Below, piece after piece: positions 1 through 60,716 of a DNA stretch of 60,716 nucleotides; the first letter of the stretch is position 1, and each line of letters begins with the position of its first letter. The translations under genes and the position numbers were made by a program. Under the pieces are notes generated by a model, which was given only the letters and a program-made list of their open reading frames with translations, searched no databases and was not told the DNA's origin. Source of the stretch: Candidatus Dormiibacterota bacterium (GTDB taxonomy: Bacteria; Chloroflexota; Dormibacteria; Aeolococcales; Bog-877). Location: positions 1 through 60,716 of the forward strand of contig DAHUYV010000072.1 of NCBI GenBank assembly GCA_027306885.1, given 5' to 3'.

Positions 1-10
1 GCCCGCCAAG

Positions 11-1096
11 GTGGCTGAACCCCGAACCGGAACCATCCGGGCCCTCCGACAGGGGCCCACCTGGTTTCTGGCCCGCGCCGACCCCGGCCTGGGGCGGCTG
101 ACCGAGTCCCTGGCCCTCATGGAGCTGCTCGCGGCGGGGGGATCACCGGTGCGGCTGCTGACCTCCTCCTCCGCCCTCCCCCTGGCGCGCCGCCTCTCTC
201 CCGCCCCCGCCGAGGCCTTCACCCTGGAGCGGGGAGCGGACCCCCAGCAGACCCTCCTCGACTCCTTGTCGCTGCAGCGCCTCTTGACCAGGATCCAGCG
301 GGAGCGGCCGGCGGCCCTGGTGGTGCACGGCTACCCCCTGCTCCTGCCCATCCTGCGCCAGGCGGTGGACGCCCGCCTGGTGGCGGTGGCCAACCGACAC
401 GACCTCTCCAGCCCCGGCCACACCCGCGGTGCGCGCCTCGTGGCGAGAGCCTTCCACACCGCGTCCGACCTGATCCTAGTGGCTGAGCTGCGCCAGGGAT
501 GGAGTCTCGGCCGGCTCGGCGAGACCCCGGTGGTCCGCCTCCCGGCACTGGTGCGGCCGTCCGTGCTTCGCTCCAACGCCACCCACGAGGGGCCGGTCGC
601 GGTCCTCGGCGGTGGCAGCTGGGGCGACCGCCGCCTGGCGGACTCGACCGGGGTCATCCTCGACGAGCTGGAGCGCGCCACCGCCGCCGGCTGGATCCCC
701 AGTTGCCGCGTCTATCCCGGCGGCGAGGTGGATCCCCGTCGCCACCCCCACCTGGAGCCGGCCCCGGACCCGGCCCGCTACCCGGAGAGCCTGCGGGGGG
801 CTCCGCTGGTGGTGGCCCGGGCCGGCCGCAGCTCTCTGGCGGAGCTGCTGGCGCTGGGAAAGCGGGCGGTGGTGGTGCCGGCACGGTCGGACACGCTGCG
901 CCAGGCGGAGCAGGCGGAGAACGCCGCCCGCGCGGCCGCGCTCTCCCCGGGCATCGTGGTCCTGGACTTCGAAAGGGTGAGCGAATTGGGACCGGCCTGC
1001 CGCGAGGCAAACGGCCGGTCACCCCGCCGCTGGCGGCCGGGTAACGACGTGCTCATGGTGGCGCTGGAGGCCGCGGAGAGCCGCTGGTTAGGGTGA
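11..1096 (+). CDS. Glycosyltransferase, GT-B fold (GT28 C-terminal/MurG-like sugar-nucleotide binding domain)
   Basis: The C-terminal VVARAGRSSLAELLALGKRAVVVP...EQAENA resembles the GT28-C motif. The N-terminal domain is divergent. The start is near the window edge and uncertain. Confidence 0.6.
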   Translation: MAEPRTGTIRALRQGPTWFLARADPGLGRLTESLALMELLAAGGSPVRLLTSSSALPLARRLSPAPAEAFTLERGADPQQTLLDSLSLQRLLTRIQRERPAALVVHGYPLLLPILRQAVDARLVAVANRHDLSSPGHTRGARLVARAFHTASDLILVAELRQGWSLGRLGETPVVRLPALVRPSVLRSNATHEGPVAVLGGGSWGDRRLADSTGVILDELERATAAGWIPSCRVYPGGEVDPRRHPHLEPAPDPARYPESLRGAPLVVARAGRSSLAELLALGKRAVVVPARSDTLRQAEQAENAARAAALSPGIVVLDFERVSELGPACREANGRSPRRWRPGNDVLMVALEAAESRWLG

Positions 1097-1098
1097 GC

Positions 1099-1971
1099 TC
1101 AGTCGGAGCTGGGCAGGGGCAACCGGCCGTCGCGGGGCGGCATCCCCTTGAACCCGGCCGCGGTGCGGTGCCCGCCCCCGCCGTACCTGGCCGCTATCTC
1201 GCTCACGTCCATCCCCTCGGCGGTGGAGCGCAGCGACCAGCGGGCGACCTCCCCGGCTCCCTGCCACCAGACGGCGGCGAACGGATGCCCCTGGGCCAGG
1301 CGGTCGCCAAGCTCGCTCTGCAGCACCGGGCTGTTGACCGTGGGAACCGCGACCCCGGCGATCTCGACCGGGCTGGCGTGGGCCGCCACCCGCTCCACGG
1401 TGCGGCGCTGGTAGGCGAGCAGCGCCCGCCCCTCGCCCCGCAGCTGGTCGATCTCGATTGAGTCCCAGGTGTGGAAATCGAAGTCCCGGGCCCGCAGGGC
1501 GGCAGACACCTCCTCGCTGTCCGGCATGGCGTTGCGCCAGAGATCTCGATCCTGGACGTACTGGAGCAGGACGGGGGCGGGATCACGGTGCAGGTGCTGC
1601 CAGGCCATGACGGCGCCGCTCCTCTCCATGTCGAAGATGCAGAAGGGCAGGTCGCCGATCTCGGCCTGGGCGGACCGGTGGTGGTCGAGCACGGTGAGCT
1701 CGGCGGCGCGCTGGGCCAGCTTGAGGGTTGTCTCGCGGTCATACGCGAAGTCACATATGAGGACCTGGCGGCCACTGACATCGGGCGGCGGGTCGCCGTG
1801 GCTCACGCCCCGGTACTCCGCCTGGTCCCCGTACAGCTTCCAGGCCGCGAAGGCCGCCCCGAAGCCGTCCGGGCAGTCGCCGTGGTAGATGATGAGGGGC
1901 TGGCGGTCACGGGCGACGCCGGCCCCAGGCGGCGATTCCGCGGGCGCGCCGGCCGGGGGGGGGACTTTCAC
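1099..1971 (-). CDS. DHH/DHHA1 family phosphoesterase (NrnB/oligoribonuclease-like)
   Basis: Motifs YHGDCPDG, DF, LDHH, DRDLW and C-terminal GGGGHRTAAGF. Confidence 0.85.
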   Translation of the reverse strand: MKVPPPAGAPAESPPGAGVARDRQPLIIYHGDCPDGFGAAFAAWKLYGDQAEYRGVSHGDPPPDVSGRQVLICDFAYDRETTLKLAQRAAELTVLDHHRSAQAEIGDLPFCIFDMERSGAVMAWQHLHRDPAPVLLQYVQDRDLWRNAMPDSEEVSAALRARDFDFHTWDSIEIDQLRGEGRALLAYQRRTVERVAAHASPVEIAGVAVPTVNSPVLQSELGDRLAQGHPFAAVWWQGAGEVARWSLRSTAEGMDVSEIAARYGGGGHRTAAGFKGMPPRDGRLPLPSSD

Positions 1972-1974
1972 CCC

Positions 1975-3141
1975 CTAACCGTAGATGAAACCCGCGACTC
2001 CCTGCAGCGTGTAGATCTCCCTCTCGTCGGCGATCCCGGTGCCGACGAAGTTGGCCTCGGTGACGATGAACGTCGAGGGCCCGACCACCGCGACCACCCA
2101 GGCGACGTGGCCGTAGGGGATATCGTAGGCGCCCCCGGGGTCGAAGACGACCATGGAGCCGACCCTTGGGGTGGAGCCCACGGCGTAGGGGGTTCCCATG
2201 CCGTAGTCCGCCTGGATCCACTGGTCGGCATTGCCGCGGGGCTGCCAGGGGACGTTGGTCTGGCCGGCCACGAACCAGGTGCACTGGCCCCAGGGATAGC
2301 CGTCCGGATATGCGGGGCTCGGCGCCGCGAAGGTCCTGATGATCGTCCCCTCCTGGGCGCCGGCGGGGCCGCCGTAGGAGGCGACGGCGGCCTCCTCGGC
2401 CTGCAGGGTCTGGATGTGCTGCGCCACCTGCTGGATCTGGCCGGCGAGCTGGGCGGCCTGACCGGTGAGCGAGCTGGCCTGGAGCTGGTAGGCAGCCTCC
2501 TGGGCCTGGAGCTGGTTGGCGGTCGCCTGCAGGCTCACGACCAGGGCTGCCACCTGCTGCTGCTGCGTCTGCTGGGCCGCCTGCAGCGCCTGGAGTCGGC
2601 TCTGGTCGATGGCGAGCTGTCCGGTGAGCACGGAGAACTCCTGGCCGACCGACTGCAGCTGGAGGGTGGTGTCGAAGAACTGGGTCACCCCGGAGCTGTC
2701 GGCGATCGCGGTGGACAGGTTGTTGGCGTTGCCGTGCTGGTACATCTGGCGCACCAGCTGGGCGAGCTGGTCGCGATCCAGGACGATCTGGGCCTGGGTC
2801 TTGGCCAGGCTGTCGTTGGTCTGGGCCAGGGCGGAGTTGGCCTCGGCCAACTGCGTCTGTCCCTGGGCCAGGCGCGCCTCCGCGGCCGACACCTGCTGCT
2901 GGGTGGCGGCCGCCTGCTGGTCGGCTGAGGAGGCCTGCCCCTGGAGCGACGACAGCTGCGCCCGCAGTGAGTTCTCCTGAGCCTGCAACTGGGCGATCTG
3001 GCTGCCGAGGCTGGTGGCCCCAGCCTGGCCGGTGACCAGGAGCGACGCCGCCAGCGTCGCCGTGCCGAACAGACCCAGTTGGGCCATCAGGCGCAGGGCG
3101 CGCGGCTTGAGTGAAGGAGACATGTGGTGGGACGAGAGCAA
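1975..3141 (-). CDS. Secreted coiled-coil + CHAP domain peptidoglycan hydrolase (PcsB-like)
   Basis: Signal-peptide-like N-terminus and a long Gln/Ala coiled coil. CHAP motifs YPWGQCTWFV and YGHVAWV; ends AGFIYG. The true start may be the ATG at 3123. Confidence 0.85.
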   Translation of the reverse strand: MLSSHHMSPSLKPRALRLMAQLGLFGTATLAASLLVTGQAGATSLGSQIAQLQAQENSLRAQLSSLQGQASSADQQAAATQQQVSAAEARLAQGQTQLAEANSALAQTNDSLAKTQAQIVLDRDQLAQLVRQMYQHGNANNLSTAIADSSGVTQFFDTTLQLQSVGQEFSVLTGQLAIDQSRLQALQAAQQTQQQQVAALVVSLQATANQLQAQEAAYQLQASSLTGQAAQLAGQIQQVAQHIQTLQAEEAAVASYGGPAGAQEGTIIRTFAAPSPAYPDGYPWGQCTWFVAGQTNVPWQPRGNADQWIQADYGMGTPYAVGSTPRVGSMVVFDPGGAYDIPYGHVAWVVAVVGPSTFIVTEANFVGTGIADEREIYTLQGVAGFIYG

Positions 3142-3308
3142 GTTTGTCTCGCCGCGATCCTAGCAGCGATCGCGGTGCGCCGCAACCCGATGACAGCTGG
3201 GCGACGGCGGTTGCCCACGCCGTCAGCCGCCTGCGGCCCGCCGTTCGCCCGGGTGGCGGGCGTGCGTAGGGGAGACCCGGGGATCTCGCGACCCGACCGG
3301 GCGCCGGA

Positions 3309-3728
3309 TCAGTCCGGGCGGTCGACTCCGCCGGTGAGCGGGGCGGAGAGGCGCGGCAGCGTCGGCGCCGGCCGGGGCAGCCCCGCTCCACCGAGGGGCA
3401 GCGCCAGCCGAAGCCACCAGGGCGAGCCTCCTCCCCGCCGGCCCCCGGTCGCCGGAGGAGGGCCGGCCCATCGGGTGCTGGTCACCCGGATCCGCCACCG
3501 GCCGAAGAGGCGTTTCTGCATGCGCACCTCGGTGCGCTCCCAGGCGGCCGGCGCCCCGGTGAAGGCGCCGGCGCCGGCGCGCTCGGGCCGGGGCCGACTG
3601 ATCCACCAGTACGCCAGCCGGGCCAGCAAGGGGAGCGCCGCCACCATCAGGGCCACCGCCGCCGGAGGACGCTCCCGCCCAGGGGGGACCAGCTCAGCCC
3701 GGAGGGGACGGGGTTGGGATTGCTCCAC
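3309..3728 (-). CDS. Hypothetical single-TM membrane protein
   Basis: GTG at 3728 is preceded by TATCTT-N7 (leaderless promoter). One hydrophobic segment, AAVALMVAALPLLARLAYWWI. Confidence 0.55.
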   Translation of the reverse strand: MEQSQPRPLRAELVPPGRERPPAAVALMVAALPLLARLAYWWISRPRPERAGAGAFTGAPAAWERTEVRMQKRLFGRWRIRVTSTRWAGPPPATGGRRGGGSPWWLRLALPLGGAGLPRPAPTLPRLSAPLTGGVDRPD

Positions 3729-3777
3729 CTGGGTGAAGATAGCAGCGCGGGGAACTGGTTCGTGTAGGCTGCAGCCG

Positions 3778-4713
3778 ATGCAGGCTGCTCCCCCCGGCCT
3801 CCGGCTCCGGCCCTTGCGGGTGACCGAGCTCCTGGACACCGTGTTCACCCTCTACCGCCGCAACTTCTGGCTGTTCGTGGCGGTCATCGCCGTGGTCGAG
3901 GTCCCCTACCAGCTGGTCAGCCTCCTCCTCCGCCTGGCCGTGGCGCCGAAGGGCCTGACGACCAGCCCGGGCCATACCCTCACCTCCGCCCAGCTCGCCC
4001 ATGAGCTCCACCTCGTGGTTGGGGAGCTCGTGGTGGCTGGTGTGCTCGTGCTGATCACCGCGGTGGTGGTGGTGCCGCTCCAGACCGCCGCCTTCACCAA
4101 GGCCGTCTCGGATCGCTTCCTGGACCGGGCGACAGCCCCGGGGATCTGCTACCGCTTCGCCGTCCGTCGCTGGGGGGCGCTGGTCGTCCTCGGCCTGATC
4201 TTCCTCGGGCTGGTGCTGGGGGCGACCGTGGTGGTCGGCGCGGTGGTGGCCCTGCTCGGGGTGGTCGCCGGAACCGCCGGGGTGCTGCTGGGGATCGTGC
4301 TGGGCCTGGCGGCGCTGGTGGCGGGGTTGGTGGCCTACGCCCGGGTGGTCATCTCCACCCCCAGCCTGGTGCTGGAATCCCTCCGCCCCTGGCCGGCCAT
4401 CCGCCGCAGCTGGGAGCTCACCGCCGACAACGTGGGCCGCGCCTTCGGGGTGGTCATCTCCCTGATCCTCGTCGAGTTCCTGATCGGCCTGGTGCTCGGC
4501 ACGTTGGTTGGGGTGATCGCGGCGCCTCTGGGCTCCAACAGCGCCGGCGGCGTCGCCGTGCAGGAGGTGGGGTCGCTGGTGATCGCCATCCTCAGCGCGC
4601 CCATCCTGGCCACCGGGCTCACCCTCTTCTACTTCGACCTCCGGGTGCGCAAGGAGGCCTTCGACCTGGAGCTGCTGGCCCGGCAGGTGCTCGAAGGTCC
4701 GGCGCCGGGTTGA
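3778..4713 (+). CDS. Polytopic membrane protein of the type found with MoxR/DUF58 clusters (GDPD membrane-domain-like)
   Basis: N-terminal LRPLRVTELLDTVFTLYRRNF and C-terminal LFYFDLRVRKEAFDLE are typical of this family. The ATG at 3778 follows TAGGCT-N7; the longer ORF from 3124 is a GC-rich extension. Confidence 0.75.
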   Translation: MQAAPPGLRLRPLRVTELLDTVFTLYRRNFWLFVAVIAVVEVPYQLVSLLLRLAVAPKGLTTSPGHTLTSAQLAHELHLVVGELVVAGVLVLITAVVVVPLQTAAFTKAVSDRFLDRATAPGICYRFAVRRWGALVVLGLIFLGLVLGATVVVGAVVALLGVVAGTAGVLLGIVLGLAALVAGLVAYARVVISTPSLVLESLRPWPAIRRSWELTADNVGRAFGVVISLILVEFLIGLVLGTLVGVIAAPLGSNSAGGVAVQEVGSLVIAILSAPILATGLTLFYFDLRVRKEAFDLELLARQVLEGPAPG

Positions 4714-4753
4714 CCCACTCGGCCGTCTGCCCCGGGCGGCGGGGGAGAGGGCG

Positions 4754-5392
4754 GTGCCGCTGACCGCCGCCTTCCCCGGGCAACCGTCCGCGGTGGCGAT
4801 CAGCTCCCACCTGGCGGCGGTGTATCGCTCCCCCGAGCTCGCCGGACTGGCCCGCCGACCGAGCAGCGGAAGCTCCCTCCTTGGCCAGTTGGGCCAGCTC
4901 GTCCTCGGCTGGCTGCAGGCGCTCTACCGGGCCGGCGGGAGCCTCCTCTGGGTGGCGCTGGGCCTGGTCCTCCTCGCCGCCCTGGGGACCTTGGCGACTG
5001 TCCTTCTGCACCGCCAGCGGGGGGCGCTTCCGGCACTGGTCTCCGCAACGGCCCCACCAGCCCGGGGGGCCGCCCCTGCTCCCAGCCCGGAGGCCCTCTT
5101 CGGTCGGGCCGATCGCCTGCAGCGCGAGGGCAGGCTGAGCGAGGCGGTCAGGACCGCCTTCCAGGGACTGCTCCTGGCCGGGTCGTCCTCGTCGGCCCTC
5201 AACTTCGACCCCAGCTGGACCAACTCCGAGCTGCTGGCCGCGGCGGCGCAGAGGTCCGCGCTGGAACTCGAGCTGCGGCCCCTCGTGACGCGCTTCGACT
5301 CGGTGGTGTACGGCCGGCATGAGCCGACCCTCACCGCCTGCCGGGAGTTCACGAGCGCCTGCCGCCGGACGGCGCTGGCGTTCGGCAGATGA
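4754..5392 (+). CDS. DUF4129 domain-containing membrane protein
   Basis: A TM helix is followed by A...GRLSEAVR...F...TNSELL...F..VVYG, the DUF4129 pattern. Position in the MoxR cluster is as expected. Confidence 0.7.
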   Translation: MPLTAAFPGQPSAVAISSHLAAVYRSPELAGLARRPSSGSSLLGQLGQLVLGWLQALYRAGGSLLWVALGLVLLAALGTLATVLLHRQRGALPALVSATAPPARGAAPAPSPEALFGRADRLQREGRLSEAVRTAFQGLLLAGSSSSALNFDPSWTNSELLAAAAQRSALELELRPLVTRFDSVVYGRHEPTLTACREFTSACRRTALAFGR

Positions 5393-6534
5393 AGCCCCGC
5401 CGGCTCCGCCCCTACCTGGCCTCGGCTGCGCTGGTGGTGGTGGGTTCGATCCTGCTGGTGGTCCTGGCGCCCGGGGCGGCGCCGGACAACGGCAACCCCA
5501 GCAGCTGGGCGACCGGCCGGGCCGGGAGCTGGGCCCTGTACCACCTGGCCCAGGGGGTGGGGGCGAGCCCGCGGCGGCTGACCGGCTCCGGGTTCGGGGC
5601 GGCCCTCAAGAGCCCCAGGGCCACGCTGGTGGAGTACCTCCCCACCACCCCCTTCGGCGCCGCCCAGGTGCGGGCCATCGGCGCCTTCCTGCGCCGCGGC
5701 GGGCAGCTGCTCCTGGCGGGCGGGTCAGCCGCGAAGGACCTCCCCCTTCTGGCGCTGATCGGCCTCGCCCCGGCCGGGACGGCTCGGCTGGGCACCACCC
5801 GCGAGCTGGTGCCGCTTCGCGGGGTCCCGGGGCTAACCGTCAGCGTGGGGTCCGCGATGAGACTGCGGCCGATCGGCTCCGGGGCGGTCCCCCTTCTCGG
5901 GACCGAGAGCACCCCGGTGGCCGCCGCGGTGCCGGTGGGGCGAGGGGAGGCGATCGTGGTCGGCTCCGGGTACCCGCTCTCCAACCAGGGGTTGCGCCGG
6001 GCGGACGACGCCCAGTTCGCGATCCTCTCCATGCTCGCGGGCCCGGGCCGCCACCTGGTCTTCGACGAGATCCACCACGGATACCAGCTGGGCGACGGGG
6101 TGAGCGCCCTCCTCTGGGGGACCCCCCTGGGGGCCGCCGCCATCCTGGTGGCCGCGCTGCTGCTCCTGTACCTCGGCTCCCAGGGCCGGCGCCTGGGCCG
6201 TCCCCTGCCCTCCGGCAGCCTCACGGCGATCCGGAGCACCGACGACCACCTGGAGGCGATGGCGCAGCTGTACGCGGGATCCGGTGACCGCCGGCAGGTG
6301 GTGGCCCGGTACCGGGACGAGCTCACCGCCTCGTTGGCGAGGCGGACCCGAGGTGGACCTGTCGCCGATGCCGGGGCGCTGGGGCCCGCGGCCCCGCTGG
6401 TCGCAGAGCTGGCGCGGGGCGCCCGGGACGGGGTCAGCGGGCCCACACTGGTGAGCCTGGCGCAGCGGGCGCGCCGGGTCGAGCTGGAGATGGTCGGCGG
6501 CGGCGCGCCGCCGGAGGAGGTGCCCAACAGATGA
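5389..6534 (+). CDS. DUF4350 domain-containing protein
   Basis: N-terminal TM, a GATase-like domain (FLRRGGQLLLAG), LSNQGL, VFDEIHHG and a second TM. ATGA overlap with the upstream gene. Confidence 0.75.
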   Translation: MKPRRLRPYLASAALVVVGSILLVVLAPGAAPDNGNPSSWATGRAGSWALYHLAQGVGASPRRLTGSGFGAALKSPRATLVEYLPTTPFGAAQVRAIGAFLRRGGQLLLAGGSAAKDLPLLALIGLAPAGTARLGTTRELVPLRGVPGLTVSVGSAMRLRPIGSGAVPLLGTESTPVAAAVPVGRGEAIVVGSGYPLSNQGLRRADDAQFAILSMLAGPGRHLVFDEIHHGYQLGDGVSALLWGTPLGAAAILVAALLLLYLGSQGRRLGRPLPSGSLTAIRSTDDHLEAMAQLYAGSGDRRQVVARYRDELTASLARRTRGGPVADAGALGPAAPLVAELARGARDGVSGPTLVSLAQRARRVELEMVGGGAPPEEVPNR

Positions 6535-7484
6535 CCAGGTTGGCGGCGGCGAGCGAGCACTTCCTGGACTCCGCGGCCCGGGCGATGGTCGGTCCCACCG
6601 AGAACCTTGAGCTCTGCCTGCTGACCATGGTGGTCGGGGGCCATGTGCTTCTGGAGGGCCTCCCCGGGACCGCCAAGACGCTGATGGCCCGCGTTCTGGC
6701 TCGGCTCACCGAGTCGAGGTTCGGACGCGTCCAGTTCACACCGGACCTTCTGCCGGCCGACATCCTGGGGACGGTGGTGTTCAACCAGGCCTCGACCCGC
6801 TTCGAGGTACGCCCGGGGCCGATCTTCACCGACCTGCTCCTGGCCGACGAGATCAACCGCAGCCCGGCCAAGACCCAGGCGGCGTTGCTGGAGGCGATGG
6901 AAGAGCGGCAGGTGACGCTGGACGGGCGGGGCCACCAGCTGGGGGAGCGCTTCACCGTGCTGGCCACCCAGAACCCGATCGAACTCGAGGGCACCTTCCC
7001 GCTGCCCGAGGCTGAGCTCGACCGCTTCATGGTCAAGGTCGAGATCCTTCCCCTTCCCCCTGAGGGGGAGCGCGAGCTGGCCCGTCGGGTCGATCAGGGC
7101 TTCGACGCCAACCGCCTCGAGGAGCTGCTCGGCGGCCCCCCGCCGATCACCCGCGAACTCTTTGCCGAGCTCCGCGCCGAGGCGGCTGCGGTCACCTGCT
7201 CCGAGGAGGTGCGCAATTACCTGACCGGCATCGTCCAGGCCACGAGAGAGGCTCCCGAGCTGACCTTCGGCGCCAGCTCCAGGGCCACCGTCGCCTTGGT
7301 CCGGCTGGGCAAGGCGCTGGCGGCGGCGAGGGGCCGGGACTTCGTCACCCCTGAGGAGGTGAAGGATCTCTGCGTGCCGGTGCTCCGGCACCGAGTCCAG
7401 CGCCGCCCCGAGGCGGAGATGCAGGGGGTGGGAGAGCGAGACGTGATCGAGCGGGTGCTCGCCCGGGTGCCGGTGCCCCGCTAG
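6531..7484 (+). CDS. moxR: MoxR family AAA+ ATPase
   Basis: GHVLLEGLPGTAKT, RVQFTPDLLPADILG, LLADEINR, ATQNPIELEGTFPLPEAELDRF. Confidence 0.95.
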   Translation: MTRLAAASEHFLDSAARAMVGPTENLELCLLTMVVGGHVLLEGLPGTAKTLMARVLARLTESRFGRVQFTPDLLPADILGTVVFNQASTRFEVRPGPIFTDLLLADEINRSPAKTQAALLEAMEERQVTLDGRGHQLGERFTVLATQNPIELEGTFPLPEAELDRFMVKVEILPLPPEGERELARRVDQGFDANRLEELLGGPPPITRELFAELRAEAAAVTCSEEVRNYLTGIVQATREAPELTFGASSRATVALVRLGKALAAARGRDFVTPEEVKDLCVPVLRHRVQRRPEAEMQGVGERDVIERVLARVPVPR

Positions 7485-7487
7485 GAG

Positions 7488-8786
7488 ATGACCCCCCGGG
7501 CTCTCTGGCTGGGGCTGGTGGCGGTGGGCGTCCTCCTCGCCGGCGCGGGCTGGTCCCCGTTGACGGGCGTGGGCGCCGCCCTGGTGGTGGTCTGGGCCGC
7601 CGCCTGCGCCGCGGACTGGTGGGCGGCCCCCCGGGAGTGGCAGGTGGAGCGGTTGTGCGGAGCGGCGATGAGCCTTGGGTCCGAGAACCGGGTGGAGCTG
7701 CGGCTCGCCGCTCGCGTCCGGCGGCCCACGCGCCTCACCTGCCGCGATGAATGCGACCCGGAGCTGGGCGCCCGGCCCAGCGTCATGGAGCTGACAGTGC
7801 CGAAGCTCGGCTGGGGGGTGGCCGAGTACGTCTGCGTCCCCGTCCGGCGGGGGCGGCTGAGCTTTCATCGGGTGCTGGTCCGCTGCCCGGGGCCGCTGGG
7901 ACTCTGGCGCCGCCAGGCGGCCATCGCCGCGCCCGCGGTGGTACCGGTGTACCCGGCCCTGCGCGCCATCGGGAGATGGGAGAGCCTGGTGCGCCGGGGA
8001 GGGGTTGCCGAGATGGGGGTGCGCAGCTGGCGTCGCTACGGTGAGGGGACGGAGTTCGCCGGGATCCGGGAGTACGTGGATGGAGACGATCCCCGCCGAG
8101 TCAACTGGCGAGCCACGGCCCGGCTCGGTCGGGCGATGACCAGTCAGTACGAGCCGGAGCGGTCGCGGCCGGTTTGGCTGGTGCTGGACTGCGGGCGGCT
8201 GATGGCGGCTGGTGAGGAGGGGCTCACCAAGCTCGACGTGGCGCTGGCCTCGGCCCTGCTCCTGGCCTGGGTGGCTCTCTTCCGTGGAGATCGAGTCGGG
8301 GCGGTGGCGGTCGCCGAGGGGCTGGTTGGTCTGGCCCCGCCGCGCTCCGGGCGGAGCCACTATCAGCGCCTGCTTGAGGGCCTCAGCGGGCTGAGACCGC
8401 ATCTGGTGGATCCGGACTGGGAGCTGGCGATCACCGAGCTGCGCCGTCGGCCCGGTCCGCGGGCTCTGGTCGTCACGTTCACCGACCTTGCGGATCCCGC
8501 CCTCTCCGAGCGGCTCGCGGCATCCCTCAGCCGGCTGCGCCCGCACCACCTGCCCCTGGTGGTGACCCAGACCGACCCGGTGCTGGAGCGGGAGCTCCGC
8601 TCGGTGCCGAATGATCAGAGGAGCGTGCTCCGGAGGGCCGCCGCCCTTCAGCTCCTCGGCGAACGGCGGTCGGCTCTGGCTCGGCTGGAGGCGCTCGGGG
8701 TCTTCACCGTGGACAGCGGCCGCGCCGGAGTCGGCCCGGCGGTGATCAACCGGTACCTCGAGCTGAAGGCCCGGGGGGCCCTCTGA
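7488..8786 (+). CDS. DUF58 / VWA-like protein
   Basis: EFAGIREYVDGDDPRRVNWRATAR, VLDCGRLM and GDRVG; directly downstream of moxR. Confidence 0.9.
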   Translation: MTPRALWLGLVAVGVLLAGAGWSPLTGVGAALVVVWAAACAADWWAAPREWQVERLCGAAMSLGSENRVELRLAARVRRPTRLTCRDECDPELGARPSVMELTVPKLGWGVAEYVCVPVRRGRLSFHRVLVRCPGPLGLWRRQAAIAAPAVVPVYPALRAIGRWESLVRRGGVAEMGVRSWRRYGEGTEFAGIREYVDGDDPRRVNWRATARLGRAMTSQYEPERSRPVWLVLDCGRLMAAGEEGLTKLDVALASALLLAWVALFRGDRVGAVAVAEGLVGLAPPRSGRSHYQRLLEGLSGLRPHLVDPDWELAITELRRRPGPRALVVTFTDLADPALSERLAASLSRLRPHHLPLVVTQTDPVLERELRSVPNDQRSVLRRAAALQLLGERRSALARLEALGVFTVDSGRAGVGPAVINRYLELKARGAL

Positions 8787-8795
8787 GCTCGGGCG

Positions 8796-9683
8796 CTAGG
8801 CGGGGAGCGCCGCCGGTTCCGGGTCCATCGCCTCCAGGGTGGTGATCACCTCGCGGGTGATCTGGGACGGGGTGGAGGCGCCGGAGGTGACCCCGACCCG
8901 GTGCATCCCGCGAAACCACTCCGGGCGGAGGTCGGCGGCGGAGTCGACCAGGTGTGCGGGGCGGTGCGCCAGGTCTGCCACCACCTGGACCAGCCGCTGG
9001 GTGTTGCTGCTGCGCGAGCTGCCCACCACGATCACCAGGTCGCAGGAGGCGGCCGCCTCGACCGCCGCCTGCTGCCGCTCCTGGGTGGCGAGGCAGATCT
9101 CGTTGTGCACCTCGATCTGGGGAAACCGCTGACGCAGCCGCTCGATTATCGCCCCGGTGTCCCACATCGAGAGCGTGGTCTGGGTGGTCACCGCCAGCTT
9201 GTCAGATTCGAGTTCGAGGTGGTCGACCTCCTCCACCGACTCCACCAGGTGGATGGACTCGGGGGCCTCCCCGAGCACCCCCTCAGGCTCCGGATGGCCC
9301 CGTCTGCCGAGGTAGATGACGGTGTAGCCGTCGGCGCACAGGCTGCGCACCAGTTCGTGGGTGCGAACCACGTCGCTGCAGGTGGCGTCGACGACCTTCA
9401 GCCCCTTGGCGAGGGCGCGCTCCCGTACCTCCGGGGACACCCCGTGGGCGGTGAGCACGATGGTCCCCGTCTCCACCTGGTCCAGGGCGGCCAGCCGCGA
9501 CGGCGCGTCGACCAGCCTCACGCCGAGCTCGGCGAACTCGCGGGTCACGTGCTCGTTGTGCACCAGGTGGCCCAGCATGGCCACCTCCTCACCCGGGCGC
9601 TCGGCCGCCGCCTGGCGCAGGGCCCGAATCGCCTCGACGACGCCGTGGCAGTAGCCCCGGGGCCTGATCTTGACCACCTCCAC
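8796..9683 (-). CDS. ispH: 4-hydroxy-3-methylbut-2-enyl diphosphate reductase
   Basis: Three Fe-S cysteines (GYCHGV, DATC, ICLATQERQ), VHNEHV, AHG, SSNT and TSGASTP. Confidence 0.97.
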   Translation of the reverse strand: MEVVKIRPRGYCHGVVEAIRALRQAAAERPGEEVAMLGHLVHNEHVTREFAELGVRLVDAPSRLAALDQVETGTIVLTAHGVSPEVRERALAKGLKVVDATCSDVVRTHELVRSLCADGYTVIYLGRRGHPEPEGVLGEAPESIHLVESVEEVDHLELESDKLAVTTQTTLSMWDTGAIIERLRQRFPQIEVHNEICLATQERQQAAVEAAASCDLVIVVGSSRSSNTQRLVQVVADLAHRPAHLVDSAADLRPEWFRGMHRVGVTSGASTPSQITREVITTLEAMDPEPAALPA

Positions 9684-9692
9684 GCTTCAAGC

Positions 9693-10685
9693 CTACCAGT
9701 TGCCCGAGATCGAGCCCGCCGGCCCGGTGGCCGTCCTGCGCCCGCTGAGGAGCAGCCAGCCGTAGAGCAGCGCCCCGCTGGCCAGTCCCACAGCGACCTT
9801 GGCCGGATCGGGGAGAGCCGAAGGCGTCACGAACCCCTCGATGATCCCTGCCACCACCAGGAGGCAGGCCGCGCCGAGGGCCAGCTCCACGGCCGGGCGC
9901 GCCGCTGCGACCAGCGCCTCCTCCCGGCTGCGCAGGCCGGGCCGGAGCACGGCGTCCCCCATCCGCAGCCCGGCGCCCGCAGCCGTGCAGATCACCGTCA
10001 GCTCGATCACCCCGTGGGGGACGATGAGGGCCCAGAACTGCAGGTCCAGCCCGGCGAGGTGGCTGGCCCCGGCGAGGACTCCCAGCTGGAACCCGTTGAC
10101 CAGCAGGAGAGCGACCGTGGGAATCCCCAGCAGCAGCCCCAGGACGCAGGCCAGGGCGGCCACCCGGATGTTGTTCTGGATGATGAACGCCGAGAGCTGG
10201 GAGCCGAGCTGGCCGCTGAGCGCGGCCGGGTTCCCCAGCTGGTGCGCGGCGAGGCTGGCCCGGTACCCGGCGGGCAGCAGCCCGCCGAGATCCGGCCTCA
10301 GGGTGGCCGCCGCCCAGCCGGTGGCGGTCCCGGTCAGCAGGCAGAGCCCCGCTCCGGCCACGTAGACCCGGGACTCGCGGAAGCGCCGCGGCAGGCCGAA
10401 GGCGAAGAAGCCGGGGAGGCGGGCGACACCGCTCCCCGGCCTTCGGTACAGGACCGGCTGTGCCGCGGCCAGCACCCGCTCCAGCTGCGGGACCAGCTCC
10501 GATCCCGGGTAGTCACGGCGCACCGTGGCCAGGTCTCCGCTCACCAGGCGTACCAGCTCGGAGAGCCGGTCGACCTCGGCGACCCCCACCTGGCGCAACC
10601 GGCGGCCGCGCATTGACCCCGCCAGCCGGACGAGCTCCTGCCAGCGCGGCCCGGCCCGGCGGACGAACTCCTCCTGGCCGATCAC
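9693..10685 (-). CDS. Stage II sporulation protein M (SpoIIM/DUF95) family membrane protein
   Basis: FIIQNNIRVA, LLVNGFQLG and LIVPHGVIELT motifs; divergent from an RDD gene as in the known cluster. Confidence 0.85.
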   Translation of the reverse strand: MIGQEEFVRRAGPRWQELVRLAGSMRGRRLRQVGVAEVDRLSELVRLVSGDLATVRRDYPGSELVPQLERVLAAAQPVLYRRPGSGVARLPGFFAFGLPRRFRESRVYVAGAGLCLLTGTATGWAAATLRPDLGGLLPAGYRASLAAHQLGNPAALSGQLGSQLSAFIIQNNIRVAALACVLGLLLGIPTVALLLVNGFQLGVLAGASHLAGLDLQFWALIVPHGVIELTVICTAAGAGLRMGDAVLRPGLRSREEALVAAARPAVELALGAACLLVVAGIIEGFVTPSALPDPAKVAVGLASGALLYGWLLLSGRRTATGPAGSISGNW

Positions 10686-10721
10686 GCCGGCGCCCGCGCC
10701 GAGATACCATGCCGACCAGCT

Positions 10722-11528
10722 GTGCTGGATCGCTTCGAGTACCGCACGCCGGAGAGCCTCTCGGTGTCGCAGCCGGTGGCCGGGATCGGCTCCCGCGGCC
10801 TCGCCGCGCTGGTGGACAGCGGGCTCATCCTCGTGATCATGCTCATCCTGGTCGCGGCCGCCCTCGCCATCTCCGGATTCACCCTGAGCGTCGTTCCCTC
10901 CGGGCCGGTGCTGATCGTGATCGTCGTCGTGGCCTCCGTCGTCCCGGTCGCCTACTACGTGATCTGCGAGCTGGCCTCAGGGGGCCGATCCGTGGGGAAG
11001 TACATGTTCGGGCTCCGGGTGGTCGACCGCGACGGCGTCCCCCTCAGCGCCGGCGACTCCCTGGTGCGCAACCTGGTGCGGATTGTGGACTTCCTGCCGG
11101 TGCTGTACGGGGTGGGAGTGGTGGTGATGTTCGCCGGCAGCCGACCGCGGCGGCTGGGCGACCTGGCGGCGGGGACCGTGGTGATCCACGATCGGGGGCT
11201 GCGTCGGCTCGCCCAGGAGCTCGGCCCGGGCGGGGCGGTTCGGCTGGGGCGGACCGAACCCGGGCTCCCCCTTCCCGGGCTGGAGCGGGCCGGGCGGTTC
11301 GAGCTCGCCCTCTTGGACGACTTCTTCAGCCGCACCCAGCTGACTCCCGAGCGCCGGGCCCAGCTGGCGACAGAGCTGGTCGGCGCGCTGGAGAAGCGAA
11401 CCGGAATCCCACTTCGCGACGAGTCGGGTTCAGGGGGCCTCGACGCGCTCGAGCGCCTCTACCTGCAGCTGCGCTGGCGGCTCATCGGCCCCGGGCCGGA
11501 GTCCGGTCCCGCCACTCCACCGGCCTGA
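10722..11528 (+). CDS. RDD family membrane protein
   Basis: AGIGSRGLAALVD, GRSVGKYMFGLRVV, VRNLVRIVD and RRLGDLAAGTVVI. Confidence 0.9.
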   Translation: MLDRFEYRTPESLSVSQPVAGIGSRGLAALVDSGLILVIMLILVAAALAISGFTLSVVPSGPVLIVIVVVASVVPVAYYVICELASGGRSVGKYMFGLRVVDRDGVPLSAGDSLVRNLVRIVDFLPVLYGVGVVVMFAGSRPRRLGDLAAGTVVIHDRGLRRLAQELGPGGAVRLGRTEPGLPLPGLERAGRFELALLDDFFSRTQLTPERRAQLATELVGALEKRTGIPLRDESGSGGLDALERLYLQLRWRLIGPGPESGPATPPA

Positions 11529-11811
11529 AGTCGCGCTCCGGAGATGGAGCCCGCGATCTTCGTGGCGCCCGCTCCGGCGCCGGTCCCTCGGGCCCGGCCG
11601 GGAGGGTGCGACGCACCGTGGTGGGCCGCCGCGAAGCCTCCACCACCGCCTCCATGAACGCCCACCCGCGGTACATCGCGTAGGCCGCCAGCCCCAGGAG
11701 CGTCAGCCCCGCCACCAGGTTGAGCAGCCCCGCCAGCGGCGGCGCCACCACCCCCAGGGCGGCGCATCCCCCGACCACGGCAAGACCGGTCTTGAACCTA
11801 CCTCGGGCCAT
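11482..11811 (-). CDS. Small hypothetical membrane protein (2 TM)
   Basis: ATG with a strong SD (GGAGGAG), two hydrophobic segments and a low-complexity tail overlapping the RDD gene end. Confidence 0.5.
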   Translation of the reverse strand: MARGRFKTGLAVVGGCAALGVVAPPLAGLLNLVAGLTLLGLAAYAMYRGWAFMEAVVEASRRPTTVRRTLPAGPEGPAPERAPRRSRAPSPERDFRPVEWRDRTPARGR

Positions 11812-11863
11812 CGTCTCCTCCGTCCCCCGAGGGATGCGCAGGTGGCCGGGATACCATCGAGAG

Positions 11864-12463
11864 GTGATCTCTCCTCCCCGGCGGCCAGATGGCGGCCAGG
11901 GCCGCCACCCGTATCGCACCTGGCTCCACCTGCTGCCCCTGGAACGCCAGCAGGCGCTGGCTCCGGGGGCCGAGCTGGTGGCCAGCCGGATCCTCATCGA
12001 CGCGGGGATGGCGCTGGCCGCGCCGGAGGGCGGCCTGCGACCGGGACCGGAGTTCGCACGGGTGCTGGGAGGGCGCCCCGGATCTCTGCCGATGGCGCTG
12101 CCGGGGCGGGGAGAGGTGCGGGTCGAGGCCGGCAGCTGGCGCTGCTACCCGGACCCCGGGCCCGAGGGCTTCGACACCGAGCCGCCCCGGGGGTACCGGG
12201 CCAGCTGCCCTCACTGCGCCGGCGAGGTTGAGCTGTTCCGGCTGGGGTTCCCCTTTCCCGATCCGCTCACCGCGGCCTGCCCCCGGTGCGCCGGCGCCCT
12301 GCCGCTCCTGGAGCTGGAGTTCGTGCCCGACCTGCCCGCCGCCCGCCTGGAGATCACCTTCGGCGACCTCGAGCGCCGCCCCAGCCTGGCCGGCCACCCG
12401 GTCTGGGCTGAGCTGGAGAGCGCCTTGGGGTTCCCCCTGCGGGAGGTGCACGTCACCCTCTGA
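11864..12463 (+). CDS. Hypothetical protein with two CxxC motifs (zinc ribbon)
   Basis: CPHC and CPRC. GTG at 11864 follows TACCAT-N6. Confidence 0.65.
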   Translation: MISPPRRPDGGQGRHPYRTWLHLLPLERQQALAPGAELVASRILIDAGMALAAPEGGLRPGPEFARVLGGRPGSLPMALPGRGEVRVEAGSWRCYPDPGPEGFDTEPPRGYRASCPHCAGEVELFRLGFPFPDPLTAACPRCAGALPLLELEFVPDLPAARLEITFGDLERRPSLAGHPVWAELESALGFPLREVHVTL

Positions 12464-12469
12464 GCGCCT

Positions 12470-13366
12470 TCACACCTCCTCGGCGGAGAGCCGCCGGACC
12501 GCCCGGGTCCAGCGCCGCGCCGCCGCCTCGGCACTGCTCTGGTAGTGGGTCGCCACGTTGAGGGCGCCGGGGACCCGGAGCATCAGGTACAGGCTGGCGA
12601 AGGCGTAGAGCATGCCGGCCAACCCGTGGCCCCGGGCGAAGGCCAGCTGCACCGCCACCCTCAGCACCAGCAGCTGCCCGAACTGCATGAAGAGGGAGAC
12701 CACCACCAGACGGCCCCACTGGCGGGCGAAGCCCCTTGTCTCGGGCAGCACCGTGCAGTAGGCGACCAGCGGAGCGCAGGCGCAGAGAACCGCCAGAAGC
12801 GTGTAGCGCACCACATAGCTCAGCGCCAGGATCACCACCGCCACCACCAGGGCGGCCGTGAACAGCAGGAGGAAGAGGTTGTCGGATGCCGACGCCACCG
12901 ACCCCGAGGTGAGGGGCGAGCTCCACGGCAGATCGGCGACATTCACGGCGGCGCCGCCCACCACCACCTGGCAGAGGGCGTTGTTGAGATCGATCAGCTG
13001 CTGGAGGAGGGGCAGGCTGGTGACGCTGAGCGCCACCGCCACCAGGCAGCGGGGGAGCACCGCCTGCAGGCTGTGGCGCACCCCACCGAAGTCGGCCACC
13101 GTGCGCAGCGAGCTGTACAGGACGATCGCCACCAGCAGAGCCGCCCCGGCCGCCGCCAAGAGGTGGTTGAGCGGCGCCAGCCCGGGGCTGTCGGTGAACG
13201 GCGCCTTGGGGTACGGACCCGCGGCGTCGTAGGTGCCGAACAGGTAGCTCTGGAGGGCGGCGTCGAGCGCCGACCGCGCGCTGGACACGAAGTCGGTGAG
13301 GGTCCCGGTGAGCAGGCTCACCAGGACGCCGAGCGGGTTGAGGGTGAACTGGGGCAGGCTGGGCAC
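12470..13366 (-). CDS. VirB6/TrbL-like polytopic membrane protein (module 1)
   Basis: About 7 TM segments with the TrbL-like pattern L..VVRYTLLAVL...APLVAYC.VLPETRGFARQWGR. It follows a pilin-like gene. Start estimated at GTG 13366. Confidence 0.65.
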   Translation of the reverse strand: MPSLPQFTLNPLGVLVSLLTGTLTDFVSSARSALDAALQSYLFGTYDAAGPYPKAPFTDSPGLAPLNHLLAAAGAALLVAIVLYSSLRTVADFGGVRHSLQAVLPRCLVAVALSVTSLPLLQQLIDLNNALCQVVVGGAAVNVADLPWSSPLTSGSVASASDNLFLLLFTAALVVAVVILALSYVVRYTLLAVLCACAPLVAYCTVLPETRGFARQWGRLVVVSLFMQFGQLLVLRVAVQLAFARGHGLAGMLYAFASLYLMLRVPGALNVATHYQSSAEAAARRWTRAVRRLSAEEV

Positions 13367-13380
13367 CGCCCGCGTGCCCC

Positions 13381-13620
13381 TCAGCCCGCCCCGTGAGGGA
13401 CCGCCGAGAGCAGAACGTGGGTCAGGACTCCGGCGAGCTCCACCCCAAGGGTCCCAAGGGCGATCCGCCCGAGCCAGCGCTGAGCCTCCAGGGCGCTGTG
13501 GGGGCTGGGGGCGACAACCCGCCAGACGAAGGCGCACACGAAGGCCAGGGTGCCGAGGCTGGCGATCAGCTCCTGGCCGAGCAGCACCCAGGAGTTGATC
13601 AGGGCGACCAGTTCAGGCAC
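13381..13620 (-). CDS. Small 2-TM protein, VirB2/TrbC pilin-like (module 1)
   Basis: 79 aa with two hydrophobic helices and a strong SD (GAGGAGG), immediately upstream of the virB6-like gene. The pilin call rests on size, topology and position. Confidence 0.5.
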   Translation of the reverse strand: MPELVALINSWVLLGQELIASLGTLAFVCAFVWRVVAPSPHSALEAQRWLGRIALGTLGVELAGVLTHVLLSAVPHGAG

Positions 13621-13701
13621 GGAATCCCTCCTCGCGGGCGGCGGATCCCCTCCTACGTCCGCTGGGCGGGTGCTTCCGGATCGGACCTTCTGCGGGGCCG
13701 A

Positions 13702-14172
13702 TCAGCCGCAGTCGGTCTCCCAGATCGGCTCGCCGACGCTCACCACCAGGGTGACGGGCCCGTCGTTGACCAGAGAGACCTCCATGTGGGCTCCGAAGCG
13801 GCCCTCCGCCACCGAGCGAACGCCGAGGGCCCGCAGCTCCTCGGCGAAGGCGGAGCAGAGCTCGGCGGCCATCACCGGGGGGCCGGCGCCCACGAAGGAG
13901 GGGCGATGACCCCGGCGGGCATCCGCGTACAGGGTGAACTGGCTGACCACCAACGCCTCACCCTGCGCGTCGAGCAGGGAGCGGTTCATGCGGCCATCGG
14001 AGTCCGGGAACACCCTGAGGCTCGCCACCCGGCCGGCGAGGTGTCGGGCCACCTGGGCGTCGTCGGCCGGGCCGACCGCCAGGAGGAACAGCAGGCCCTC
14101 GCCGATCTCTCCGACCGTCTCCCCCGCCACGGAGACCCCGGCCTGCGCCACCCGCTGGACCACCGCGCGCAC
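13702..14172 (-). CDS. dtd: D-aminoacyl-tRNA deacylase
   Basis: MRAVVQRV, SQFTLY, GRFGAHMEVSLVNDGPVT. Confidence 0.97.
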   Translation of the reverse strand: MRAVVQRVAQAGVSVAGETVGEIGEGLLFLLAVGPADDAQVARHLAGRVASLRVFPDSDGRMNRSLLDAQGEALVVSQFTLYADARRGHRPSFVGAGPPVMAAELCSAFAEELRALGVRSVAEGRFGAHMEVSLVNDGPVTLVVSVGEPIWETDCG

Positions 14173-14175
14173 CGG

Positions 14176-14772
14176 TCAGCCGATCGCTTGGAGCCCGCGG
14201 TAGATGCGCATGGCCTCGGCCGCGGCCTCGAGGAAGCCGCCCGCCTCCGCTCGCATTCCCTGCAGGGCGAAGCGCCACTGCCCCGGGGGGGAGGGGGGGC
14301 CGGGCAGGGTGCGTCCCCCGTAGCGCGGCGGATAGAAGGTGATCGTGCCCCGGGGCATGCGCTTGAAGATGGGGCTCGCCACCATCAGCTCGTCGATGGT
14401 TCGGGTGCCACTGACCGCACCCTCGATGAACTCGACACGGCGCTGCTTCCGAATCGGGTTGTCGGGATCGTCGAGGAGCACCCGGCCACCGTGCTCCCCG
14501 GTCAGCCCCAGCAGCCCGAAGCACACCGCCAGGGCGTCGGTCTCGTCGCCCTCGACCTTGACGAATCCCGCGCCCAGCACCGGCTCCCGGCAGTCCAGGC
14601 GGAGATGGCGCAGGTACTCTGACTCGAAGAGCCCCCGGGATCCGTCGGTCGCCAGCCACATGGCGGCATCCCTCCAGACCCTGGTCTCGGCGAACCGGCT
14701 CACCGCGTCGGCCCAGATCCCGGCGGTCGCTCGGCCAGGATTCAGCAGCCGGTAGCGCACCACCCGACCCAT
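14176..14772 (-). CDS. Hypothetical protein
   Basis: Clean ORF with a leaderless promoter (TAGAAT-N6-ATG), coupled to dtd; no recognised family. Confidence 0.65.
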   Translation of the reverse strand: MGRVVRYRLLNPGRATAGIWADAVSRFAETRVWRDAAMWLATDGSRGLFESEYLRHLRLDCREPVLGAGFVKVEGDETDALAVCFGLLGLTGEHGGRVLLDDPDNPIRKQRRVEFIEGAVSGTRTIDELMVASPIFKRMPRGTITFYPPRYGGRTLPGPPSPPGQWRFALQGMRAEAGGFLEAAAEAMRIYRGLQAIG

Positions 14773-14781
14773 GGGCCGATT

Positions 14782-16752
14782 CTATAGGTGCCCGTCGCGA
14801 GCGCCGAGTTTGAGTGATTCCCCAGATGTCGCCAGGTATGGATGACGATCCGGGCGGGCCTCGACCGAGAGCGGCACCCGCACCGCCCCGGAGACCAGGA
14901 GGAACTCCCCACGGCGAGCTCGCTGCAGCCACTCCCGGTCCCGGTCCTCGAGGTCGAAGGTGGTCTGCAGCCGCAGCGCTCCCCGCCCGCCCTGCCCTCC
15001 CAGCAGCACGGTCGCCGAATTGGTCGCCACCAGCTCGCCGAAGCTCTCCTCGGTCAGGTCCTGGGCCGCCTGGGTGAGAAGCAGCAGCGACCCCTGGTAC
15101 TTGCGGATGCGCCGAGCCATCTGTCCCATCAGCTCGCGCAGGCAGCGGTGGGCCCCGAGAAGTCCGGCCTCGTCGACGATGATCTGCTTGGCCCGCGGCT
15201 CCCGCCGGGCCCACGCCCACAGCCACTGTGAAACCAGCCAGGCGGCGCCAGGGATCCACGTGGACGGCAGCTCCCGGAGCCCGATCCCCAGCACTCCGTC
15301 CACCCCCGGCCCCCGCCCGGGCTGGTTGAACTGCCCCCCCGGCCGCCCCTCCAGCCACGGCCGAAGCCGGGCCGCCAGGGCTGAGGACTCGGGCCGCCGA
15401 CGCATCGGGGCCAGACAATCGCCGAGGACCGGGCGGGCCCGTCGCTCCGGCGCCAGGACCTCGGCGCAGGCCTCCAGAAAGCTGCCGGCCTCGGCGGCCG
15501 ACAGCGGGCCACCGAGGAGCGCGGCGAGTTCCAGGGCCGCGAGAGCCGCCTCACCGGGGTCGCCCGCCTCCAGCACGTTGAAGCCGAGGCTCTGGCCGGC
15601 CGCCAGATCCAGGTAGGTGCCGCCGGCGGCCTCGCACCAGCGGCGGTGCTCAGACTCCGGGTCGACCACCACGGTCAGGACCCCGCGGGAGGCCGCCTCC
15701 ATCCCCACCACCCCCGCGAGGTAGGACTTGCCCCCACCGGAGGTGGCGATGACGCAGCAGTTGCCGTTGGGCGTTCCCCGGAAGGAGGCTAGGCCGAGGC
15801 CCACCGGCCGCCCGGTGCGTCGGTGCCGGCCGACCCGGTACCGACCCGGCGCCATCTCGGCGGCTCCATCCAGCCAGGGCCAGAGGCTGGCCACTTCGCG
15901 GGTCTCCAGGAGGCGCCGCGCCGGCCGGGGCGGGAATCTCAGTCCCCGGCTCTCCAGCAACGCCGGCAGCTCCTCCAGCCAGGCCGGCGCGAGCCGGGCC
16001 CGGAGAGCGGCGGCCCGCTGCCGCAATCGCTGCTGACCGGCTCCGACCTCCGCCGGCGAACCGCCCAACGACAGCGTCACCGCCACCTCGAAGAGACGGC
16101 CCTCGCCGCGGGCCAGCACCTGCCTCAGCCGGTCGGCGGCCCTCCTGGAGGCCTCCAGAGCGGGGCCCGCCCCGCCGAGATCGCCGGCCAGGGCCCGCGC
16201 TTGCAGGCTGCGCAGCCGCCGCCGCAGCTGCCGGTCCGCCTCCGCCGCCGGCTTGGGCGCGATCGAGACCGTGAGGTCGAGGTCCGCTGGCTCCCCCAGC
16301 AGCTCCCAGAGCCATCCGGGCTCCACCTCGGCCTCCGGGAACCTCATGAGCCGCAGGCACTCGATCCAGCTGCCGCCGCAGGTCAGCCCCCGGGCGGATT
16401 CGTGCCAGGGGCCCTCGGCCATCGTGGGCAGCGCCCCGGCGCGGTTGACCTCGGCGTCGCAAAGGGCGCTCAGCCGGGCGGCGACCGAGTCGGCGGCCGC
16501 CTCGTCCCGCACCCGCAGGTGGACGCTCCGGACGCGCTCCCGCCCCGGGCAACCCCCGCTACTGTCCATCGCCTCGCGGGAACTGACGGTAAGTTGCGCC
16601 GGGGCCCGCAGCTGGTCAAGCCAGGCCGTGAAGCCGCCAAGGAGCCGCTCCCGGTGAGCCACGCTGGCGTCCAGGATGTCCGGCGCCCGAACCGTCCAGA
16701 GTGTCGAGGAGTCGGGGTCGCCCCCTTCCGGCCCTCGGGCCCCTAGGTCCAC
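14782..16752 (-). CDS. virB4: VirB4/TraE-like secretion ATPase (module 1)
   Basis: Walker A IATSGGGKSY, VVDPESE, Walker B IIVDEAG, ARRIRKYQGSLLLLTQ. The N-terminal region resembles Gram-positive VirB4. Start estimated at GTG 16752, overlapping the prgI-like stop. Confidence 0.85.
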   Translation of the reverse strand: MDLGARGPEGGDPDSSTLWTVRAPDILDASVAHRERLLGGFTAWLDQLRAPAQLTVSSREAMDSSGGCPGRERVRSVHLRVRDEAAADSVAARLSALCDAEVNRAGALPTMAEGPWHESARGLTCGGSWIECLRLMRFPEAEVEPGWLWELLGEPADLDLTVSIAPKPAAEADRQLRRRLRSLQARALAGDLGGAGPALEASRRAADRLRQVLARGEGRLFEVAVTLSLGGSPAEVGAGQQRLRQRAAALRARLAPAWLEELPALLESRGLRFPPRPARRLLETREVASLWPWLDGAAEMAPGRYRVGRHRRTGRPVGLGLASFRGTPNGNCCVIATSGGGKSYLAGVVGMEAASRGVLTVVVDPESEHRRWCEAAGGTYLDLAAGQSLGFNVLEAGDPGEAALAALELAALLGGPLSAAEAGSFLEACAEVLAPERRARPVLGDCLAPMRRRPESSALAARLRPWLEGRPGGQFNQPGRGPGVDGVLGIGLRELPSTWIPGAAWLVSQWLWAWARREPRAKQIIVDEAGLLGAHRCLRELMGQMARRIRKYQGSLLLLTQAAQDLTEESFGELVATNSATVLLGGQGGRGALRLQTTFDLEDRDREWLQRARRGEFLLVSGAVRVPLSVEARPDRHPYLATSGESLKLGARDGHL

Positions 16753-17027
16753 CGCGCCTGGTCCAGCCGCTGCGCGAGCCGGCGCCCGGCCCACCCCACC
16801 AGGCGCAGCGACCAGAGGGAGAACGGGACTTCGAGCAGGCGGCCCCAGGCCAGCAGCGCGGCGGCCCCCAGCACGGCGCTGGCCAGCCCCACCCGCAGCC
16901 CCTCCGGCAGGGGGGCCCGGAGCATCGCCGCTCCGACTGCCAGGGCGGCACCGAGGACCGCCAGGCGGCCGGCCGTCAGGCCCAGCGCGAATGGCTCCTC
17001 CCGCTCTCGACCGTCGCTGAAGGTCAC
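16743..17027 (-). CDS. PrgI/VirB3-like small membrane protein (module 1)
   Basis: REEPFALGLTAGRLAVL followed by two TM helices and a P motif; directly upstream of virB4. Confidence 0.65.
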   Translation of the reverse strand: MTFSDGREREEPFALGLTAGRLAVLGAALAVGAAMLRAPLPEGLRVGLASAVLGAAALLAWGRLLEVPFSLWSLRLVGWAGRRLAQRLDQARWT

Positions 17028-17258
17028 GTTCTTAGAGCAGCGAGGTCCGATCTCGCCATGGTCGTGCCCTCGGCCGGCAGCCCGGCCGGTGGGGCTGAAA
17101 CGGCTGGGAGCGCCGCCATCCCTCTCTTGCCGACCTCCAAGGCGAGCCCTCCTCCGCTGGCCATCTCCCCGTCTGTCAGTCCTCCGGGCGCGGGGGCCCG
17201 GGCGGCGGCGGCGAAGGCACGTCCGGTGGCGGGTGTCCCTGGGGTCAGATCCTCTCGG

Positions 17259-17597
17259 TCAGGGGCGCCTCAGCTCCACGGTGAAGCCCAACGTCTGAGC
17301 GGCCAGCCGGGGCTCCTTGGTCACCCGAACCACCGCGCCCTCGGCCCCGGGAAGCGCCAGCACGGCGTCCGCGATCTTCCCGGCGAGCGCCTCCAGGAGC
17401 TGGCAGCTGGGACCCTCCACCTGGGCCCGCACCGCCGCCTCGATCACGGAGTAGCTGAGGGTGTCCTCCAGCCGGTCACTGGCCGCGGCCGGCGCGAGGT
17501 TGCTCGCCACCTCCACATCGACGACGAAGTGGGAGCCAAGTTCGCGCTCCGCCTGGTGAACGCCGTGGCGCCCGAAGTACCTGAGGCCGGAGAGCAC
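17259..17597 (-). CDS. folB: Dihydroneopterin aldolase
   Basis: LSGLRYFGRHGVHQAERELGSHFVVDV, TLSY, LLEALA and VRVTKEP. Confidence 0.93.
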   Translation of the reverse strand: MLSGLRYFGRHGVHQAERELGSHFVVDVEVASNLAPAAASDRLEDTLSYSVIEAAVRAQVEGPSCQLLEALAGKIADAVLALPGAEGAVVRVTKEPRLAAQTLGFTVELRRP

Positions 17598-17641
17598 CAG
17601 GTGGTCTCTGGTCCGGTCGGCCGGCTCCCCGTCCCCTCCGG

Positions 17642-18088
17642 TCAGGAAGCGGGGCCCGGAGGTGAGTCGACCGCCTCTATGGAGTCGATGTGCAGCACCT
17701 CGCGCCGGTTGTCCCGGGTGGGGAAGAGCAGCACCAGGGTTTGGGAGAGGGCCGCCACCACCTGGCCCACGTCGCCGACCGCGATGGTGGTGATCGGCTC
17801 GCCGGTGCTGTGCCGGACGACGTCGGTCACCCGCACCCAGCTCCCCGGGGGCCAGCGCATCTCCGGGGTGAGCTCGTCGGGTCCCAGGTCCTCAGGCGAG
17901 ACGTTGCTGCGGTTCCCCCCCCATGGCCGGGGCGGTGACGGCCGGGCCGCCGGCCGCGGCGCCGGGACCGCCTCCTCGAGCTCCTCCGGCTCCTCGGGGA
18001 GCTCGTCCCCAACATCGGAAGCGCCGGCGTCGGCGCCCGGCGCCGGCTCGATGTCGGGCTCGTCGTTCTCGGGGGGAGTGGTGGCCAT
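17642..18088 (-). CDS. Hypothetical protein (acidic disordered N-terminus, small beta-barrel-like C-terminus)
   Basis: ATG with SD GAGGA; the C-terminal GSWVRV...GDVGQVV...LVLLF pattern is SH3/KOW-like. Confidence 0.6.
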   Translation of the reverse strand: MATTPPENDEPDIEPAPGADAGASDVGDELPEEPEELEEAVPAPRPAARPSPPRPWGGNRSNVSPEDLGPDELTPEMRWPPGSWVRVTDVVRHSTGEPITTIAVGDVGQVVAALSQTLVLLFPTRDNRREVLHIDSIEAVDSPPGPAS

Positions 18089-18153
18089 GATCCTCAGCAT
18101 TCCGGGTTTCCGCAGACTCGCCTCAGCCTAGCATGCCACTGCGGCGGCCCCGG

Positions 18154-18561
18154 TCACTCCTCGCTCACGGAGGCGATCCGCCACAGCTCCCCGGTGATCT
18201 CGACGCCCACCCTCAGCTGGACCGCGTCATCGGCCGACGCCGGCGTGATGCCCGCAGCCATGAAACTGGTTCGGTCGCGGTACCGGACCCGGAGCCAGAG
18301 CGAGCTCGAGCTGCCTCCGGGCGCCACCTCCAGGTGCAGAGACTCGCGGAACGGACTCACTTGGATGCCCGCCATCTGGTAGGCCTGGAAGCGGGCCTGG
18401 ACCTCGCTCAGGGCGTCGCCGGTGAGGGCCTGTCCCAGCCGAGCCAGGTTCCCCGTGGTCGCCGCCTCATCGACCACCGCCAGCGCCCGGACCAGCTCGG
18501 TCCGGGCCCGCTCGGCGATCTGCGGCACGCTCGCCCGCCGGCGCAGCGGGAGGTTGGGCAC
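18154..18561 (-). CDS. Hypothetical protein, possibly NTF2-like fold
   Basis: Helical N-terminal half followed by beta-strands ending WRIASV. GTG start just after the upstream stop. Confidence 0.55.
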   Translation of the reverse strand: MPNLPLRRRASVPQIAERARTELVRALAVVDEAATTGNLARLGQALTGDALSEVQARFQAYQMAGIQVSPFRESLHLEVAPGGSSSSLWLRVRYRDRTSFMAAGITPASADDAVQLRVGVEITGELWRIASVSEE

Positions 18562-18568
18562 GACCGGC

Positions 18569-19216
18569 TCAGTTGGTCCGCGGCCGGAGCGGGCGCAGCA
18601 GGTCGGTGGGCAGGTAGGCGGTCTGGGGCGGCCCACCGGCATCGATCACCTGGGCTCCCGTCGAGCTGGGGCTGGAATCCAGGGAGACCGGCGGCGGCGG
18701 CACCTGGACGGGGGTCTCGTTGGCCCAGTCGAAGTCGGGCGTCGCCCGACCCGAGCTCCCGGCCGGGCCCGCCTCTCGGACCGGGCCGGCGGCGACCGGC
18801 AACGGCGCCGGCTCAAGGCTGAGGGCCGTCTCGCGCGCCGGCGGAGTGCCGCCCGGGGAGGATCGGCCGAGCAGCAGGGCCGGCAGGGACTCGGTGGCCG
18901 GGAGCATGGTCATGCCGGTGGCCTCTGCCATCCACCGCACCGTCTCCGGGGGCCAGATGGAGCCGGACGCGTCCACAAAGCAGCGGGTCGGTGAGAGGTG
19001 GGGCACCTGCCCCAGCAGGGTGAAGCCGGGATGGGCGGCGCACACCACCGCGTCCGGTCCCGAGCCCGACTCGACCAGCGAGCGGATCGGCTCCAGGCTG
19101 CTTATCGGGTCGGCGAGGTCGGGGTCGGCGTCCGGGCCGACCACTCGGAAGTTGGGGAGCAGATGGCGGACCCGGATCGCCAGGTCGGAATCGCCCACCA
19201 CCACCACGATCGCCAT
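18569..19216 (-). CDS. Hypothetical protein (alpha/beta N-terminal domain, Pro-rich tail)
   Basis: Clean co-directional ORF between menC and folB; no family recognised with confidence. Confidence 0.6.
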   Translation of the reverse strand: MAIVVVVGDSDLAIRVRHLLPNFRVVGPDADPDLADPISSLEPIRSLVESGSGPDAVVCAAHPGFTLLGQVPHLSPTRCFVDASGSIWPPETVRWMAEATGMTMLPATESLPALLLGRSSPGGTPPARETALSLEPAPLPVAAGPVREAGPAGSSGRATPDFDWANETPVQVPPPPVSLDSSPSSTGAQVIDAGGPPQTAYLPTDLLRPLRPRTN

Positions 19217-19265
19217 CAGCCCGACCCCGCCGCCCGCCGCAGACCCAGCCCGGCTCGGACCCCGG

Positions 19266-20393
19266 TCATGCCACCTCCTCCATGTGGATGGTGGCCCGGT
19301 CCAGCCGGGCGGGGTCCACCTCGACTCCGAGCCCCGGCCCCTCGGGGACCGGCAGCGTGCCGTCGGAGGAAAGGCGGAAGGGAGGGTCCACCAGGTCCTC
19401 GGTGAAGTACCGGTCGCTGGCGGAGGTGTCGCCGGGAAGGGTGAAGCCGGGGAGCGAGGCCAAAGCGAGGTTGGCCGCGCGGCCGATGCCGGTCTCGAGC
19501 ATCCCCCCGCACCAGACCGGCCAACCGGCGGTCACACAGGCGTCGTGCACTGCTCGCGAAGGCACCAGACCCCCAACCCGGCCGGACTTGATGTTGAGGA
19601 TCCGGCCAGACTCAAGGTGCACGGCCGCCCTCAGGTCGGCGAGGGACTCCACACTCTCGTCCAGGCAGATCGGGGTGGCGATGGCCGCCTGCAGCTGGGC
19701 GTGGTCGATGAGGTCGTCGTGACCTAGGGGCTGCTCGATCATCATCAGGTTGAACTGGTCCAGCTGCCGGAGGTGATCCAGGTCCGCCAGGGTGTAGGCG
19801 CTGTTGGCGTCCAGCATCATCGGAGTGTCGGGGAAGGCTGAGCGGACCGCTCGGGCCAGCTCCACGTCGTACCCCGGCTTGCACTTGAGCTTGATGCGCC
19901 GGTACCCCTGCGCCAGGTAGCCGCCGATGAGATCCAGGGTGGCGGGGAGCGAGGGCTGGATACCGATGCTCACCCCACTTGGGATCCGCCGCTTCTCGCC
20001 ACCGAGGATGGTGGCGAGGCTGAGCCCCGAGGCCTGGCCACCGAGGTCCAGCAGAGCCATCTCCGCGGCTGCCTTGGCCATGTTGTGGCCGCGCACCCAC
20101 CCCCACCGCTCGCTGAGCGCCAGCGGGTCGGCGGCCTCGCCTCCGAGAACCGAGGGCAGGATGTGAGATCGCAGCGCCTCCATCGCGGTGGCCGCGGTCT
20201 CGGCCGAGTAGCCCGGCTCGATCCCCGCCGCGCACTCGCCGAGTCCACGCAAGCCGCCGGCGTACAGCTCCACCAGCACCGCGCGGCGCTCGGTCTGGGT
20301 CCCGAAGCTGGTGGTGAAGGGCGAGACCAGCGGAAGGGAGACCACCCGCAATCGGGCCCGTTCGATCCGCAGCGCGGGCAGCGCTCGGATCAC
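19266..20393 (-). CDS. menC: o-Succinylbenzoate synthase / N-succinyl(acyl)amino acid racemase (enolase superfamily)
   Basis: RIKLK, MLDAN, IEQP, LDES, NIKSGRVGG, WCGGMLETG and DTSAS. GTGA overlap with the M20 gene. Confidence 0.92.
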   Translation of the reverse strand: MIRALPALRIERARLRVVSLPLVSPFTTSFGTQTERRAVLVELYAGGLRGLGECAAGIEPGYSAETAATAMEALRSHILPSVLGGEAADPLALSERWGWVRGHNMAKAAAEMALLDLGGQASGLSLATILGGEKRRIPSGVSIGIQPSLPATLDLIGGYLAQGYRRIKLKCKPGYDVELARAVRSAFPDTPMMLDANSAYTLADLDHLRQLDQFNLMMIEQPLGHDDLIDHAQLQAAIATPICLDESVESLADLRAAVHLESGRILNIKSGRVGGLVPSRAVHDACVTAGWPVWCGGMLETGIGRAANLALASLPGFTLPGDTSASDRYFTEDLVDPPFRLSSDGTLPVPEGPGLGVEVDPARLDRATIHMEEVA

Positions 20394-21562
20394 TCTCCGA
20401 CCCCCTCGCCGGTCAGGGCCCACAGGCAACCCGCCAGCAGCGCGGCGCGGTCGGGAATCGAGGTCAGGTCGGCCCACTCCCCCTCGGCGTGGGCGCGGCC
20501 GCCGACGATGCCGAGCCCGTCCAGCGTCGGGACCCCGAGGGCGGCCGTGAAGTTGCCGTCGCTGCCCCCGCCGACCTGGACGCCCTGCAGCTCGTCCCAG
20601 CCCAGCCAGGCGGCCACCTCCCCCGCAAGGCTGAAGAGTCCCGCCGCCGCCTCCCGTTCCAGCGGAGGACGGTTCAACCCTCCCGTCACCTCGACGCGCG
20701 CCTCCGGGTGGGCCGGGGCCAGCTCCCGGAGCCCGCGATCGACCCGCGCCGACTCGGCCGCTGTCGGGAAGCGGGCGTCGACCCGCAGCTCAGCCCGATC
20801 CGGCACCACGTTGGTGCGCGCACCCCCGAGGAAGACGGTCGGCGTGACCGTGGTGCCCGCGACGGGGTCGGCCAGCGCCTCCACCGCCGGGACCAGGCGA
20901 GCCAGCTCGACGACCGCGTTCACCCCCGACTCCGGCTCCAGCCCGGCGTGAGCGGCGCGGCCGCGCACCTCCAGCCGGTAGGTGCCCACCCCCTTGCGGC
21001 CGATCTTGACCGCCGAGCCGGCCGGGGGCTCCAGCACCAACACGGCGCGGCTGCGACGGGCCTCCTCCTCGATGAGCGCCCGGGAGGTGGCGCTGCCGAC
21101 CTCCTCATCCCCGGTGCAGAGAAGTCGTACCGGAGGCTGAGGCCCGCCGAGTGCGGCCAGCGCAGCCAGGGCCGCCAGGCCCACCACCACGCCTCCCTTC
21201 ATGTCGAAGACGCCCGGGCCCACCGCTCGCCCGCCCTGTCGCTGGAAGCCGCCGGGGAAGGCGCCCCGCTCCCACACGGTGTCCAGGTGGCAGAGGAGCA
21301 GCACCGCCCTGCCTTCGACCCCGCCGGTCAGCAGCCTGAGGTGGGGAATCCCCCCCACGAACTCCCACGAGGCCTCCCGTGGCGAGAACCACCGGGAGGC
21401 GAGGTTGGCGACCGCGGTGGCACAGCTCTTGATGCCGTCTCCGTCGCCGCTGGGAGACTCCAGGCCGACCAACTCGGCCACCGCTGAGGACCATTGGTCG
21501 GCTCGGCCCGACAGCCAGGCACGCAGCTCGGCGGCAGGCACGGGAGCGGAGATGGGGCCCAC
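20390..21562 (-). CDS. M20 family metallopeptidase (carboxypeptidase G2-like)
   Basis: CHLDTVW, GPGVFDMKGG, DEEVGS, VLEP, AAHAG, GGGSDGNF and DGLG. Confidence 0.9.
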   Translation of the reverse strand: MGPISAPVPAAELRAWLSGRADQWSSAVAELVGLESPSGDGDGIKSCATAVANLASRWFSPREASWEFVGGIPHLRLLTGGVEGRAVLLLCHLDTVWERGAFPGGFQRQGGRAVGPGVFDMKGGVVVGLAALAALAALGGPQPPVRLLCTGDEEVGSATSRALIEEEARRSRAVLVLEPPAGSAVKIGRKGVGTYRLEVRGRAAHAGLEPESGVNAVVELARLVPAVEALADPVAGTTVTPTVFLGGARTNVVPDRAELRVDARFPTAAESARVDRGLRELAPAHPEARVEVTGGLNRPPLEREAAAGLFSLAGEVAAWLGWDELQGVQVGGGSDGNFTAALGVPTLDGLGIVGGRAHAEGEWADLTSIPDRAALLAGCLWALTGEGVGE

Positions 21563-21592
21563 CCCCAGATTCTATTGCGGTGCGGGCCAGAG

Positions 21593-21805
21593 TCAGCCGC
21601 CCGCCGTGCGGCGAGCGACCTCCTCGGCCGGCTCCTCCTCACCGCGAGCGAGGGGGGACACCACCGCGGTCGGCAGGGGATCGATGTGGGGCGGGGAGTG
21701 GCCCAGCATCGACCCCACTAGGAGAAGCAGCGCCGCCGCGTCGGAACGGAGCCGGGACTCCCGCCAGCGCCGGCTGAGCAGCCAGCGCGAGAGAAGCCCG
21801 GTCAT
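21593..21805 (-). CDS. Small hypothetical protein
   Basis: Fills the gap between the SLT and M20 genes; ATG 9 nt after the SLT stop. Confidence 0.35.
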   Translation of the reverse strand: MTGLLSRWLLSRRWRESRLRSDAAALLLLVGSMLGHSPPHIDPLPTAVVSPLARGEEEPAEEVARRTAGG

Positions 21806-21813
21806 CACCCCAC

Positions 21814-22446
21814 CTACTTGCAGACCCACTCCGACGACTCGCCGATGGAGAACATCTTGGCGGCGATATTCGCCTGCTGGGTGGGGTCCCAGATGTCCGT
21901 CCCGCCGTGGCCGTAGAAGGTGGCGGGCATGAATTGGAAGAGGCCGCTGGCGCCCGAGGATCGATTGACGTCCGTGGGGTTCAGGCCGGACTCACACTGG
22001 GCCACTCCCAGCAGCCAGCTGTACGAGACGTTGTACTTCTGAGCCGCGGCCCAGATGATCTGCTTGATCGTGCCGACCGGTGGCTCGGCCACCGGTTGCC
22101 AGAACGCGCTCCCGTACGGCCGCGCCGCTGCCGCCGCCGGAGGGGGGGGTGGAGTCACCTTGGTCACCGACAACGGCATGGTGATCTCATACCCGGTGCT
22201 GGAGAGGACGTTGCGTCCCTGGCCCGCCAGTTGGGCGATCACACTCGGCGCTGGCGAACTCGGACCCACCACCGACCCGGTGGTCAGGGCTCCGATCACC
22301 GGCGCCAGAGCCATGAGGCAGACGGCGGCCGCCGCCCAGCGCAGTCGCCCCGCCAGCAGCGGCAGCGAGCGCTGCCGCGCCGCCGCCTGCGGCCGGAGCG
22401 TCAGCTCAAGCGGGGCCGTATATGAAACCCAGGTACCCTGCGCCAT
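21814..22446 (-). CDS. Membrane-anchored lytic transglycosylase (SLT/Rpf-like)
   Basis: TM segment, Pro-rich linker, then AQCESG (catalytic Glu), ASGLFQF and a C-terminal EWVCK. Confidence 0.85.
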   Translation of the reverse strand: MAQGTWVSYTAPLELTLRPQAAARQRSLPLLAGRLRWAAAAVCLMALAPVIGALTTGSVVGPSSPAPSVIAQLAGQGRNVLSSTGYEITMPLSVTKVTPPPPPAAAAARPYGSAFWQPVAEPPVGTIKQIIWAAAQKYNVSYSWLLGVAQCESGLNPTDVNRSSGASGLFQFMPATFYGHGGTDIWDPTQQANIAAKMFSIGESSEWVCK

Positions 22447-23362
22447 CTGTCACCCATCTGTAGTCGACTCTGTCCCACCCGCCTCCCGGAACGCCCGAGA
22501 AGTTCATCTCCGAGATCTCGAAGGACCCCGGCTTCACCGCCACCACGTAGGCGACATGTCCGTACCCGTAGCTCTCGCCAGCCACATCGATGCCCCACAC
22601 CACCACCGAGCCCACCTCTGGCGTCTGCCCCTCGGCGTACCCCGCGGCCGCCGCGTTGGCCCACCACTGGTAGGCGTTGCCACCCCAGGTCACCTTGCGC
22701 TGGGAGGCAACCCACCAGGTGCAGTCGCCGAAGGCGAACGACCAGTTGCCGGTCCCGATGCTCGGCTGCGGCGTGGTGAGCTCAGCCAGAAGCTGCTGCG
22801 ACTTCACCCCCAACTGGTCCTGGACGGCCATCGCCTGGCCCTCGTCGGCCCGCAGCTGGGCGGTGGAGGTCGCCACCACCTGCTGGTCGTGCTCAATGGT
22901 GCCCACCAGCTGGGCGACCTGAGAGGCGACGGCGGCCGGGAGCGTCGTGCTGGCGAGGAACTGGGAGAGGTTGGGGGCGGCCAAGGCGTCGGCCACCGCC
23001 TGACTGCCGTTCCCGTCCACATACGCGGTGCTGACCAGGTTGGTGAGCGCGAGCCGGTCGGCCGCCATCTGCTGCTGCAGGGCTCCGGCCGCCTGCTGAT
23101 CTGCGGACAGCTTGGAGTTGAGCTGCACGAGGTAGGCCTGCTCGCTCTGGATTTGGGTCAGCAGAGCAAGCACCTGGCTCTGTGAGGTGAGATCCCCCTG
23201 AGCGCGGAGCTGGTCTAGCAGTCGGGTGAGCTGGGCCTGGTCATTGGCGAGTCCCTGCTGGGCGCTGGCGTTAGGACCTGGCCCCAGCACGGCTGAGAGC
23301 CAGACCATTCCGGCCATCGTGATCGCAAGCGAGACGCGCCCAAGAACTTGGGCTCCGCGCAT
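22406..23362 (-). CDS. Secreted coiled-coil + CHAP domain peptidoglycan hydrolase
   Basis: Signal-like N-terminus, coiled coil, FAFGDCTWWV, YGHVAYV; ends LGFIYG. ATG with SD GGGAGG. Confidence 0.88.
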   Translation of the reverse strand: MRGAQVLGRVSLAITMAGMVWLSAVLGPGPNASAQQGLANDQAQLTRLLDQLRAQGDLTSQSQVLALLTQIQSEQAYLVQLNSKLSADQQAAGALQQQMAADRLALTNLVSTAYVDGNGSQAVADALAAPNLSQFLASTTLPAAVASQVAQLVGTIEHDQQVVATSTAQLRADEGQAMAVQDQLGVKSQQLLAELTTPQPSIGTGNWSFAFGDCTWWVASQRKVTWGGNAYQWWANAAAAGYAEGQTPEVGSVVVWGIDVAGESYGYGHVAYVVAVKPGSFEISEMNFSGVPGGGWDRVDYRWVTDGAGYLGFIYGPA

Positions 23363-23425
23363 ACGTCCTCCCACATAAGCGCGTGCGTTACGGGGGTGGA
23401 CGGTAACCGATCCCCCCCGGCCGGG

Positions 23426-24478
23426 TCAAGCTCGAACCCGGCGCCGAGGTTCGACCGGGAACTCGTGGACCAGATCCACCAGCCGGCGGAGCTGATCCGG
23501 CTCGGTGTCCGGCAGCACCCCGTGGCCGAGATTGAAGATGTGCCCGCGGCGACCTCCGGCCCGGGCCAGGACGTCCTCCGCGAGGGGCCGGAGGCGGTCC
23601 CAGGGGGCCAGCACCGCGGCGGGGTCCAGGTTCCCCTGCAGAAAGCGGTCGGCGCCGACCACCTCCCACGCCTGGTCCAGCGGGACCCGCCAGTCCACCG
23701 ATATCCCCGGAGCCCCGGTGCCGGCGATCTCGGAGAGCAGGTGGCTCGAGCCGGTGGAGAAGTAGATGGCCGGCACCGACCCCCGCAGGCTTGAGAACAG
23801 GCGGCGCAGATGGGGTAGCAGGTGCTCCCGGAAGCTTGCCGGGTCGAGGATGCCCACCCAGCTGTCGAACACCTGGAGCACCTGGGCGCCCGCCCCGGCC
23901 TGTGCCAGCAGATAGCCGGCCAGGACCTCCGTAAGGGTCTCGAGCAACTGGCCCAGCATCGCCGGATCGCTGTGGAGCAGGGCCCGGACCCGTGGGTAGT
24001 CACGGCTGCCCCGGCCCTCCACCAGGTAGCAGGCCAGGGTGAACGGCGACGGCCCGAAGCCGATCAGCGCTGCCTCGCCGGCCAGCCGCTGGCGGGCGAG
24101 CCGGATTCCCTCCAGCAGGAAGGGGTAGGCTTCCGCCGCGCCCAGGGTCCGCAGGCTCTCCACCTGGGACCTGGTGCGGATCGGGTTCTCGACCACCGGC
24201 CCCACCTCCTCGCGGATCTCGAAGGGCACGCCCATGCCCTCCAGCGGCAGCATGATGTCGGCGTACAGAACCGCCGCGTCCACTCCCAACAGCTCCACCG
24301 GCAGGCAGGTGACCTCGGCACACAGCTCGGGCTGATGCACCATCTCCATCAGCCCCCAACGGCGCCGGAGCTCGCGGTACGGAGGCAGGGACCGACCCGC
24401 CTGGCGCATGAACCAGACCGGGGTGGCGTCCACCTCCTCGCGCCTGGTCGCGGCGAGGAGCCGCCCCTCCCCGCGCAT
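23426..24478 (-). CDS. hemE: Uroporphyrinogen decarboxylase
   Basis: PVWFMRQAGRSLP, DAAVLYADI, QVFDSW, QGNLDP and HIFNLGHG. Confidence 0.96.
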   Translation of the reverse strand: MRGEGRLLAATRREEVDATPVWFMRQAGRSLPPYRELRRRWGLMEMVHQPELCAEVTCLPVELLGVDAAVLYADIMLPLEGMGVPFEIREEVGPVVENPIRTRSQVESLRTLGAAEAYPFLLEGIRLARQRLAGEAALIGFGPSPFTLACYLVEGRGSRDYPRVRALLHSDPAMLGQLLETLTEVLAGYLLAQAGAGAQVLQVFDSWVGILDPASFREHLLPHLRRLFSSLRGSVPAIYFSTGSSHLLSEIAGTGAPGISVDWRVPLDQAWEVVGADRFLQGNLDPAAVLAPWDRLRPLAEDVLARAGGRRGHIFNLGHGVLPDTEPDQLRRLVDLVHEFPVEPRRRVRA

Positions 24479-24516
24479 CCTCCCCGGTGCCCCTGCAAGT
24501 ACAGCATCATGGCAGC

Positions 24517-25392
24517 ATGCCAAATCGGGGCGTCGCCTGGAGGGGCTGGGTGGCCGTGGCCCACCTCGGCCCCTCGGCTGCGTGCACGGCGTTCACCACC
24601 CTCTCCGCCTGGGCGGCGGCCCGCTCCACCGCACCTCCCCACTGGCGTCGCCGGACCCTCCTGGCCGGGTGCGCCATGGCGCTGGCCCAGGTGAGCACCG
24701 GTTCTCTCAACGATGTGGCGGATCGGGAGGCCGACCGTCTCCACCAGCCGTACAAGCCGATCGCCAAGGGGCAGGTGTCGACCGGTCCGGCGCTGGCCTT
24801 CGCCCTCTCCACCGGGTTCGGGTCATTGCTCTTGGCCTTCCAGTGCGGGCGCGGAGCCGCCAAGGTCATGGCGGTCGGGCTCGCGAGCGGTTGGGCGTAC
24901 GACCTGGGACTGCGACGCACGCCGCTCTCCGGCCTGCCCTTCCTGGTTGGGATCGCCACCGTTCCCCTGCTGGGCCCGTCGGCCCTCCAGGTCCCGCCGG
25001 TCCGCCCGCGGATGCTGATGGCCATGGCGGGGCTCCTGGGCGTGGGGCTCCACCTCGCCAACGGCGGCCCGGACGTGGTCCGTGACCGCGCCGCCGGGCG
25101 ACGCAGCCTGCCGGTTCTGCTGGGGATCACCGGCAGCCGGCTCGGCTCGCACGCCGCGCTCACCGGGGCCGCCGCCCTCGGCGTCGCCGGCAGCCCTCGC
25201 GGCGCCCGCGCCGCGGCCGGCGCCGGGGCCGCGGCCGGGCTCTCCCTGCTGGCGCTGGACCGCGCCACCATGAGTCCCCAGCGGGACCCCGGGCACTACC
25301 CCTTCGTCCTGCCGGTCCTTGCCGCCGCGGCGATCGCGGGAGGCTGGCTGATGGGTGCCGCGGCGCCGCCCCCGGCAGCACGCGCGTGGTGA
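24517..25392 (+). CDS. UbiA superfamily prenyltransferase
   Basis: First Asp-rich motif NDVADREAD...KPI; second motif N...D...D..AGRRSL; multiple TM segments. Confidence 0.8.
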   Translation: MPNRGVAWRGWVAVAHLGPSAACTAFTTLSAWAAARSTAPPHWRRRTLLAGCAMALAQVSTGSLNDVADREADRLHQPYKPIAKGQVSTGPALAFALSTGFGSLLLAFQCGRGAAKVMAVGLASGWAYDLGLRRTPLSGLPFLVGIATVPLLGPSALQVPPVRPRMLMAMAGLLGVGLHLANGGPDVVRDRAAGRRSLPVLLGITGSRLGSHAALTGAAALGVAGSPRGARAAAGAGAAAGLSLLALDRATMSPQRDPGHYPFVLPVLAAAAIAGGWLMGAAAPPPAARAW

Positions 25393-25982
25393 GCGGGGGC
25401 GGCGCCCCGCTCGGACCCGCGGCCGGCGAGCCGGGACGCGCCGCGCCCGAGGTCCGGCTGCGGCCCTCCGACCGAGAACGCCTGCGGGGAGCCCTCAGTG
25501 CCGCAGGGACCGTCGCCCTCCTCATGATCCCGGTTGGCCTGGTGCTGGGCCTGCTCACCGGCTCCCTGCTCTGGCTGGTGGTGCTGGAGTTCTGGGCGGT
25601 CTTCTCCGCCGGCCTCTCCTACGCCGGCCAGGGCCACAACGCCGTCTTCGTCAGCGACAAGGGGATCCGCCGGGTCTTCCAGAGCTGCAGCGTCTCAGCC
25701 CCCTGGGCGGGGCTGTCGGGTGTGGAGGTGACCATCCCCGGCCAGCGCATCGTGGTGTTCCGGGTGAACGCTGCGGACTGCCAAGTGCAGCGGGTCGGCT
25801 GGGGTGGCCGCCGAGCGGCGGAGGCGCTGCGGCGCAACCCTCCCGACGGCTTCAAACTGCGCTTGGACCGCGCCACCGCCGATGCCCTGGTCACCATGAT
25901 CCGCGCACGGCGCCCCGACCTCCCCGGCCTCTCCAGCTGGGAGCAGGAGAGCCGACCCGAGCCCCCCGCGGGCCGCGGCTGA
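25386..25982 (+). CDS. Hypothetical membrane protein (2 TM + PH-like soluble domain)
   Basis: Two TM helices followed by VFVSDKGIRR...W..L..V; coupled to the UbiA gene. Confidence 0.6.
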   Translation: MVSGGGAPLGPAAGEPGRAAPEVRLRPSDRERLRGALSAAGTVALLMIPVGLVLGLLTGSLLWLVVLEFWAVFSAGLSYAGQGHNAVFVSDKGIRRVFQSCSVSAPWAGLSGVEVTIPGQRIVVFRVNAADCQVQRVGWGGRRAAEALRRNPPDGFKLRLDRATADALVTMIRARRPDLPGLSSWEQESRPEPPAGRG

Positions 25983-25996
25983 GGTGCCGGCCCGGA

Positions 25997-26299
25997 TCAG
26001 TCCGTGCCGGCCAGCAGCTGACGGCGCAGGCGCAGGCGCTCCTCGGCCCGGAGCTCCTCAAGGGCGGAGAGCAGGGCCGCCGTCGACTCCTGCGCCGCCC
26101 TCGAAATCTCGACCAGACGGGGATCGTCGAGGTCGAGCAGGCGGGCCTCCAACCGTTCTCCCCGCCGCAGCAGCGAGCGGGTCTCGGATGTGGCGGCGTC
26201 CAGTCCCTGCAGCCTGCCGAGGGCGCGGCCCCGGGAGCCTCGCCTCCCGACGGGGGATCCCGGCTCATCCTCCAGCTCGTCCCCCGGCTCGATGGTCAC
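25997..26299 (-). CDS. Small hypothetical coiled-coil protein
   Basis: Leu/Glu/Arg-rich helical ORF; the start is uncertain. Confidence 0.45.
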   Translation of the reverse strand: MTIEPGDELEDEPGSPVGRRGSRGRALGRLQGLDAATSETRSLLRRGERLEARLLDLDDPRLVEISRAAQESTAALLSALEELRAEERLRLRRQLLAGTD

Positions 26300-26493
26300 G
26301 AGGCCGCCCCGGGGCGGCGGGCCGGGGCGGCATGCGTCTCCGACCGCGCGGCGCCCACCGCCCTGGAGGGGGTCTTTCCCCGGGGTCCGGGCGGAACGAG
26401 GATGGCGGCTCCGAGGAGGGCGAGCGCGCCCAGGTGGTGGCGCCGCCCCTCGCCGCCCCAATCCCGATCTCTGCCCAGATCCGCCGCGGTCAA
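26296..26493 (-). CDS. Candidate 65-aa small protein
   Basis: TTG after SD GAGAGGA; the stop overlaps the next GTG (GTGA); one hydrophobic patch. Confidence 0.3.
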   Translation of the reverse strand: MTAADLGRDRDWGGEGRRHHLGALALLGAAILVPPGPRGKTPSRAVGAARSETHAAPARRPGAAS

Positions 26494-26669
26494 TGGCTTC
26501 CTCTCGGTCTCCTGCTGGTCGCGATCCGCCTCCCCAGAGTGGTCTCGGAGGAATCGGGGCTGGCGCCTGAGATTGTCCGGGAAAACCGCTGTCGGCGGGT
26601 CGAGCGGGTTGCCCGTCGCGGCGCAGCGCTCGCGCCGAGGGGGGTGGTGGAAGGGGGATCCCCGGCCGA

Positions 26670-27917
26670 CTACGGCTGGGCCAGCGCCGAGCGTCCGGGG
26701 CGCCGGCCGAAGCACGGGATCAGCAGGACCCCAGCCACCAGGTACGAGGCCGCCATCACCGTGAACCCGGCCCCGAAGCCCAGGTGTTGGATCACCTGGC
26801 CCAGTCCCACGATCCAGAGGGAGCCGACGCCGTATGAGAGGGCGAAGTAGATGCCGAACATGCTGGCCTGGGCTGAGCTGGTCACGCTGTCGCTGACCAG
26901 GGCCTGGAGCAGGGGGTTCTCCACATAGGCGACCAGTCCCACCACCAGGGCCAGGGCGGCGATGCCCGCCAACGGGAGCGACGAGGCCAACCCGAAGGAG
27001 AGCACCGCCACGGCCGAGAGCGCGTACGCCGCCCACAGCACCGGGACCCGGCCCAGGCGGTCCGAGAGGAGCCCCCCGAGGATGGGGCCGAGAACCGCGC
27101 CGAGCAGCATGAGGTTGAAGATCACCCCGACGGTCGTCTCGGGGAGGTGCACACCGTTGCGCAGGTAGAGCGGGACGAAGGCGTTCAGGGTGCCCAGCCC
27201 CCGGCCGCCGGCGGCCACGGTCGCCGCGATCACGCCCAACACGGCGACCCTCGGATCGATGAGCTGCTGGCGACTGAAGCGAGGCAGGCGGGGCCGCAGC
27301 CCAAGGCGTGGGAGCCCGGACTCCCGGTCCCCGGGGACCGGGGGGAAGGTGAGCAGCAGGATCAGGCCGAGGAGGAAGAGCGGCGCCGCCAGCGCCAGCA
27401 GGGTTGGGCGCCAGCCCAGGCGGCTGATCATCAGCGCAGCGGGGATGGGGATGATCAGCGACCCCACGCCTCCTCCGATGGTGGTGATGCTGAGCGCGGT
27501 GCCGCGCCGTTCCGGATACACCCGCGTGGCCACCGAGCTGCCCACCGGATGCTGCTGGCTGGAGGCGAGCAGGGCCAGTCCCTGCCCGGTGGCGAAGACC
27601 CCGAAGTTCGGGGCCAGCGAGCCCACGATGGCGCACAGCCCGACCACCAGGTTCTGGCAACCGAGGATCCACCGCGCCGCCACCCGCCTCCCCACGTAGC
27701 CCGCGCTGGCCTGGGTCAGGCCACCCACCACTCCTATGACCCCGACCGCCAAGCCCAGCGTCGCGTAGTTGAGGTGGAAGTCGATGAGGACCGCGGGGTA
27801 GGTGAGCGGGATCAGCGCCGAGTACATGTGCTGGCCGGCGTGGGAGGTGGCCACGAGGCCCAGCGCCCGGCGGCGGCGCACCCCAGCCAGCTCTCGCGGC
27901 TCCTGGGTGACCTCCAT
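26670..27917 (-). CDS. MFS transporter
   Basis: About 12 TM segments, motif A-like GGLLSDRLGR and QHP; ATG after TATCCT-N7. Confidence 0.9.
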   Translation of the reverse strand: MEVTQEPRELAGVRRRRALGLVATSHAGQHMYSALIPLTYPAVLIDFHLNYATLGLAVGVIGVVGGLTQASAGYVGRRVAARWILGCQNLVVGLCAIVGSLAPNFGVFATGQGLALLASSQQHPVGSSVATRVYPERRGTALSITTIGGGVGSLIIPIPAALMISRLGWRPTLLALAAPLFLLGLILLLTFPPVPGDRESGLPRLGLRPRLPRFSRQQLIDPRVAVLGVIAATVAAGGRGLGTLNAFVPLYLRNGVHLPETTVGVIFNLMLLGAVLGPILGGLLSDRLGRVPVLWAAYALSAVAVLSFGLASSLPLAGIAALALVVGLVAYVENPLLQALVSDSVTSSAQASMFGIYFALSYGVGSLWIVGLGQVIQHLGFGAGFTVMAASYLVAGVLLIPCFGRRPGRSALAQP

Positions 27918-27946
27918 TGGCCCCAGGATACGGGCGGCCCCCCCGG

Positions 27947-28615
27947 TCACTGAGGCGGCGAGCGTCCGTAGATGAAGCCGGCCAGCCGCTCGACGGTGCT
28001 TCCGCTGGAGGCTGCCGCGACACCCCGAAGGTCGACGAACGGGGCGGCCGGCCCCGGGAGCGCCCAGTTGGCCTCCGCCACTGTGTACGCTCCATCGGCC
28101 GCCACCCCGACGACGAAGGCCACGTGCCCGGGCCCGGCGTCGGTGTAGACCGCGATCGCGCCGAGCTCCGGCGCTGGTCCCACCATGTACCCGGCGGCGG
28201 CCGCCAGCGCCAGCCATTGCCCGCCGTTCCCTCCCAGCAGCCCCTGCGGGGTTCGCCAGGTCACCAGGCGGCGGGTGGCGACGTACCAGGTGCACTGGCC
28301 CGTGGCGAACCCCTGGTAGTCATAGGGGTAGGGGTACGGATGCCCGGTGCACGCCGACGGTTCGAGGGCCAGGGCGCCTGGCTCCGGGCCGCAGGGAAGC
28401 GCCCAGGCCGGGAAGCTGGGGCTGCCGGCCAGCAGGACTGCGCCGGGCCCCAGCATCATGCCCCCGGGTCCCGGCAGCAAGCCCCCCAGTGCCGGCCACC
28501 CCGCGGCGGCGGCCCCCGCCCCCAGCAGGCCGAGCACGGACACCACCGCCACCGCCGGAACCAGGCAGCCCGCCGCCAGCAGGGGCCCGGTCCCGGCCAG
28601 CAACCCCCGCCTCAA
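27947..28615 (-). CDS. TM-anchored CHAP domain cell-wall hydrolase (VirB1-analogue of module 2)
   Basis: FATGQCTWYV, GNGGQW, GHVAFV and AGFIYG; TTGA overlap with the virB4 stop. Confidence 0.85.
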   Translation of the reverse strand: MRRGLLAGTGPLLAAGCLVPAVAVVSVLGLLGAGAAAAGWPALGGLLPGPGGMMLGPGAVLLAGSPSFPAWALPCGPEPGALALEPSACTGHPYPYPYDYQGFATGQCTWYVATRRLVTWRTPQGLLGGNGGQWLALAAAAGYMVGPAPELGAIAVYTDAGPGHVAFVVGVAADGAYTVAEANWALPGPAAPFVDLRGVAAASSGSTVERLAGFIYGRSPPQ

Positions 28616-30840
28616 GGGTGTCCCGGGCCGGCAAGGTGCCCGGTCAGCAGCGCCCTCTGCCAGGCCGGGGGGGCTGCCCCGCGGAAGGCGGCCCGCTCCT
28701 CCCCCACCAGCACCAGGCCGGAGCCGGCCTCGACCCCCTGGAGCAGCTCACATTCGGCCGGAGAGAGGGAGAAGGCCCGCCTCAGGGAGGGGATGGCCAC
28801 CGGCTCCTGCCGCAGGAGCAGCTTGGTGTGGCAGTTGCGGATGATCACGTTGCCGACGGTCGAGCCGAGAAAGTCCTCCACCACCTGGGAGACCACCAGC
28901 AGGCCGGCGCCCAGCTTTCGGATGCGCCGCGCCATCGCCTCCAGGAAGTGGGCGCTGGATTCCGACGAAAGCAGGATCTCGGCCTCATCGACCACCAACA
29001 GCGTAGGCAGCGCCGATCGGGCTTCCAGCTCCGCCTCCAGGTGCCACAGGACGAGCTCCATCGCGGTGCCCAGGAGTTGGTCGCGTCCGGCCTGGAGATG
29101 GCGCAGGGAGATGACGGCGACATCGCCCGCGGGGGGTGGCCCCGCCCCGTCGAAGATCCCGCTGTCGGCGCCGCCGAGATAGCTCTCCAGCTGGTGGGCG
29201 GGGCGCTCCAGACCCGCCTGGCGCAGCCGGTCCACCAGGGCGGCCAGACTCGCCCCGACCGGGTCGGCTCTGAGCAGAGCCTCGACGACCTCGCCCAGCC
29301 GTTCGCGGGGCTGGGGCCCGAGCTGGATCCCCCTCGCCGCCAGGGCGCGCGCCACCAGACCCGCTGCCCGGCTGGCTCGGCGGGCCGGGTCCTGACCCGG
29401 CGCCGCCGGCCCCAGTGGGTTGAGGCCCGCAGTGCCCGCGGCGCCGAGCTCGACCACGCTCCCACCCAAGAGGTGGGCAAGCTCCAGGTACTCGCCGGAG
29501 GGGTCCAGGCAGCGGATTCGGCAGCCCGAGATCGCCAGCCGGGCGGCCAGCACCTTGGTGGTGTAGGACTTGCCAGCGCCCGAGGTCCCGAGGACCACCA
29601 CGTTGCGATTGGGATTCGCGGCGGCCAGGAGGTCCACCGAGATCAGCTCTCGGGACACCGGGCTGGGCCCGAGCAGCACCCCCGACCCTGTGCTCAGGCC
29701 GGCGCGGAGGAATGGCAGTGCCGTGGCCGCCGCCCCCGCGGTCATGTCCCGGGTCCAGCCCAGCGGGTCGATCCCGGCGGGCAGGGTCGCCCGCCACCCA
29801 TCCACCTGGCGATTGGTGAGGGGGACGGGGGTGCATCCCAGCTCCGCCAGGGAGGCGATCAGGCGGTGCCAGGCGGTGTCCAACTCCTCCTTCGTGGCCG
29901 CCTCCAGGGTGATGCAGGTGAGCATCCGGAAGAGCCGTTCCTCCTCCAGGAGCACCCGCTCCTCCAGCGCCAGGGCATCTCCCAGCGCCGCCCGAGTGCC
30001 GGTGTCGGGTCGGCGCCCTCGCCGGCGGTCGACCTCGAGCCCGGTTTCGAACGAGCGAATCCGCCGGCGCAGATGTCCGAGGCTGGCCAGCTTGGGGATC
30101 GGGTACAGGTGCTGGGCGAGGCGCAGCGGACACGGCGGGCCGAGCACCACGGGGGCGAGCCAGCCCACCGCCAGCCGGCGTGGGTATCCCTGCACAACCA
30201 GACTTCGGCACACCCGGCCCGGGCAGACCAGCTGGTCCGCCTCCACCACGGCGGAGTCGGGGGCGAGCCAGCTGGGAAAGTCGGCAGGAACCCTGCCGCT
30301 GCGCCCACCGGTGTGTTCTTGCAGCAGCCCCAGCCACGTGCCGTCGCTCACCGGCCGGCAGTGCAGCCCCGCCCCCTCGAAGCTTGCGGCGAGCGCCTGT
30401 CGGCGCCGTTCCAGATCTATCGGTGCTCTGGGTGCGCGCCGAAAGGCCGAGAGGGCCCCGAGGGTGCCAGGCGCCGGGTCATCCCAGATGACCGCCAGAT
30501 GTCTTCGGGCGTGGATCGTGCCCCGGCTCAGAAGCTCTCTGGCGAAGGCGGAGTCCGCCTTCGCCTGGGGGCCGCTCGACCCCGGCGAAGCGCCGGGGGG
30601 CGGCAGTGGCCGTGAGTATGTGTAGAGGGAGATCGAACCCGCCAGGGCCGAGAGGGCCCTCCGGTAGCGCCTCCAGACCAGGTCCCGTTCGGCATCGCCC
30701 TTGAGGATGAGGTTGACGGCATCGACCTCGAGAGCGGCCCGCCGCCTCCCGTCTCGGAGCTCGGCCCAGCCGCCATCGATGCGGGTGACGTCGACGAGCT
30801 CGGTGGTGCTCGAGTGCCGGCCGCCGCTCCGGTGGCTCAA
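28612..30840 (-). CDS. virB4: VirB4/TraE-like secretion ATPase (module 2)
   Basis: NRNVVVLGTSGAGKSY, LDPSGEY, LLVVDEAE, ARRIRKLGAGLLVVSQ and LLRQ. TTG start overlaps the prgI-like stop. Confidence 0.92.
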   Translation of the reverse strand: MSHRSGGRHSSTTELVDVTRIDGGWAELRDGRRRAALEVDAVNLILKGDAERDLVWRRYRRALSALAGSISLYTYSRPLPPPGASPGSSGPQAKADSAFARELLSRGTIHARRHLAVIWDDPAPGTLGALSAFRRAPRAPIDLERRRQALAASFEGAGLHCRPVSDGTWLGLLQEHTGGRSGRVPADFPSWLAPDSAVVEADQLVCPGRVCRSLVVQGYPRRLAVGWLAPVVLGPPCPLRLAQHLYPIPKLASLGHLRRRIRSFETGLEVDRRRGRRPDTGTRAALGDALALEERVLLEEERLFRMLTCITLEAATKEELDTAWHRLIASLAELGCTPVPLTNRQVDGWRATLPAGIDPLGWTRDMTAGAAATALPFLRAGLSTGSGVLLGPSPVSRELISVDLLAAANPNRNVVVLGTSGAGKSYTTKVLAARLAISGCRIRCLDPSGEYLELAHLLGGSVVELGAAGTAGLNPLGPAAPGQDPARRASRAAGLVARALAARGIQLGPQPRERLGEVVEALLRADPVGASLAALVDRLRQAGLERPAHQLESYLGGADSGIFDGAGPPPAGDVAVISLRHLQAGRDQLLGTAMELVLWHLEAELEARSALPTLLVVDEAEILLSSESSAHFLEAMARRIRKLGAGLLVVSQVVEDFLGSTVGNVIIRNCHTKLLLRQEPVAIPSLRRAFSLSPAECELLQGVEAGSGLVLVGEERAAFRGAAPPAWQRALLTGHLAGPGHP

Positions 30841-31214
30841 GGTCCGGTCCCGGCGGCCGGGGCGGCGTTCCAGGGCAGGGGACCACGGCTCGACGGGCCT
30901 TGGTCCACCCAGCGGTATCCCCCAACCTGGGCCACCGAGTCGGGGTGGGAGAAGCGGTGCGGCTGCAGGCGAAAGAGGATCGCGTCCAGGAGGTAGACGT
31001 CCAGCCGGCGGCCGTGGCGGAGCCCGAACCCCAGCGCGGCCGCGATCGAGGCCCAGGGAGCGCTCAGGGTCACTAGCGGGGCCAGCCCGAGATGCAGGCG
31101 AAAACAGGCCAGAGGGACCGCTCCGGCGACCGCGAGCCAGCCGAGCTGACCCGTGGTCAGCCCGCCCCACCTGGAGGGCAGGTTCGAGATCGGCTGGGGA
31201 ACCTCGGCTTCCAT
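30837..31214 (-). CDS. PrgI family (VirB3-like) membrane protein (module 2)
   Basis: EVPQPI...RWGGLTTGQLGWL, two TM segments, GRRLDVYL..AILF...P; TGATG overlap with virB6. Confidence 0.8.
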   Translation of the reverse strand: MEAEVPQPISNLPSRWGGLTTGQLGWLAVAGAVPLACFRLHLGLAPLVTLSAPWASIAAALGFGLRHGRRLDVYLLDAILFRLQPHRFSHPDSVAQVGGYRWVDQGPSSRGPLPWNAAPAAGTGP

Positions 31215-33373
31215 CAACTACCGCCAGTTGGGTCCGGTGTCGGGCGGGATGAGGGGCGGAGCCGCCCGCGTCTGAGGGCGTTGAGGTAGGCGACGTCGAT
31301 CTCGTGGATCTGGGAGCCTCCGGCCATCTCGTAGCGCTGGCCAAGGCGCACAAGGGACCCCTGCGCGTCCGGCCCCGCCGACAGGGTCCGCAGGCTCGCC
31401 AGCTCCTCGTCACCCAGGCCCAGCCGGCTGCGCAGCTCGTCCGGGTGCCCCCGACCATCGGCGAGCCAGCGGCCGATGAACTCGTGCCGCGACTCTCGCC
31501 CCTCGACCGAGGGCCAGTGGGTCGCGCCGAGCAGCCCGGCCTGCTCCAGCTGGCTCGCCGTCGCGATGTCCGGGGGGGCCGGGCGCCCGAGGACAGCCGC
31601 TGAGCTCCGCTGCAGGCGGGACCCGAAGCGCATCGCGCGCGGGGTCCCCTCCTGGTTCACCAGCAGCGCTCCGCCCAGCACGACGCCTCCGGTCACCTCC
31701 GCCAGGCGGCGCAGCCGGTGGGTGGTGGAGAGCTCGCCCCGGCTGATCCGACCGGGCACCTCCAGCATCAGCCACACCGTCACCGCCGCCAGCAGGCACT
31801 TGGCGAACTGGTCGCCCGGGTTCCCGCTGCCGACCTCGGCGAGCAGGCCCTGGGTGGCGGCGCCGCAGCCCTGATTCCCGCTCTGGGAGATCAGCGGACA
31901 GGGCCCGTGGGCAGCCACCGGGGCCAGCCCCGACACCGTGGACACGACGGCCACGAAGGCGAGGAAGATGAGGGTCTGGACCACGACGACCGCCGAGAGG
32001 GCACCAATAGTGGCCCAGTACCGGGCGAACAGCGGTCGGCCCCCGGGAAGGGCGAGCGCCACGAACGCCAGGCTGGAGCACCCGGCCAGGAGCGCCAGCA
32101 CGATGAAGCGGGCGAGGTAGGTCAGGGCCAGCCACAGCCCGAGCCCGGTGAGCACCGTGAACGCCAGCAGGCCGACGAGGCCGTCCGGGACGTCGTAACC
32201 ATTGCGTCCGTGGGGCCCCACACCGGACCACACGTCGGTGTAGGTGGGGACCGTGCCCCAGTAGATGTCGGCGTAGCGGCAGTCCGCCGGACTCTGCCCG
32301 TTCCCCGCCCGCGGCTCGCCGGACAGAGGGAGCAGCCCCAGCTGCGGGGACCCCACATCGGAGCCCCCCGAGCCCTCCAGACAGTCCTGCCCCTGGTTGG
32401 AATTGACCTGGTTGTCGGTGTTGTCACAGAGCGGCTGCCCCGGGGCCGCGTCGCCACGGTCGCAGTTGGCGTCGTGGAGCGGCGGGCCGAAGAAGTTCTC
32501 ACTTCGATCGAGCACCTCCTTGGCGAAGTCGGGGCTGCTGGCCCCGATGCAGTGCGATTGGGTGAAGCGAGGGTCCATCCAGGGGTCGACCAGCACCTGC
32601 TGTCGAGGCGAGGGACCGGGAAGTGAGAGGTGGATGCCCGGGTGGATGATCGGGCTGTCCTCTGGGCAATAGGCCGTGATCGCCAGGACCGTCATCATGT
32701 CCAGGGGCTGGGCCTGGTGGCCACCGAGCTCGTGGAAGGACTCCTGGAGGATCCCGCCGGCGAGCCAGCTCCCGGCGTCGATGAGCCGGCCGGCGAGGTG
32801 GAGTGGAAGTCCCGCTCCGAGCACCGCCGCCGCCACCAGGCAGGGGACGATGCCCTGGCGCAGGTTCAGCTGCTGACCGGCCATGAACAGGGAGACCTGG
32901 ACGGCGAAGGCGATCACGAGCAGGGCCAGCGCCAGCGGCACCAGGATCTGGTTGAGGCGCTGGACCCAGGGTATGCAGCCCCCGGGCCCGCACTGATGGG
33001 CCGGTTCACCAAGGCTGCCGTCGTAGTTGTCGACCACCGGGTTGGTTCCAACCAGGGTTGTGATCAGATGCCAGGGGCCCGAGGTCACTGCTCCCGTCGT
33101 GGGGTCGATGTGGGCTGGGTCCGGACTGCCGTCGAGGCTGCCCATGATCGCCACCGGGCCCGAGACGAAGGCGTCGATCACGTAGCAGAAGGGGTCCGTG
33201 ATGCCCCCGCACTGCTGGCTGGTGCTGGCGGCCACCGTCTCGGCGGGGGCGGGGGCCGGCTGCACAGCGCTCAGCTGAACCGCGGTGGCGGGCCGCGGGC
33301 CCAGTGCCAGGGCGCTCCAGGTCAGCGCCGCCAGCCCGAAGCCGGTCCGCCTCAGGGTCCGTTGGCGGAGCAA
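31214..33373 (-). CDS. Large VirB6/TrbL-like membrane protein with Cys-rich extracellular loops (module 2)
   Basis: Signal-like N-terminus, several TM segments, the TrbL-like LARFIVLALL...LAFVALALPGGRPLFARYW core, 15 Cys; lies between the pilin-like and prgI-like genes. Confidence 0.72.
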   Translation of the reverse strand: MLRQRTLRRTGFGLAALTWSALALGPRPATAVQLSAVQPAPAPAETVAASTSQQCGGITDPFCYVIDAFVSGPVAIMGSLDGSPDPAHIDPTTGAVTSGPWHLITTLVGTNPVVDNYDGSLGEPAHQCGPGGCIPWVQRLNQILVPLALALLVIAFAVQVSLFMAGQQLNLRQGIVPCLVAAAVLGAGLPLHLAGRLIDAGSWLAGGILQESFHELGGHQAQPLDMMTVLAITAYCPEDSPIIHPGIHLSLPGPSPRQQVLVDPWMDPRFTQSHCIGASSPDFAKEVLDRSENFFGPPLHDANCDRGDAAPGQPLCDNTDNQVNSNQGQDCLEGSGGSDVGSPQLGLLPLSGEPRAGNGQSPADCRYADIYWGTVPTYTDVWSGVGPHGRNGYDVPDGLVGLLAFTVLTGLGLWLALTYLARFIVLALLAGCSSLAFVALALPGGRPLFARYWATIGALSAVVVVQTLIFLAFVAVVSTVSGLAPVAAHGPCPLISQSGNQGCGAATQGLLAEVGSGNPGDQFAKCLLAAVTVWLMLEVPGRISRGELSTTHRLRRLAEVTGGVVLGGALLVNQEGTPRAMRFGSRLQRSSAAVLGRPAPPDIATASQLEQAGLLGATHWPSVEGRESRHEFIGRWLADGRGHPDELRSRLGLGDEELASLRTLSAGPDAQGSLVRLGQRYEMAGGSQIHEIDVAYLNALRRGRLRPSSRPTPDPTGGS

Positions 33374-33639
33374 CTGCTAGTGGTGCACGCGGTGTTGTTG
33401 CCCGACAGCCCTTCGACAAAAGAGAGGATGGCGCCCTCGTTGACCAGCAAGAGGACGCCGAGGAGGACGGTGATCAATCCCTGGATCGCCGCCGCTCGCC
33501 GCTGGCTGTTGTCCAGGGAGGTCATGTAGCGGATGGCGGCGAAGCTGAGGCAGAGGACCGCCACCGCTCCCAGGGCGAGCGTCGTGACCGTGTGGATGAC
33601 GTTGTCCAGCCCGGTGGCGAAGCTGGCGAGGACGGTCAC
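33352..33639 (-). CDS. Small 2-TM pilin-like protein (VirB2/TrbC-like; module 2)
   Basis: 95 aa with two hydrophobic helices separated by RYMTSLDNSQRRAAA; GTGA overlap with virD4. Confidence 0.6.
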   Translation of the reverse strand: MTVLASFATGLDNVIHTVTTLALGAVAVLCLSFAAIRYMTSLDNSQRRAAAIQGLITVLLGVLLLVNEGAILSFVEGLSGNNTACTTSSCSANGP

Positions 33640-35204
33640 CCCGGTTTCTCCGGGAGGGCGGCGACCGGGGAGCGGCTCCATACCAGCGGCCCCCTGGGGG
33701 AGGGGAGCCGCTGGGAGGCGATCGGCTGTCCGGGCGCCGGGCGCGGCGGCTCCCACTCCCCTCCCGGCCGGGTCGCCTGCCAGCGCAGGCGACCATCTTG
33801 GAACCAGGGACGCTGGCGGATGACCGCCGGGTGGTCGCTGCCCCGGAGAACCAGGGCCCGACCGGCCCGCAATCGGCGGATCTCGTCGGGCGGGATCAGC
33901 GAATGGGGGCCGAGGGGGTCTCCCCGGCGCCCGGCGCCGCCGTGCAGCGTCGCCGCGCCCGCCAGTCGGCTGGCGCGCTCCAACAGGTCCACCTCAGATA
34001 TCCCCGGCAGGAGCATCTTGGTGCGGCAGTTGGCCCAGAGGGCGGTGACGGTGTCGGACCCGTAGAGCGACCCGATCGAGGCGAGGTCCTGGGCCAGCAG
34101 GATCATTCGCACCCCCTGAGTCCGGCCCAACTGGACCAGCGAGGGCAGCTCCGGAAGGGCGGTCAGCTGGGCGAACTCGTCGAGAACGAAGAGAACCGGG
34201 ACCTTGGGCGGATCGGCGAACACCGCCCGCCAGCACGCCGCCAGCAGGGCGCTGAGCAGTCCCCGCAGCAACGGCGCGTCCGGCGGACTCACCACGCAGT
34301 AGAGGGTGGCCAGGCCACCGTTGGCGACCGCTGTGGGGTCGAACGTGCTGGTGGAGGTGCAGGAGGCGACCTGCCCGGTTCCGAAGACCCCCAGCCGAGC
34401 GACCAGGGTGGCCACGACCCCCATCGCGGTGCGGTCGCCGCCGCTCAGGGCGCCCTGAACCAGGCTCCGGGCCGTCGGATGGAGGACCTCCCCCGCCACC
34501 TCCTCCGCGGGGACCTGCTGGAGCAGGGCCAGGAGCTGGGGGAGGGTGAGGCCGGCGAAGGCCGCCTCCACCAGGAGGCCGTGCAGCAACTGAAGCGCCA
34601 GTTCGTGCCAGAAGGGCTCTCGCTCCGGGGGCTTGCCCATGAGGAATCCGGCGGTCCGCAGCGCGTCCTCAGAGCTGGAGATGGCGGCGACGGGATTCCA
34701 GCGGTCGCCGGGCGCCATCAGGGGTGCGAACACCGCCGCCGCGCCGCGCTCGCGCCGGGCGCCGATGGTCCTCTCCAGGAGCTCACCCTTCGGGTCGGTG
34801 ACTATCACCGCACCCGGCCACTCCAGGATCGCCGGGATCGCGATCGAGCTGGACTTCCCAGATCCCGTCGGCCCCAGAACCAGCAGGTGCTCGTCCTCGG
34901 GCAGGAACAAGGGCGAGGAGCGAGCGGTGCCCAGCCGCACGCGGGCCCCGTCGCCCCGGTGCCGATGCAGGGCCCTGAGGTCCCACCAGCGAGCGTGGCG
35001 GGCGCGGCCAAGGGGCCCGGGGCGGAGGGGCGACCTCTCCCCGCTGAACCAGACCAGGGCGAGGCCGGCCGCCTCCAGTCCTCCGAGAAGGGCCAGCGGG
35101 CCGGCCGGGCCCGTTCCGCTGCGCAGGCTGGCGGCGAGGACCGCGACCGTGACCATGGCGGCGGGAATCGCCAGCGCGGCCAGCTCCCCCTGCCTCTTCT
35201 CCAC
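33636..35204 (-). CDS. virD4: Type IV coupling protein (VirD4/TraG)
   Basis: Two N-terminal TM segments, HLLVLGPTGSGKS, VIVTDPKGEL, LFVLDEFAQL, GRTQG..ILLAQ and LIPPDEIRRL. Confidence 0.93.
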   Translation of the reverse strand: MEKRQGELAALAIPAAMVTVAVLAASLRSGTGPAGPLALLGGLEAAGLALVWFSGERSPLRPGPLGRARHARWWDLRALHRHRGDGARVRLGTARSSPLFLPEDEHLLVLGPTGSGKSSSIAIPAILEWPGAVIVTDPKGELLERTIGARRERGAAAVFAPLMAPGDRWNPVAAISSSEDALRTAGFLMGKPPEREPFWHELALQLLHGLLVEAAFAGLTLPQLLALLQQVPAEEVAGEVLHPTARSLVQGALSGGDRTAMGVVATLVARLGVFGTGQVASCTSTSTFDPTAVANGGLATLYCVVSPPDAPLLRGLLSALLAACWRAVFADPPKVPVLFVLDEFAQLTALPELPSLVQLGRTQGVRMILLAQDLASIGSLYGSDTVTALWANCRTKMLLPGISEVDLLERASRLAGAATLHGGAGRRGDPLGPHSLIPPDEIRRLRAGRALVLRGSDHPAVIRQRPWFQDGRLRWQATRPGGEWEPPRPAPGQPIASQRLPSPRGPLVWSRSPVAALPEKPG

Positions 35205-35356
35205 CGCAGCTGTCAGTCCTGCCGAGGCCCATGCTTGGGGCGCTAGGTCGTCGCGACGGCCCCGTCTCCGGCCGCCGCCCGCCCGTTACATGAATTTGCC
35301 GGACTGCTGCACGAACTTGCACAAACGCGGCAGCCCGCGGGCCTAGACTGCGGCCG

Positions 35357-35839
35357 ATGGCCAGTCCAGCCCCCCGTCCCCGTGCCGCGGTTCGCCAGAC
35401 CGGGGGGCGGACGATCCTGGTCGCGGATCGCGACCAGCGATCTCGGACCGCCACCGGGGCGATCCTTCGGCGCCTCGGATTCGAGGTGGCAGAGGCCGAT
35501 TCCTCGCGAGCCGCCCTCTCCCGCGGGCGCTCAGGTCCTTACTCCTGCGGGATCCTGGACCTCAACCTCTCCGACTCCGGGCCCTTCGACCTCTGCCGCC
35601 GGCTGCTGGCCACCCCGGGGTGGACGTGGACCCCGGTGATCTTCACCTGCGTCAGATCGCCTGAGCTCGACCTGCGCTCCGCACTTCAGGACGGGGGCTT
35701 CGCGTACCTCCTCAAGCCCTTCCGGGCGGACCAGCTCCTGGCGGCCGTCGGCGATGCCCTGGCGGCCTCGGTACCCCTCCGCGAAGCCCAGCCCGACCGG
35801 CGGCTGGTGCTGGCTCAGGCGGAGGCCGCCGCGGGCTGA
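35357..35839 (+). CDS. Single-domain response regulator (CheY-like receiver)
   Basis: ILVAD, phospho-acceptor ILDLNL and YLLKPF; no output domain; ATG after TAGACT-N7. Confidence 0.85.
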   Translation: MASPAPRPRAAVRQTGGRTILVADRDQRSRTATGAILRRLGFEVAEADSSRAALSRGRSGPYSCGILDLNLSDSGPFDLCRRLLATPGWTWTPVIFTCVRSPELDLRSALQDGGFAYLLKPFRADQLLAAVGDALAASVPLREAQPDRRLVLAQAEAAAG

Positions 35840-35849
35840 TCCGGGCCGG

Positions 35850-37985
35850 CTACGGGCTGGGGGTTGCCACCCCCGTTGGCGAGGGCGTTGGCGCTGGGAC
35901 CGATGGGGTGGGAGTCGTCTCCGGCGAGATGGCTGGATAGGGTGTGGGCGTCGTTGTGGGTGCCGGTGAAGGAGCTGTCGACCCCCCTCCCAGAACTTGG
36001 GAGGTCGGCCCGGTGCCCGGCAGGTAGTAGTTGATCTCTCCGTTCTGGGAGTGGGAGGTGAGTCCGGGCGGCTCGGCGTACCACTGGTTCGGCGCTCCGG
36101 CCAGGGCCGCCTCCATGAACTGGTTCCAGAGGGAGGCCGACCCACTGATGCCGTTGAGTCCACCACCGTACATCGGAGAGTCGTTGGTGTTGCCCACCCA
36201 GTCGGCCCCGACCAGGGTGGGCGTCCAGCCGACCGCCAGGTTGTCGAGGTAGTTGTTGGAGGTACCGGTCTTGACCGCGGCCGTGTGCCCCGCCAACACC
36301 AGGGGGGTGCTGGGCCCGAAGGCGATCAGCCGGTTGCTGTTGCGGGACAACATGGTGTTCATGATGTAGGCGACCTGGGGAGTCAGCACCTGGGTGGCGC
36401 TGGTCTGGGCCTGGAAGAGCACCTGCCCCTGCTGGTTCTGCACCTGCTGGACGAAGTGCGCGGGGTGGAGCACACCTCCGGTCGCGAAGACCGAACCCGC
36501 CTGGGCCATCTCCCACAGCGGCACCGGGTAGGCGCCGAGGGTCATGCTGGGCCCGTACGAGGACGCCGGTCCGGACAGCGTCGTCACCCCCATGCCTCGA
36601 GCGGTGGCCAGGATCTGGGGAATCCCGGTCGCCAGTTCGACCCGCACCGCCGGCACGTTGAGCGAGTTGCCGAGCGCCACCTGGATCGGCACCACGCCGG
36701 CGTAGGTGCCCTCATAGTCATGCACGACAAAGGGTCCTCCCCCAGGACCCCCCGTGGGCAGGCTGTAGGGGCTGTCCCGGACCGGGGTGGTCATCGTGAC
36801 CTTGCGGTCCGCGATCGCGGTGGAATAGGTGAAGAGCTTGAAGGTGGACCCCGGCTGGCGGGGCTGCGCGGCCATGTCGATCTGACCTCCAGGGGCGCTG
36901 GCGCCAGCCCCCCCCACCCAGACCTCGATGTCGCCCGTCACGGGGTTCTCCGCCACCAGAGCCCCGTCGGTCATGTGCATCGCCCGATGGGCGGCGATGT
37001 CCGCGGTCACCAGCGCCTGCGCCTTCTGGTTGAGGGCCAGGTTCAAGCTGGTGTAGACGCGCAGGCCCATGGTGCCGTAGCTGGGGCCGTAGCGCTGCTG
37101 CAGCCAGGAGCCCACCGCGTCCACGAAATAGGGAGCGTTGTTGACCGGCGCCTCGCTCCCCGAGCCCAGCTGCGGGGCGGTGGCCAGCACCGTCCGGGCC
37201 GCGGCGGCGCTCAGGTCCCCGTACTTGACCATGGCCGCCACCACCGCCTGCTGCCGGAGGCGGGCGCCCGACATGTTGTCGAAGGGATCCAGGTAGGACG
37301 GTGCCGGCAGTAGCCCGGCCAAGAGCGTCGCCTGCTCGACGTTCAGCTGGGCGGCGCTGACGCCGAAGTAGGTCTCCGCTGCCGCCTGAATTCCCGTTGC
37401 GCCCTGGCCGAAGTAGACGTCGTTCAGGTAGTCGTCGAGGATCTGCGATTTCGAGAGGTGGGAGGTGAGTTCGTTGCCGAACAGGATCTCTTTGACCTTG
37501 TAGGTGATCGACTTGTTGTCGGTGAGATAAAGGAGCTTGGCCACCTGCTCAGGTATGGTGCTGGCCCCCTGGGCCGCACTGCGGTGCAACACGTCGAAGA
37601 TGCCGGCCTCGACGATGCGACCGACGTCGAAGCTGGGAGCGGTCCAGAAGCTGTGGTCCTCTATCGCCACCACCGCTTGGCGCATCACCGGGGCGATCTG
37701 GGCAAGGGGAACCGGTATCCGGCTGGTGCCGGGGGGGTGCAGGTCGGCGACGACCTGGTTCCCCTGCCCATAGACCACCGTGTCCGTGGGCAGCTGCCGG
37801 GGTGGCGGCAGTGAGCTGTAGGCTCGCGCCAGCGCCGTGGTGGGCACGGTCAGCACCACCGCCGCCGCCAGCACCAAGAGGGCGGCGATCGCGAGCAGCT
37901 GGCGCCAGTCGAGCGCTCCGGGTTGGTCGCGGCGTGGGCGGCCCGCGTGGGCGGACGCCCGTCGCCGTTTGTTTGTCTCAGGCAT
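35850..37985 (-). CDS. Class A penicillin-binding protein (PBP1A; transglycosylase-transpeptidase)
   Basis: TG domain AIED, GAST and YLNDVYFG; TP motifs STFK, SLN and KTG. Confidence 0.93.
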   Translation of the reverse strand: MPETNKRRRASAHAGRPRRDQPGALDWRQLLAIAALLVLAAAVVLTVPTTALARAYSSLPPPRQLPTDTVVYGQGNQVVADLHPPGTSRIPVPLAQIAPVMRQAVVAIEDHSFWTAPSFDVGRIVEAGIFDVLHRSAAQGASTIPEQVAKLLYLTDNKSITYKVKEILFGNELTSHLSKSQILDDYLNDVYFGQGATGIQAAAETYFGVSAAQLNVEQATLLAGLLPAPSYLDPFDNMSGARLRQQAVVAAMVKYGDLSAAAARTVLATAPQLGSGSEAPVNNAPYFVDAVGSWLQQRYGPSYGTMGLRVYTSLNLALNQKAQALVTADIAAHRAMHMTDGALVAENPVTGDIEVWVGGAGASAPGGQIDMAAQPRQPGSTFKLFTYSTAIADRKVTMTTPVRDSPYSLPTGGPGGGPFVVHDYEGTYAGVVPIQVALGNSLNVPAVRVELATGIPQILATARGMGVTTLSGPASSYGPSMTLGAYPVPLWEMAQAGSVFATGGVLHPAHFVQQVQNQQGQVLFQAQTSATQVLTPQVAYIMNTMLSRNSNRLIAFGPSTPLVLAGHTAAVKTGTSNNYLDNLAVGWTPTLVGADWVGNTNDSPMYGGGLNGISGSASLWNQFMEAALAGAPNQWYAEPPGLTSHSQNGEINYYLPGTGPTSQVLGGGSTAPSPAPTTTPTPYPAISPETTPTPSVPAPTPSPTGVATPSP

Positions 37986-38081
37986 GGTGTCGATTGGGCG
38001 CGGCGCGGGGCCTGGGCCTTGGCTTGCACGGTGGCCCGGCCGGGCGGGGGAGGCGCACAACACGCGCCGCGCCCAACCCTT

Positions 38082-38109
38082 CAACGCCGCTACCGCCGGT
38101 TTGGTTTCC
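38082..38109 (-). promoter_or_regulatory. Putative ECF sigma promoter upstream of the PBP1A gene
   Basis: The minus strand reads GGAAAC-N17-CGTTG. Confidence 0.5.
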
Positions 38110-38212
38110 TCCGGTCCGGGAATCGAGGTTCTGCCGGGCACGGCAACCCGCCGATGCACCACTATGACAGCGGCGGCCGAGCCCGGTCGGATCCCATCGA
38201 CGAGGTCACCTG

Positions 38213-38758
38213 ATGTCCCGACTCCTTCCCCACGAACAGGGTGAGCGCCCGGTGGTCGAGCCCTCCCGCATGCCGGTGCTGCGTCCCCCGACCCCGCGCG
38301 CGAACTGGAGGTTCACCGGGTTGGCCCTGGGCGGCCTGGCGGTGCTGGCGGTGCTGCGCCTGGCGGTGTCTCATCCCAGCCCTGCTCCGTCCCATCTCAC
38401 CCCGGCGGCGGCGGTGGCCGGCTATCTGGCCGCGACCTCGCGGGCGTCGGAGTCGCAGCTCCAGTCCTACCTCGCCCCTTCGGTCCGGGATGGGGCCGGC
38501 CCGATGCTGGCGGATCTGCGCCGCGATCGAGTCCGCCTGGTGTCCCCCTCGATCGGGGTGGCCAGTCAGCAGGGCACCACCGCCCAGGTGGAGGTGGCAC
38601 TGGAGATCTGCTACCGGAGCTCCGCCAAGGACCCTTACACCTGCGACCTGCTGAGCCATGCGCCGCTGGGTCTGCCAACCGAGATCGGGTGCCAGCTGAT
38701 CAACGGCCGTTGGTACGTCAACACCCTGCTCGAGCCCCAGCCCCTCGCGCCGTCGTAG
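38213..38758 (+). CDS. Hypothetical bitopic membrane protein with extracytoplasmic NTF2-like domain
   Basis: Short cytoplasmic tail, one TM segment, a helix-then-strands domain ending GRWYV, and 3 Cys. Confidence 0.65.
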   Translation: MSRLLPHEQGERPVVEPSRMPVLRPPTPRANWRFTGLALGGLAVLAVLRLAVSHPSPAPSHLTPAAAVAGYLAATSRASESQLQSYLAPSVRDGAGPMLADLRRDRVRLVSPSIGVASQQGTTAQVEVALEICYRSSAKDPYTCDLLSHAPLGLPTEIGCQLINGRWYVNTLLEPQPLAPS

Positions 38759-38860
38759 CGAGGAGAGAGACGGCGCCGGGCGCCCGGTTGGCGAGATGGC
38801 GCCCGATCTCGGTCACCCGACCTTGGCGCCTCCGCTCCCTCCGGACCCGCCTCCGGCGGG

Positions 38861-40276
38861 CTAACTCGCTGCTGCTTCCCCGAGGGAGGGCACCAGCTGC
38901 CTCTCAGGATTCAGCAGATGGTCGATCTCGCCCTCGGAGAGGGCGGTCCGCTGCCTCGCCACCTCGCGGACCGTCCGTCCCGTCTCGAACGCCTCGTGAG
39001 CTATGGCTGCGGCCGCGTCGTAGCCGATCGACGGCACCAGGCCGGTGCAGATCGCCAGGCCCTGCTCCAGCAGCTCGCCGCCGCGCGTGGTTGCCACCAG
39101 CCCGTCCACGGCCCGGAGTGCGAAGTTGTCCACCCCCCGGGCCAGCAACTCCATGCCCAGCAGGAGGTTGTGAGCCGCCACGGGGAGCATGACGTTCAGC
39201 TCCAGGATCGACCCCGCGGTGCCGGCGAAGCTCACTGTCGCGTCGCAGCCCAGTACCTGGGCCACCACCATCAGCAGGGCCTCACAGATGACGGGGTTGA
39301 CCTTTCCCGGCATGATCGACGAGCCGGGCTGAACCGCGGGAAGGCTGAGCTCAGCGATGCCCGCCCGCGGTCCGCATGAGAGCAGCCGGATGTCGTTGGC
39401 GATCTTGTAGGCGGAGATGGCGGCGGACCGAAGCGCCGCCGAGGCGAACACCACGGCGTCGAGGGTCGCCTGAGCCTGGAAGTGATTCTCGCTCTCGCGC
39501 AGCTCCGGGTCGTAGGCGGGCGCCAGCCGGGCCAACACCAGCCGGGCGAAGTCCGGGTGGGTTCCGATGCCCGTGCCCACCGCGGTGCCGCCCAGCGCCA
39601 CCTCTGCGAGCTGAGACCGGGCCGCCTCGAGACGAGCCAGGGACCGCTCCACCTGGCCCCTGTATCCCTCGAACTCCTGTCCCAGCCGGATCGGCGTGGC
39701 GTCCTGAAGGTGGGTGCGGCCGGTCTTGATCACCGGCCACAGGGCCTCCCGCTGGAGCTCCAGGCTGGAGTGCAGACGCTCCAGCGCCGGGCGCAGCTGG
39801 TCGCGCAGGGTGGCCAGGGCGGCGAGATGGATCGCGGTGGGGAAGACGTCGTTGCTGGATTGACCGAGGTTGACGTGATCGTTGGGATGGATCAGGGTGC
39901 GGTCACCGCGTTCCGCCCCCAGGAGCTCAAGCGCCCGGTTGGCGATGACCTCGTTGGCGTTCATGTTGGATGAGGTGCCGCTGCCGGTCTGGAAGATGTC
40001 GACGACGAATTCGGAATCGAAGCTGCCCTCCGCCACCTCTCCGGCCGCGGTCGCGATCGCCTGCGCGCGCTCCTCGGCCAGCAGCCCCAGCTCGAGGTTG
40101 ACCAACGCCGCCTCCCGCTTGATCGACCCGAGGGCCGCGATCAGGCTCCGGGGCAGCCGGAGCGTGGAGATCGGGAAGTTATCCACCGCCCGTTGGGTGG
40201 AGGCACCGTAGTAGGCGCGGGCCGGCACCTCCAACTCGCCCATCGAGTCGCGCTCCACCCTCACGTCGGCGCTCAC
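38861..40276 (-). CDS. fumC: Class II fumarate hydratase
   Basis: TGSGTSSNMNANEV, KTGRTHLQDATP and GSSIMPGKVNP; GTGA overlap with plsY. Confidence 0.93.
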   Translation of the reverse strand: MSADVRVERDSMGELEVPARAYYGASTQRAVDNFPISTLRLPRSLIAALGSIKREAALVNLELGLLAEERAQAIATAAGEVAEGSFDSEFVVDIFQTGSGTSSNMNANEVIANRALELLGAERGDRTLIHPNDHVNLGQSSNDVFPTAIHLAALATLRDQLRPALERLHSSLELQREALWPVIKTGRTHLQDATPIRLGQEFEGYRGQVERSLARLEAARSQLAEVALGGTAVGTGIGTHPDFARLVLARLAPAYDPELRESENHFQAQATLDAVVFASAALRSAAISAYKIANDIRLLSCGPRAGIAELSLPAVQPGSSIMPGKVNPVICEALLMVVAQVLGCDATVSFAGTAGSILELNVMLPVAAHNLLLGMELLARGVDNFALRAVDGLVATTRGGELLEQGLAICTGLVPSIGYDAAAAIAHEAFETGRTVREVARQRTALSEGEIDHLLNPERQLVPSLGEAAAS

Positions 40277-40953
40277 GCCTTTGAGTGTATGCCTCGATCC
40301 GGCTCCTCCGGGCCGGGCCGCCAGTCGTCGACCAGGCGCCGCCGCCAATCGTCGCCGGGGTCGTGCTTGCCCAGTGGCCAGATCCGGTACCCCTCGAAGC
40401 GGCGGAGGAGCAGGCACAGCAGCACCCCCACCGACGTGATCGAATAGGCCCTCGGGTCGCGGCTGGCCGCCAAGACCACGGGAAGGCTGAGATAGGCCAT
40501 CAGGACGCCGAGGCCGCTCCGGCGGAGCGCTCCCCCGACCGCCAGCAGGACCAAGACGCAGCCCAGGCCGATCCACGACCAGAGCGCCACCGCGCCGGTG
40601 GCGGTGGCGACGCCCCTTCCTCCGTTGTATCGGAAGTAGAAGGGCCAGCCGTTGCCGATGACGGCCATGAGTCCGGCGCCGGCCACCACCCAGGTGGGGC
40701 CGCCCAGCAGGTCTGCCGTCACAACCGGGGCCAGCCCCTGGGCGAACTGGAGCGGGCCCACCAGGGCTGCGGGGGCCAGGCCCACGGTCCGGTAGAGGTT
40801 GCTGGTGCCGATCTTGCCGGTGCCCACCCGGCGCAGGTCCACCCCGACCGCCCTCCCCACCAGCCACCCCACCGGCACACCGCCGAGCAGGTACGAGCCC
40901 GCCCACAGCAGCGCGACCCCGAGCGGTGCGTCGACCGGCCCCGCTGCCGTCAT
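40273..40953 (-). CDS. plsY: Glycerol-3-phosphate acyltransferase PlsY
   Basis: SYLLGGVP, DLRRVGTGKIGTSNLYR, GNGWP and GGRGVATATG. Confidence 0.85.
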   Translation of the reverse strand: MTAAGPVDAPLGVALLWAGSYLLGGVPVGWLVGRAVGVDLRRVGTGKIGTSNLYRTVGLAPAALVGPLQFAQGLAPVVTADLLGGPTWVVAGAGLMAVIGNGWPFYFRYNGGRGVATATGAVALWSWIGLGCVLVLLAVGGALRRSGLGVLMAYLSLPVVLAASRDPRAYSITSVGVLLCLLLRRFEGYRIWPLGKHDPGDDWRRRLVDDWRPGPEEPDRGIHSKA

Positions 40954-41834
40954 CAGCCCGGAAGTGGAAGATCCACCACTGCGGCGGCGCCGAAGAGGCC
41001 CGGGCCGGTGTGGAGGGCGATCACCGGGGTCAGGTTGAGCTGCTGGATGTCGTGGTCGCCGAACCGCCGGCGCAGGCCGTCCACCAGCTCCGGCAGAGCG
41101 GGGGCGGCATCCCCGCAGAAGACCGCCAGCCGGAGGGGGATGTCCCGGGGCATCTGCTCGGAAAGTGCGTCAACCACTGTCCGGAGGGCTCGGCGAGTGC
41201 CCTGAACCAAAGCCAGCCGGCGCACGTCGCCGCCGATGAAGCCGAATACCGGTCGGACCCGCAGGAGGTCGCTGCCGCGCCCCGCGAGCGCCGGAACCCG
41301 GCCGGAGCGCACGAGGAAGCGCATCGTCTCCAGGGTGGCGATCACCCGGGCGGAGGCCGCGACCCGGCCGACGTGGGCGGTGACCTGGTCCAGCTCCAGG
41401 CCGGCGGCGCAGGCGGCCACCGCCGCCTCCGCCACCAGGGTGAAGCCCCCGGCGGCCGTCCCGGTGTCGACGACCACCACCCGCTTGGTCGGCTGCTCGT
41501 CCCGCAGCATTTCGGCGGCCACCCGGGCGGAGCGTTCCATCGTGGAGAACCGTCCCGGGATGGTGAGGCAGACAACACACGATTGGGGTGCGGCGCGGAA
41601 GGCCTTCAGGTAATCGCCCGGGCTCGGAGAGCTGCTGGTGGGCAGCGGCCCCTCTCCTCCCAGGAGGGCGTAGAGCTCCTCACTGGAGATGTCGATCCCG
41701 TCCCGGAGGTCGCGCCCGTCCACTTCGATGGACATCGGCACCACGGTTACGAACGGGAGCTTCACCTGGTCCGGCGGCAGGCATGCGCCGCTGTCCACCA
41801 CCACCGCCGTCCGGGGCTCTGGAGAGGTGGTCAA
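40953..41834 (-). CDS. DegV family fatty-acid-binding protein
   Basis: VVDSG, PTSSSPS, FST...A, VVDT, LVRSGR and PVIALHTGPG. Confidence 0.9.
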   Translation of the reverse strand: MTTSPEPRTAVVVDSGACLPPDQVKLPFVTVVPMSIEVDGRDLRDGIDISSEELYALLGGEGPLPTSSSPSPGDYLKAFRAAPQSCVVCLTIPGRFSTMERSARVAAEMLRDEQPTKRVVVVDTGTAAGGFTLVAEAAVAACAAGLELDQVTAHVGRVAASARVIATLETMRFLVRSGRVPALAGRGSDLLRVRPVFGFIGGDVRRLALVQGTRRALRTVVDALSEQMPRDIPLRLAVFCGDAAPALPELVDGLRRRFGDHDIQQLNLTPVIALHTGPGLFGAAAVVDLPLPG

Positions 41835-43006
41835 GCTCTACTCAACGGCGCGGTCATCTCCCCCATGCACTCCCGATAGATTGACAGAAGGTGGTCGATC
41901 ATGGCCGGCATGCCGTGGCGGTCCACGGCCCGCTCTCGGGCCCGACGCGCGGTGCTCTCGATCAGCTCGGGGTCCGCCGCCAGCCGCGACAACTGGGCCG
42001 CCACCGACTGCTGCAGCTGTCCCGGGTCCAGGGGAAGGGCCCCGGCGCCGGCGGCCGCCAGCCCCCCCTCGGGAGTGGTCAGCACGGCACAACCGCTCGC
42101 CATCGCCTCCAGCAGGGAGATCGAGAGCCCCTCGGCGCTGGAGGGCAGACAGAAGACGTCACTGGCCCTCCAGAAGTCGGCGCGGCTCTCCGCGCCCACC
42201 AGCTGGCCGAGGTAGACGATTCGCTGGTCCAGCGCTGCCGCCCGACGAACCTCCCCCACCTGGCTGCCGGCGCCGGCGATCACCAGCCGGGCGCCTTCAC
42301 CCAGGTCGGAGTCGCGGAACCCGGCGAGCAGGGTGGTGATTCCCTTCTCCGGGTCGAGCCGCCCAAGGTAGCCCACGACGGGCGCTCCGCTGGCCAGCCG
42401 TTCGGCGCGAGTATCGCTGGCACCGGGGCTGAAGACTTTCGTATCAACGGCGTTGGGCACCACCACCACGCGCTGGGGATCGACTCCCAGCCGGATCAGG
42501 CGCTGCCGGTGGGGCTCGCTGAACAGGATCAGCCGCTGGTAGTGGGAAAGGCGCCGAAGCCAGAACCGGTGCACCTCCCTCATCACCAGCCCACGGCCAC
42601 TGTGCTCGGCGCCGAACGGGAGGTGAAAGGTCGCGACGGTCGCGCTGCCCAGCTCCCGAGCGAGCCCGCCGACCCAGCCGTCGTCCAGGGTGAAGCTCAG
42701 CGAGCAGTGGGTGACGTGGGGGCGCTCCCACGCCAGCCGGGCCCGCATCCGTGAACGAAACCCCGGTGTCGGCATGCTGACCGTCTTGAACCGCCAGGTC
42801 GGCCACGCGCTGACCTGAGAGGGGGGCACCGGGACCACGGCACCGTCCGCCCGAGAGTGGTGCAGGAACACCGAGCAGCCCCGCCGTTGCAGACCCAGCG
42901 CGACCTGCTCCGAGTAGGAGCTTAGGCCGTCTGCCCGCCTTCCCGAGGCGTGACCGAGGAGGGAGATCCTGAGCGGCGATCCGACCTCAGTCGTGGGCGG
43001 GTCCAC
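41831..43006 (-). CDS. GT4 family glycosyltransferase (PimA-like)
   Basis: ATFH, VPNAVD, YLGRLDPEKG and FCLPSSAEGLSISLLEAMASG; start estimated. Confidence 0.9.
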   Translation of the reverse strand: MDPPTTEVGSPLRISLLGHASGRRADGLSSYSEQVALGLQRRGCSVFLHHSRADGAVVPVPPSQVSAWPTWRFKTVSMPTPGFRSRMRARLAWERPHVTHCSLSFTLDDGWVGGLARELGSATVATFHLPFGAEHSGRGLVMREVHRFWLRRLSHYQRLILFSEPHRQRLIRLGVDPQRVVVVPNAVDTKVFSPGASDTRAERLASGAPVVGYLGRLDPEKGITTLLAGFRDSDLGEGARLVIAGAGSQVGEVRRAAALDQRIVYLGQLVGAESRADFWRASDVFCLPSSAEGLSISLLEAMASGCAVLTTPEGGLAAAGAGALPLDPGQLQQSVAAQLSRLAADPELIESTARRARERAVDRHGMPAMIDHLLSIYRECMGEMTAPLSRA

Positions 43007-43874
43007 GAAGGCGGTCCTCCCCAAACGGATACCACTGCTCGGGCCAGCGCCGCACGGTCCGCTCGAAAACCTCCAACACCGGTCGAAGACCGGACTCGGG
43101 ATCATCACCCGGGACCAGGTGTTGGGGGGGGTGGACCTCGATGAAGTAGCCCCCGGCGGGGCTTCGCACCGAGATCACCGGGATCAAGGGGCACCCGGTG
43201 TGCTCCGCCAGGCGTGATGGCAGCGCCGAAAACTTGGTGCGCCGTCCCAGGAAGTCCACCTCAACCGCCGGCGTGTCACCGGGGATGTCCGCCAGCAGGG
43301 CCACAAGGCCGCCTCCGCGGAGCGTCTCCAGCACCACGCGGGCGGACTGGGATGCCGGTACCACTCGCATTCCGATCTCGGCACGGGCCCAGATGACCAG
43401 GTCGCGCAGCGCCGGCGCCCCCTCGTCAGCCATCACCGAGGTCAGGGGCAGGCCCACCGCGCTGGCGTAGGCGCCACCGGCATCCCAGGCTCCGTGGTGA
43501 AAGAGGAGCAGGATCGCGCCCCGCCGCTCCGCCTGCAGCTGGTGCAGGATCTCCACGCCGTGAGCCCGGAACCCGGCCAGCAGGCGGGCGCGGGAGAGGT
43601 GATGCACGTACAGGAAGTCCAGACTGGTTCTGGCGTACTCCCGATAGCTGCGCGCGGCGAGCCGCCGGGCTTGGCGCCGGCCCAGCTGGGGGAACACCGC
43701 TTGGAAGTTCGCCGCGGTCACCTCGCGCCGTCGAGGCTGGAGTGCGAAGGCGGCGTTGGCGACCGAGTCTGAGATCAGGTAGCGTCGCCGCCCCAGCAGG
43801 TGGACCAGCCCCGCGGCCGCATTGAAGCCCGCCCGCAGGGCCGCCCGCGGCTGCGGCGTGGCGAGTTCCGGCAC
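42987..43874 (-). CDS. Lysophospholipid acyltransferase, LpxL/HtrB/PatA family
   Basis: HHGAWD (HX4D-like), LLAD, FLG, PSRLA and WPEQW; GTG after GACAAT-N6. Confidence 0.85.
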   Translation of the reverse strand: MPELATPQPRAALRAGFNAAAGLVHLLGRRRYLISDSVANAAFALQPRRREVTAANFQAVFPQLGRRQARRLAARSYREYARTSLDFLYVHHLSRARLLAGFRAHGVEILHQLQAERRGAILLLFHHGAWDAGGAYASAVGLPLTSVMADEGAPALRDLVIWARAEIGMRVVPASQSARVVLETLRGGGLVALLADIPGDTPAVEVDFLGRRTKFSALPSRLAEHTGCPLIPVISVRSPAGGYFIEVHPPQHLVPGDDPESGLRPVLEVFERTVRRWPEQWYPFGEDRLRGPAHD

Positions 43875-43947
43875 CCGGCGATTGTCGCATCCCGCAGTTG
43901 CCCCGCCTGGAGGGAGGACCATCGCCAGCCCTGAGCATGCTGCTGAA

Positions 43948-43972
43948 GCCAGGCTAACAGTGTTAGCCTGGC
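43948..43972. promoter_or_regulatory. Perfect palindrome, probable TetR operator overlapping a -10 box
   Basis: GCCAGGCTAACA-G-TGTTAGCCTGGC (12-bp perfect arms); contains TAGCCT. Confidence 0.8.
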
Positions 43973-43976
43973 GGTC

Positions 43977-44030
43977 ATGAAAGGAGCCATGCCCGGTCGA
44001 GACCAGCGCCCGAGCGCCGCGCCGAGTTGA
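43977..44030 (+). CDS. Candidate 17-aa upstream ORF ([17 protein letters not shown])
   Basis: ATG 7 nt after TAGCCT; internal SD AAAGGAG; the stop overlaps the TetR TTG. Confidence 0.4.
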   Translation: MKGAMPGRDQRPSAAPS

Positions 44031-44608
44031 ACGCGGTGGCCGGCACCTTTGGTCCCGGGGCCAACGAGGGACGGCGGGTCGGACCCTCCAACGCCAGGAA
44101 GGGGGAGGTGATCAGGGCGGCCCGGCGGCTGCTGCAGGAGGAGGGCCCCAGGGGGTTGACGATGCGCCGCCTGGCCCGCCGCCTGGGGATCAAGGCGCCG
44201 TCCCTCTACAAGCATCTCCCGGGCCGCCCCGCCATCGAGGCCGAGCTCCGCGAGGCCGCCTGGGTCGAGCTCGCCCTCCTGCTCCGCACCGCGGCATCCG
44301 GGCCGGGGCCGGGGGCGGCCTCTCGGCTGCTGGGGGCGTACCGCCGGGCCGCCCGCGCTGAACCTCACCTCTACCGACTGGCGATGACCGGATTGTCCGG
44401 CCCAGCCCCGACGAGCGATGCCGTCGCTCGAGTGGCCGGCGCCTTTCGCCTCGTGGCCGAGGACCCGGTCCAGAGCGGCGCTCTCTGGGGGTTGGCGCAC
44501 GGCCTGGCGATGCTGGAACTGGACGGGCGGCTGCCGGCGGGTGCTGGGACCGACCTTGCCTGGGAGCGGGCGGCGAGCTCCTTCGAAGGGATCTCCGGGC
44601 CGCACTGA
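44027..44608 (+). CDS. TetR/AcrR family regulator (WHG-type C-terminus)
   Basis: [23 protein letters not shown] and LWGLAHG. Confidence 0.92.
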
Positions 44609-44700
44609 CCGGGCCGGTGGGGCGCGCAGGGGCTGGGGGGCTCACCACGGACTACACGTGCGGTGGCCCCGGAAGCGGCGCCCGGCGCTACCTTGGCGGG

Positions 44701-46695
<1,995 letters not shown>

Positions 46696-46739
46696 CCCCC
46701 CGCCAGCGTCGAGGCCGAGGTCGCCGTGGAGGAGTGCCG

Positions 46740-47489
46740 ATGGAGAGAGCAGCTGGTGGCCGACCGCTGGCGGTGGTGACCGGCGCCAGCGCCGGGATCG
46801 GCGCTGCCATCGCGCGCCGGCTGGCTCGGGAAGGCTTCGACCTGCTTCTCGGTGCCCGGCGTGGCGACCTGCTGGCTGCCCTGTCGGAAGAGCTCGGGGC
46901 CCGATGGCGCCCCCTGGACGTGGCCGACCCCGCCAGCGTGAGGAGCTTCTGCGCGGGGGTCGAGGACGTCGCCGTCTTGGTGAACAACGCGGGAGGGGCC
47001 CGCGGTCTGGACCCGGTGGAGTCGGCTCCCCTCGAGGATTGGCGCTGGATGTGGGAGGTCAACGTGCTGGGCCTGGTCGCCATGACCAAGGAGCTGCTCC
47101 CGGCCCTGGAGCGATCGGGCGGCGGCCTGGTTGTCAACATCTCGTCGACCGCCGCCATGGAGGTGTATGAGGGCGGCGGCGGCTACACCGCGGCCAAACA
47201 CGCGGTCCACGCCATCTCCCGGACCCTGCGACTGGAGCTTGCCGGGCGCCCGATCCGGGTAACCGAGGTCTGCCCCGGGATGGTCGAGACCGACTTCTCG
47301 CTCAACCGCTTCGCCGGTGACTCCGAGCGAGCGGAGTCGGTGTACCGGGGGGTCATCCCCCTCACCGCGGACGACGTGGCCGATGTCGTGGCCTTCGCCG
47401 CCACCCGGCCGGCCCATGTCGACCTCGACCAGATCGTGATGCGGCCGGTGCAGCAGGCGGCCAGCCACAAGGTGGTGCGCCGCGGCTAG
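46740..47489 (+). CDS. Short-chain dehydrogenase/reductase (YdfG-like)
   Basis: TGASAGIG, VNNAG, YTAAK (YxxxK) and PGMVETDF. Confidence 0.93.
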   Translation: MERAAGGRPLAVVTGASAGIGAAIARRLAREGFDLLLGARRGDLLAALSEELGARWRPLDVADPASVRSFCAGVEDVAVLVNNAGGARGLDPVESAPLEDWRWMWEVNVLGLVAMTKELLPALERSGGGLVVNISSTAAMEVYEGGGGYTAAKHAVHAISRTLRLELAGRPIRVTEVCPGMVETDFSLNRFAGDSERAESVYRGVIPLTADDVADVVAFAATRPAHVDLDQIVMRPVQQAASHKVVRRG

Positions 47490-47500
47490 GGCCCGCGGCG

Positions 47501-47523
47501 AATATCTCTGACCCAGAGGTATT
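47501..47523. promoter_or_regulatory. Probable MarR operator overlapping the -10 box
   Basis: AATATCTCTG-ACC-CAGAGGTATT (9/10 inverted repeat); overlaps TATTCT at 47520-47525. Confidence 0.7.
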
Positions 47524-47531
47524 CTATGAGC

Positions 47532-48002
47532 GTGAGCGCGCCCACCCGGGAAGACCTGACCCTGGCGGAGGGCCTGCTGGACCAGGTCTCCGCACTGCGC
47601 CGCGCCACCAGGGCGTGCGACGGCCGGCCGCCGGTCTTCTCAACGCTCTCTCCCTCCCAGCTGGAGCTCCTCCGCCTGGTGCGGCGCTCGCCGGGGATCT
47701 CGGTGACCGAGGCGGCGCGGATCCTGGCCGTGGCCCCCAACACCGTCTCCACCCTGGTGAGGGCCCTCAGCCTGAGGCGGGTCCTGGTTCGGGCCGTCGA
47801 CGCCGCGGACCGGCGGGTCGCCCGACTCGATCTGACTCCCGAGATGCGCCGGAGCGCAACCGCCTGGAGAGACCGCCGGGCAGCGCTGGTGGCCGGAGCG
47901 ATCGCCAGGTTGGACCCTGCTCAAACGGCCCGGCTTGGAGCCGCACTGCCCGCCCTGGCCGCGGTGGCCCAGGGCTTGGAGCCACGGGACGTGGCCGAAT
48001 GA
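47532..48002 (+). CDS. MarR family transcriptional regulator
   Basis: LSPSQLELL, wHTH ISVTEAAR...NTVSTLV and DRRVARL. GTG 47532 fits the leaderless spacing; ATG 47526 is an alternative start. Confidence 0.9.
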   Translation: MSAPTREDLTLAEGLLDQVSALRRATRACDGRPPVFSTLSPSQLELLRLVRRSPGISVTEAARILAVAPNTVSTLVRALSLRRVLVRAVDAADRRVARLDLTPEMRRSATAWRDRRAALVAGAIARLDPAQTARLGAALPALAAVAQGLEPRDVAE

Positions 48003-48859
48003 GAGCGCTCTCAGATCCAGCCGCCACCGATATGGCGTCTTCCCCCGGCCCCAGCGGCGACCTGGCGGTGGAGTGCCGGGGGCTGCGATTCCACTTCGGG
48101 GCTCACGTCGCCGTGGACGGGCTGGATCTCTTGGTGGCTCGGGGCGAGATCTTCGGACTCCTGGGGCCCAACGGGGCGGGCAAGACCACCACCATCCGGG
48201 TGATCAACACCCTGCTGCCGGCTCGCGAGGGAACCGTGCGGGTCCTGGGCTACGACGTGCGCCGCGAGGCGATGGCCGTCCGGCGCCGCCTGGGCTACGT
48301 GCCCCAGCAGCTCTCGGTCGAGGCCGCCCTGACCGGCCGGGAGAACGTGAGCTGGTTCGCACGTCTCTTTGACGTCCCCCGGGGCGAGCGGGCAGCGAGG
48401 GTCGAGGAGGCGCTGGAGCTCATGGGCCTGGCCGACGCCGCGGACCGGCTGGTCGGGACCTACTCCGGCGGCATGATCCGCCGCTTGGAGCTGGCCCAGG
48501 CGTTGGTCAACCGGCCCCAGCTGCTGGTCCTGGACGAGCCCACGGTCGGGCTCGACCCGGTGGCCCGGGACAGCGTGTGGCGGCGTGTTGACCAGTTGCG
48601 CCAGGCCAGCGAGGCCACCGTCCTGCTCACCACTCACTACATGGAGGAGGCGGAAGCCCTCTGCGATCGGGTGGCGCTCATGCATCTGGGCCAGGTGAGG
48701 GCCTTGGGCTCCCCGGCGGCGCTCAAGGCCGAGCTGGGGCCTGACGCCACTTTGGAGGACGTCTTCCGCCATCACACCGGCGGCACCTTGGAAGCCAGCG
48801 GGAGCAACGGCCTTCGTGAAGTCCGCAGCACTCGGCGCACCGCGAACCGGCTCGGCTGA
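47999..48859 (+). CDS. ABC transporter ATP-binding protein (DrrA/NodI-like)
   Basis: GPNGAGKTT, YSGGM, VLDEPT and TTHY. Confidence 0.95.
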   Translation: MRALSDPAATDMASSPGPSGDLAVECRGLRFHFGAHVAVDGLDLLVARGEIFGLLGPNGAGKTTTIRVINTLLPAREGTVRVLGYDVRREAMAVRRRLGYVPQQLSVEAALTGRENVSWFARLFDVPRGERAARVEEALELMGLADAADRLVGTYSGGMIRRLELAQALVNRPQLLVLDEPTVGLDPVARDSVWRRVDQLRQASEATVLLTTHYMEEAEALCDRVALMHLGQVRALGSPAALKAELGPDATLEDVFRHHTGGTLEASGSNGLREVRSTRRTANRLG

Positions 48860-49640
48860 CGACGCCGCGCCCGCGTTCTGGGCGCAGTTCGTCAGCCGGG
48901 TCTTCACCTTCTGCCTGGTCGAGCTGCAGAAACTGCGCCACGACCGCACCGAGCTGGCGACCCGGGCGGTCCAGCCGGTGCTCTGGCTGGTGATCTTCGG
49001 GGAGACCTTCAACCGGCTGCACGCGATCCCCACCGGCAACATCCCTTACCTGGACTACCTCGCCCCTGGGGTGATCGCCCAGTCGGGGATGTTCGTCGCC
49101 ATCTTCTACGGCATCCAGATCATCTGGGAGCGGGACGCCGGGGTCTTGACCAAGCTCCTGGTCACCCCCACTCCGCGCGCCGCCCTCATCGTCGGCAAGG
49201 GGTTCGCCGCCGGGGTCCGGGCGATGGCCCAGGTGGTGGTGGTGCTGCTCATCTCCCTCCTCCTCGGCATTCATCTCACCTCCAACCCCCTGGCGCTCCT
49301 GGGCGCCTTCGGGGTCGTGATGATGGGATCGGCCTTCTTCGCCTGCCTCTCCATGACCGTGGCCGGGGTGGTCCTGAAGCGCGACCGTCTCATGGGGATC
49401 GGGCAGATGATCACCATGCCGCTGTTCTTCGCCTCCAACGCCCTCTATCCGGTCAGCGTCATGCCCGGCTGGCTGCGCGTCCTCAGCACCGTCAACCCCC
49501 TCAGTTACGAGGTCGACGCCCTGCGTGGGCTCCTGCTGGGCACCCCGACCCACCTGCTCCTGGACTTCTCGGCCCTTCTGGCGGCGGTCGTGGTCGGGGT
49601 GGCGGCCGCCGCGGCCCTGGTCGGGCGGCTCGCCCGCTGA
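48816..49640 (+). CDS. ABC-2 type permease
   Basis: YLDYLAPG, IIWERDAG and NPLSYEVDALR; 6 TM segments. Confidence 0.93.
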   Translation: MKSAALGAPRTGSADDAAPAFWAQFVSRVFTFCLVELQKLRHDRTELATRAVQPVLWLVIFGETFNRLHAIPTGNIPYLDYLAPGVIAQSGMFVAIFYGIQIIWERDAGVLTKLLVTPTPRAALIVGKGFAAGVRAMAQVVVVLLISLLLGIHLTSNPLALLGAFGVVMMGSAFFACLSMTVAGVVLKRDRLMGIGQMITMPLFFASNALYPVSVMPGWLRVLSTVNPLSYEVDALRGLLLGTPTHLLLDFSALLAAVVVGVAAAAALVGRLAR

Positions 49641-49671
49641 CCGCGGCGGCCCTCGGCGGCGGCCCGGCCGG

Positions 49672-50508
49672 TCAGGCGCCTGGGGAGAGGGAGACCTCGC
49701 GTTGGGGATCAGCCGCCCACTCGCTCCAGGAGCCGGGGTAGAGGGCGCCGCCGTCCAGCCCGGCCGCGGTGAGGGCCAGCAGGACGGCGCAGGAGGTGAC
49801 CCCCGAGCCGCAGTACACCACCACTGGCCGCTCCCTCCCGCCGAGCTCCGCAAGCAGCTGCCGGACCTCGGCCGCCGGGCGCACCCTCCCCGACCGGTAG
49901 AGCTCGGTCCAGGGCAGGCTGCGAGCACCCGGCAGGTGGCCGGGCCGGGGGTCCAGCTGATTGGGCTCGCCGAGGTACCGAGAGCGCGCGCGAGCGTCGA
50001 GGACCACGGTGCCGCGATCGCGGCAGGTGGCGACCGCGTCAGCCCCGAGCCAACCGGAGAAGTCGCGGGCCCGGAAGTCTCCGGGGGCCGGCTCCGCCTC
50101 CTCGGTCTCCAGATGCCCGCCGGCCTCCAGGTATCCCGCCAGGCCACCGTCCAGGACCGCGACGTCGGGGTGCCCGGCCGCCCGGAGCATCCACCAGGCC
50201 CGGGCCGCGGCACCGGTGACCTGGTCGTAGGCCACCACCCGGCTGCGCCGGGAGACCCCGCAGGAGCGCATCGCCGCAGCAAAGCGCCCCGGGTCGGGCA
50301 GGGGGTGGCGGCCGCCGGGACCGGGCGGGTCGGCCAGGTCCCGGTCCAGGTCCACAAAGCGCGCGCCAGGCACGTGCCCGGCGCGGTACGAGTCCCGCTC
50401 CGCTCCTCGCTCCAGCGACCAGCGAACATCCAGCACCACCAGCTCCGGAGAACCCTGGTGCTGGAGCAACCAGGACGGCTGCACCAGGGGGCTGGGGAGG
50501 TCGGCCAT
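49672..50508 (-). CDS. Sulfurtransferase (double rhodanese domain)
   Basis: GHVPGA, GRHPLP, LDGG, GHLPGA, YCGSGVTS and YPGSWSEW. Confidence 0.95.
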   Translation of the reverse strand: MADLPSPLVQPSWLLQHQGSPELVVLDVRWSLERGAERDSYRAGHVPGARFVDLDRDLADPPGPGGRHPLPDPGRFAAAMRSCGVSRRSRVVAYDQVTGAAARAWWMLRAAGHPDVAVLDGGLAGYLEAGGHLETEEAEPAPGDFRARDFSGWLGADAVATCRDRGTVVLDARARSRYLGEPNQLDPRPGHLPGARSLPWTELYRSGRVRPAAEVRQLLAELGGRERPVVVYCGSGVTSCAVLLALTAAGLDGGALYPGSWSEWAADPQREVSLSPGA

Positions 50509-50699
50509 GGCGACATAATGCGCGATGGGCGCCGTTCAACCAGGGAGGCGATGAAGAGAGTGCGGCGATTCGGACGGTCCAGGTGGTCGGGCTGCCACCA
50601 CGGCCGGACGGCCCCGCACCACATTTGGCCGCTCGGCGGCGATCGGGCGGGCCGCCTCAAGCCCCTGGCGGCGGCGGAAGGACCGGCCCGGTGGGGCCG

Positions 50700-51680
50700 G
50701 TGACCACCAACCGCACCGTCCGCTGTTTGGTCGTCGGCCATCAGCCGGCTCCCGACCTCGAGCTGGTCCGCCGCCTGGCCGGCGACACGGAGTTCGTCGG
50801 CCCGGGGGTGGACCGTGCCGAGGGTGAGTTCGACTGCATCTGGCGTCTCTACGGCGGCCGGTTGCAGGGGGTCCGCGAGGATCCCCTCGGGGCCGCCCTC
50901 CGGGCCCATCCCGAAGTCCGGTGGGTGCACACCATCAGCGCTGGCATCGACCATCTGCGGCCGCTGATGCTGGCCCATCCCGGGGTGGTGCTCACCACTT
51001 CGGTGGGGGTCATGGCAACCCCGATCGCCGAGTTCGTGATCGGCTGCCTGCTGGAGCACTGCAAGCGCTCGGCGGAGCTGGCGGAGATGCAGAGAGCTCA
51101 CCGATTCGCTGAGCTGCCACTCCGCGAGCTCGGCGACATGCGGATTGTGATCGTGGGCCTGGGCGCGATCGGCAGCCGGGTGGCCACCCTCGCCTCAGCC
51201 TTTGGCTCGTCCCTGGTGGGGGTGAGGCGCCGGGCCGAGTTGGGGGGTGGAGAGCTGATCGGGGCTGTCCACGGCGCCGACGAATTGGAGCTGGCCTGCC
51301 GCGGCGCCGACGCCCTGGTGCTGGCCGCCCCGCTCACCGAGGCCAGCCGCGGGCTGGTCGGCGACCGTGTCCTCGGCGCTCTGAACGAGGGGAGCGTGCT
51401 GGTGAACGTGGCCCGAGGCGCACTCGTCGACGAGGGGGTGCTCCTTCGCAGGCTTCGGTCCGGCCCCCTGCGCGCCGCCTACCTCGACGCCTTCGAGGAG
51501 GAGCCGCTCCCTCAGTCCTCCCCGCTCTGGGAGGCCAAGGGGGTGTTCGTCAGCCCCCACGTCAGCTGGAGCTCGCCCAATTTCCCCCGCCGGGCTTGCG
51601 AGCGCTTCGGCGAGCAGCTGAGGCGCTATCGGGAGGGGAGGCCCCTGCTCAACGTGGCCGACGTCGCCGCCGGGTACTGA
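50700..51680 (+). CDS. D-2-hydroxyacid dehydrogenase
   Basis: GLGAIG, VNVARG, LDAFEEEPL and SPHVS; start estimated at GTG 50700. Confidence 0.92.
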   Translation: MTTNRTVRCLVVGHQPAPDLELVRRLAGDTEFVGPGVDRAEGEFDCIWRLYGGRLQGVREDPLGAALRAHPEVRWVHTISAGIDHLRPLMLAHPGVVLTTSVGVMATPIAEFVIGCLLEHCKRSAELAEMQRAHRFAELPLRELGDMRIVIVGLGAIGSRVATLASAFGSSLVGVRRRAELGGGELIGAVHGADELELACRGADALVLAAPLTEASRGLVGDRVLGALNEGSVLVNVARGALVDEGVLLRRLRSGPLRAAYLDAFEEEPLPQSSPLWEAKGVFVSPHVSWSSPNFPRRACERFGEQLRRYREGRPLLNVADVAAGY

Positions 51681-51681
51681 C

Positions 51682-53574
51682 TCACTCCGGGATGTAGTCG
51701 GAGCGCAGGCCCAGAAGCTCCGGGGCATGGAGCTGAACCAGCTTGGCGGCTACGCCGGGTGGGGGGCCGGGGCGGGCCAGCGAGGTGAGGATCATCACCC
51801 CGAAGGCCAGGGGGACGGTCAGGATCGCGGGCTGCTCCAGGATCACCGCCAGGCCGGACGCTTGGGCGAGGAACCTCTCCAAGGGCGAGCTAACGGTCGC
51901 CAGCATGGTGGTGATGATCGCGACCGTGGCCAGCCCCCCGCCCAGGGCCACCCCCAGGGCGGCGCCCAGGGTGGTGAGCCGCGGCCACCAGATTCCCAGC
52001 ACCAAGAGGGGGAAGAACGAGCTGGCGGCGATGGCGAACGCCCAGCCCACCAGGACGCTGATGTCGAACTGGCCCACCAGGAGCCCGAGCCCCGCCGCCA
52101 GCGCCCCCGAGCCCACCGCTGAGATCTGGAAGGCGACCCGTCGGCGCTGGGCTCCCGCGCCGGGGCGCAACCAGCGCCCGTAGACATCGAGGCCCAGGGC
52201 GCCCGCCAGGGAGACCAGCAGGCCACTCAGGGTGGAGGTGAAGGCCGCGAAGGCGCCCGCCGAGACCACTGCCAGCAGGAGCTGGCCGACCCACCCCCCG
52301 AGCAGCGAGGGCAGCACCAGGACCACCGCGTCGGTGCGGTTGTTTCCGTACAGAGAGGGGTCGAGGGCCCGGCCCAGCGCCCCGAAGACCGGCGGCCAGA
52401 GATAGAAGGCCCCGAGGAGCACCAGCACCAGAAGGGCGGTGCGCCGGGCCGCCCGGGCATCCGGGTTGGTGTAGAAGCGGACCAGGATGTGGGGGAGGCC
52501 GATGGTTCCGAGGACGATGGCCAGGATCAGCGAATAGGTGAACAGGAGAGGGTGCCCGCTGCCCCCGGCGAGCGGGCCGAAGGGACGGCTCCAGCTGCCG
52601 TTGGTGGACGCGGGGGTGGCGCTGCCGTAGGGAGCGGGTTGGCCCCGGGCCAGGGTGACCTCTGCCGTCTGCCTCCAGACCAGGGTGCCCCCGGGCACCG
52701 AGACCCGCCCCCGGAGGAGCAGGGCCCGCTGGCCCGGGACCGGCGCCGTCGAGGTCGGCGACGGGCTGGATCCCACCTCGGCGGTCACCGAGCCGGGAGA
52801 CCGTACCGGGTCGCCCGGGCTCCAAGTGACCAGGACGCTTCCCCGCACCTCCATGGTGGTGCGCCGGGGGACCTGCCACAGCTCACCCGCCGACACCTGA
52901 TAGGTGGTGGCGGAGGGGAGCCGGACCAGGTCGCCAGGGGCCGGCGCGAACGGGGTCGCCGGGCCGCCAAAGCGCAGCAGGAGCAGGAAGGCGGGAAGTG
53001 AGATCGCGAAGATCTTGGCGGCGAATTGGATGCTCTGGACCAGGGTGATCCCTCTCATCCCTCCTCCGGTGACCGCCGTCACCACGACCACGGCGACCGC
53101 CACGACGCCCACCCAGTACGGCAGGCCGGAAGCGGTCTGCACGGTGAGGCCGGCCGCCTTCATCTGCGGCAGCGCGTAGAAGAAGCCGATCACCAGGACC
53201 AGCACCACGGCGAGGTGGCGGAAGCGTGGGCTGTCGAACCGCCCCTCGGCGAAGTCGGGGATGGTGTAGGCGCCGAACCGGCGGAGGGGCCCGGCGACGA
53301 AGAGGAGCAGGAGCAGGTACCCCGCGGCATAGCCGACCGGGTACCAGAGCACGTCGTAGCCGAACTGCATCACCAGCCCGGCCACCCCGAGGAACGAGGC
53401 CGCGCTGAGGTACTCGCCACTGATCGCCGCCGCGTTGATTCGAGGTGAGACCGCCCTCGCCGCCACCATGAAGTCCGAGGTCGTACGGCTGAACCGGCGC
53501 GCGAAGAGCCCAGCCCCGAGGCTGAGCGCGGCCATGAACACGAGCCCCAGCACCGCGGCCAGGGATGGGCTCAC
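51682..53574 (-). CDS. actP: Sodium:solute symporter, ActP-like (cation/acetate)
   Basis: AISGEYLSAASFLG, TIPDFAEGRF, GGMRGIT, GLPHILVRFYTNPD and SSFFPLL. Confidence 0.88.
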   Translation of the reverse strand: MSPSLAAVLGLVFMAALSLGAGLFARRFSRTTSDFMVAARAVSPRINAAAISGEYLSAASFLGVAGLVMQFGYDVLWYPVGYAAGYLLLLLFVAGPLRRFGAYTIPDFAEGRFDSPRFRHLAVVLVLVIGFFYALPQMKAAGLTVQTASGLPYWVGVVAVAVVVVTAVTGGGMRGITLVQSIQFAAKIFAISLPAFLLLLRFGGPATPFAPAPGDLVRLPSATTYQVSAGELWQVPRRTTMEVRGSVLVTWSPGDPVRSPGSVTAEVGSSPSPTSTAPVPGQRALLLRGRVSVPGGTLVWRQTAEVTLARGQPAPYGSATPASTNGSWSRPFGPLAGGSGHPLLFTYSLILAIVLGTIGLPHILVRFYTNPDARAARRTALLVLVLLGAFYLWPPVFGALGRALDPSLYGNNRTDAVVLVLPSLLGGWVGQLLLAVVSAGAFAAFTSTLSGLLVSLAGALGLDVYGRWLRPGAGAQRRRVAFQISAVGSGALAAGLGLLVGQFDISVLVGWAFAIAASSFFPLLVLGIWWPRLTTLGAALGVALGGGLATVAIITTMLATVSSPLERFLAQASGLAVILEQPAILTVPLAFGVMILTSLARPGPPPGVAAKLVQLHAPELLGLRSDYIPE

Positions 53575-53584
53575 GCTCCGAGCC

Positions 53585-53965
53585 TCAGCGGAGGAGGTCG
53601 GTGAACTCCTCGTCCACCTCCTCAGCCCGGCGCACGTAGTGACGTCCCAGCCAGATCAGCAGTGGGTAGGAGCCCACCCCGAGCACCAGCCAGGTGACCG
53701 GCACCCCGAACAGACGCCAGCTGGTCCAGGGGCTCCACACCGCGGAGAGGAGCGGTTGGACCCCAAGGAAGGCGCCGAAAGCCAGCGCGATCGTGAGGCT
53801 GAGGCGGAGCTGCCGCCGCATCAGGGCCTGGAGGAACACCCCTCCGACCTCGGTCTGCTCGGAGAACTCGCGCAGTCCGGACGAGGCCGGCCGGGTCCTG
53901 CCGGGGGCCTGGTCTCCGCCCAGCCCCACCTCAGAGGCCCAGGGCGGTGCGGAGCTGCTGGCCAT
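53585..53965 (-). CDS. DUF485/YjcH-like small membrane partner of ActP
   Basis: LMRRQLRLS, two TM segments and YVRRAEE.D; directly upstream of actP. Confidence 0.8.
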   Translation of the reverse strand: MASSSAPPWASEVGLGGDQAPGRTRPASSGLREFSEQTEVGGVFLQALMRRQLRLSLTIALAFGAFLGVQPLLSAVWSPWTSWRLFGVPVTWLVLGVGSYPLLIWLGRHYVRRAEEVDEEFTDLLR

Positions 53966-54680
53966 GGCGGCGGGAGACCGGGACCGCCAGGCCCGGAATC
54001 CCGTCCAGGCGGAGCAGGAAGGTGTTGTTGAAGAAGCTCTCCACGGCGGTGACGTGGCGCAGGTTGACCAGGTAGTGGCGGTGCACCCGGAGGAACCCCT
54101 GGCGGCTGAGCCGCTCCTCCAGGTCCTGGAGCCGGAGCCGGGCCATGTACCGCCCGTCGGCGGTGATCAGCGCCACCCGGTCGCCGGACACCTCCCCCAC
54201 CCGGATCTCATCCACGGGCAGCAGCAGGGTCTGGCCCCGGTGCACCACGGCCAGGCGGCTGTCGGTCCAAGCGGAATGATCAGACCCGGTGGCCCGGGCG
54301 GCGTCACGGTCGGCCATCGCCAGGCGCTCCAGGGTGAGGTTGAGCCGGTCCGGTCGCACCGGCTTGAGGAGGTAGTCGAAGGCCGCCAGCTGAAACGCCT
54401 CCACGGCGTGCTGCTCGAACGCGGTGACGAAGACCACCCGCGGCTGGGGGCTGAGGGACTTCAGGAGTTCGGCCATCTGGAGACCGTCCAGGCCGGGCAT
54501 CTGGATGTCGAGGAAGACCACGTCTGCCGGCGAGAGCCCGAGCAGGTCCATGGCCTCGCTCGGGTCCTCGGCCTCGCGCACCTCTCGGACTCGGGGAGAC
54601 TGCCGGAGAAGGTAGCCGAGTTCGCCCCGGGCCGGGGCCTCGTCGTCCACCACCAGCGCCGAGAGCTGGATATCGGGCAA
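53931..54680 (-). CDS. LytTR family response regulator
   Basis: VVDDE, FLDIQMP, FVTAF, YLLKP and the LytTR motif FLRVHRHYLVN; start estimated. Confidence 0.93.
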   Translation of the reverse strand: MPDIQLSALVVDDEAPARGELGYLLRQSPRVREVREAEDPSEAMDLLGLSPADVVFLDIQMPGLDGLQMAELLKSLSPQPRVVFVTAFEQHAVEAFQLAAFDYLLKPVRPDRLNLTLERLAMADRDAARATGSDHSAWTDSRLAVVHRGQTLLLPVDEIRVGEVSGDRVALITADGRYMARLRLQDLEERLSRQGFLRVHRHYLVNLRHVTAVESFFNNTFLLRLDGIPGLAVPVSRRHGQQLRTALGL

Positions 54681-54681
54681 C

Positions 54682-55866
54682 TCAGGAAGCCTTGACGCCG
54701 GGCCGGTACTTGGGGACTCGCACCCGCACCGTGGTCCCCTCTCCGGGGGCCGACTCCAGCTCGAGCCCATGGCCCGGGCCGAACACGTGGGTGAGGCGCC
54801 GGTGGATATTGCCCAGTGCTCCCTGCTGCTCCTCCAGGTCCATGCCTCCCGAGAAGCCCTCCCCGTCGTCCCGGACGGCGATCCAGCACTCGTCGTCCTG
54901 GTCGGAAGCCTCCACGGTTATCGTCCCGTTGCCCCGCCGCTGCTCGATTCCGTGCTTGACCGCGTTCTCCACCAGGGGCTGGACCAGGAGCGCCGGGACC
55001 ACGGTGCTGAGCACCTCCGGCTCGATGTGATAACGAACTGTGAGCCGCTGGCCAAACCGGGCCTGCTCCAAGTTGAGGTACTGGTTCACGTACACCAGCT
55101 CGTCGGCGAGGGTGGTGAACTCGGAGCTGGGTCCGGCGAAGGCCCGACGGCTGAAGTCGGCGAATTCCACCAGCAGCTCACGGGATCGCTCCGGGTCGGT
55201 GCGCACGAAGCTGGCGATGGTGGTGAGGAGGTTGTAGATGAAGTGCGGGGAGATCTGAGCCCGGAGAGCCCGGAGCTCAGATCTGACCAGCGCCGCCTGC
55301 TGCTGGTCGGCACGCTGAAGGCGCAGCTGGGTCGCCAACAGCTCGCCGAGGTCGGCGGTGACCCGTAGCTGGGCCGGGCTGGGCTCTCCACCGTGATAGG
55401 TGACCAGTGCAGCCACCGGGGTGTCGTCGAGGGTGATCGGGGCGACGACCGCCACCCGCAGAGGGCAGTCGCCCGGGTCCGCCGGGTGGAGGCGAACGAT
55501 CTGGGTCCGGCCCGAACGCAGCGCCCCCACGACCCCCTCCAGGTCCTGGTCCAGATGCCGGGAGTGGACCTCGCCCCGGCTCCCCCCGGCGGGCTGGAAC
55601 CCCAAGACCTGCCGGGTGTCGTAGATGGCGGCGGCCATCCCTCCCGACTGGCTGACCAGCGAGCGCAGCACCTTCACCGCTGTCTTGCGATCCAGCCCCT
55701 GGCGCAGGCTGGAGACCGCCGAGGTGGCGAAGGCCAGGGTCCGCAGGGTGGCGCGCTCCTCGGCGGTGTTGAAGACCAGGGGCCGGCGTCGCAGGCGGCC
55801 GTAGACCACCGCGGCGGCGGCCGCAGTCAGAGCCGCCTCGATCGCGACCAGCACCGGCCAGGGCAT
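54682..55866 (-). CDS. LytS-type sensor histidine kinase
   Basis: LRAQISPHFIYN, QPLVENAVKHG, RDDGEGF and GTTVRV; one N-terminal TM plus a GAF-like region. Confidence 0.93.
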   Translation of the reverse strand: MPWPVLVAIEAALTAAAAAVVYGRLRRRPLVFNTAEERATLRTLAFATSAVSSLRQGLDRKTAVKVLRSLVSQSGGMAAAIYDTRQVLGFQPAGGSRGEVHSRHLDQDLEGVVGALRSGRTQIVRLHPADPGDCPLRVAVVAPITLDDTPVAALVTYHGGEPSPAQLRVTADLGELLATQLRLQRADQQQAALVRSELRALRAQISPHFIYNLLTTIASFVRTDPERSRELLVEFADFSRRAFAGPSSEFTTLADELVYVNQYLNLEQARFGQRLTVRYHIEPEVLSTVVPALLVQPLVENAVKHGIEQRRGNGTITVEASDQDDECWIAVRDDGEGFSGGMDLEEQQGALGNIHRRLTHVFGPGHGLELESAPGEGTTVRVRVPKYRPGVKAS

Positions 55867-55907
55867 GGCGGGAATCATCCCCCGGGCCGCAGCCCAGCGC
55901 AACCACG

Positions 55908-55959
55908 ACCGCTCCCAGACGGCGGGGCGCCACTCGGCTGCGAATCCCTACCGTTCGCC
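55908..55959 (+). promoter_or_regulatory. Three imperfect direct repeats at 21-bp period (LytTR-type binding array)
   Basis: ACCGCTCCCA (55908), GCCACTCGGC (55929), ACCGTTCGCC (55950). Confidence 0.6.
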
Positions 55960-55967
55960 GCGGGTGC

Positions 55968-55997
55968 TTTACGCAGGGCAACCTCGGCGACTACCCT
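55968..55997 (+). promoter_or_regulatory. Putative acs promoter
   Basis: TTTACG-N18-TACCCT directly downstream of the repeats. Confidence 0.5.
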
Positions 55998-56087
55998 GCA
56001 GCGAGGTCGTGCCCTCGGCCCGACCCGGTGCTGTCTGCGGGGAGGTCGGTTCAAGCTCGGCAGGGATGGCTTACTCAGGAGGGTGGT

Positions 56088-58052
56088 ATGAGCGTTGACG
56101 CCAACCGGATCGATGCACTGCAGGCGGAGGGGCGAACCTTTCCGCCGCCCCCGGACTTCGCAGCTCAGGCCAACGCCCAGGCGGGCATTTACGAGAAGGG
56201 CTTCGAGGAGTTCTGGGAGGAGGAGGGCCGCCGGCGGGTCACCTGGTACAAGCCCTTCGACAAACTCTATGAGTGGAACCCCCCCTACGCCAAGTGGTAC
56301 CTCGGCGGCCAGCTGAACGTCTGCTACAACTGCGTCGACCGTCACGTTGAGTCCGGACTGGGCGAGAAGGTGGCCTTCTACTGGGAGGGCGAACCGGACG
56401 ACGAGAGGCGGGCAGTGACCTTTGCCGACCTGCAGCGCGATGTGGTCCGGTTCGCCAACGGCCTTAAGAAGCTCGGGGTCAAAAAGGGCACCCCGGTCGG
56501 CATCTACATGGGCATGTGCATGGACCTGCCGGTCGCGATGCTTGCCTGCGCCCGGCTGGGCGCCCCCTTCACGGTGGTGTTCGGTGGCTTCTCTGCGGAC
56601 GCCCTCTCCGGCCGCCTCAACGACATGGGGGTGGAGGTGCTGATCACCCAGGACGAGGGTTGGCGCAAGGGGAACAAGGTGCCGCTGAAGGCCCACTCCG
56701 ACGCCGCCATGGAGATGTCACCCACGGTGCGGACCTGCCTGGTCAGCCGGCGGATGGGCGACCCCATCAACATGCGCGAGGGCCGCGACGTCTACGTCGA
56801 TGAGGTCATCCAGGGGCTGAGCGACGATCCCAGCTCCTGCCCCTGCGAGCCGATGGACTCGGAGGACCTGCTCTACCTCCTGTACACCAGCGGCACCACG
56901 GCCAAGCCCAAGGGCATCGTGCACACCACCGGCGGCTACCTGGTGGGCGTGGCGACCACCCACTACTACATCTTCGACGTCAAGCCCGAATCGGTCTACT
57001 GGTGCGCCGCCGACATCGGCTGGGTGACTGGGCACAGCTACATCCTCTTTGCCCCCCTCTGCAACGGGGTCACCGGAGTGATCTACGAGGGGGTCCCCAA
57101 CCACCCCAATGAGGAGCGGTGGTGGGAGATCATCGAGCGCTACAAGGTCGACATCCTCTACACCGCTCCCACCACCATCCGCACCCACATGAAGTGGGGG
57201 CCGCAGTACGCCCAGAAGCACGACCTCAGCAGCCTGCGGCTGCTCGGCACTGTGGGCGAGCCGATCAACCCCGAAGCCTGGATCTGGTATCGGGAGCATG
57301 TGGGCCTGGGCCGGACCCCGGTTGTCGACACCTGGTGGCAGACCGAGACCGGGATGATCCTGATCACCCCGCTTCCCGGGTTGACCACGCTCAAGCCGGG
57401 ATCGGCGACCAAGCCCTTCCCCACGGTAGACGCCGCGGTCTACGACGAGCGGGGCCACGAGGTGCCTCCCGGCCAGGGCGGATACCTGGTGGTGCGCAAG
57501 CCTTGGCCGGCGATGTTGCGCGGCATCTACAACGATCCGGACCGCTACCAGGAGACCTACTGGTCCCGCTACAAGGACGTCTACTTCGTCGGCGATGGCG
57601 CCCGCAAGGACGCTGACGGCGACTTCTGGCTGATGGGCCGGATCGACGACGTCATGAACATCTCCGCCCACCGCATCTCCACCATCGAGGTGGAGTCGGC
57701 GCTGGTCGACCATCCGGCGGTGGCCGAGGCCGCCGTCTGCGGCCGCAGCGATCCCCAGACCGGGCAGGCGATCGTCGCCTACGTCACCCTCAAGGCGACC
57801 CACCAACCCTCGGTCGAGCTGCTGTCGGTGCTGCGCGACCACGTCTCCATGAAGATCGGCAAGATCGCCGCGCCCGCCAACATCGTCTTCACTCCAGAGC
57901 TACCCAAGACCCGCTCCGGCAAGATCATGCGCCGCCTGCTCCGGGATGTCGCGGAGCATCGGACCCTGGGCGACACCACCACCCTCGCCGACCCCACCGT
58001 GGTTGAGGAGCTGCGCTCCAGAGCCGTCACAGAGGAGGGCAAGGAGCAATAG
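56088..58052 (+). CDS. acs: Acetyl-CoA synthetase (AMP-forming)
   Basis: YTSGTTAKPKG, VGEPINPEAW, DTWWQTETG and PKTRSGKIMRR; ATG after SD CAGGAGG. Confidence 0.97.
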   Translation: MSVDANRIDALQAEGRTFPPPPDFAAQANAQAGIYEKGFEEFWEEEGRRRVTWYKPFDKLYEWNPPYAKWYLGGQLNVCYNCVDRHVESGLGEKVAFYWEGEPDDERRAVTFADLQRDVVRFANGLKKLGVKKGTPVGIYMGMCMDLPVAMLACARLGAPFTVVFGGFSADALSGRLNDMGVEVLITQDEGWRKGNKVPLKAHSDAAMEMSPTVRTCLVSRRMGDPINMREGRDVYVDEVIQGLSDDPSSCPCEPMDSEDLLYLLYTSGTTAKPKGIVHTTGGYLVGVATTHYYIFDVKPESVYWCAADIGWVTGHSYILFAPLCNGVTGVIYEGVPNHPNEERWWEIIERYKVDILYTAPTTIRTHMKWGPQYAQKHDLSSLRLLGTVGEPINPEAWIWYREHVGLGRTPVVDTWWQTETGMILITPLPGLTTLKPGSATKPFPTVDAAVYDERGHEVPPGQGGYLVVRKPWPAMLRGIYNDPDRYQETYWSRYKDVYFVGDGARKDADGDFWLMGRIDDVMNISAHRISTIEVESALVDHPAVAEAAVCGRSDPQTGQAIVAYVTLKATHQPSVELLSVLRDHVSMKIGKIAAPANIVFTPELPKTRSGKIMRRLLRDVAEHRTLGDTTTLADPTVVEELRSRAVTEEGKEQ

Positions 58053-58115
58053 CGAAGGGTCTCGAATCAATCCACTTCGTCAATCCACATCTGAGGGAGG
58101 TTCAAGACGACCATC

Positions 58116-58712
58116 ATGGCTGCTAACAACCCTGCGGAACCCACGCCGGCTCCGGCTATCGCCGACCCCGCACCCTTGGGGCTGATCGCCTTCGGCATGA
58201 CCACTATGATGCTCAGCTTCATCAACGCTGGCATCATCGCTGCCGGTGCGACCGCCGCCGTCCTGCCGATGGCCGCTGCTTTCGGAGGCCTGGGTCAGAT
58301 CCTGGCGGGCATGTGGGAGTTCAAGAGGGGCAACACCTTTGGCGCCACGGCATTCACCGCGTACGGCGCCTTCTGGTGGAGCTACTACCTGTTGATCGAC
58401 GTCTTCGCCGCCAAGACCGCGCCCTCTACCGTGGGCCCGATCGTTGGCCTGTATCTCTTCCTCTGGGGCGTCTTCACGCTCTACATGTTCGTCGCCTCGC
58501 TGGGGGGCCCGCGCGCCCTCTGGGTGGTCTTCATCCTGCTGGCCATCACTTTCTTCCTTCTTTCGTTCGGTTTCTGGGCAGGAACCGGCGGCAAGACCTG
58601 GACCAACCTCGGTGGCTACGTGGGAATCCTGACGGCCCTGGCCGCCGCGTACACCTCGTTCGCCATCGTCACCAACGCCAACTTCAAGCGCACGGTGCTG
58701 CCGGTCAACTGA
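58116..58712 (+). CDS. satP: Acetate uptake transporter, SatP/GPR1/FUN34/YaaH family
   Basis: ADPAPLGLIAF, GMWEF.RGNTFGATAF..YG.FW; 6 TM segments. Confidence 0.92.
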   Translation: MAANNPAEPTPAPAIADPAPLGLIAFGMTTMMLSFINAGIIAAGATAAVLPMAAAFGGLGQILAGMWEFKRGNTFGATAFTAYGAFWWSYYLLIDVFAAKTAPSTVGPIVGLYLFLWGVFTLYMFVASLGGPRALWVVFILLAITFFLLSFGFWAGTGGKTWTNLGGYVGILTALAAAYTSFAIVTNANFKRTVLPVN

Positions 58713-58726
58713 CCCGAGGATCGTGT

Positions 58727-58756
58727 GGGGCCCGGCGCCACGGGGCGCCGGGCCCC
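58727..58756. terminator. Hairpin between convergent satP and MFS genes
   Basis: GGGGCCCGGCGCC-ACGG-GGCGCCGGGCCCC, a perfect 13-bp stem with no U-tract. Confidence 0.65.
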
Positions 58757-58761
58757 AACTC

Positions 58762-59976
58762 TCAGACCTCGGCGGTCACGGGGTCGCGGGCGCCCGCCCG
58801 CCGCGGGCGCCCGTCCACCCCCCGCCAGAGTGGGATCAGGCCCCCCGCGGCCACCACCATGACGACGGCGGTGGCGACAAACGGCAGGGGGAGCGAGACG
58901 GCGAACAGGCTGCCGGCGGCGATCGCTGCCAGCGCTGAGGAGCCCACCTGAACGGACCCGTACATGCCCTGGGCCCGTCCCATCTGCTCGGGGCGGACCA
59001 TTCGGGAGAGCATCGCCTGGCGGGCGGGCGCACCGGTCACCGTGAAGACGCCCTCGAAGACCCCAAGGCCGATCAGCCAGGCGGGCGAGGGGAGGAACGG
59101 GTACACCGCGGCGAAAGCCGCCCCGAAGACCATGCTGACCCCGATCAGCAGGCGGTTGTCCACCCGGTCCGCCAACCATCCGGCCGGCCAGGACCCGAGG
59201 GTGAAGGGCAGGGCGAAGAGGGTGAAGGAGAGCCCGATCTCGAAGTTGCTGGCATGTCGCGCATGCATGAGCAGACTCCACAGGGTGTCGTACATTCCAA
59301 TCAGGACTCCCAGCGCGGTGGAGGCCAGCATCAGTCCCAGGACGCCTCGGTGGCGCCAGAGTGCGACCGGTGGTCGGGCCGACTCGTGATGGGTCGGCGT
59401 CACCCGCCCCCTGGGGAGGGTGGCGAGCAGGATCAGCGAGACCACCAGGGCCACCACCGCGGAGGCGAGGAAGGTCAGGGCGACAGAGATCGAGAAGAGG
59501 ACGGCGCCGATCAACGGCCCCACGATCGTGCCCGCCATGTTGGCGCCGGTGAGGGTGCCATAGGCTCGTCCCCTTCGGGCGGAGGGCACGATGTCGGCCA
59601 CCAGCGAGAGGGCCAGGACGTTGGCCGAGCCGGCGGCGGCTCCCTGGACCGCGCGCAGCACGATGAACCAGAAGGGTGAGGGGGTTAGAGCGAAGGCCGC
59701 TGTCGCCACGGCGTAGACCAGCTCGCTGCCGACCAGCAGCCGGCGTCGCCCCAGACGGTCGGAGAGCCGCCCCACGGGATACCCCACCAGCAGCCCGGCC
59801 CCCCAGAAGGCGGCGGTGGTCAGACCGACCTCGGAGTACGACGCGCCGCCGTGCCGGAGGAACAGCGGCAGGATGGGCAGGATCATGGTCGCCCCCAGGG
59901 CGTCCGCGAAGGCCGCTCCGACCAGGCCAAACAGGGCCAGGCGGGCACGGGTCGGATCGAGGGCTGGGGAACTCAA
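58762..59976 (-). CDS. MFS transporter (DHA1/TetA-like)
   Basis: GRLSDRLGRRR, LRAVQGAAAG and GPLIG; 12 TM segments. Confidence 0.92.
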   Translation of the reverse strand: MSSPALDPTRARLALFGLVGAAFADALGATMILPILPLFLRHGGASYSEVGLTTAAFWGAGLLVGYPVGRLSDRLGRRRLLVGSELVYAVATAAFALTPSPFWFIVLRAVQGAAAGSANVLALSLVADIVPSARRGRAYGTLTGANMAGTIVGPLIGAVLFSISVALTFLASAVVALVVSLILLATLPRGRVTPTHHESARPPVALWRHRGVLGLMLASTALGVLIGMYDTLWSLLMHARHASNFEIGLSFTLFALPFTLGSWPAGWLADRVDNRLLIGVSMVFGAAFAAVYPFLPSPAWLIGLGVFEGVFTVTGAPARQAMLSRMVRPEQMGRAQGMYGSVQVGSSALAAIAAGSLFAVSLPLPFVATAVVMVVAAGGLIPLWRGVDGRPRRAGARDPVTAEV

Positions 59977-60129
59977 GGGAAACTCCGTTGGCTGATGGGC
60001 ATCAGCGCGCTGCGGTCGCAGCCAAGCGCGGCGACCGGGACAATGGCCAGGGCGGCGGGGCCGCCCGCGCGGAGATCGATCAGCTCACCAGACCCCATAC
60101 AATACTCCCGCAACAGCGAGGAGGACGTG

Positions 60130-60273
60130 ATGGTCACGGCGATGCAGGTGGCACTTCCCCTGGCGGCCCTTCTCTTGGTGGCCGGAGGGTCGCTGGTGGC
60201 CTGGGTGTACATCTTCTCCCGCGCCGGCCGTGAGGAGGGGGGCGAGCCGCCCTCCGAGCACTCGACCGTCTGA
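60130..60273 (+). CDS. Small single-TM protein (47 aa)
   Basis: TACAAT box upstream, SD GAGGAGG, one TM segment, followed by a hairpin. Confidence 0.55.
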   Translation: MVTAMQVALPLAALLLVAGGSLVAWVYIFSRAGREEGGEPPSEHSTV

Positions 60274-60281
60274 GGCGCTCC

Positions 60282-60303
60282 GCCCGGCCGAAGTCGGCCG
60301 GGT
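60282..60303 (+). terminator. Hairpin downstream of the small TM gene
   Basis: CCCGGCCG-AAGT-CGGCCGGG. Confidence 0.45.
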
Positions 60304-60369
60304 GCTCGTTCCGCATCTCTTCCCCTAGGTCCACCCCCAGCGGAAGCGGTGGTTTCGCGACTGCGGCGG

Positions 60370-60716
60370 TCAGGCGCTGGTTGGCTCTGCCAGCGACTTT
60401 GGGCGAGGCGCCGCCAGCAGTCGGAGCCCCACCACCAGGCTCCAGATCTGCTCCAGCCCGAGGAAGAGGCGCTCGTAGAGGCCGTAGGGGCTGTGTGGCC
60501 CGAGCCGGGTGTGTCCGAGGAGCAGGAGCGGGACGATGGCGATGACGGCCAACAGCAGCAGTGGGAGGCTGATCGCCCCCAGAACCGGGTCGCGGCGCAG
60601 CTGGAGGCTGACCAGGATCGTGCCCGCCGCCACCGCCAAGAACGCCACCAGGGCCAGTTGCAGATGGATCTCACCCGCCGCCGTCGCCGGATGTCCCGGG
60701 GGGTCGTCCGGGAAGA
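60370..60716 (-). CDS. DUF998 family membrane protein (5' end outside window)
   Basis: FPDDPPG...GEIH and GLYERLF motifs; the frame is open to the window edge. Confidence 0.75.
   Translation of the reverse strand, partial: FPDDPPGHPATAAGEIHLQLALVAFLAVAAGTILVSLQLRRDPVLGAISLPLLLLAVIAIVPLLLLGHTRLGPHSPYGLYERLFLGLEQIWSLVVGLRLLAAPRPKSLAEPTSA

Follow-up and report, generated by a model that had tools for sequence, protein, structure and literature searches.

The window analysed here, a 60,716-nucleotide stretch of DNA with a GC content of 73% from a soil bacterium belonging to the uncultured phylum Candidatus Dormibacterota, contains two sets of monoderm-type T4SS genes, both on the minus strand. 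They probably encode a domesticated, vertically inherited, MPF_FATA-like T4SS of class Dormibacteria, the locus being neither a mobile element nor the remnant of one. We prefer this interpretation to an ICE because of the synteny of the locus, its low dN/dS values, its co-divergence with housekeeping genes, the conservation of its ATPase motifs and the presence of relaxases in its outside relatives. A vertically inherited apparatus, as opposed to an ICE or a plasmid, had already been proposed from the sequence alone (hereafter referred to as the sequence-only reading), and the synteny, co-divergence, dN/dS values and lack of mobility genes all concur with that proposal.

Genes were called by frame and GC3 analysis, followed by profile searches, and all the ORFs of the T4SS genes are intact. 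Module A (12470-17027) and module B (26670-35204) have a spacing of 10.9 kb (17027 to 27947). All the genes described below lie on the minus strand, unless otherwise stated.

The genes of module B form a single, tightly coupled operon, with 4-nt start/stop overlaps all along, comprising the virD4, pilin, extended virB6, prgI/virB3, virB4, CHAP and MFS genes. It is headed, as in related loci, by the gene for a VirD4-type coupling protein of 522 aa (33636..35204), the sole T4CP of the window (Pfam T4SS-DNA_transf, PF02534, E = 2e-41, with TrwB_AAD_bind and TraG-D_C; NCBIfam conju_CD1115, E = 7e-35; PDB TrwB, E = 1e-6). The next gene encodes a VirB2-type T4SS_pilin-like hairpin of 95 aa (33352..33639), which scored slightly below the cut-off for Pfam PF18895 (E = 2.7e-5, 24.6 versus 26.6 bits), matched the NCBIfam Mbov_0395 pilin-like family (E = 3e-4) and can be aligned with the T4SS_pilins of ICEs; it is 79-93% identical between species (dN/dS 0.05). 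The extended VirB6-like protein (719 aa; 31214..33373; dN/dS 0.13) has a signal peptide and two Cys-rich ecto-domains, in which 51-61% of the columns are invariant, versus 14% in the C-terminal tail. It gave no Pfam match; residues 398-544 were aligned with the TrbL profile by hhalign (95.5% probability, E = 1.5e-8), and BLAST related it to the TrbL_4 protein of module A (E = 3e-5). The gene for the PrgI/VirB3-like protein (126 aa; 30837..31217; Pfam PF12666 PrgI, 28.5 bits versus a cut-off of 27) overlaps each neighbour by 4 nt. The VirB4-B ATPase (28612..30840) has a true length of about 742 aa, overstated by its longest ORF (948 aa); it matched Pfam P-loop_TraG, AAA_10 and DUF87, NCBIfam conju_CD1110 (E = 9e-48) and the VirB4 structure 4AG5 in the PDB (E = 7e-25), and its motifs are conserved (dN/dS 0.18). 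Directly 3' of VirB4-B in all related loci is the gene for a CHAP-domain peptidoglycan hydrolase, a candidate for the VirB1 role (27947..28603; Pfam CHAP, E = 2.7e-16; dN/dS 0.07), followed, again in all related loci, by a translationally coupled MFS transporter gene (26670..27950; Pfam MFS_1, E = 1.7e-45), which overlaps the CHAP stop codon by 4 nt here and at L069 and L072. Divergent from virD4, on the plus strand, lies a gene for a stand-alone response-regulator receiver (35357..35839; Pfam Response_reg, E = 8e-15), identically placed at L001, L003 and L069, which makes it, purely by association, a possible regulator. Judging from these components, module B is predicted to encode a minimal Gram-positive-style translocon that is complete: wall opening would fall to the CHAP hydrolase, the membrane channel would consist of VirB6, VirB3 and the VirB2-like hairpin, VirB4-B would supply this channel with energy and VirD4 would recruit substrates in the cytoplasm for export. 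No VirB8-like component was found in sequence-profile searches.

Module A, which lacks a dedicated coupling protein and hydrolase and in which intergenic gaps are mostly 3-14 nt, appears to encode a second translocon, evolving separately. The gene for its two-TM PrgI/VirB3-like protein (94 aa; 16743..17027; dN/dS 0.19) overlaps the start of VirB4-A; the protein gave no Pfam match and was identified by hhalign against the PrgI profile (95.4% probability, E = 2e-8). The VirB4-A ATPase (14782..16752, about 656 aa; longest ORF extending to 16794) scored above the cut-off for Pfam AAA_10 and P-loop_TraG, matched NCBIfam VirB4/TraC families and has kept its Walker A/B and arginine-finger regions within the clade (dN/dS 0.20). 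Its partner u198, a soluble orphan of 198 aa (14176..14772; dN/dS 0.10), occurs only alongside VirB4-A of the Dormibacterota type; it had no match in Pfam, NCBIfam or PHROG, and its AF2 model (pLDDT 88.9) no fold match in the PDB. Within the operon lies the housekeeping gene dtd (D-aminoacyl-tRNA deacylase; 13702..14172; Pfam Tyr_Deacylase, E = 4e-50), the position of which is constant across all related loci and the linkage of which to VirB4-A and u198 persists in deep lineages. The operon also encodes a two-TM hairpin of 79 aa (13381..13620; 77-92% identity between species, mean column identity 90%, dN/dS 0.03), pilin-like by topology and position, for which profile comparisons with T4SS_pilin gave nothing significant, and a VirB6/TrbL_4-like polytopic membrane protein (12470..13366; about 298 aa; Pfam PF19597 TrbL_4, E = 7.6e-8, 32.5 bits versus a cut-off of 27; 57-80% identity to related genomes, dN/dS 0.09), the start of which was chosen from the length of its orthologues, the longest ORF being too long. 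The sequence-only reading had thus correctly placed two sets about 11 kb apart, with a single VirD4, but its gene list missed the CHAP hydrolase, the coupled MFS gene and the 198-aa orphan. The pilin-like gene that it reported in both sets was upheld by profile in module B, and by size, topology and position only in module A; two of the genes that it counted among the core-metabolism flanks are not flanks, dtd being internal to module A and folB adjoining it.

The T4SS genes are under purifying selection, with dN/dS values of 0.03-0.20 over pairs with dS 0.1-0.7, not near the value of 1 that would indicate neutral decay, versus 0.15-0.20 for dtd, folB and hemE. Both VirB4 clades (28 sequences each) have kept Walker A, Walker B and the RK region. 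Both VirB4s co-diverge with the housekeeping genes linked to the locus (r = 0.96-0.98 between distances). VirB4-A and VirB4-B are only 27% identical (E = 5e-22), and each forms a monophyletic clade with a bootstrap value of 100, but a neighbour-joining tree, the backbone of which is unresolved, does not place the two clades as sisters. The old duplication that the sequence-only reading had deduced from the divergence of the paralogues was not recovered, and two separate acquisitions are equally possible. The top named outside match of VirB4-B was a Patescibacteria VirB4.

The system presumably acts through contact, carrying a macromolecule across the envelope. We tentatively favour a reading in which kin cells exchange chromosomal DNA, module B being the donor machine that depends on the T4CP and module A an importer or docking partner, because conservation within the system is highest in its surface-exposed parts (both hairpins, 87-90% identical across deep divergence, and the VirB6 ecto-domains), a pattern easier to reconcile with a target that is itself conserved, such as self or kin, than with prey or hosts of many kinds. 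With VirB4, VirB6 and two small two-TM proteins, module A has the composition of the archaeal DNA importers Ced and Ted, with no sequence similarity seen. Ced/Ted are domesticated chromosomal conjugation machineries with no relaxase or VirD4, consisting of a VirB4-like ATPase, a VirB6-like channel and small two-TM proteins, one of which is a VirB2-like pilin; DNA import by Ced follows UV damage (Beltran et al. 2023, PMC9905601). They lack a T4CP, which module B has.

Alternatively, although we regard this as rather unlikely, the system, chiefly module B with VirD4, could serve in antagonism, nutrient acquisition or adhesion by exporting proteins to the milieu or into cells nearby, like the T4SS of Patescibacteria, the bacteria-killing T4SSs of the Xanthomonas type and the type-IVC system of Streptococcus suis. 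The Patescibacteria (CPR) T4SS is a monoderm, chromosomal system related to MPF_FATA, which occurs throughout the phylum and usually lacks a relaxase (Quinonero-Coronel et al. 2025, PMC12102498; also treated by Wang et al. 2023, cited in PMC12857230); epibiotic growth requires its genes (PMC12102498, PMC12857230). This phylum has been placed as sister to Chloroflexota and Dormibacterota, and the two systems have VirB4, PrgI/VirB3, VirB6, VirB2-like pilins and wall hydrolases in common. Protein export would be consistent with their shared relaxase-less, chromosomal nature, the presence of a T4CP, the large ecto-domains of the extended VirB6 and the M23 peptidase following VirB4-B in a deep Dormibacterota lineage (PrgI-VirB4-M23, the order of a Patescibacteria locus). 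However, no effector or immunity gene candidate was linked to any of the loci examined, the surface parts are under very strong purifying rather than diversifying selection, and Dormibacterota, with genomes of ~2.5 Mb, are not reduced epibionts, unlike Patescibacteria. Dormibacterota also have two diverged modules rather than one, a tightly linked VirD4 (usually remote in CPR), one highly conserved pilin per module (several divergent pilins in CPR) and the system-specific orphan u198, and their VirB4 clades lie apart from the Patescibacteria cluster in the neighbour-joining tree, with weak support.

The locus is fixed in the chromosome: the entire arrangement, in which genes for dtd, folB, hemE and UbiA are interleaved, keeps its synteny in ~33 Dormibacterota species-representative genomes, among them a closed 2.49-Mb chromosome, and the synteny reaches deeper lineages. 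Homologues of either VirB4 with at least 44% identity bore, where named, only Dormibacteria names, and just three clusters exceeded 45% identity to VirB4-B among 1.84 billion cluster representatives. VirB4-A and VirB4-B co-occur in 19 of the ~33 species representatives, with the modules within 23 kb of each other, and their distances co-vary (r = 0.98). Given, in addition, the single T4CP and the single dedicated hydrolase, the modules might be sub-assemblies of one composite machine with two VirB4 paralogues and one VirD4, but we consider this improbable: each module has its own VirB3, VirB4, VirB6 and hairpin, with at most 27% identity between counterparts, and one module can be absent from the locus while the other remains. 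A cox cluster takes the place of module B at L014 and L045, an ABC transporter that of module A at L016, and PrgI-A and VirB4-A are missing from L062, so strict donor/importer pairing is not obligatory, or the genes lie elsewhere in those MAGs. Deep lineages retain VirB4-A and u198 with no module B nearby and no adjacent TrbL or pilin, and VirB4-A could therefore act outside a classical T4SS. A composite machine would recall the vir homologue (rvh) T4SS of Rickettsiales, which is vertically inherited, chromosomal and relaxase-less, with genes scattered among housekeeping genes, duplicated components, including VirB4, and one VirD4. The rvh T4SS is a diderm P-type system of obligate intracellular bacteria, with VirB8-11 and an outer-membrane core, and without the PrgI, CHAP and T4SS_pilin families. 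The Dormibacterota system resembles rvh (PMC2653234) in its vertical inheritance, chromosomal location, lack of a relaxase, interspersion with housekeeping genes, VirB4 in duplicate and one VirD4.

In profile searches, none of the genes called in the window had a relaxase, integrase, transposase or replication domain; the window contains no tRNA gene, no match to an Rfam family and, as regards att-like repeats, only short imperfect repeats. Nor was a relaxase found within ±10 kb of 150 related loci; around 80 metagenomic loci, neither a relaxase nor an ICE-type T4CP lay within that distance. GC content was 0.70-0.75 across the T4SS region versus 0.67-0.74 in the rest of the window, and the GC3 of the T4SS genes (0.82-0.90) was similar to that of adjoining genes. 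These results bear out the lack of mobility features and the host-like composition noted in the sequence-only reading. Every component comes from families typical of Gram-positive ICEs or plasmids, and the relaxase search covered the window and related loci ±10 kb; nevertheless, the presence of one or two ICEs with a relaxase, oriT, integrase and att sites just beyond the window is highly improbable, given these searches, the host-like composition, the co-divergence with housekeeping genes and the same context, with interleaved essential genes, in ~33 species and deeper lineages. Neither a bounding relaxase, integrase or att repeats in a closed genome nor empty sites in close relatives were seen. 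Of the outside VirB4s, the closest (30-34% identity) belong to actinobacterial-type ICE clusters (L006, L068 and L074) of the form pilin-TrbL-PrgI-VirB4-T4CP-Replic_Relax-hydrolase, which have the same families and local order (pilin, TrbL, PrgI, VirB4, wall hydrolase), but occupy variable contexts and also encode a Replic_Relax relaxase, a large T4CP, methylases, toxin-antitoxin systems, a resolvase or a primase, none of which is present in the Dormibacterota modules. The minimal Gram-positive set of the Streptococcus 'type-IVC' T4SS (VirB1-like CHAP, VirB4, VirB6 and VirD4; PMC3464263) is shared with the Dormibacterota system, and in NCBIfam VirB4-B and VirD4 score best against the CD1110 and CD1115 (CTn2) families, at values far below the family cut-offs (163 versus 325 and 121 versus 250 bits, respectively); type-IVC and CTn2-type MPF_FATA systems sit on genomic islands or ICEs, unlike the Dormibacterota modules. 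The decay of ancient ICEs into functionless relics, which might be suggested by the lack of a relaxase and by single MAGs in which a module or VirB4-A has occasionally been lost, is scarcely credible, being contradicted by the dN/dS values, the intact ORFs, the catalytic motifs kept in both clades and the high identity of the hairpins across deep divergence.

A domesticated T4SS of this kind has precedents in the Patescibacteria T4SS, Ced/Ted and rvh, and the earlier suggestion of an undescribed system holds for Dormibacterota, for which we found no such description in the literature, but not for the kind of system. As ordinary inherited genes of the chromosome, the two modules suggest that these bacteria have a built-in apparatus for the transfer of DNA or protein between cells.

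The GC content of the window was 73% throughout. As the longest-ORF lists were crowded with spurious frames, genes were called from GC at third codon positions and from likelihoods plotted for all six frames, and were named by Pfam and NCBIfam searches. These profile-based calls bore out the claim, made from the sequence alone, of two T4SS-type gene sets with a single VirD4. Module A (12470-17027), on the minus strand, begins with a PrgI/VirB3-like two-TM protein (16743-17027) with no match in the Pfam search, but recognized by hhalign against the PrgI profile (95.4% probability, E = 2e-8). It is followed by VirB4-A (14782-16752; Pfam and NCBIfam), u198, a soluble orphan protein of 198 aa (14176-14772), dtd (13702-14172; Pfam), a 79-aa two-TM hairpin called as an ORF (13381-13620) and a TrbL_4/VirB6-like protein (12470-13366; PF19597, over the Pfam cut-off). 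The genes of this module include no T4CP and no hydrolase. The sequence-only reading had counted dtd and folB among the flanks, wrongly, as dtd lies within module A and folB (17259-17597) abuts its upstream end; its list of components also lacked CHAP, MFS and u198, all of which form part of the conserved sets.

Module B (26670-35204), also on the minus strand, contains the only VirD4-type coupling protein of the window (33636-35204; PF02534 with E = 2e-41, PF10412 and PF12696). Downstream lie a T4SS_pilin-like hairpin (33352-33639), an extended VirB6 of 719 aa (31214-33373; hhalign against the TrbL profile, 95.5% probability, E = 1.5e-8), PrgI (30837-31217; Pfam, over the cut-off), VirB4-B (28612-30840; Pfam and NCBIfam), for which the best solved relative is the VirB4 of Thermoanaerobacter (PDB 4AG5, E = 7e-25), a CHAP hydrolase (27947-28603; Pfam) and an MFS transporter (26670-27950). 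The MFS start and the CHAP stop share 4 nt, and overlaps of this length occur at most of the junctions of module B, which therefore reads as one operon. The best NCBIfam models for VirB4-B and VirD4 were CD1110 and CD1115, with scores under the cut-off. For the MPF_FATA class (monoderm conjugation-type T4SS), a candidate assignment, the window supplies the accessory families PrgI and CHAP, and VirB7/9/10 domains were not seen in it; Pfam and NCBIfam searches of the window detected no VirB8-like component (PrgL/TraM, NTF2-like), and the one structure compared, that of u198, was also without a match. Pilin-like genes had been proposed for both modules. The module B hairpin scored just under the PF18895 cut-off (24.6 bits versus 26.6, E = 2.7e-5) and is colinear with ICE pilins in the alignment. 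The module A hairpin gave nothing significant against T4SS_pilin or the module B/ICE pilin profiles, and its identification as a pilin was abandoned. The minimal parts list of a Gram-positive-type T4SS is present twice, together with one coupling protein, in operons whose genes are tightly coupled.

Both VirB4 clades (28 sequences per clade) keep intact ATPase motifs, namely Walker A, Walker B, the TQ/SQ motif and the RK region. Counterparts in the two modules are only remotely similar: VirB4-A and VirB4-B share 27% identity (E = 5e-22); the VirB6-like proteins matched over 64 residues (E = 3e-5), the PrgI-like proteins were marginally similar, and comparison of the two hairpins gave no match. 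In a neighbour-joining tree of VirB4 (236 proteins, 530 columns, 100 bootstraps), each Dormibacterota clade was monophyletic (bootstrap value of 100%), on a separate long branch. The backbone of this tree had bootstrap values of 12-47%, so the old duplication proposed from the sequence alone is not demonstrated and two separate captures are equally likely.

The modules are separated by 10.9 kb encoding three conserved proteins of unknown function, OSBS/NSAR, an M20 peptidase, SLT, a PcsB-like coiled-coil CHAP protein, hemE, a UbiA prenyltransferase and a small membrane protein. The three conserved genes (17642-19216; 152, about 135 and 215 aa), located between OSBS/NSAR and folB, were syntenic in all related loci; their products have no TM segments and no family match. 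The possibility of a peptidoglycan-recycling island (SLT, CHAP, M20, MR_MLE and MFS) serving the T4SS was considered and dropped: the MR_MLE gene belongs to the OSBS/NSAR family (TIGR01928, exceeding the cut-off), and MFS matches AmpG only weakly. The genes for OSBS/NSAR and the M20 deacylase are neighbours (19266-21562), with dtd in the same region; their common thread may be the handling of D-amino acids, or else the synthesis of menaquinone together with the UbiA-family gene close by. Two PcsB-like proteins (1975-3141 and 22406-23374) have a signal or TM segment, a coiled coil and a CHAP domain; the second is very conserved (57-84% identity), and its gene is followed by that of the SLT protein. 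Neither is counted as part of the T4SS, and both are probably hydrolases of cell division or wall remodelling. Elsewhere in the window, a conserved membrane protein, DUF4129, DUF4350, a MoxR AAA+ ATPase and DUF58/VWA are encoded at 3124-8786, a set also found beside ispH in a related locus (L005). A GT4 glycosyltransferase gene adjoins that of a Lip_A_acyltrans-family acyltransferase (41831-43922), recalling PimA and PatA, which act in the synthesis of phosphatidylinositol mannosides in actinobacteria; this pair may hint at the type of envelope. GC drops to 0.67-0.68 at 53931-58712, where genes for a LytTR response regulator and histidine kinase lie with those for an acetyl-CoA synthetase and an acetate channel of the SatP/YaaH type, apparently a unit for the use of acetate.

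In a collection of 5.8 billion proteins, VirB4-B had 25 relatives at 50-99% identity, the next being at 34%, and VirB4-A had 25 relatives at 44-96%, followed by one at 38% and then by others at about 30%. When 1.84 billion cluster representatives were scanned exhaustively with HMMER, just three clusters had more than 45% identity to VirB4-B. Wherever a name existed, homologues of the key proteins belonged to Candidatus Dormibacteria, Dormibacteraeota or Dormiibacterota. These names place the organism in this uncultured phylum, and an actinobacterial origin, which the 73% GC had suggested at first, was rejected because of them. The records of several species-representative MAGs with a Dormibacterota-type locus (L029, L033, L045, L058 and others) bear the titles Micrarchaeaceae, Acidiferrales, Nanopelagicaceae or Binatia, probably through mislabelling.

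Over more than 20 kb, the contigs carrying VirB4 relatives had the gene order of the window, namely fumC, PBP1A, response regulator, virD4, pilin, virB6, prgI, virB4, CHAP, MFS, UbiA, hemE, CHAP, SLT, M20, OSBS, three unknowns, folB, prgI, virB4-A, u198, dtd, hairpin, trbL_4 and ispH. A synteny scan anchored on the middle CHAP gene, with each GTDB species represented by one genome, returned 61 loci, about 33 of which were the orthologous locus; both VirB4 genes were visible in 19 of these, within the +/-10 kb fetched. The remaining loci contained a paralogous PcsB-like gene and were uninformative on the presence of the T4SS. One of the orthologous loci lies on a closed 2.49-Mb chromosome (L020, OY969577.1), at 98607-119608 of 2486370, about 100 kb from the start of the record. 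If this record begins at dnaA, the system is origin-proximal, like the reported Patescibacteria T4SS genes.

More distant relatives retained parts of this arrangement. A deeper lineage with a VirB4-B of 46% identity (L072:732-4382) has PrgI, VirB4-B, an extra M23 peptidase, CHAP and MFS, followed by hemE, response regulator, CHAP, SLT and M20. The sister of the VirB4-A clade (bootstrap value of 100) has retained VirB4, u198 and a nearby dtd. In deep VirB4-A lineages, no TrbL or pilin was recognizable adjoining VirB4-A, and a gene for RcpC/CpaB (Flp/Tad pilus assembly) lies directly upstream of the VirB4-A-type gene (L090:4650-7542 and L073:63-3069); a fusion of PrgI to VirB4-A was looked for in these lineages and not found.

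Pfam detected no relaxase, integrase, transposase or replication domain among the genes called in the 60-kb window, and tRNA, Rfam and repeat searches revealed no tRNA, Rfam family or long direct or att-like repeat, in agreement with the sequence-only reading. In the 80 related metagenomic loci fetched around u198, a tblastn search with three Replic_Relax relaxases gave no match, and there was no relaxase or ICE-type T4CP within 10 kb. The GC and GC3 of the T4SS region are host-like. The nearest outside VirB4s, from three contigs including an Acidimicrobiales MAG and a 1-Mb contig, all belong to ICE-like clusters (L006, L068 and L074) consisting of pilin, TrbL, PrgI, VirB4, a large T4CP, a Replic_Relax relaxase and a wall hydrolase, with methylases, a PIN toxin, a resolvase, ArdC or a primase close by. 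Plasmid matches (n = 796) came mostly from Firmicutes conjugative plasmids and had no more than 36% identity to VirB4-B; plasmid relatives of VirB4-A were almost absent.

Selection was estimated by the Nei-Gojobori method for 13 species pairs (dS about 0.1-0.7). The dN/dS ratio was lowest for the hairpin proteins (0.03-0.05), followed by CHAP-B (0.07), TrbL_4 (0.09), u198 (0.10), VirB6-B and VirD4 (0.13 each), and both VirB4s and both PrgIs (0.18-0.20), and was 0.15 for folB, 0.16 for hemE and 0.20 for dtd. Selection on the T4SS genes is thus like that on housekeeping genes, and the pattern was unchanged for near-identical relatives. Pairwise protein distances for VirB4-A and VirB4-B were correlated with those for the concatenated housekeeping neighbours (Pearson r of 0.96 and 0.98, respectively; slopes of 1.4-1.6). 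Fixed synteny, purifying selection, co-divergence and the contrast with ICE-type clusters contradict both an ICE and a decaying relic. The proposal of a vertically inherited, domesticated T4SS-like apparatus is backed by the synteny, the co-divergence of VirB4 with housekeeping genes and the low dN/dS values, and the locus in the window is supported as a domesticated T4SS.

The orphan u198 has no family match in Pfam, NCBIfam or PHROGs and occurs only alongside VirB4-A-type genes. A metagenome scan with its profile detected at least 265 relatives, and of the 80 loci that were fetched, 58 also contain a VirB4-A-type gene and 38 contain dtd. The protein is strongly conserved; its invariant residues are an acidic GDETD motif, D102, K109 and R111. 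The confident AlphaFold2 model (48 sequences; pLDDT 88.9, pTM 0.83) looks like two ferredoxin-like alpha/beta units, and its best neighbour in the PDB had an E value of 0.24, with no match to the NTF2/VirB8 fold. Assignments as a VirB8-like, TrsD-like or relaxase-like protein were discarded (no PDB match at E < 0.2, no family and no HUH motif); as judged from the model, u198 may be a new fold or enzyme.

How the two modules work can be proposed from their composition. Module B would be an export translocon, with a channel formed by VirB6, VirB3 and the VirB2-like hairpin, powered by VirB4-B and supplied with a cytoplasmic substrate by VirD4, and with CHAP opening the wall. The archaeal Ced/Ted systems are domesticated conjugation machinery with a VirB4-like ATPase, a VirB6-like channel and small two-TM proteins (PMC9905601); module A, with two such small proteins, would have the composition of a Ced/Ted importer. 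Both are chromosomal and without a T4CP, but the match is one of architecture only, Ced/Ted being archaeal and no sequence relationship to module A having been seen.

The surface-exposed parts are the most conserved of the whole system. Mean column identity for the hairpins is 87-90% among species with VirB4s 45-60% identical, and 51-61% of the columns of the Cys-rich VirB6 ecto-domains are invariant, versus 14% in the cytoplasmic tail. Such conservation agrees more readily with a conserved target, such as cells of the same kind, than with prey or hosts that vary, and it is on this fit that our preference for kin-to-kin transfer of macromolecules, most likely DNA, is tentatively based. Export of proteins or effectors is judged only slightly less likely. 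A single composite machine formed by modules A and B appears doubtful. The distances of VirB4-A and VirB4-B are correlated (r = 0.98), and the modules are not inseparable. In two related loci (L014:1-7993 and L045), a CO-dehydrogenase (cox) cluster is found where module B lies in other species, and in another (L016:16237-20984) an ABC transporter stands in for module A, indicating that each module can be lost or relocated without the other. In a Dormibacteria MAG (L062:1796-2371, JBJKSO010000081.1), PrgI-A and VirB4-A are absent between folB and u198, and a small hydrophobic membrane ORF is found instead; there are no Ns or assembly gap, and u198, dtd, the hairpin and TrbL_4 are still there. 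We consider improbable a bacterial counterpart of Ced, as a DNA-exchange apparatus owned by the host and encoded on its chromosome, with module B and VirD4 as the donor and the T4CP-less module A, with VirB4-A and u198, as the importer or docking part, combined with one domestication shared with the Patescibacteria T4SS in a Chloroflexota-Dormibacterota-Patescibacteria ancestor, as opposed to separate later transfers.

The best named outside match of VirB4-B is a Patescibacteria VirB4 (P0100, 31% identity), the locus of which (L071:6659-12518) has PrgI, VirB4 and a large M23 peptidase, adjoining dnaN and dnaA. The presence of M23 next to VirB4 both there and in the deeper Dormibacterota lineage (L072) may be a shared gene-order trait. 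The affinity was not reciprocal in BLAST ranks, so that a specific link between VirB4-B and the Patescibacteria clade is no more than a possibility; an evolutionary link of the Dormibacterota modules to the Patescibacteria system is plausible.

Conjugation machines normally belong to mobile elements, and few are owned by their hosts: archaeal Ced/Ted, Rickettsiales rvh and the T4SS of Patescibacteria. The rvh system resembles the Dormibacterota locus in its vertical inheritance, scattered genes and duplicated VirB4, but differs in being a diderm P-type system. The Patescibacteria T4SS is described as chromosomal, usually without a relaxase, related to MPF_FATA, equipped with VirB2-like pilins and, in one species, essential for epibiotic growth (PMC12102498; PMC12857230). 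Compared with that system (PMC12102498), the Dormibacterota locus is likewise chromosomal, relaxase-less (in the window and related loci) and lineage-wide, but has two modules, a tightly linked VirD4, u198 as a partner, one highly conserved pilin-like gene per module and a free-living host. Our full-text literature search for Dormibacterota and T4SS returned no description of such a system; in the T4SS literature found, Dormibacterota are named just as the sister lineage of Patescibacteria, a placement that gives the locus a bearing on the origin of the essential Patescibacteria T4SS. If this interpretation is correct, T4SS domestication in monoderms would not be limited to epibionts or intracellular bacteria, as a free-living, globally distributed soil phylum keeps two machines, under strong purifying selection and in operons with essential genes. 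The extremely conserved hairpins, the Cys-rich VirB6 ecto-domain and u198 would then be targets for finding the cargo of relaxase-less Gram-positive-type T4SSs.

Follow-up and report, generated by a model that had tools for sequence, protein, structure and literature searches.

The 60,716-nt stretch of Candidatus Dormiibacterota DNA analysed here (the window) raises the question of why dtd, a housekeeping gene, lies inside a module of T4SS genes, an arrangement which the first-pass annotation had found hard to reconcile with an excisable element and had read as a sign of long chromosomal residence. We consider it probable that the T4SS genes are an ancient, vertically inherited chromosomal fixture and that dtd forms, with the gene for a 198-aa protein before it (hyp198), an autonomous housekeeping pair with its own promoter.

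The order of this module (module 1) on the minus strand is folB, a gap, a 94-aa PrgI/VirB3-like gene (sm94), the VirB4 gene, the 198-aa unknown, dtd, a 79-aa two-helix membrane gene (sm79) and a TrbL/VirB6-like gene, and both the coordinates and the Pfam and NCBIfam profile matches bear out the order as first annotated. The dihydroneopterin aldolase gene folB (17259..17597, minus strand; Pfam FolB 2.6e-25; TIGR00525 75.4 bits against a cutoff of 72) is a housekeeping gene upstream of module 1, found in the same place in every Dormibacterota locus reaching that far, with a gap of 231 nt to sm94. The region 12470-17027 has neither a T4CP nor a hydrolase gene inside it, as had been claimed; the claim holds for module 1 but not for its surroundings, as the same conserved block has CHAP and SLT genes 5 kb upstream and a T4CP gene 17 kb upstream.

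The ATPase of module 1, VirB4_1 (14782..16794, minus strand), is a divergent VirB4-family member matching Pfam AAA_10 and P-loop_TraG and NCBIfam TraC (8e-19) and CD1110 (1e-17), the latter two both under the equivalog cutoffs; going by the length of P0001 (656 aa), its true start is probably about 14 codons downstream of 16794, near 16752. The top matches to VirB4_1 were Dormibacterota MAGs, and in the PDB its family profile matched VirB4 (4AG5, 1.6e-59) and TrwK (4.7e-23), with no HerA chain named among the seven matches. We give hardly any credence to the reading that this is not a T4SS protein but a HerA/FtsK-like or defence-system ATPase with unrelated membrane proteins as neighbours. VirB4_1 does match PADLOC mads_8 weakly (5.9e-6, 24 bits) and Pfam DUF87/HerA (6.5e-4), but the TraC, CD1110 and PDB VirB4 matches are far stronger, the gene is flanked by TrbL_4 and PrgI-like genes, and the conserved block also has a T4CP, a PrgI, a pilin-like gene and hydrolases. 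By its profile matches the ATPase is a VirB4 and not one of the non-T4SS HerA-like proteins that the first-pass annotation had named as the alternative, and the flanking genes, which on that alternative would lack T4SS homology, show it. The Walker A motif ATSGGGKS, beginning with Ala, is present as described, and in the family its lysine never varies, nor does the Walker B DE. The leading Ala is no peculiarity, however: it fits the PROSITE P-loop pattern [AG]-x4-G-K-[ST], is common to Patescibacteria, Chloroflexota and many actinobacterial VirB4s and, on sequence comparison, is normal for the VirB4 group to which VirB4_1 belongs. In a neighbour-joining (NJ) tree VirB4_1 forms a Dormibacterota-only clade with 100% bootstrap, and it evolves fastest in the block (mean p-distance 0.48).

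The membrane genes of module 1 differ in how well their first labels have lasted. The "PrgI-like" label of sm94 (16743..17027, minus strand; predicted membrane helices 13-33 and 43-62) stands by an indirect route, as the protein has no direct Pfam match but aligns with the PrgI family of a second T4SS core, module 2 (hhalign probability 80%, E 1.4e-5, 71 columns), weakly matches the PrgI-like N-terminus of NCBIfam SCO6880_fam (0.089) and has a GLTxGxL motif in common with the 126-aa PrgI protein. For sm79 (13381..13620, minus strand) the label "pilin-like" reflects topology (predicted membrane helices 11-32 and 53-71) and gained nothing from homology, as profile comparisons with T4SS_pilin, TrbC and the module-2 pilin-like family came out negative. 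It is nonetheless the most conserved gene of module 1 (79-92% identity), exactly 79 aa in all loci except one (L010, frameshifted), and is preceded by a GAGGAGG ribosome-binding site. About 35 nt upstream of it lies CGGACGTAGG (13652..13661, minus strand), a possible regulatory or promoter motif of the form GGAC-n-TAGG which most orthologous loci keep in the same place; upstream of sm94 orthologues there is a related GGACT motif, and GGAC-n-TAGG is not enriched across the window. The TrbL/VirB6-like gene (12470..13366, minus strand) encodes a polytopic membrane protein matching Pfam TrbL_4 (7.6e-8, 32.5 bits against a gathering score of 27), and most likely starts at GTG 13366 rather than at 13537, which would give a 298-aa product matching its relatives. 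Those relatives match TrbL_3 and TrbL_4, and the membrane core of the window protein matches the 719-aa VirB6-like protein of module 2 (E 1e-5).

When the synteny of dtd and folB with virB4 was checked in relatives, as had been proposed, the same order from hemE to ispH was found in 18/18 fetched main-group Dormibacterota loci, from independent assemblies with VirB4 identity of 44-58%: hemE-CHAP-SLT-M20-menC-like-3 hypotheticals-folB-sm94-VirB4_1-hyp198-dtd-sm79-TrbL-...-ispH. Because this order is the same in 18 loci down to 44% VirB4 identity, a recent mobile element is ruled out. The interleaving might also have arisen by mis-assembly or from a chimeric bin, as the first-pass annotation had allowed, but this has next to no chance of being right and was rejected, the order being repeated across at least 18 loci whose samples and assemblers were independent, one of the contigs being 2.39 Mb long. 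The plsY-to-ispH block is unusually stable for such divergence.

The divergence of the T4SS genes VirB4_1, TrbL and sm79 tracks that of ispH and hemE (pairwise Spearman 0.69-0.86, where hemE against ispH gives 0.80). By mean p-distance (sm79 0.13, TrbL 0.29; ispH 0.18, hemE 0.34) the two membrane genes are at sequence level as conserved as core enzymes, consistent with purifying selection. Relaxase, integrase and tRNA genes are all absent from the window; another part of the genome could still carry a relaxase gene. The constant order, the co-divergence with ispH and hemE and the lack of mobility genes together support the earlier reading of long residence in the chromosome and not of an excisable element. 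That the T4SS genes are a decaying, nonfunctional remnant of an ancient integrated conjugative element would agree with the lack of relaxase and integrase, with the scattering of the genes among housekeeping genes and with the fast evolution of VirB4_1, but it is very improbable given that almost every locus has all its reading frames intact, that sm79 and TrbL are conserved like core enzymes, that the ATPase motifs are invariant and that both cores are kept across the sampled lineages.

The pair inside module 1 consists of hyp198 (14176..14772, minus strand), a conserved cytoplasmic protein gene always immediately 5' of dtd, and dtd itself (D-aminoacyl-tRNA deacylase; 13702..14172, minus strand; Pfam Tyr_Deacylase 4.3e-50; TIGR00256 160 bits against a cutoff of 101.5), whose translation carries SQFTL and NDGPVT stretches and whose GTG start lies 3 nt past the hyp198 stop. 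Hyp198 had no match in Pfam, NCBIfam or PADLOC, just 60 matching clusters among 1.84 billion representatives, and invariant motifs that include GDETDAL, DxxNP and FYPP; its AF2 model (pLDDT 88.5, pTM 0.83) had no fold match in PDB or BFVD, so that, as modelled, it is a member of a narrow family with a fold like none solved.

The hexamer TAGAAT (14779..14784, minus strand), the putative -10 box of a leaderless hyp198-dtd transcript, overlaps the virB4_1 stop, its first three bases being the TAG stop codon itself, and is followed 6 nt later by the hyp198 ATG. It occurs 3 times in the window against about 1 expected, and a TANNNT hexamer lies 6-8 nt upstream of the hyp198 start in 24/24 orthologous loci, including those without an upstream T4SS gene (TAGAAT in 18, TAAAAT in 3, TAGGCT in 2 and TACAAT in 1), whereas the sequence around it is not conserved. 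This conservation strongly supports the promoter that the first-pass annotation had placed at the virB4 stop, and the hexamer fits a leaderless and putatively active promoter. Leaderless promoters of Actinobacteria follow a pattern in which a TANNNT -10 box precedes the start codon by 6-8 nt, and the hexamer and spacing before hyp198 fit it, as do those before ispH (TAGGCT-N6-GTG) and the M20 gene (TAGAAT-N6-GTG) elsewhere in the window; the pattern is documented for Actinobacteria and not for Dormibacterota, where the likeness is one of sequence. The stretch from virB4_1 to hyp198 showed nothing resembling a terminator, and therefore read-through from a T4SS promoter is also likely.

In two loci (L087, L092) the 10 kb around the pair hold no T4SS gene, and two more (L088, L093) have it in a different layout; because in some lineages it is found away from T4SS genes, it is best read as an independent two-gene housekeeping unit and not as part of the secretion machinery. 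VirB4_1 adjoins hyp198-dtd in two deep lineages (L088/L093 and the main clade), an adjacency which could represent selection for linkage instead of frozen history.

We regard as unlikely a coupling of hyp198 and dtd to secretion, in which the machine would breach its own or a neighbour's peptidoglycan, D-amino acids would enter and Dtd would clear D-aminoacyl-tRNAs, with M20 and the menC/NSAR-like protein perhaps contributing. The adjacency to VirB4_1 is kept despite different intervening genes, the block has three CHAP/SLT hydrolase genes, and the M20 gene, with its own TAGAAT-N6-GTG, overlaps a TIGR01928 gene (menC/NSAR family, 317 bits); in Geobacillus an NSAR works with an M20 desuccinylase to convert D- to L-amino acids. 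Against such coupling, hyp198-dtd stands alone in L087 and L092, dtd lies near 0/66 outgroup T4SS loci (a set including L063, itself from a Dormibacterota MAG), and the block also has the clearly unrelated hemE, folB, ispH, fumC and plsY; TIGR01928 names o-succinylbenzoate synthase, which with a UbiA-family gene nearby fits menaquinone synthesis.

The rest of the T4SS gene set lies upstream. A CHAP (22406-23425; Pfam CHAP 9e-17) and an SLT (21814-22449; Pfam SLT 1.4e-11) peptidoglycan hydrolase gene, both on the minus strand and of VirB1-like function, sit as a pair (21814..23425) between the two T4SS cores and adjoin hemE in every locus reaching that far. Module 2 (27947..35204, minus strand), the second conserved core, is 12 kb away and comprises a T4CP (33636-35204; T4SS-DNA_transf 2.7e-41), a T4SS_pilin-like gene (33352-33639; Mbov_0395 pilin-like family 3e-4, with orthologues matching PF18895 at 3e-5 and 8e-5), the 719-aa VirB6-like gene (31214-33373), a PrgI (30837-31217; 2.3e-6, over the gathering score), VirB4_2 (28612-30834; CD1110 9e-48) and a CHAP gene (27947-28615; 2.7e-16), in an order identical in L085, L086 and L089-L091. 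No VirB8/PrgL-like component was identified in the set. Both cores are conserved together on the same contigs; module 1 may supply alternative subunits or form a second translocator, as the first-pass annotation suggested, and sequence does not choose between the two.

On the reading we prefer, of a chromosomal fixture with an autonomous dtd pair, the region would be half of an ancient chromosome-fixed T4SS gene set of monoderm (MPF-FATA-like) kind found throughout the sampled Dormibacterota. Its parts, which extend across about 23 kb with housekeeping genes among them, would form two paralogous cores, each of a VirB3/PrgI-like, a VirB4 and a VirB6/TrbL-like protein, to which a single coupling protein and three peptidoglycan hydrolase genes are added; it has neither relaxase nor integrase. 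CHAP and SLT may open the wall locally before the channel acts, and two VirB4 hexamers may power membrane channels of PrgI-like, TrbL-like and small two-helix proteins; the substrate would be other than a classical relaxase-bound plasmid strand. The hyp198-dtd pair would be transcribed from its own -10 box as a leaderless mRNA, with sm94-virB4_1 and sm79-trbL as separate units on either side, a promoter and three-unit operon model built on sequence conservation. If the promoter is real, Dtd expression would be independent of T4SS regulation.

Among known systems, the Gram-positive conjugative T4SSs (MPF-FATA: pCF10 Prg, ICEBs1 Con, pCW3 Tcp; C. difficile CD1110/CD1115 families) have the same component set as the window: a VirB4 ATPase with PrgI/VirB3 and a polytopic VirB6-like protein, a VirD4-type coupling protein, and wall hydrolases of the CHAP/SLT kind. 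The window differs from them in that no relaxase, integrase, oriT context, mobility or VirB8/PrgL-like gene was found, in scores that are all under the NCBIfam equivalog cutoffs, in a duplicated VirB4 and in genes embedded in conserved chromosomal synteny. The nearest relatives outside the phylum are actinobacterial SCO6880/SCO6881-context T4SS-like clusters and Chloroflexota VirB4 loci (VirB4 identity 28-35%), where a TrbL_4-type partner was detected in 38/66 outgroup loci; there, unlike in the window, it always lies upstream of VirB4, and dtd or folB was found within 10 kb in 0/66. The Dormibacterota contig L063 additionally carries a VirB4 locus of this actinobacterial/Chloroflexota type, which suggests a separate, possibly mobile system.

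The nearest parallel comes from Patescibacteria (Quinonero-Coronel et al. 2025, PMC12102498), whose T4SS is chromosomal, relaxase-less, lineage-wide, mostly vertically inherited and of monoderm-type origin, with VirB4, PrgI/VirB3, VirB6 and small pilin-like genes and adjoining housekeeping genes. The window is alike in all of these respects, with no relaxase nearby, and the Ala-first Walker A is likewise found in both. In contrast to that system, the Dormibacterota genes are found between plsY and ispH, and the fetched flanks showed no dnaA/dnaN; in the NJ tree their VirB4s fall into two separate clades, both outside the one formed by Patescibacteria+Chloroflexota; housekeeping units such as hyp198-dtd interrupt the gene set; and the set has two paralogous VirB3/VirB4/VirB6 cores together with a T4CP.

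On the minus strand from 17597 to 12470, folB is followed, after a 231-nt gap, by sm94 (94 aa), virB4_1, hyp198 (198 aa), dtd, sm79 (79 aa) and a VirB6-like TrbL_4 gene; called genes and family matches thus confirmed the order that the first-pass annotation had proposed for this module (module 1). The window has a G+C content of 73%, and its nearest protein relatives are Candidatus Dormibacterota metagenome-assembled genomes (top VirB4 match 96% identical). The TAG stop codon of virB4_1 was found in the sequence to supply the first three bases of the TAGAAT hexamer said to begin there (14779..14784, minus strand), with the hyp198 ATG 6 nt further on, and 3 nt lie between the hyp198 stop and the GTG of dtd. 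With 160 bits against a TIGR00256 cutoff of 101.5, and both the SQFTL and the NxGPxT stretches in its translation, dtd is predicted to encode a D-aminoacyl-tRNA deacylase (DTD1). A GAGGAGG ribosome-binding site precedes sm79, and the TrbL gene, whose TrbL_4 match was above gathering score, most likely starts at GTG 13366, 15 nt past the sm79 stop, which would give a product of 298 aa like those of relatives.

The products of sm94 and sm79 each have two predicted membrane helices, and their earlier labels fared differently. Profile-profile comparison with the PrgI family of a second module (module 2; 27947..35204, minus strand) identified sm94 as a predicted PrgI/VirB3-like protein (hhalign probability 80%, E 1.4e-5), and its PrgI-like label was kept. 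For sm79, no match was found in Pfam (even at E<=5) or NCBIfam, or with the VirB2/TrbC/T4SS_pilin profiles PF04956 and PF18895, and comparison with the module-2 pilin-like family gave an hhalign probability of 0.1%. As no pilin homology was detectable, "pilin-like" denotes only size and two-helix topology here, and the label was otherwise dropped. In one related locus (L010, 13153-13425) the sm79 orthologue is out of frame past residue 46, unlike in every other locus, which points to a pseudogene or to an error of assembly. A conserved 247-aa gene (11720-12463, plus strand) with two CxxC pairs, zinc-ribbon-like and with weak Pfam matches, converges with the TrbL gene and is found in the same place in most relatives.

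The family profile of VirB4_1 (14782-16794, minus strand) matched Thermoanaerobacter VirB4 (4AG5, 1.6e-59) and TrwK (4.7e-23) in the PDB, with VirB4 structures far ahead of two weaker P-loop matches (a "DNA helicase", 2.8e-5, and a nucleoside triphosphate hydrolase, 0.0068), and none of the seven PDB matches named a HerA chain. Its best NCBIfam models were TraC (8e-19), CD1110 (1e-17) and VirB4_CagE (8e-10), all below equivalog or subfamily cutoffs (best 67 bits, against cutoffs of 325-643), and VirB4_1 is accordingly classed, by profile, as a divergent VirB4 that is none of the named equivalogs. An alternative in which the ATPase is a HerA-like or defence protein is contradicted by these profile scores, which lie closer to VirB4 profiles and structures than to HerA or FtsK and mark VirB4_1 as a predicted true VirB4. 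A weak PADLOC match to mads_8 (5.9e-6, 24 bits) is read as resemblance among P-loop proteins in general, not as a sign of a defence system. The Walker A (ATSGGGKS) and Walker B (IIVDEAG) motifs have their GK[ST] and DE residues invariant in 43 sequences. The Ala-first Walker A that had been singled out is indeed present, but it is no oddity: it fits the standard P-loop pattern, and is shared by 10/11 VirB4_1 sequences, every Patescibacteria and Chloroflexota VirB4 sampled and many actinobacterial sequences.

A neighbour-joining tree of 43 fetched VirB4s (midpoint-rooted, 100 bootstraps) resolved three clades at 100% support: VirB4_1, including the deep lineage of related locus L088; VirB4_2, the module-2 ATPase; and Patescibacteria with Chloroflexota. 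The paralogue of module 1 thereby gains a clade of its own, in a tree that holds no named MPF-class or HerA/Ced references. VirB4s from other loci (outgroup) scored 160-245 bits against VirB4_2 and lower, 152-177 bits, against VirB4_1, and the two paralogues scored only 58-130 bits against each other, which indicates that VirB4_1 is a divergent, Dormibacterota-specific lineage and no recent duplicate. The grouping of Patescibacteria with Chloroflexota (100% bootstrap; L019-L081) agrees with the species relationship, and bears on whether horizontal transfer gave rise to the Patescibacteria T4SS.

Module 1 is one half of a larger T4SS set. Upstream, on the same strand, module 2 encodes, in this order, a T4CP, a T4SS_pilin-like protein, a 719-aa VirB6-like protein, a PrgI above gathering score and VirB4_2; SLT and CHAP hydrolase genes adjoin hemE, and a second CHAP gene is present, likewise upstream of module 1 and on its strand. 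VirB4_1 and VirB4_2 share 27% identity (E 5e-22), and TrbL and the 719-aa protein have a membrane core in common (BLASTP E 1e-5). PrgI/VirB3-like and VirB6/TrbL-like genes beside VirB4 appear to fit a monoderm (MPF-FATA-type) T4SS. No VirB8/PrgL-like component was matched among the neighbouring genes scanned, and hyp162, a VirB8-like candidate, gave a single-sequence AF2 model with a pLDDT of only 44. Neither a relaxase nor integrase or mobility domains were found in the subset of the window's larger ORFs that was scanned; the whole window gave no Rfam match and contains no tRNA.

The stretch from the menC-like gene to folB always holds three conserved genes (215, about 135 and 152 aa; 17642-19216, minus strand). 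They had no family match, the last 90 residues of the 152-aa protein are about 80-90% identical in sampled lineages, and they could encode missing T4SS components, a VirB8-like protein for example. An M20 deacylase gene and a menC/N-succinylamino-acid-racemase-family gene overlap as a pair (19266-21574, minus strand); every locus keeps this pair between the hydrolase genes and module 1, and it could serve menaquinone synthesis or D-to-L amino-acid conversion. The MR_MLE gene of the pair scored 317 bits against TIGR01928, menC (o-succinylbenzoate synthase), above its cutoff, and a D-amino-acid theme therefore stays speculative.

The arrangement was then compared across 18 main-group Dormibacterota loci, 4 obtained by exact-protein look-up and 14 among the 80 loci from a scan that took a single genome for each GTDB species. 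As far as the contigs reach, all 18 share one order: hemE, CHAP, SLT, M20, menC-like, the three hypothetical genes, folB, sm94, VirB4_1, hyp198, dtd, sm79, TrbL and, further on, ispH. It persists down to 44% VirB4 identity, one contig being 2.39 Mb long, and module 2 lies on the same contigs at the same relative position. The remaining 66 loci of the scan (outgroup; Actinomycetes, Chloroflexota, Patescibacteria and a few others, with one, L063, from a Dormibacterota genome) had neither dtd nor folB within 10 kb of VirB4 (0/66), and had a TrbL-like gene upstream of VirB4 in 38/38 cases where one was detected. Pairwise divergence of VirB4_1, TrbL and sm79 followed that of ispH and hemE (Spearman 0.69-0.86; 0.80 for hemE against ispH). 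Mean p-distances of 0.13 (sm79) and 0.29 (TrbL), next to 0.18 for ispH, put the conservation of the T4SS membrane parts on a level with that of core enzymes.

The linkage of dtd and folB to virB4 is constant within the main group; for dtd, the first-pass annotation had taken such a position inside a secretion module to be hard to reconcile with an excisable element. Conserved synteny and co-divergence exclude a recent mobile element, and neither patchy distribution nor variable insertion context was seen among the 18 loci; together with the lack of mobility genes among the ORFs scanned, this upheld the proposed long chromosomal residence. They equally exclude mis-assembly as the source of the interleaving, the same order recurring across independent assemblies. 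That the T4SS genes are a decaying remnant is contradicted by their conservation. These comparisons argue for a functional, vertically inherited system, and the T4SS gene set, which comprises two cores, a single coupling protein and wall-hydrolase genes, is chromosomally fixed. L063 (MAG palsa_863; 8377-15489) carries a VirB4 of a third kind, which groups with Acidimicrobiales and actinobacterial sequences and has TrbL upstream and CHAP downstream; this T4SS is probably separate and possibly mobile, which contrasts with the fixed system.

When the 70 nt before the hyp198 start were aligned in 24 loci, they were unconserved except for a hexamer 6-8 nt before the start codon, present in 24/24 and always TANNNT: TAGAAT in 18 (including the window and L087, a locus free of T4SS genes), TAAAAT in 3, TAGGCT in 2 and TACAAT in 1. 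No GGAGG-like ribosome-binding sequence was seen by eye before the hyp198 ATG. In Actinobacteria, TANNNT placed 6-8 nt before the start codon is a signature of leaderless transcription. The promoter that had been assigned to the hyp198-dtd pair therefore gains support as a putative, leaderless one. The same layout precedes ispH (TAGGCT-N6-GTG; 9683, minus strand) and the M20 gene (TAGAAT-N6-GTG; 21574-21562, minus strand), and the TANNNT-N6-8-start pattern offers a first handle on Dormibacterota promoter architecture. A gene starting at 1971 (minus strand) has TACGGT-N6-GTG; its hexamer, like that of ispH, ends 6 nt ahead of the earliest start codon possible, which suggests that leaderless transcription may be common in this genome. 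A terminator and sigma-70 promoter scan of 11.5-18.7 kb returned none, with a tool that needs a -35 box and is blind to -10-only promoters.

The flanking T4SS genes carry a different mark. A conserved GGAC(T) motif stands some 35-55 nt ahead of the sm94 start (about 17170-17185) and of the sm79 start (13652-13661; GGAC-n-TAGG), both on the minus strand and at orthologous positions in L001-L018, the main-group loci, and is absent upstream of hyp198. This hints at a control element common to both flanking T4SS units and absent for hyp198-dtd. With 11 matches in the window where 16 would be expected, the CGGACNTAGG motif shows no enrichment, and it is retained solely as a conserved footprint tied to its position.

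The hyp198 family is narrow. A word-indexed search yielded 86 relatives, and a profile search of 1.84 billion representatives matched only 60 clusters (50% identity) and found no remote relatives; there was no Pfam domain and no PADLOC match. An AlphaFold model from 28 sequences was confident (pLDDT 88.5, pTM 0.83), and Foldseek found no match to it in PDB and BFVD at E<=0.001. Its invariant motifs, GDETDAL, DxxNPIxKxR and FYPP among them, suggest that the protein is under constraint and possibly acts as an enzyme or binds a ligand. hyp198 lies directly upstream of dtd in every context examined. In two loci (L087, L092) the pair stands alone between divergently oriented neighbours, with no T4SS gene within 10 kb; two others, of a deep lineage (L088, 5478-9971; L093, 4706-9439), carry genes for PrgI-like and VirB4_1-like proteins, then for a soluble protein of about 600 aa, followed by hyp197, dtd, PALP and CBS. 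In the latter two, the gene preceding VirB4_1 encodes 210-295 aa with a PrgI-like N-terminus, the soluble protein (595-600 aa) has motifs that look glycoside-hydrolase-like by eye, and neither TrbL nor sm79 follows dtd. These stand-alone and alternative contexts make the pair a unit of its own, although its adjacency to VirB4_1 is old nonetheless; an independent hyp198-dtd unit is nested inside the T4SS set. hyp198 thus represents a new protein family of narrow distribution, for which no relatives in fold are known and whose constant partner is the tRNA-proofreading Dtd.

In the mechanism we propose, VirB4 hexamers would dock on channels of PrgI-like, TrbL-like and small hydrophobic subunits, the CHAP and SLT enzymes would open the wall locally and the T4CP would recruit a substrate, while the internal promoter would allow Dtd to be made independently of T4SS gene expression. 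The two cores may make up one mixed machine or two machines. With no relaxase nearby, the role may be other than classical conjugation. Dtd could also be tied functionally to such a wall-breaching machine through D-amino-acid stress; this is possible, but the stand-alone pairs, the many unrelated genes in the block and the lack of dtd near any outgroup T4SS speak against it, and a literature search for a dtd-T4SS link found nothing relevant. We consider it improbable that every element holds jointly, as an ancestral, vertically inherited, dual-core and non-conjugative envelope machine with embedded D-amino-acid-handling pair(s). If it did, the machine would be ancestral to Dormibacterota, possibly to the whole Chloroflexota/Dormibacterota/Patescibacteria group, and the Patescibacteria T4SS need not derive by horizontal transfer from Gram-positive hosts. 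Two VirB3/VirB4/VirB6 sets would have one coupling protein between them in a role apart from conjugation, for instance the uptake of DNA or exchange between cells, and hyp198-dtd, perhaps with the M20/menC-like pair, would be retained to handle D-amino acids freed by the hydrolases.

For the Dormibacterota, soil bacteria that are abundant and uncultured, the searchable literature yielded no description of secretion systems; full-text searches pairing Dormibacterota with T4SS terms brought up no more than a passing mention, in a paper on Patescibacteria (PMC12102498). That a relaxase-less chromosomal T4SS should match core metabolism in conservation suggests that it does something important for the cell. 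The hyp198 family would be a further small new finding, as would the conserved leaderless promoter, its activity predicted from the hexamer. For the chromosomal T4SS of Patescibacteria, a role other than classical conjugation has been proposed (PMC12102498), and the Dormibacterota set resembles that system in being chromosomal, lineage-wide and without a relaxase alongside. It bears on the question raised there, whether monoderm T4SSs are horizontally acquired or older than the split of the phyla. Unlike Patescibacteria, Dormibacterota have both of their VirB4 clades outside the Patescibacteria and Chloroflexota clade (by neighbour-joining only), and possess two paralogous cores, a divergent VirB4 clade and a fixed interleaving with housekeeping units.

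What the first reader, a model, noticed from the sequence alone, without database searches (positions are those of the whole stretch)
27947..35204. Module 2: compact six-gene virD4-pilin-virB6-prgI-virB4-CHAP operon in ICE gene order but relaxase-free
Seen: every junction overlaps (GTGA at 33636-33639, about 22 nt at pilin/virB6, TGATG at 31214, TTGA at 30837-30840 and at 28612-28615). Walker A/B motifs in both ATPases are intact. The operon is bounded by an MFS gene with its own promoter and by a divergent receiver gene. Established: the order matches FATA-type transfer modules, where a CHAP hydrolase substitutes for VirB1. Inference: the operon is functional and is the minimal core of a secretion channel.
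Basis: partly seen in the sequence, partly recalled or inferred. Interest (0 to 1): 0.8.

Follow-up and report, generated by a model that had tools for sequence, protein, structure and literature searches.

The report
Phylum-wide chromosomal type IV secretion operon
A six-gene secretion machine of the kind Gram-positive bacteria use for conjugation sits at the same chromosomal place in every Dormibacterota genome examined, so it is an inherited part of the cell and not a mobile element; what it transports is unknown.

Summary
The six minus-strand genes are real and tightly coupled. They encode a VirD4 coupling ATPase, a 95-aa VirB2-like pilin, a 719-aa polytopic VirB6/TrbL-like protein, PrgI (VirB3-like), VirB4 and a CHAP hydrolase. 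The window comes from Candidatus Dormibacterota (72% GC).

The operon and about 25 kb of housekeeping flanks (fumarase, PBP1A, receiver, hemE, ubiA and others) are collinear in all 23 species-level Dormibacterota loci retrieved, including a complete chromosome. All six genes are intact wherever the contig allows. dN/dS is 0-0.23, and the pilin is about 60% invariant.

I found no relaxase, integrase, transposase, tRNA, att-like repeat or compositional anomaly in the 60.7 kb window. This is therefore not an ICE or an ICE remnant. It is a domesticated, vertically inherited monoderm T4SS.

The gene order matches Bacillota relatives (VirD4, 2-TM protein, TrbL_4, 2-TM protein, VirB4, M23 hydrolase). 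The closest precedent in concept is the relaxase-free chromosomal T4SS of Patescibacteria, but a VirB4 tree does not make the two sisters.

The MFS gene is dispensable (absent in 9 loci), and the claim that it has its own promoter is unsupported. No VirB8-like gene was identified. The substrate is unknown. My preferred reading, export fed by the coupling protein, is inference.

The parts
33636..35204 (-). VirD4-type coupling protein (T4CP), 522 aa. It has hydrophobic N-terminal segments, Walker A GPTGSGKS and Walker B VLFVLDEF. It is the first gene of the operon.
   Evidence: Pfam T4SS-DNA_transf 2.1e-41, TrwB_AAD_bind 1.9e-25, TraG-D_C 2.3e-19. Best NCBIfam match is the CD1115 family, 7e-35, below the equivalog cut-off. 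PDB: TrwB 1e-6. Present in all Dormibacterota loci that reach it, 57-70% identity. dN/dS 0.13-0.23.
33352..33639 (-). VirB2-like pilin, 95 aa. It is a two-helix hydrophobic hairpin with a charged loop and two invariant C-terminal cysteines.
   Evidence: PF18895 T4SS_pilin 2.7e-5 (24.6 bits, threshold 26.6). All 14 orthologues match PF18895 and 12 match TrbC/VirB2. NCBIfam Mbov_0395 pilin-like 8e-4. 56 of 95 positions are invariant across 14 species. dN/dS 0-0.07. The short GTG start is preferred because the upstream extension is not conserved.
31214..33373 (-). VirB6/TrbL-like polytopic membrane protein, 719 aa. It has an N-terminal signal or anchor and at least 5 TM helices. Two large cysteine-rich extracytoplasmic regions (about residues 53-135 and 205-400) are nearly invariant. 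It also has a C-terminal cytoplasmic helical domain.
   Evidence: No Pfam, NCBIfam or PDB hit. 56 homologue clusters, all Dormibacterota or unnamed, all 'hypothetical'. 9/30 orthologues weakly match TrbL_4 and 2/30 match TrbL. hhalign against the TrbL_4 protein at 12470-13537: Prob 71%, E 3.7e-5. hhalign against an alignment of TrbL_4 proteins: Prob 82.7%, E 9.5e-6, spanning residues 73-584 with the ectodomain as an insertion. It occupies the slot that TrbL_4 holds in Bacillota relatives. dN/dS 0.11-0.12.
30837..31217 (-). PrgI (VirB3-like) small membrane protein, 125-126 aa.
   Evidence: PF12666 PrgI 2.3e-6, 28.5 bits, above the threshold of 27. A profile of the Dormibacterota orthologues finds the PrgI genes directly upstream of VirB4 in 9 Patescibacteria loci. 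37-54% identity across the phylum.
28612..30840 (-). VirB4 ATPase, 742 aa, with N-terminal and ATPase domains fused. Walker A GTSGAGKS, Walker B LLVVDEAE.
   Evidence: P-loop_TraG 6.7e-13, AAA_10, DUF87. Best NCBIfam match is the VirB4-like CD1110 family, 9e-48, below the equivalog cut-off. PDB 4AG5 VirB4, 7e-25. 59 orthologue clusters at 41-99% identity, those with a name mostly Dormibacterota. dN/dS 0.14-0.18.
27947..28615 (-). Membrane-anchored CHAP peptidoglycan hydrolase (the VirB1 role), 222 aa. The motifs GQCTWYV and GHVAFV are present.
   Evidence: PF05257 CHAP 2.7e-16. Present after VirB4 in all 22 loci that reach it, 64-78% identity. The deepest lineage has an extra M23 peptidase between VirB4 and CHAP. 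dN/dS 0.09-0.14.
35205..35356 (.). Divergent intergenic region between VirD4 and the receiver gene. It contains sequence blocks conserved across the phylum and is a probable promoter/operator region.
   Evidence: Alignment of 18 loci shows invariant blocks: CAGTCTAG (TAGACT on the receiver strand, 7 nt before its ATG), TTCCTGCACCGTTCCGGCAATGnCCTGTAACG and GTCGC. There is no conserved RNA structure and no sigma-70 consensus. A regulatory function is inferred.
35357..35839 (+). Stand-alone response-regulator receiver protein, 160 aa, divergent from the operon. It is a conserved neighbour and a possible regulator.
   Evidence: PF00072 8e-15, with no output domain. It is divergent from VirD4 in all 20 loci that reach it. 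Any link to the T4SS is inferred from position only.

Best explanation
This is a domesticated, vertically inherited type IV secretion machine of the monoderm (Gram-positive, FATA-like) kind. It belongs to the core genome of the phylum Dormibacterota and is neither an integrative conjugative element nor its remnant.

Proposed working, by analogy with characterised T4SSs; every step is inferred:
1. The six translationally coupled genes are transcribed from the conserved region shared with the divergent receiver gene.
2. The CHAP hydrolase opens the peptidoglycan locally.
3. PrgI/VirB3 and the VirB6/TrbL-like protein form the membrane channel, on which VirB4 hexamers dock.
4. The VirB6-like protein, with its large, nearly invariant, cysteine-rich ectodomain, serves as the platform on which the equally invariant VirB2-like pilin is assembled into a wall-spanning conduit or short pilus.
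5. The VirD4 coupling ATPase selects a cytoplasmic substrate (a protein or a nucleoprotein) and feeds it outward.

The coupling protein leads the operon in every genome. The surface parts are conserved rather than diversified. I therefore favour export of a conserved substrate, to the outside or to neighbouring cells, as a housekeeping function, over classical plasmid or ICE conjugation.

Shown: gene identities, operon structure, phylum-wide synteny, purifying selection, and absence of mobile-element genes in the window.
Inferred: assembly, direction of transport, and substrate.
For: Gene identities.

Organism: the VirB4 orthologues that carry a name are mostly Candidatus Dormibacteria/Dormibacterota.

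Synteny: Fum, hyp181, PBP1A, receiver (divergent), VirD4, pilin, VirB6-like, PrgI, VirB4, CHAP, (MFS present or absent), hyp198, UbiA, HemE, CHAP2, SLT, M20, MR_MLE. This order holds in all 23 species-representative loci, including the complete chromosome OY969577.1 and a 2.39 Mb contig, down to 41% VirB4 identity.

Conservation:
- All six ORFs are full length wherever the contig allows.
- dN/dS is 0-0.23 for five genes.
- The pilin (75-93% identity) and the VirB6-like protein (53-75%) are as conserved as fumarase (68-87%) and PBP1A (59-82%).

No mobile-element signs:
- No relaxase, integrase, transposase or replication protein in any substantial ORF of the 60.7 kb window.
- No tRNA and no att-like flanking repeats.
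- No GC anomaly.

Envelope type: no VirB7/9/10-type outer-membrane parts were found, which fits the inferred monoderm envelope of the Chloroflexi-CPR-Dormibacteraeota clade (bioRxiv 10.1101/2021.05.31.446380).

Ancestry: Bacillota relatives have the same order with a bona fide TrbL_4 in the VirB6 slot, pointing to a conjugation-type ancestor.

Mechanistic precedent: VirB6 acts as the stalk base and as the VirB2 recruitment and assembly site in R388 (PMC9259494).

Precedent for exaptation: the relaxase-free chromosomal T4SS of Patescibacteria (PMC12102498).
Against: - There is no direct evidence for any substrate, direction of transport or expression. All genomes are metagenome-assembled.
- A relaxase could be encoded elsewhere in the genome. 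Only 60.7 kb was examined here, and about 22 kb per relative.
- No VirB8-like component was identified. The nearby NTF2-like membrane protein (38213-38758) matches generic NTF2 folds, not VirB8.
- The VirB6 assignment rests on sub-threshold profile matches. The AlphaFold model was poor (pLDDT 53).
- The VirB4 and VirD4 NCBIfam scores are far below the equivalog cut-offs.
- Much of the surrounding region is collinear too, so adjacency to PBP1A or the receiver gene may reflect general gene-order conservation and not functional linkage.
Confidence: 0.6

Rival explanations
1. It is a working conjugation apparatus. A relaxase and oriT lie elsewhere in the chromosome or on an unlinked mobilisable element, and the operon moves chromosomal or element DNA between Dormibacterota cells.
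For: - A VirD4 coupling protein with a complete TraG-D_C domain leads the operon, as in conjugative systems.
- The nearest relatives with the same gene order sit next to mobile-element genes: a weak MobL match in L072, IS110 in L062, Replic_Relax in L083.
- Coupling-protein and relaxase genes are often far from virB4 (PMC12102498).
Against: - No relaxase was found in 60.7 kb.
- The locus is fixed and vertically inherited in 23 of 23 loci.
- A self-transmissible element would not be expected to stay at one site, free of integrase, across a phylum.
- Whole genomes could not be scanned.
Confidence: 0.2
2. It is an import machine that takes up DNA or other macromolecules from the environment or from neighbouring cells, as ComB of Helicobacter and Ced of Sulfolobales do, and as has been suggested for Patescibacteria.
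For: - It is relaxase-free, chromosomal and universally conserved, like the Patescibacteria system, whose authors discuss acquisition of molecules from hosts (PMC12102498).
- Patescibacteria VirB4 proteins are among the best non-Dormibacterota hits: top hit P0164 at 458 bits over the full length.
Against: - From my own knowledge, the known T4SS-type importers (ComB) lack a VirD4 coupling protein. Here VirD4 is the first gene in every locus.
- Dormibacterota are free-living with genomes of about 2.4-2.5 Mb (contig lengths), not reduced symbionts.
- VirB4 is never sister to the Patescibacteria clade in the tree (0 of 100 bootstraps).
Confidence: 0.12
3. It builds a surface filament only (adhesion, aggregation or biofilm) and translocates nothing.
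For: The pilin and the VirB6-like ectodomain are the most conserved parts, and VirB6 is the pilin assembly platform in R388.
Against: - Pilus production in characterised systems does not need the coupling protein. A 2026 mBio paper in the search list is titled 'VirD4 coupling proteins suppress accumulation of conjugative pili produced by type IV secretion systems' (PMC13463995, title seen, paper not read).
- Here VirD4 is under purifying selection (dN/dS 0.13-0.23) and always present.
Confidence: 0.06
4. It is a decaying remnant of an integrated conjugative element with no present function.
For: It has the gene order of a conjugative module and lacks a relaxase.
Against: - The ORFs are intact in all loci, and the catalytic motifs are invariant.
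- dN/dS is 0-0.23.
- Composition equals that of the flanks.
- The locus has been retained down to 41% VirB4 identity.
Confidence: 0.02

Closest known systems
Monoderm (MPF_FATA-type) conjugative T4SS modules, here represented by uncultured Bacillota loci L062/L066/L070/L072/L079 (NCBIfam CD1110 VirB4 and CD1115 VirD4 families; pCF10 Prg/Pcf as the textbook example, from my own knowledge)
   Same: - Same gene order: VirD4, small 2-TM protein, VirB6/TrbL_4, small 2-TM PrgI-like protein, VirB4, cell-wall hydrolase.
- No VirB7/9/10.
- Best NCBIfam hits are CD1110 and CD1115.
- These Bacillota loci are the most frequent labelled sister of the Dormibacterota VirB4 clade (40 of 100 bootstraps).
   Different: - Those loci carry mobile-element genes (IS110, a weak MobL match). 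This one has none and is fixed in the chromosome of a whole phylum.
- VirB6 is 719 aa here, with about 300 aa of invariant cysteine-rich ectodomain, against 286-365 aa there.
- The hydrolase is CHAP, not M23. Only the deepest Dormibacterota lineage also has M23.
- VirB4 is only about 31% identical.
Chromosomal, relaxase-free T4SS of Patescibacteria/CPR (PMC12102498)
   Same: - It is chromosomal, conserved across a phylum-level lineage, lacks a relaxase and is derived from monoderm conjugation machinery.
- It has PF18895-type VirB2-like pilins, PrgI and VirB6 next to VirB4.
- The host lineage belongs to the same monoderm clade, with Chloroflexota.
- The top non-Dormibacterota VirB4 hit is a Patescibacteria protein aligned over its full length.
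   Different: - In CPR, VirB4 is preceded by a separate TrsD-like N-domain gene. Here the two are fused.
- In CPR the coupling protein is rarely near virB4 (148 of 5,713). Here it always leads the operon.
- CPR often has arrays of divergent pilins (about 25% identity). Here there is one nearly invariant pilin.
[quoted passage not shown] Here CHAP is always present.
- VirB4 is never sister to CPR in the NJ tree.
- The Dormibacterota hosts have 2.4-2.5 Mb genomes and are not reduced epibionts.
'Type IVC' minimal T4SS of Streptococcus (VirB1-CHAP, VirB4, VirB6, VirD4 on the S. suis 89K island; PMC3464263 seen by title and abstract only, details from my own knowledge)
   Same: A minimal Gram-positive set of CHAP hydrolase, VirB4, VirB6 and VirD4.
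   Different: That system lies on a mobile pathogenicity island in some strains. This one is a core locus, and it has a VirB2-like pilin and PrgI in addition. No sequence comparison was made.
R388/pKM101 'minimized' VirB/D4 systems of diderms (PMC9259494)
   Same: VirB2, VirB3, VirB4, VirB6 and VirD4 equivalents are present. The mechanistic model of pilin assembly on a VirB6 platform is borrowed from there.
   Different: - No VirB5, VirB7-VirB11 equivalents.
- There is sequence similarity only for the ATPases: TrwB 1e-6, and VirB4 only to a Gram-positive structure, 4AG5.
- Foldseek gave no significant match of the VirB6-like model to R388 VirB6 (8rtd_L, E 6.3).

Membership tests
Type IV secretion system, monoderm (FATA-like) machinery | VirB4-family ATPase with intact Walker motifs | tested here: met
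   P-loop_TraG 6.7e-13, CD1110 family 9e-48, TIGR00929 3e-21. PDB 4AG5 7e-25. Motifs invariant in 15 orthologues.
Type IV secretion system, monoderm (FATA-like) machinery | VirB4 falls inside the curated FATA families (equivalog level) | tested here: not met
   CD1110 family score 163 bits against a cut-off of 325. CD1115 (VirD4) 121 bits against 250. Dormibacterota form their own clade (100 of 100), with an unstable sister group. CONJScan FATA profiles were not available.
Type IV secretion system, monoderm (FATA-like) machinery | VirB3-like PrgI next to VirB4 | tested here: met
   PF12666 28.5 bits, above the threshold of 27. It overlaps the VirB4 start.
Type IV secretion system, monoderm (FATA-like) machinery | VirB6/TrbL/PrgH-type polytopic channel protein | tested here: inconclusive
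   No Pfam hit for the window protein. 11 of 30 orthologues give weak TrbL_4 or TrbL matches. hhalign Prob 71-83%, E 1e-5 to 4e-5, to TrbL_4 proteins. Positional equivalence with TrbL_4 in Bacillota relatives. Structure model too poor to test.
Type IV secretion system, monoderm (FATA-like) machinery | Dedicated peptidoglycan hydrolase (VirB1 role) | tested here: met
   CHAP 2.7e-16, last gene, overlapping the VirB4 stop. Conserved in 22 loci.
Type IV secretion system, monoderm (FATA-like) machinery | VirD4/TcpA-type coupling protein | tested here: met
   T4SS-DNA_transf 2.1e-41, TraG-D_C 2.3e-19.
Type IV secretion system, monoderm (FATA-like) machinery | VirB8-like (PrgL/TraM, NTF2-like) bitopic protein | tested here: inconclusive
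   None in the operon. The conserved neighbour at 38213-38758 is a TM-anchored NTF2-like protein (pLDDT 77.6), but Foldseek gives generic NTF2 folds and the PBP2a N-domain, not VirB8.
Integrative and conjugative element (ICE) or conjugative module | Relaxase (MOB) and oriT associated with the T4SS | tested here: not met
   No relaxase family in any substantial ORF of the 60.7 kb window, nor in the gene lists of L001-L003. The whole genome was not testable.
Integrative and conjugative element (ICE) or conjugative module | Integrase/recombinase, attachment repeats, tRNA or other insertion site | tested here: not met
   No integrase or transposase (the same Pfam calls). No tRNA. Only imperfect GC-rich chance repeats.
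Integrative and conjugative element (ICE) or conjugative module | Patchy distribution with empty sites in relatives; composition differing from the host | tested here: not met
   Present at the same site in 23 of 23 loci. GC and GC3 equal those of the flanks.
Patescibacteria-clade chromosomal T4SS (PMC12102498) | VirB4 belongs to the monophyletic Patescibacteria clade | tested here: not met
   NJ tree of 237 VirB4 sequences over 543 columns: Dormibacterota were never sister to CPR sequences in 100 bootstraps. The method is crude (distance-based, saturated).
Patescibacteria-clade chromosomal T4SS (PMC12102498) | Chromosomal, without an associated relaxase, conserved across the lineage | tested here: met
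Patescibacteria-clade chromosomal T4SS (PMC12102498) | Separate TrsD-like gene (VirB4 N-domain); pilin arrays; coupling protein usually distant | tested here: not met
   VirB4 is fused and full length. There is a single pilin gene. VirD4 is the first gene of the operon.
Patescibacteria-clade chromosomal T4SS (PMC12102498) | Location near dnaA/oriC | not testable with these tools
   In the complete chromosome OY969577.1 the locus lies at 91-114 kb of 2.49 Mb, but the position of dnaA in that record could not be read.

The most novel reading that the evidence does not exclude
Dormibacterota carry, as a universal core organelle, a domesticated monoderm T4SS. Its wall-spanning part is built from an almost invariant VirB2-like pilin and a new cysteine-rich ectodomain grafted onto VirB6, which may replace the missing VirB5/VirB8-type parts. 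It would be the free-living counterpart of the essential T4SS of Patescibacteria, arising either from one domestication in the common ancestor of the monoderm Chloroflexota-Dormibacterota-Patescibacteria clade or from a striking parallel one. It would serve a non-conjugative function such as exchange of macromolecules between kin cells. The VirB4 tree did not recover the common-ancestor version (0 of 100 bootstraps), but long-branch effects in CPR mean it is not excluded.
Probability: 0.2. Interest if true: 0.8.

Novelty: new variant of a known kind. Interest (0 to 1): 0.62.

Why it matters
T4SSs are usually thought of as cargo of plasmids and ICEs, or as virulence devices. The only lineage-wide 'household' T4SS described so far in monoderm-type bacteria is that of the episymbiotic Patescibacteria, where it is essential but its function is unknown.

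Finding a second system that is conserved across a phylum, free of a relaxase in the window examined, and syntenic in a free-living neighbouring phylum has three consequences:
1. Such domestication is not tied to the epibiotic lifestyle.
2. The comparison is a clean one: the coupling protein is retained in the operon, there is one invariant pilin, and VirB4 is fused.
3. It points to a new VirB6 ectodomain family that may show how a T4SS crosses a monoderm wall.

I found no paper describing a T4SS in Dormibacterota.

Tried and rejected
- AlphaFold2 of the 719-aa protein with a 30-sequence alignment gave pLDDT 53 and pTM 0.33. Foldseek of that model against PDB gave nothing below E = 1.
- A profile search of PDB sequences with the same family found nothing.
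- The exact-sequence look-up of the 719-aa protein found no contig on record.
- The sigma-70 promoter scan of the operon region found no sites, and the terminator-like hits lie inside coding sequence.
- Rfam and tRNA scans of the window were empty.
- RNAalifold on the conserved VirD4/receiver intergenic region gave no structure (-0.19 kcal/mol). I therefore read the conserved blocks as DNA signals.
- I tested whether the NTF2-like membrane protein next to PBP1A is the missing VirB8. The fold is NTF2-like, but the matches are generic, including the PBP2a N-domain, so it may equally belong with PBP1A.
- I tested the idea that the Dormibacterota system is sister to the Patescibacteria one. HMM scores favoured it, but the bootstrap NJ tree did not.
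- A 36-nt imperfect inverted repeat (25986-26021 / 35815-35850) brackets the MFS-to-receiver stretch. Its 15-nt perfect core is within chance expectation for 72% GC DNA (my estimate), so I rejected it.
- The long alternative starts for the pilin (33756) and VirB4 (31458) were rejected. The frame plot switches at the junctions and the extensions are not conserved.


Full report
**The observation**

The window has 72% GC throughout. Plain ORF lists in such DNA are full of spurious frames, so I used third-position GC periodicity.

Read on the minus strand, the junctions are as described:
- GTGA at 33639-33636: the VirD4 stop overlaps the pilin GTG, with GGAG 7 nt upstream.
- A 22-nt overlap between the pilin stop (33352) and the TTG at 33373.
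- TTGATG at 31217-31212.
- TTGA at 30840-30837.
- TTGA at 28615-28612.

Both ATPases have intact Walker A and B motifs, and the VirB4 motifs are invariant in 15 orthologues. The receiver gene (35357-35839, +) is divergent.

One clause does not hold up. The MFS gene is on the same strand. Its ATG at 27917 lies 29 nt after the CHAP stop, and no promoter-like site was found.

**Gene identities**

| Gene | Evidence |
|---|---|
| VirD4 | T4SS-DNA_transf 2e-41, TrwB_AAD_bind, TraG-D_C; best NCBIfam CD1115 family |
| VirB4 | P-loop_TraG, AAA_10, DUF87; best NCBIfam CD1110 family 9e-48; nearest solved structure the Gram-positive VirB4 4AG5 (7e-25) |
| PrgI | PF12666, 28.5 bits, above Pfam's threshold |
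| CHAP | 2.7e-16 |
| Pilin (95 aa) | PF18895 T4SS_pilin just below threshold; all 14 orthologues match it and 12 also match TrbC/VirB2 |
| 719-aa protein | No Pfam, NCBIfam or PDB-sequence match; its 56 homologue clusters are all Dormibacterota or unnamed 'hypothetical proteins' |

The 719-aa protein has a signal or anchor, at least five TM helices and two large cysteine-rich extracytoplasmic regions. Three things support a VirB6/TrbL identity:
- 11 of 30 orthologues give weak TrbL_4 or TrbL hits.
- hhalign to the bona fide TrbL_4 protein elsewhere in the window gives Prob 71%, E 3.7e-5. Against a small TrbL_4 alignment it gives Prob 83%, E 9.5e-6, over the whole TM core with the ectodomain as an insertion.
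- In Bacillota relatives a clear TrbL_4 protein (1.6e-30) occupies exactly this slot.

Structure prediction failed (pLDDT 53) and Foldseek gave nothing.

**Where it comes from and how it is distributed**

VirB4 has 59 orthologue clusters at 41-99% identity. Most of those with a name are labelled Candidatus Dormibacteria or Dormibacterota. The next hit drops to 35%.

Gene lists around two distant orthologues (49% and 41% identity) showed the same operon and the same neighbours. A scan of one genome per GTDB species returned 23 Dormibacterota loci, among them a complete 2.49 Mb chromosome. In every one of them the order is:

Fum, hyp181, PBP1A, receiver (divergent), VirD4, pilin, VirB6-like, PrgI, VirB4, CHAP, (MFS), hyp198, UbiA, HemE, CHAP2, SLT, M20, MR_MLE.

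All six genes are full length wherever the contig allows. The MFS gene is missing from 9 of these loci, so it is not part of the system. The deepest lineage carries an extra M23 peptidase between VirB4 and CHAP.

**Selection**

Among four moderately diverged genomes, dN/dS is as follows:

| Gene | dN/dS |
|---|---|
| VirD4 | 0.13-0.23 |
| Pilin | 0-0.07 |
| VirB6-like | 0.11-0.12 |
| VirB4 | 0.14-0.18 |
| CHAP | 0.09-0.14 |

Across the phylum the pilin is 75-93% identical, with 56 of 95 positions invariant. The VirB6-like protein is 53-75% identical, and its ectodomains are the best-conserved parts. That is comparable to fumarase and PBP1A. VirB4 (41-62%) and PrgI (37-54%) evolve faster.

**No sign of mobility**

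Every substantial ORF of the 60.7 kb window was scanned against Pfam. The hits are housekeeping genes: LytB, MoxR/DUF58, Dtd, HemE, UbiA, PBP1A, fumarase, DegV, glycosyltransferases, an ABC transporter, acetyl-CoA synthetase and others. No relaxase, integrase, transposase or replication protein appears. There is no tRNA, no att-like repeat and no compositional step.

**Relatives outside the phylum**

An exhaustive HMMER search of 1.84 billion representatives with the VirB4 profile gave three Dormibacterota representatives above 1000 bits. After a gap came 458 bits for a Patescibacteria protein aligned over its full length, then an Actinomycetota MAG and a Colwellbacteria (CPR) protein. The Patescibacteria locus is PrgI, VirB4, M23 next to dnaN/dnaA. 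Another top hit sits in a mobile-element context: CHAP, T4SS_pilin, PrgI, VirB4, a 1068-aa protein and Replic_Relax on a contig that also carries an IS605-family gene.

A bootstrapped neighbour-joining tree (237 sequences, 543 columns) makes Dormibacterota monophyletic in 100 of 100 replicates. Its sister group is unstable:
- A group of uncultured Bacillota in 40 replicates.
- Unnamed metagenomic groups in 60.
- CPR or archaea in none.

Those Bacillota loci have the same order, with VirD4 at the head. CPR loci lack VirD4 within 10 kb and split VirB4 into two genes.

I conclude that the ancestor was a monoderm conjugation-type module. A special relationship to the CPR system is possible but not shown.

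**Comparison with the literature**

The Patescibacteria T4SS is described as chromosomal, mostly relaxase-free, FATA-derived, with PF18895/VirB2-like pilins often in divergent arrays, with the coupling protein rarely near virB4, and essential for epibiotic growth. The same paper notes that CPR is sister to Chloroflexota and Dormibacterota (PMC12102498). The three lineages are treated as one monoderm clade (bioRxiv 10.1101/2021.05.31.446380). This fits the absence of outer-membrane T4SS parts here.

Three full-text searches found no description of a T4SS in Dormibacterota.

**Mechanism (inferred)**

By analogy with R388, where a VirB6 pentamer forms the base of the stalk and the site where VirB2 is recruited and assembled (PMC9259494), I propose the following:
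- The VirB6-like protein and the pilin form the wall-spanning conduit.
- PrgI and VirB4 energise assembly.
- CHAP opens the wall.
- VirD4 feeds a cytoplasmic substrate outward.

The coupling protein leads the operon in every locus, which argues for export over import. The near-invariance of the exposed parts argues against an arms race with hosts or prey, and for a conserved partner such as the cell's own wall or kin cells. The substrate is unknown, and a relaxase elsewhere in the genome cannot be excluded.

**Verdict**

The finding is real and the genes are almost all correctly named. The right frame, however, is a phylum-wide, vertically inherited, domesticated monoderm T4SS and not a relaxase-free ICE module. 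It is a new variant of a known kind, of solid interest to people working on T4SS evolution and on uncultured Terrabacteria.

Noticed in passing
window 12470-16794 (-): There is a second, paralogous T4SS-like pair 12 kb from the operon. It consists of a VirB4-like ATPase (14782-16794; AAA_10/P-loop_TraG; 31% identical to VirB4 in the ATPase domain, Walker motifs intact) and a TrbL_4 VirB6-like protein (12470-13537). D-Tyr-tRNA deacylase and a 198-aa protein lie between them. The arrangement HemE, CHAP2, SLT, M20, MR_MLE, three small proteins, VirB4b, hyp198b, Dtd, TrbL_4, hyp247, LytB recurs in the longer of 14 related metagenome contigs; shorter contigs show parts of it. Its function and any relation to the main operon are unknown.
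   Followed up: partly
window 21814-23374 (-) and 1975-3141 (-): There are further wall hydrolases. A CHAP protein (22406-23374) overlaps an SLT transglycosylase (21814-22446), and this pair is conserved downstream of hemE in nearly all loci. A third CHAP protein lies at 1975-3141. SLT plus CHAP is the domain pair of Gram-positive VirB1-like hydrolases (from my own knowledge), so this pair might also serve the T4SS.
   Followed up: partly
window 35205-35356: The VirD4/receiver intergenic region holds blocks conserved across species whose proteins are only 50-60% identical. TAGACT lies 7 nt before the receiver ATG, which would fit a leaderless transcript. There is also an invariant CCTGTAACG, a GGAAC-like motif and GTCGC, reminiscent of ECF-type promoters (my reading, untested). 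No RNA structure was found.
   Followed up: partly
window 38213-38758 (+): A conserved 181-aa protein lies between fumarase and PBP1A. It has a TM anchor and an NTF2-like domain with two invariant cysteines (pLDDT 77.6). Foldseek hits are generic NTF2 folds, including the PBP2a N-terminal domain. It could be a PBP1A partner or the missing VirB8-like part.
   Followed up: yes
L021, L024 (and protein P0049): Public MAG records titled 'Candidatus Micrarchaeaceae archaeon' (DATKSI010000031.1) and 'Verrucomicrobiia bacterium' (DATKRN010000040.1), and a protein labelled 'Candidatus Acidoferrales', carry the full Dormibacterota syntenic block (P0049 by VirB4 sequence only). The taxonomic labels of these SMAG assemblies are probably wrong.
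   Followed up: no
window 26670-27917 (-): The MFS transporter directly after CHAP is present in some Dormibacterota loci and absent from 9 of them, while its neighbours stay in place. It is an indel hotspot between the T4SS operon and hyp198.
   Followed up: yes
window 5412-8549 (-): A 1045-aa ORF with no Pfam hit runs antisense to a DUF4350, MoxR (AAA_3), DUF58 gene series. It is probably a spurious ORF of high-GC DNA.
   Followed up: no
window 53931-58712: An apparent acetate-utilisation cluster: a LytTR response regulator and histidine kinase, acetyl-CoA synthetase and a GPR1/FUN34/YaaH transporter. GC falls to 0.66-0.67 between 56 and 59 kb.
   Followed up: no
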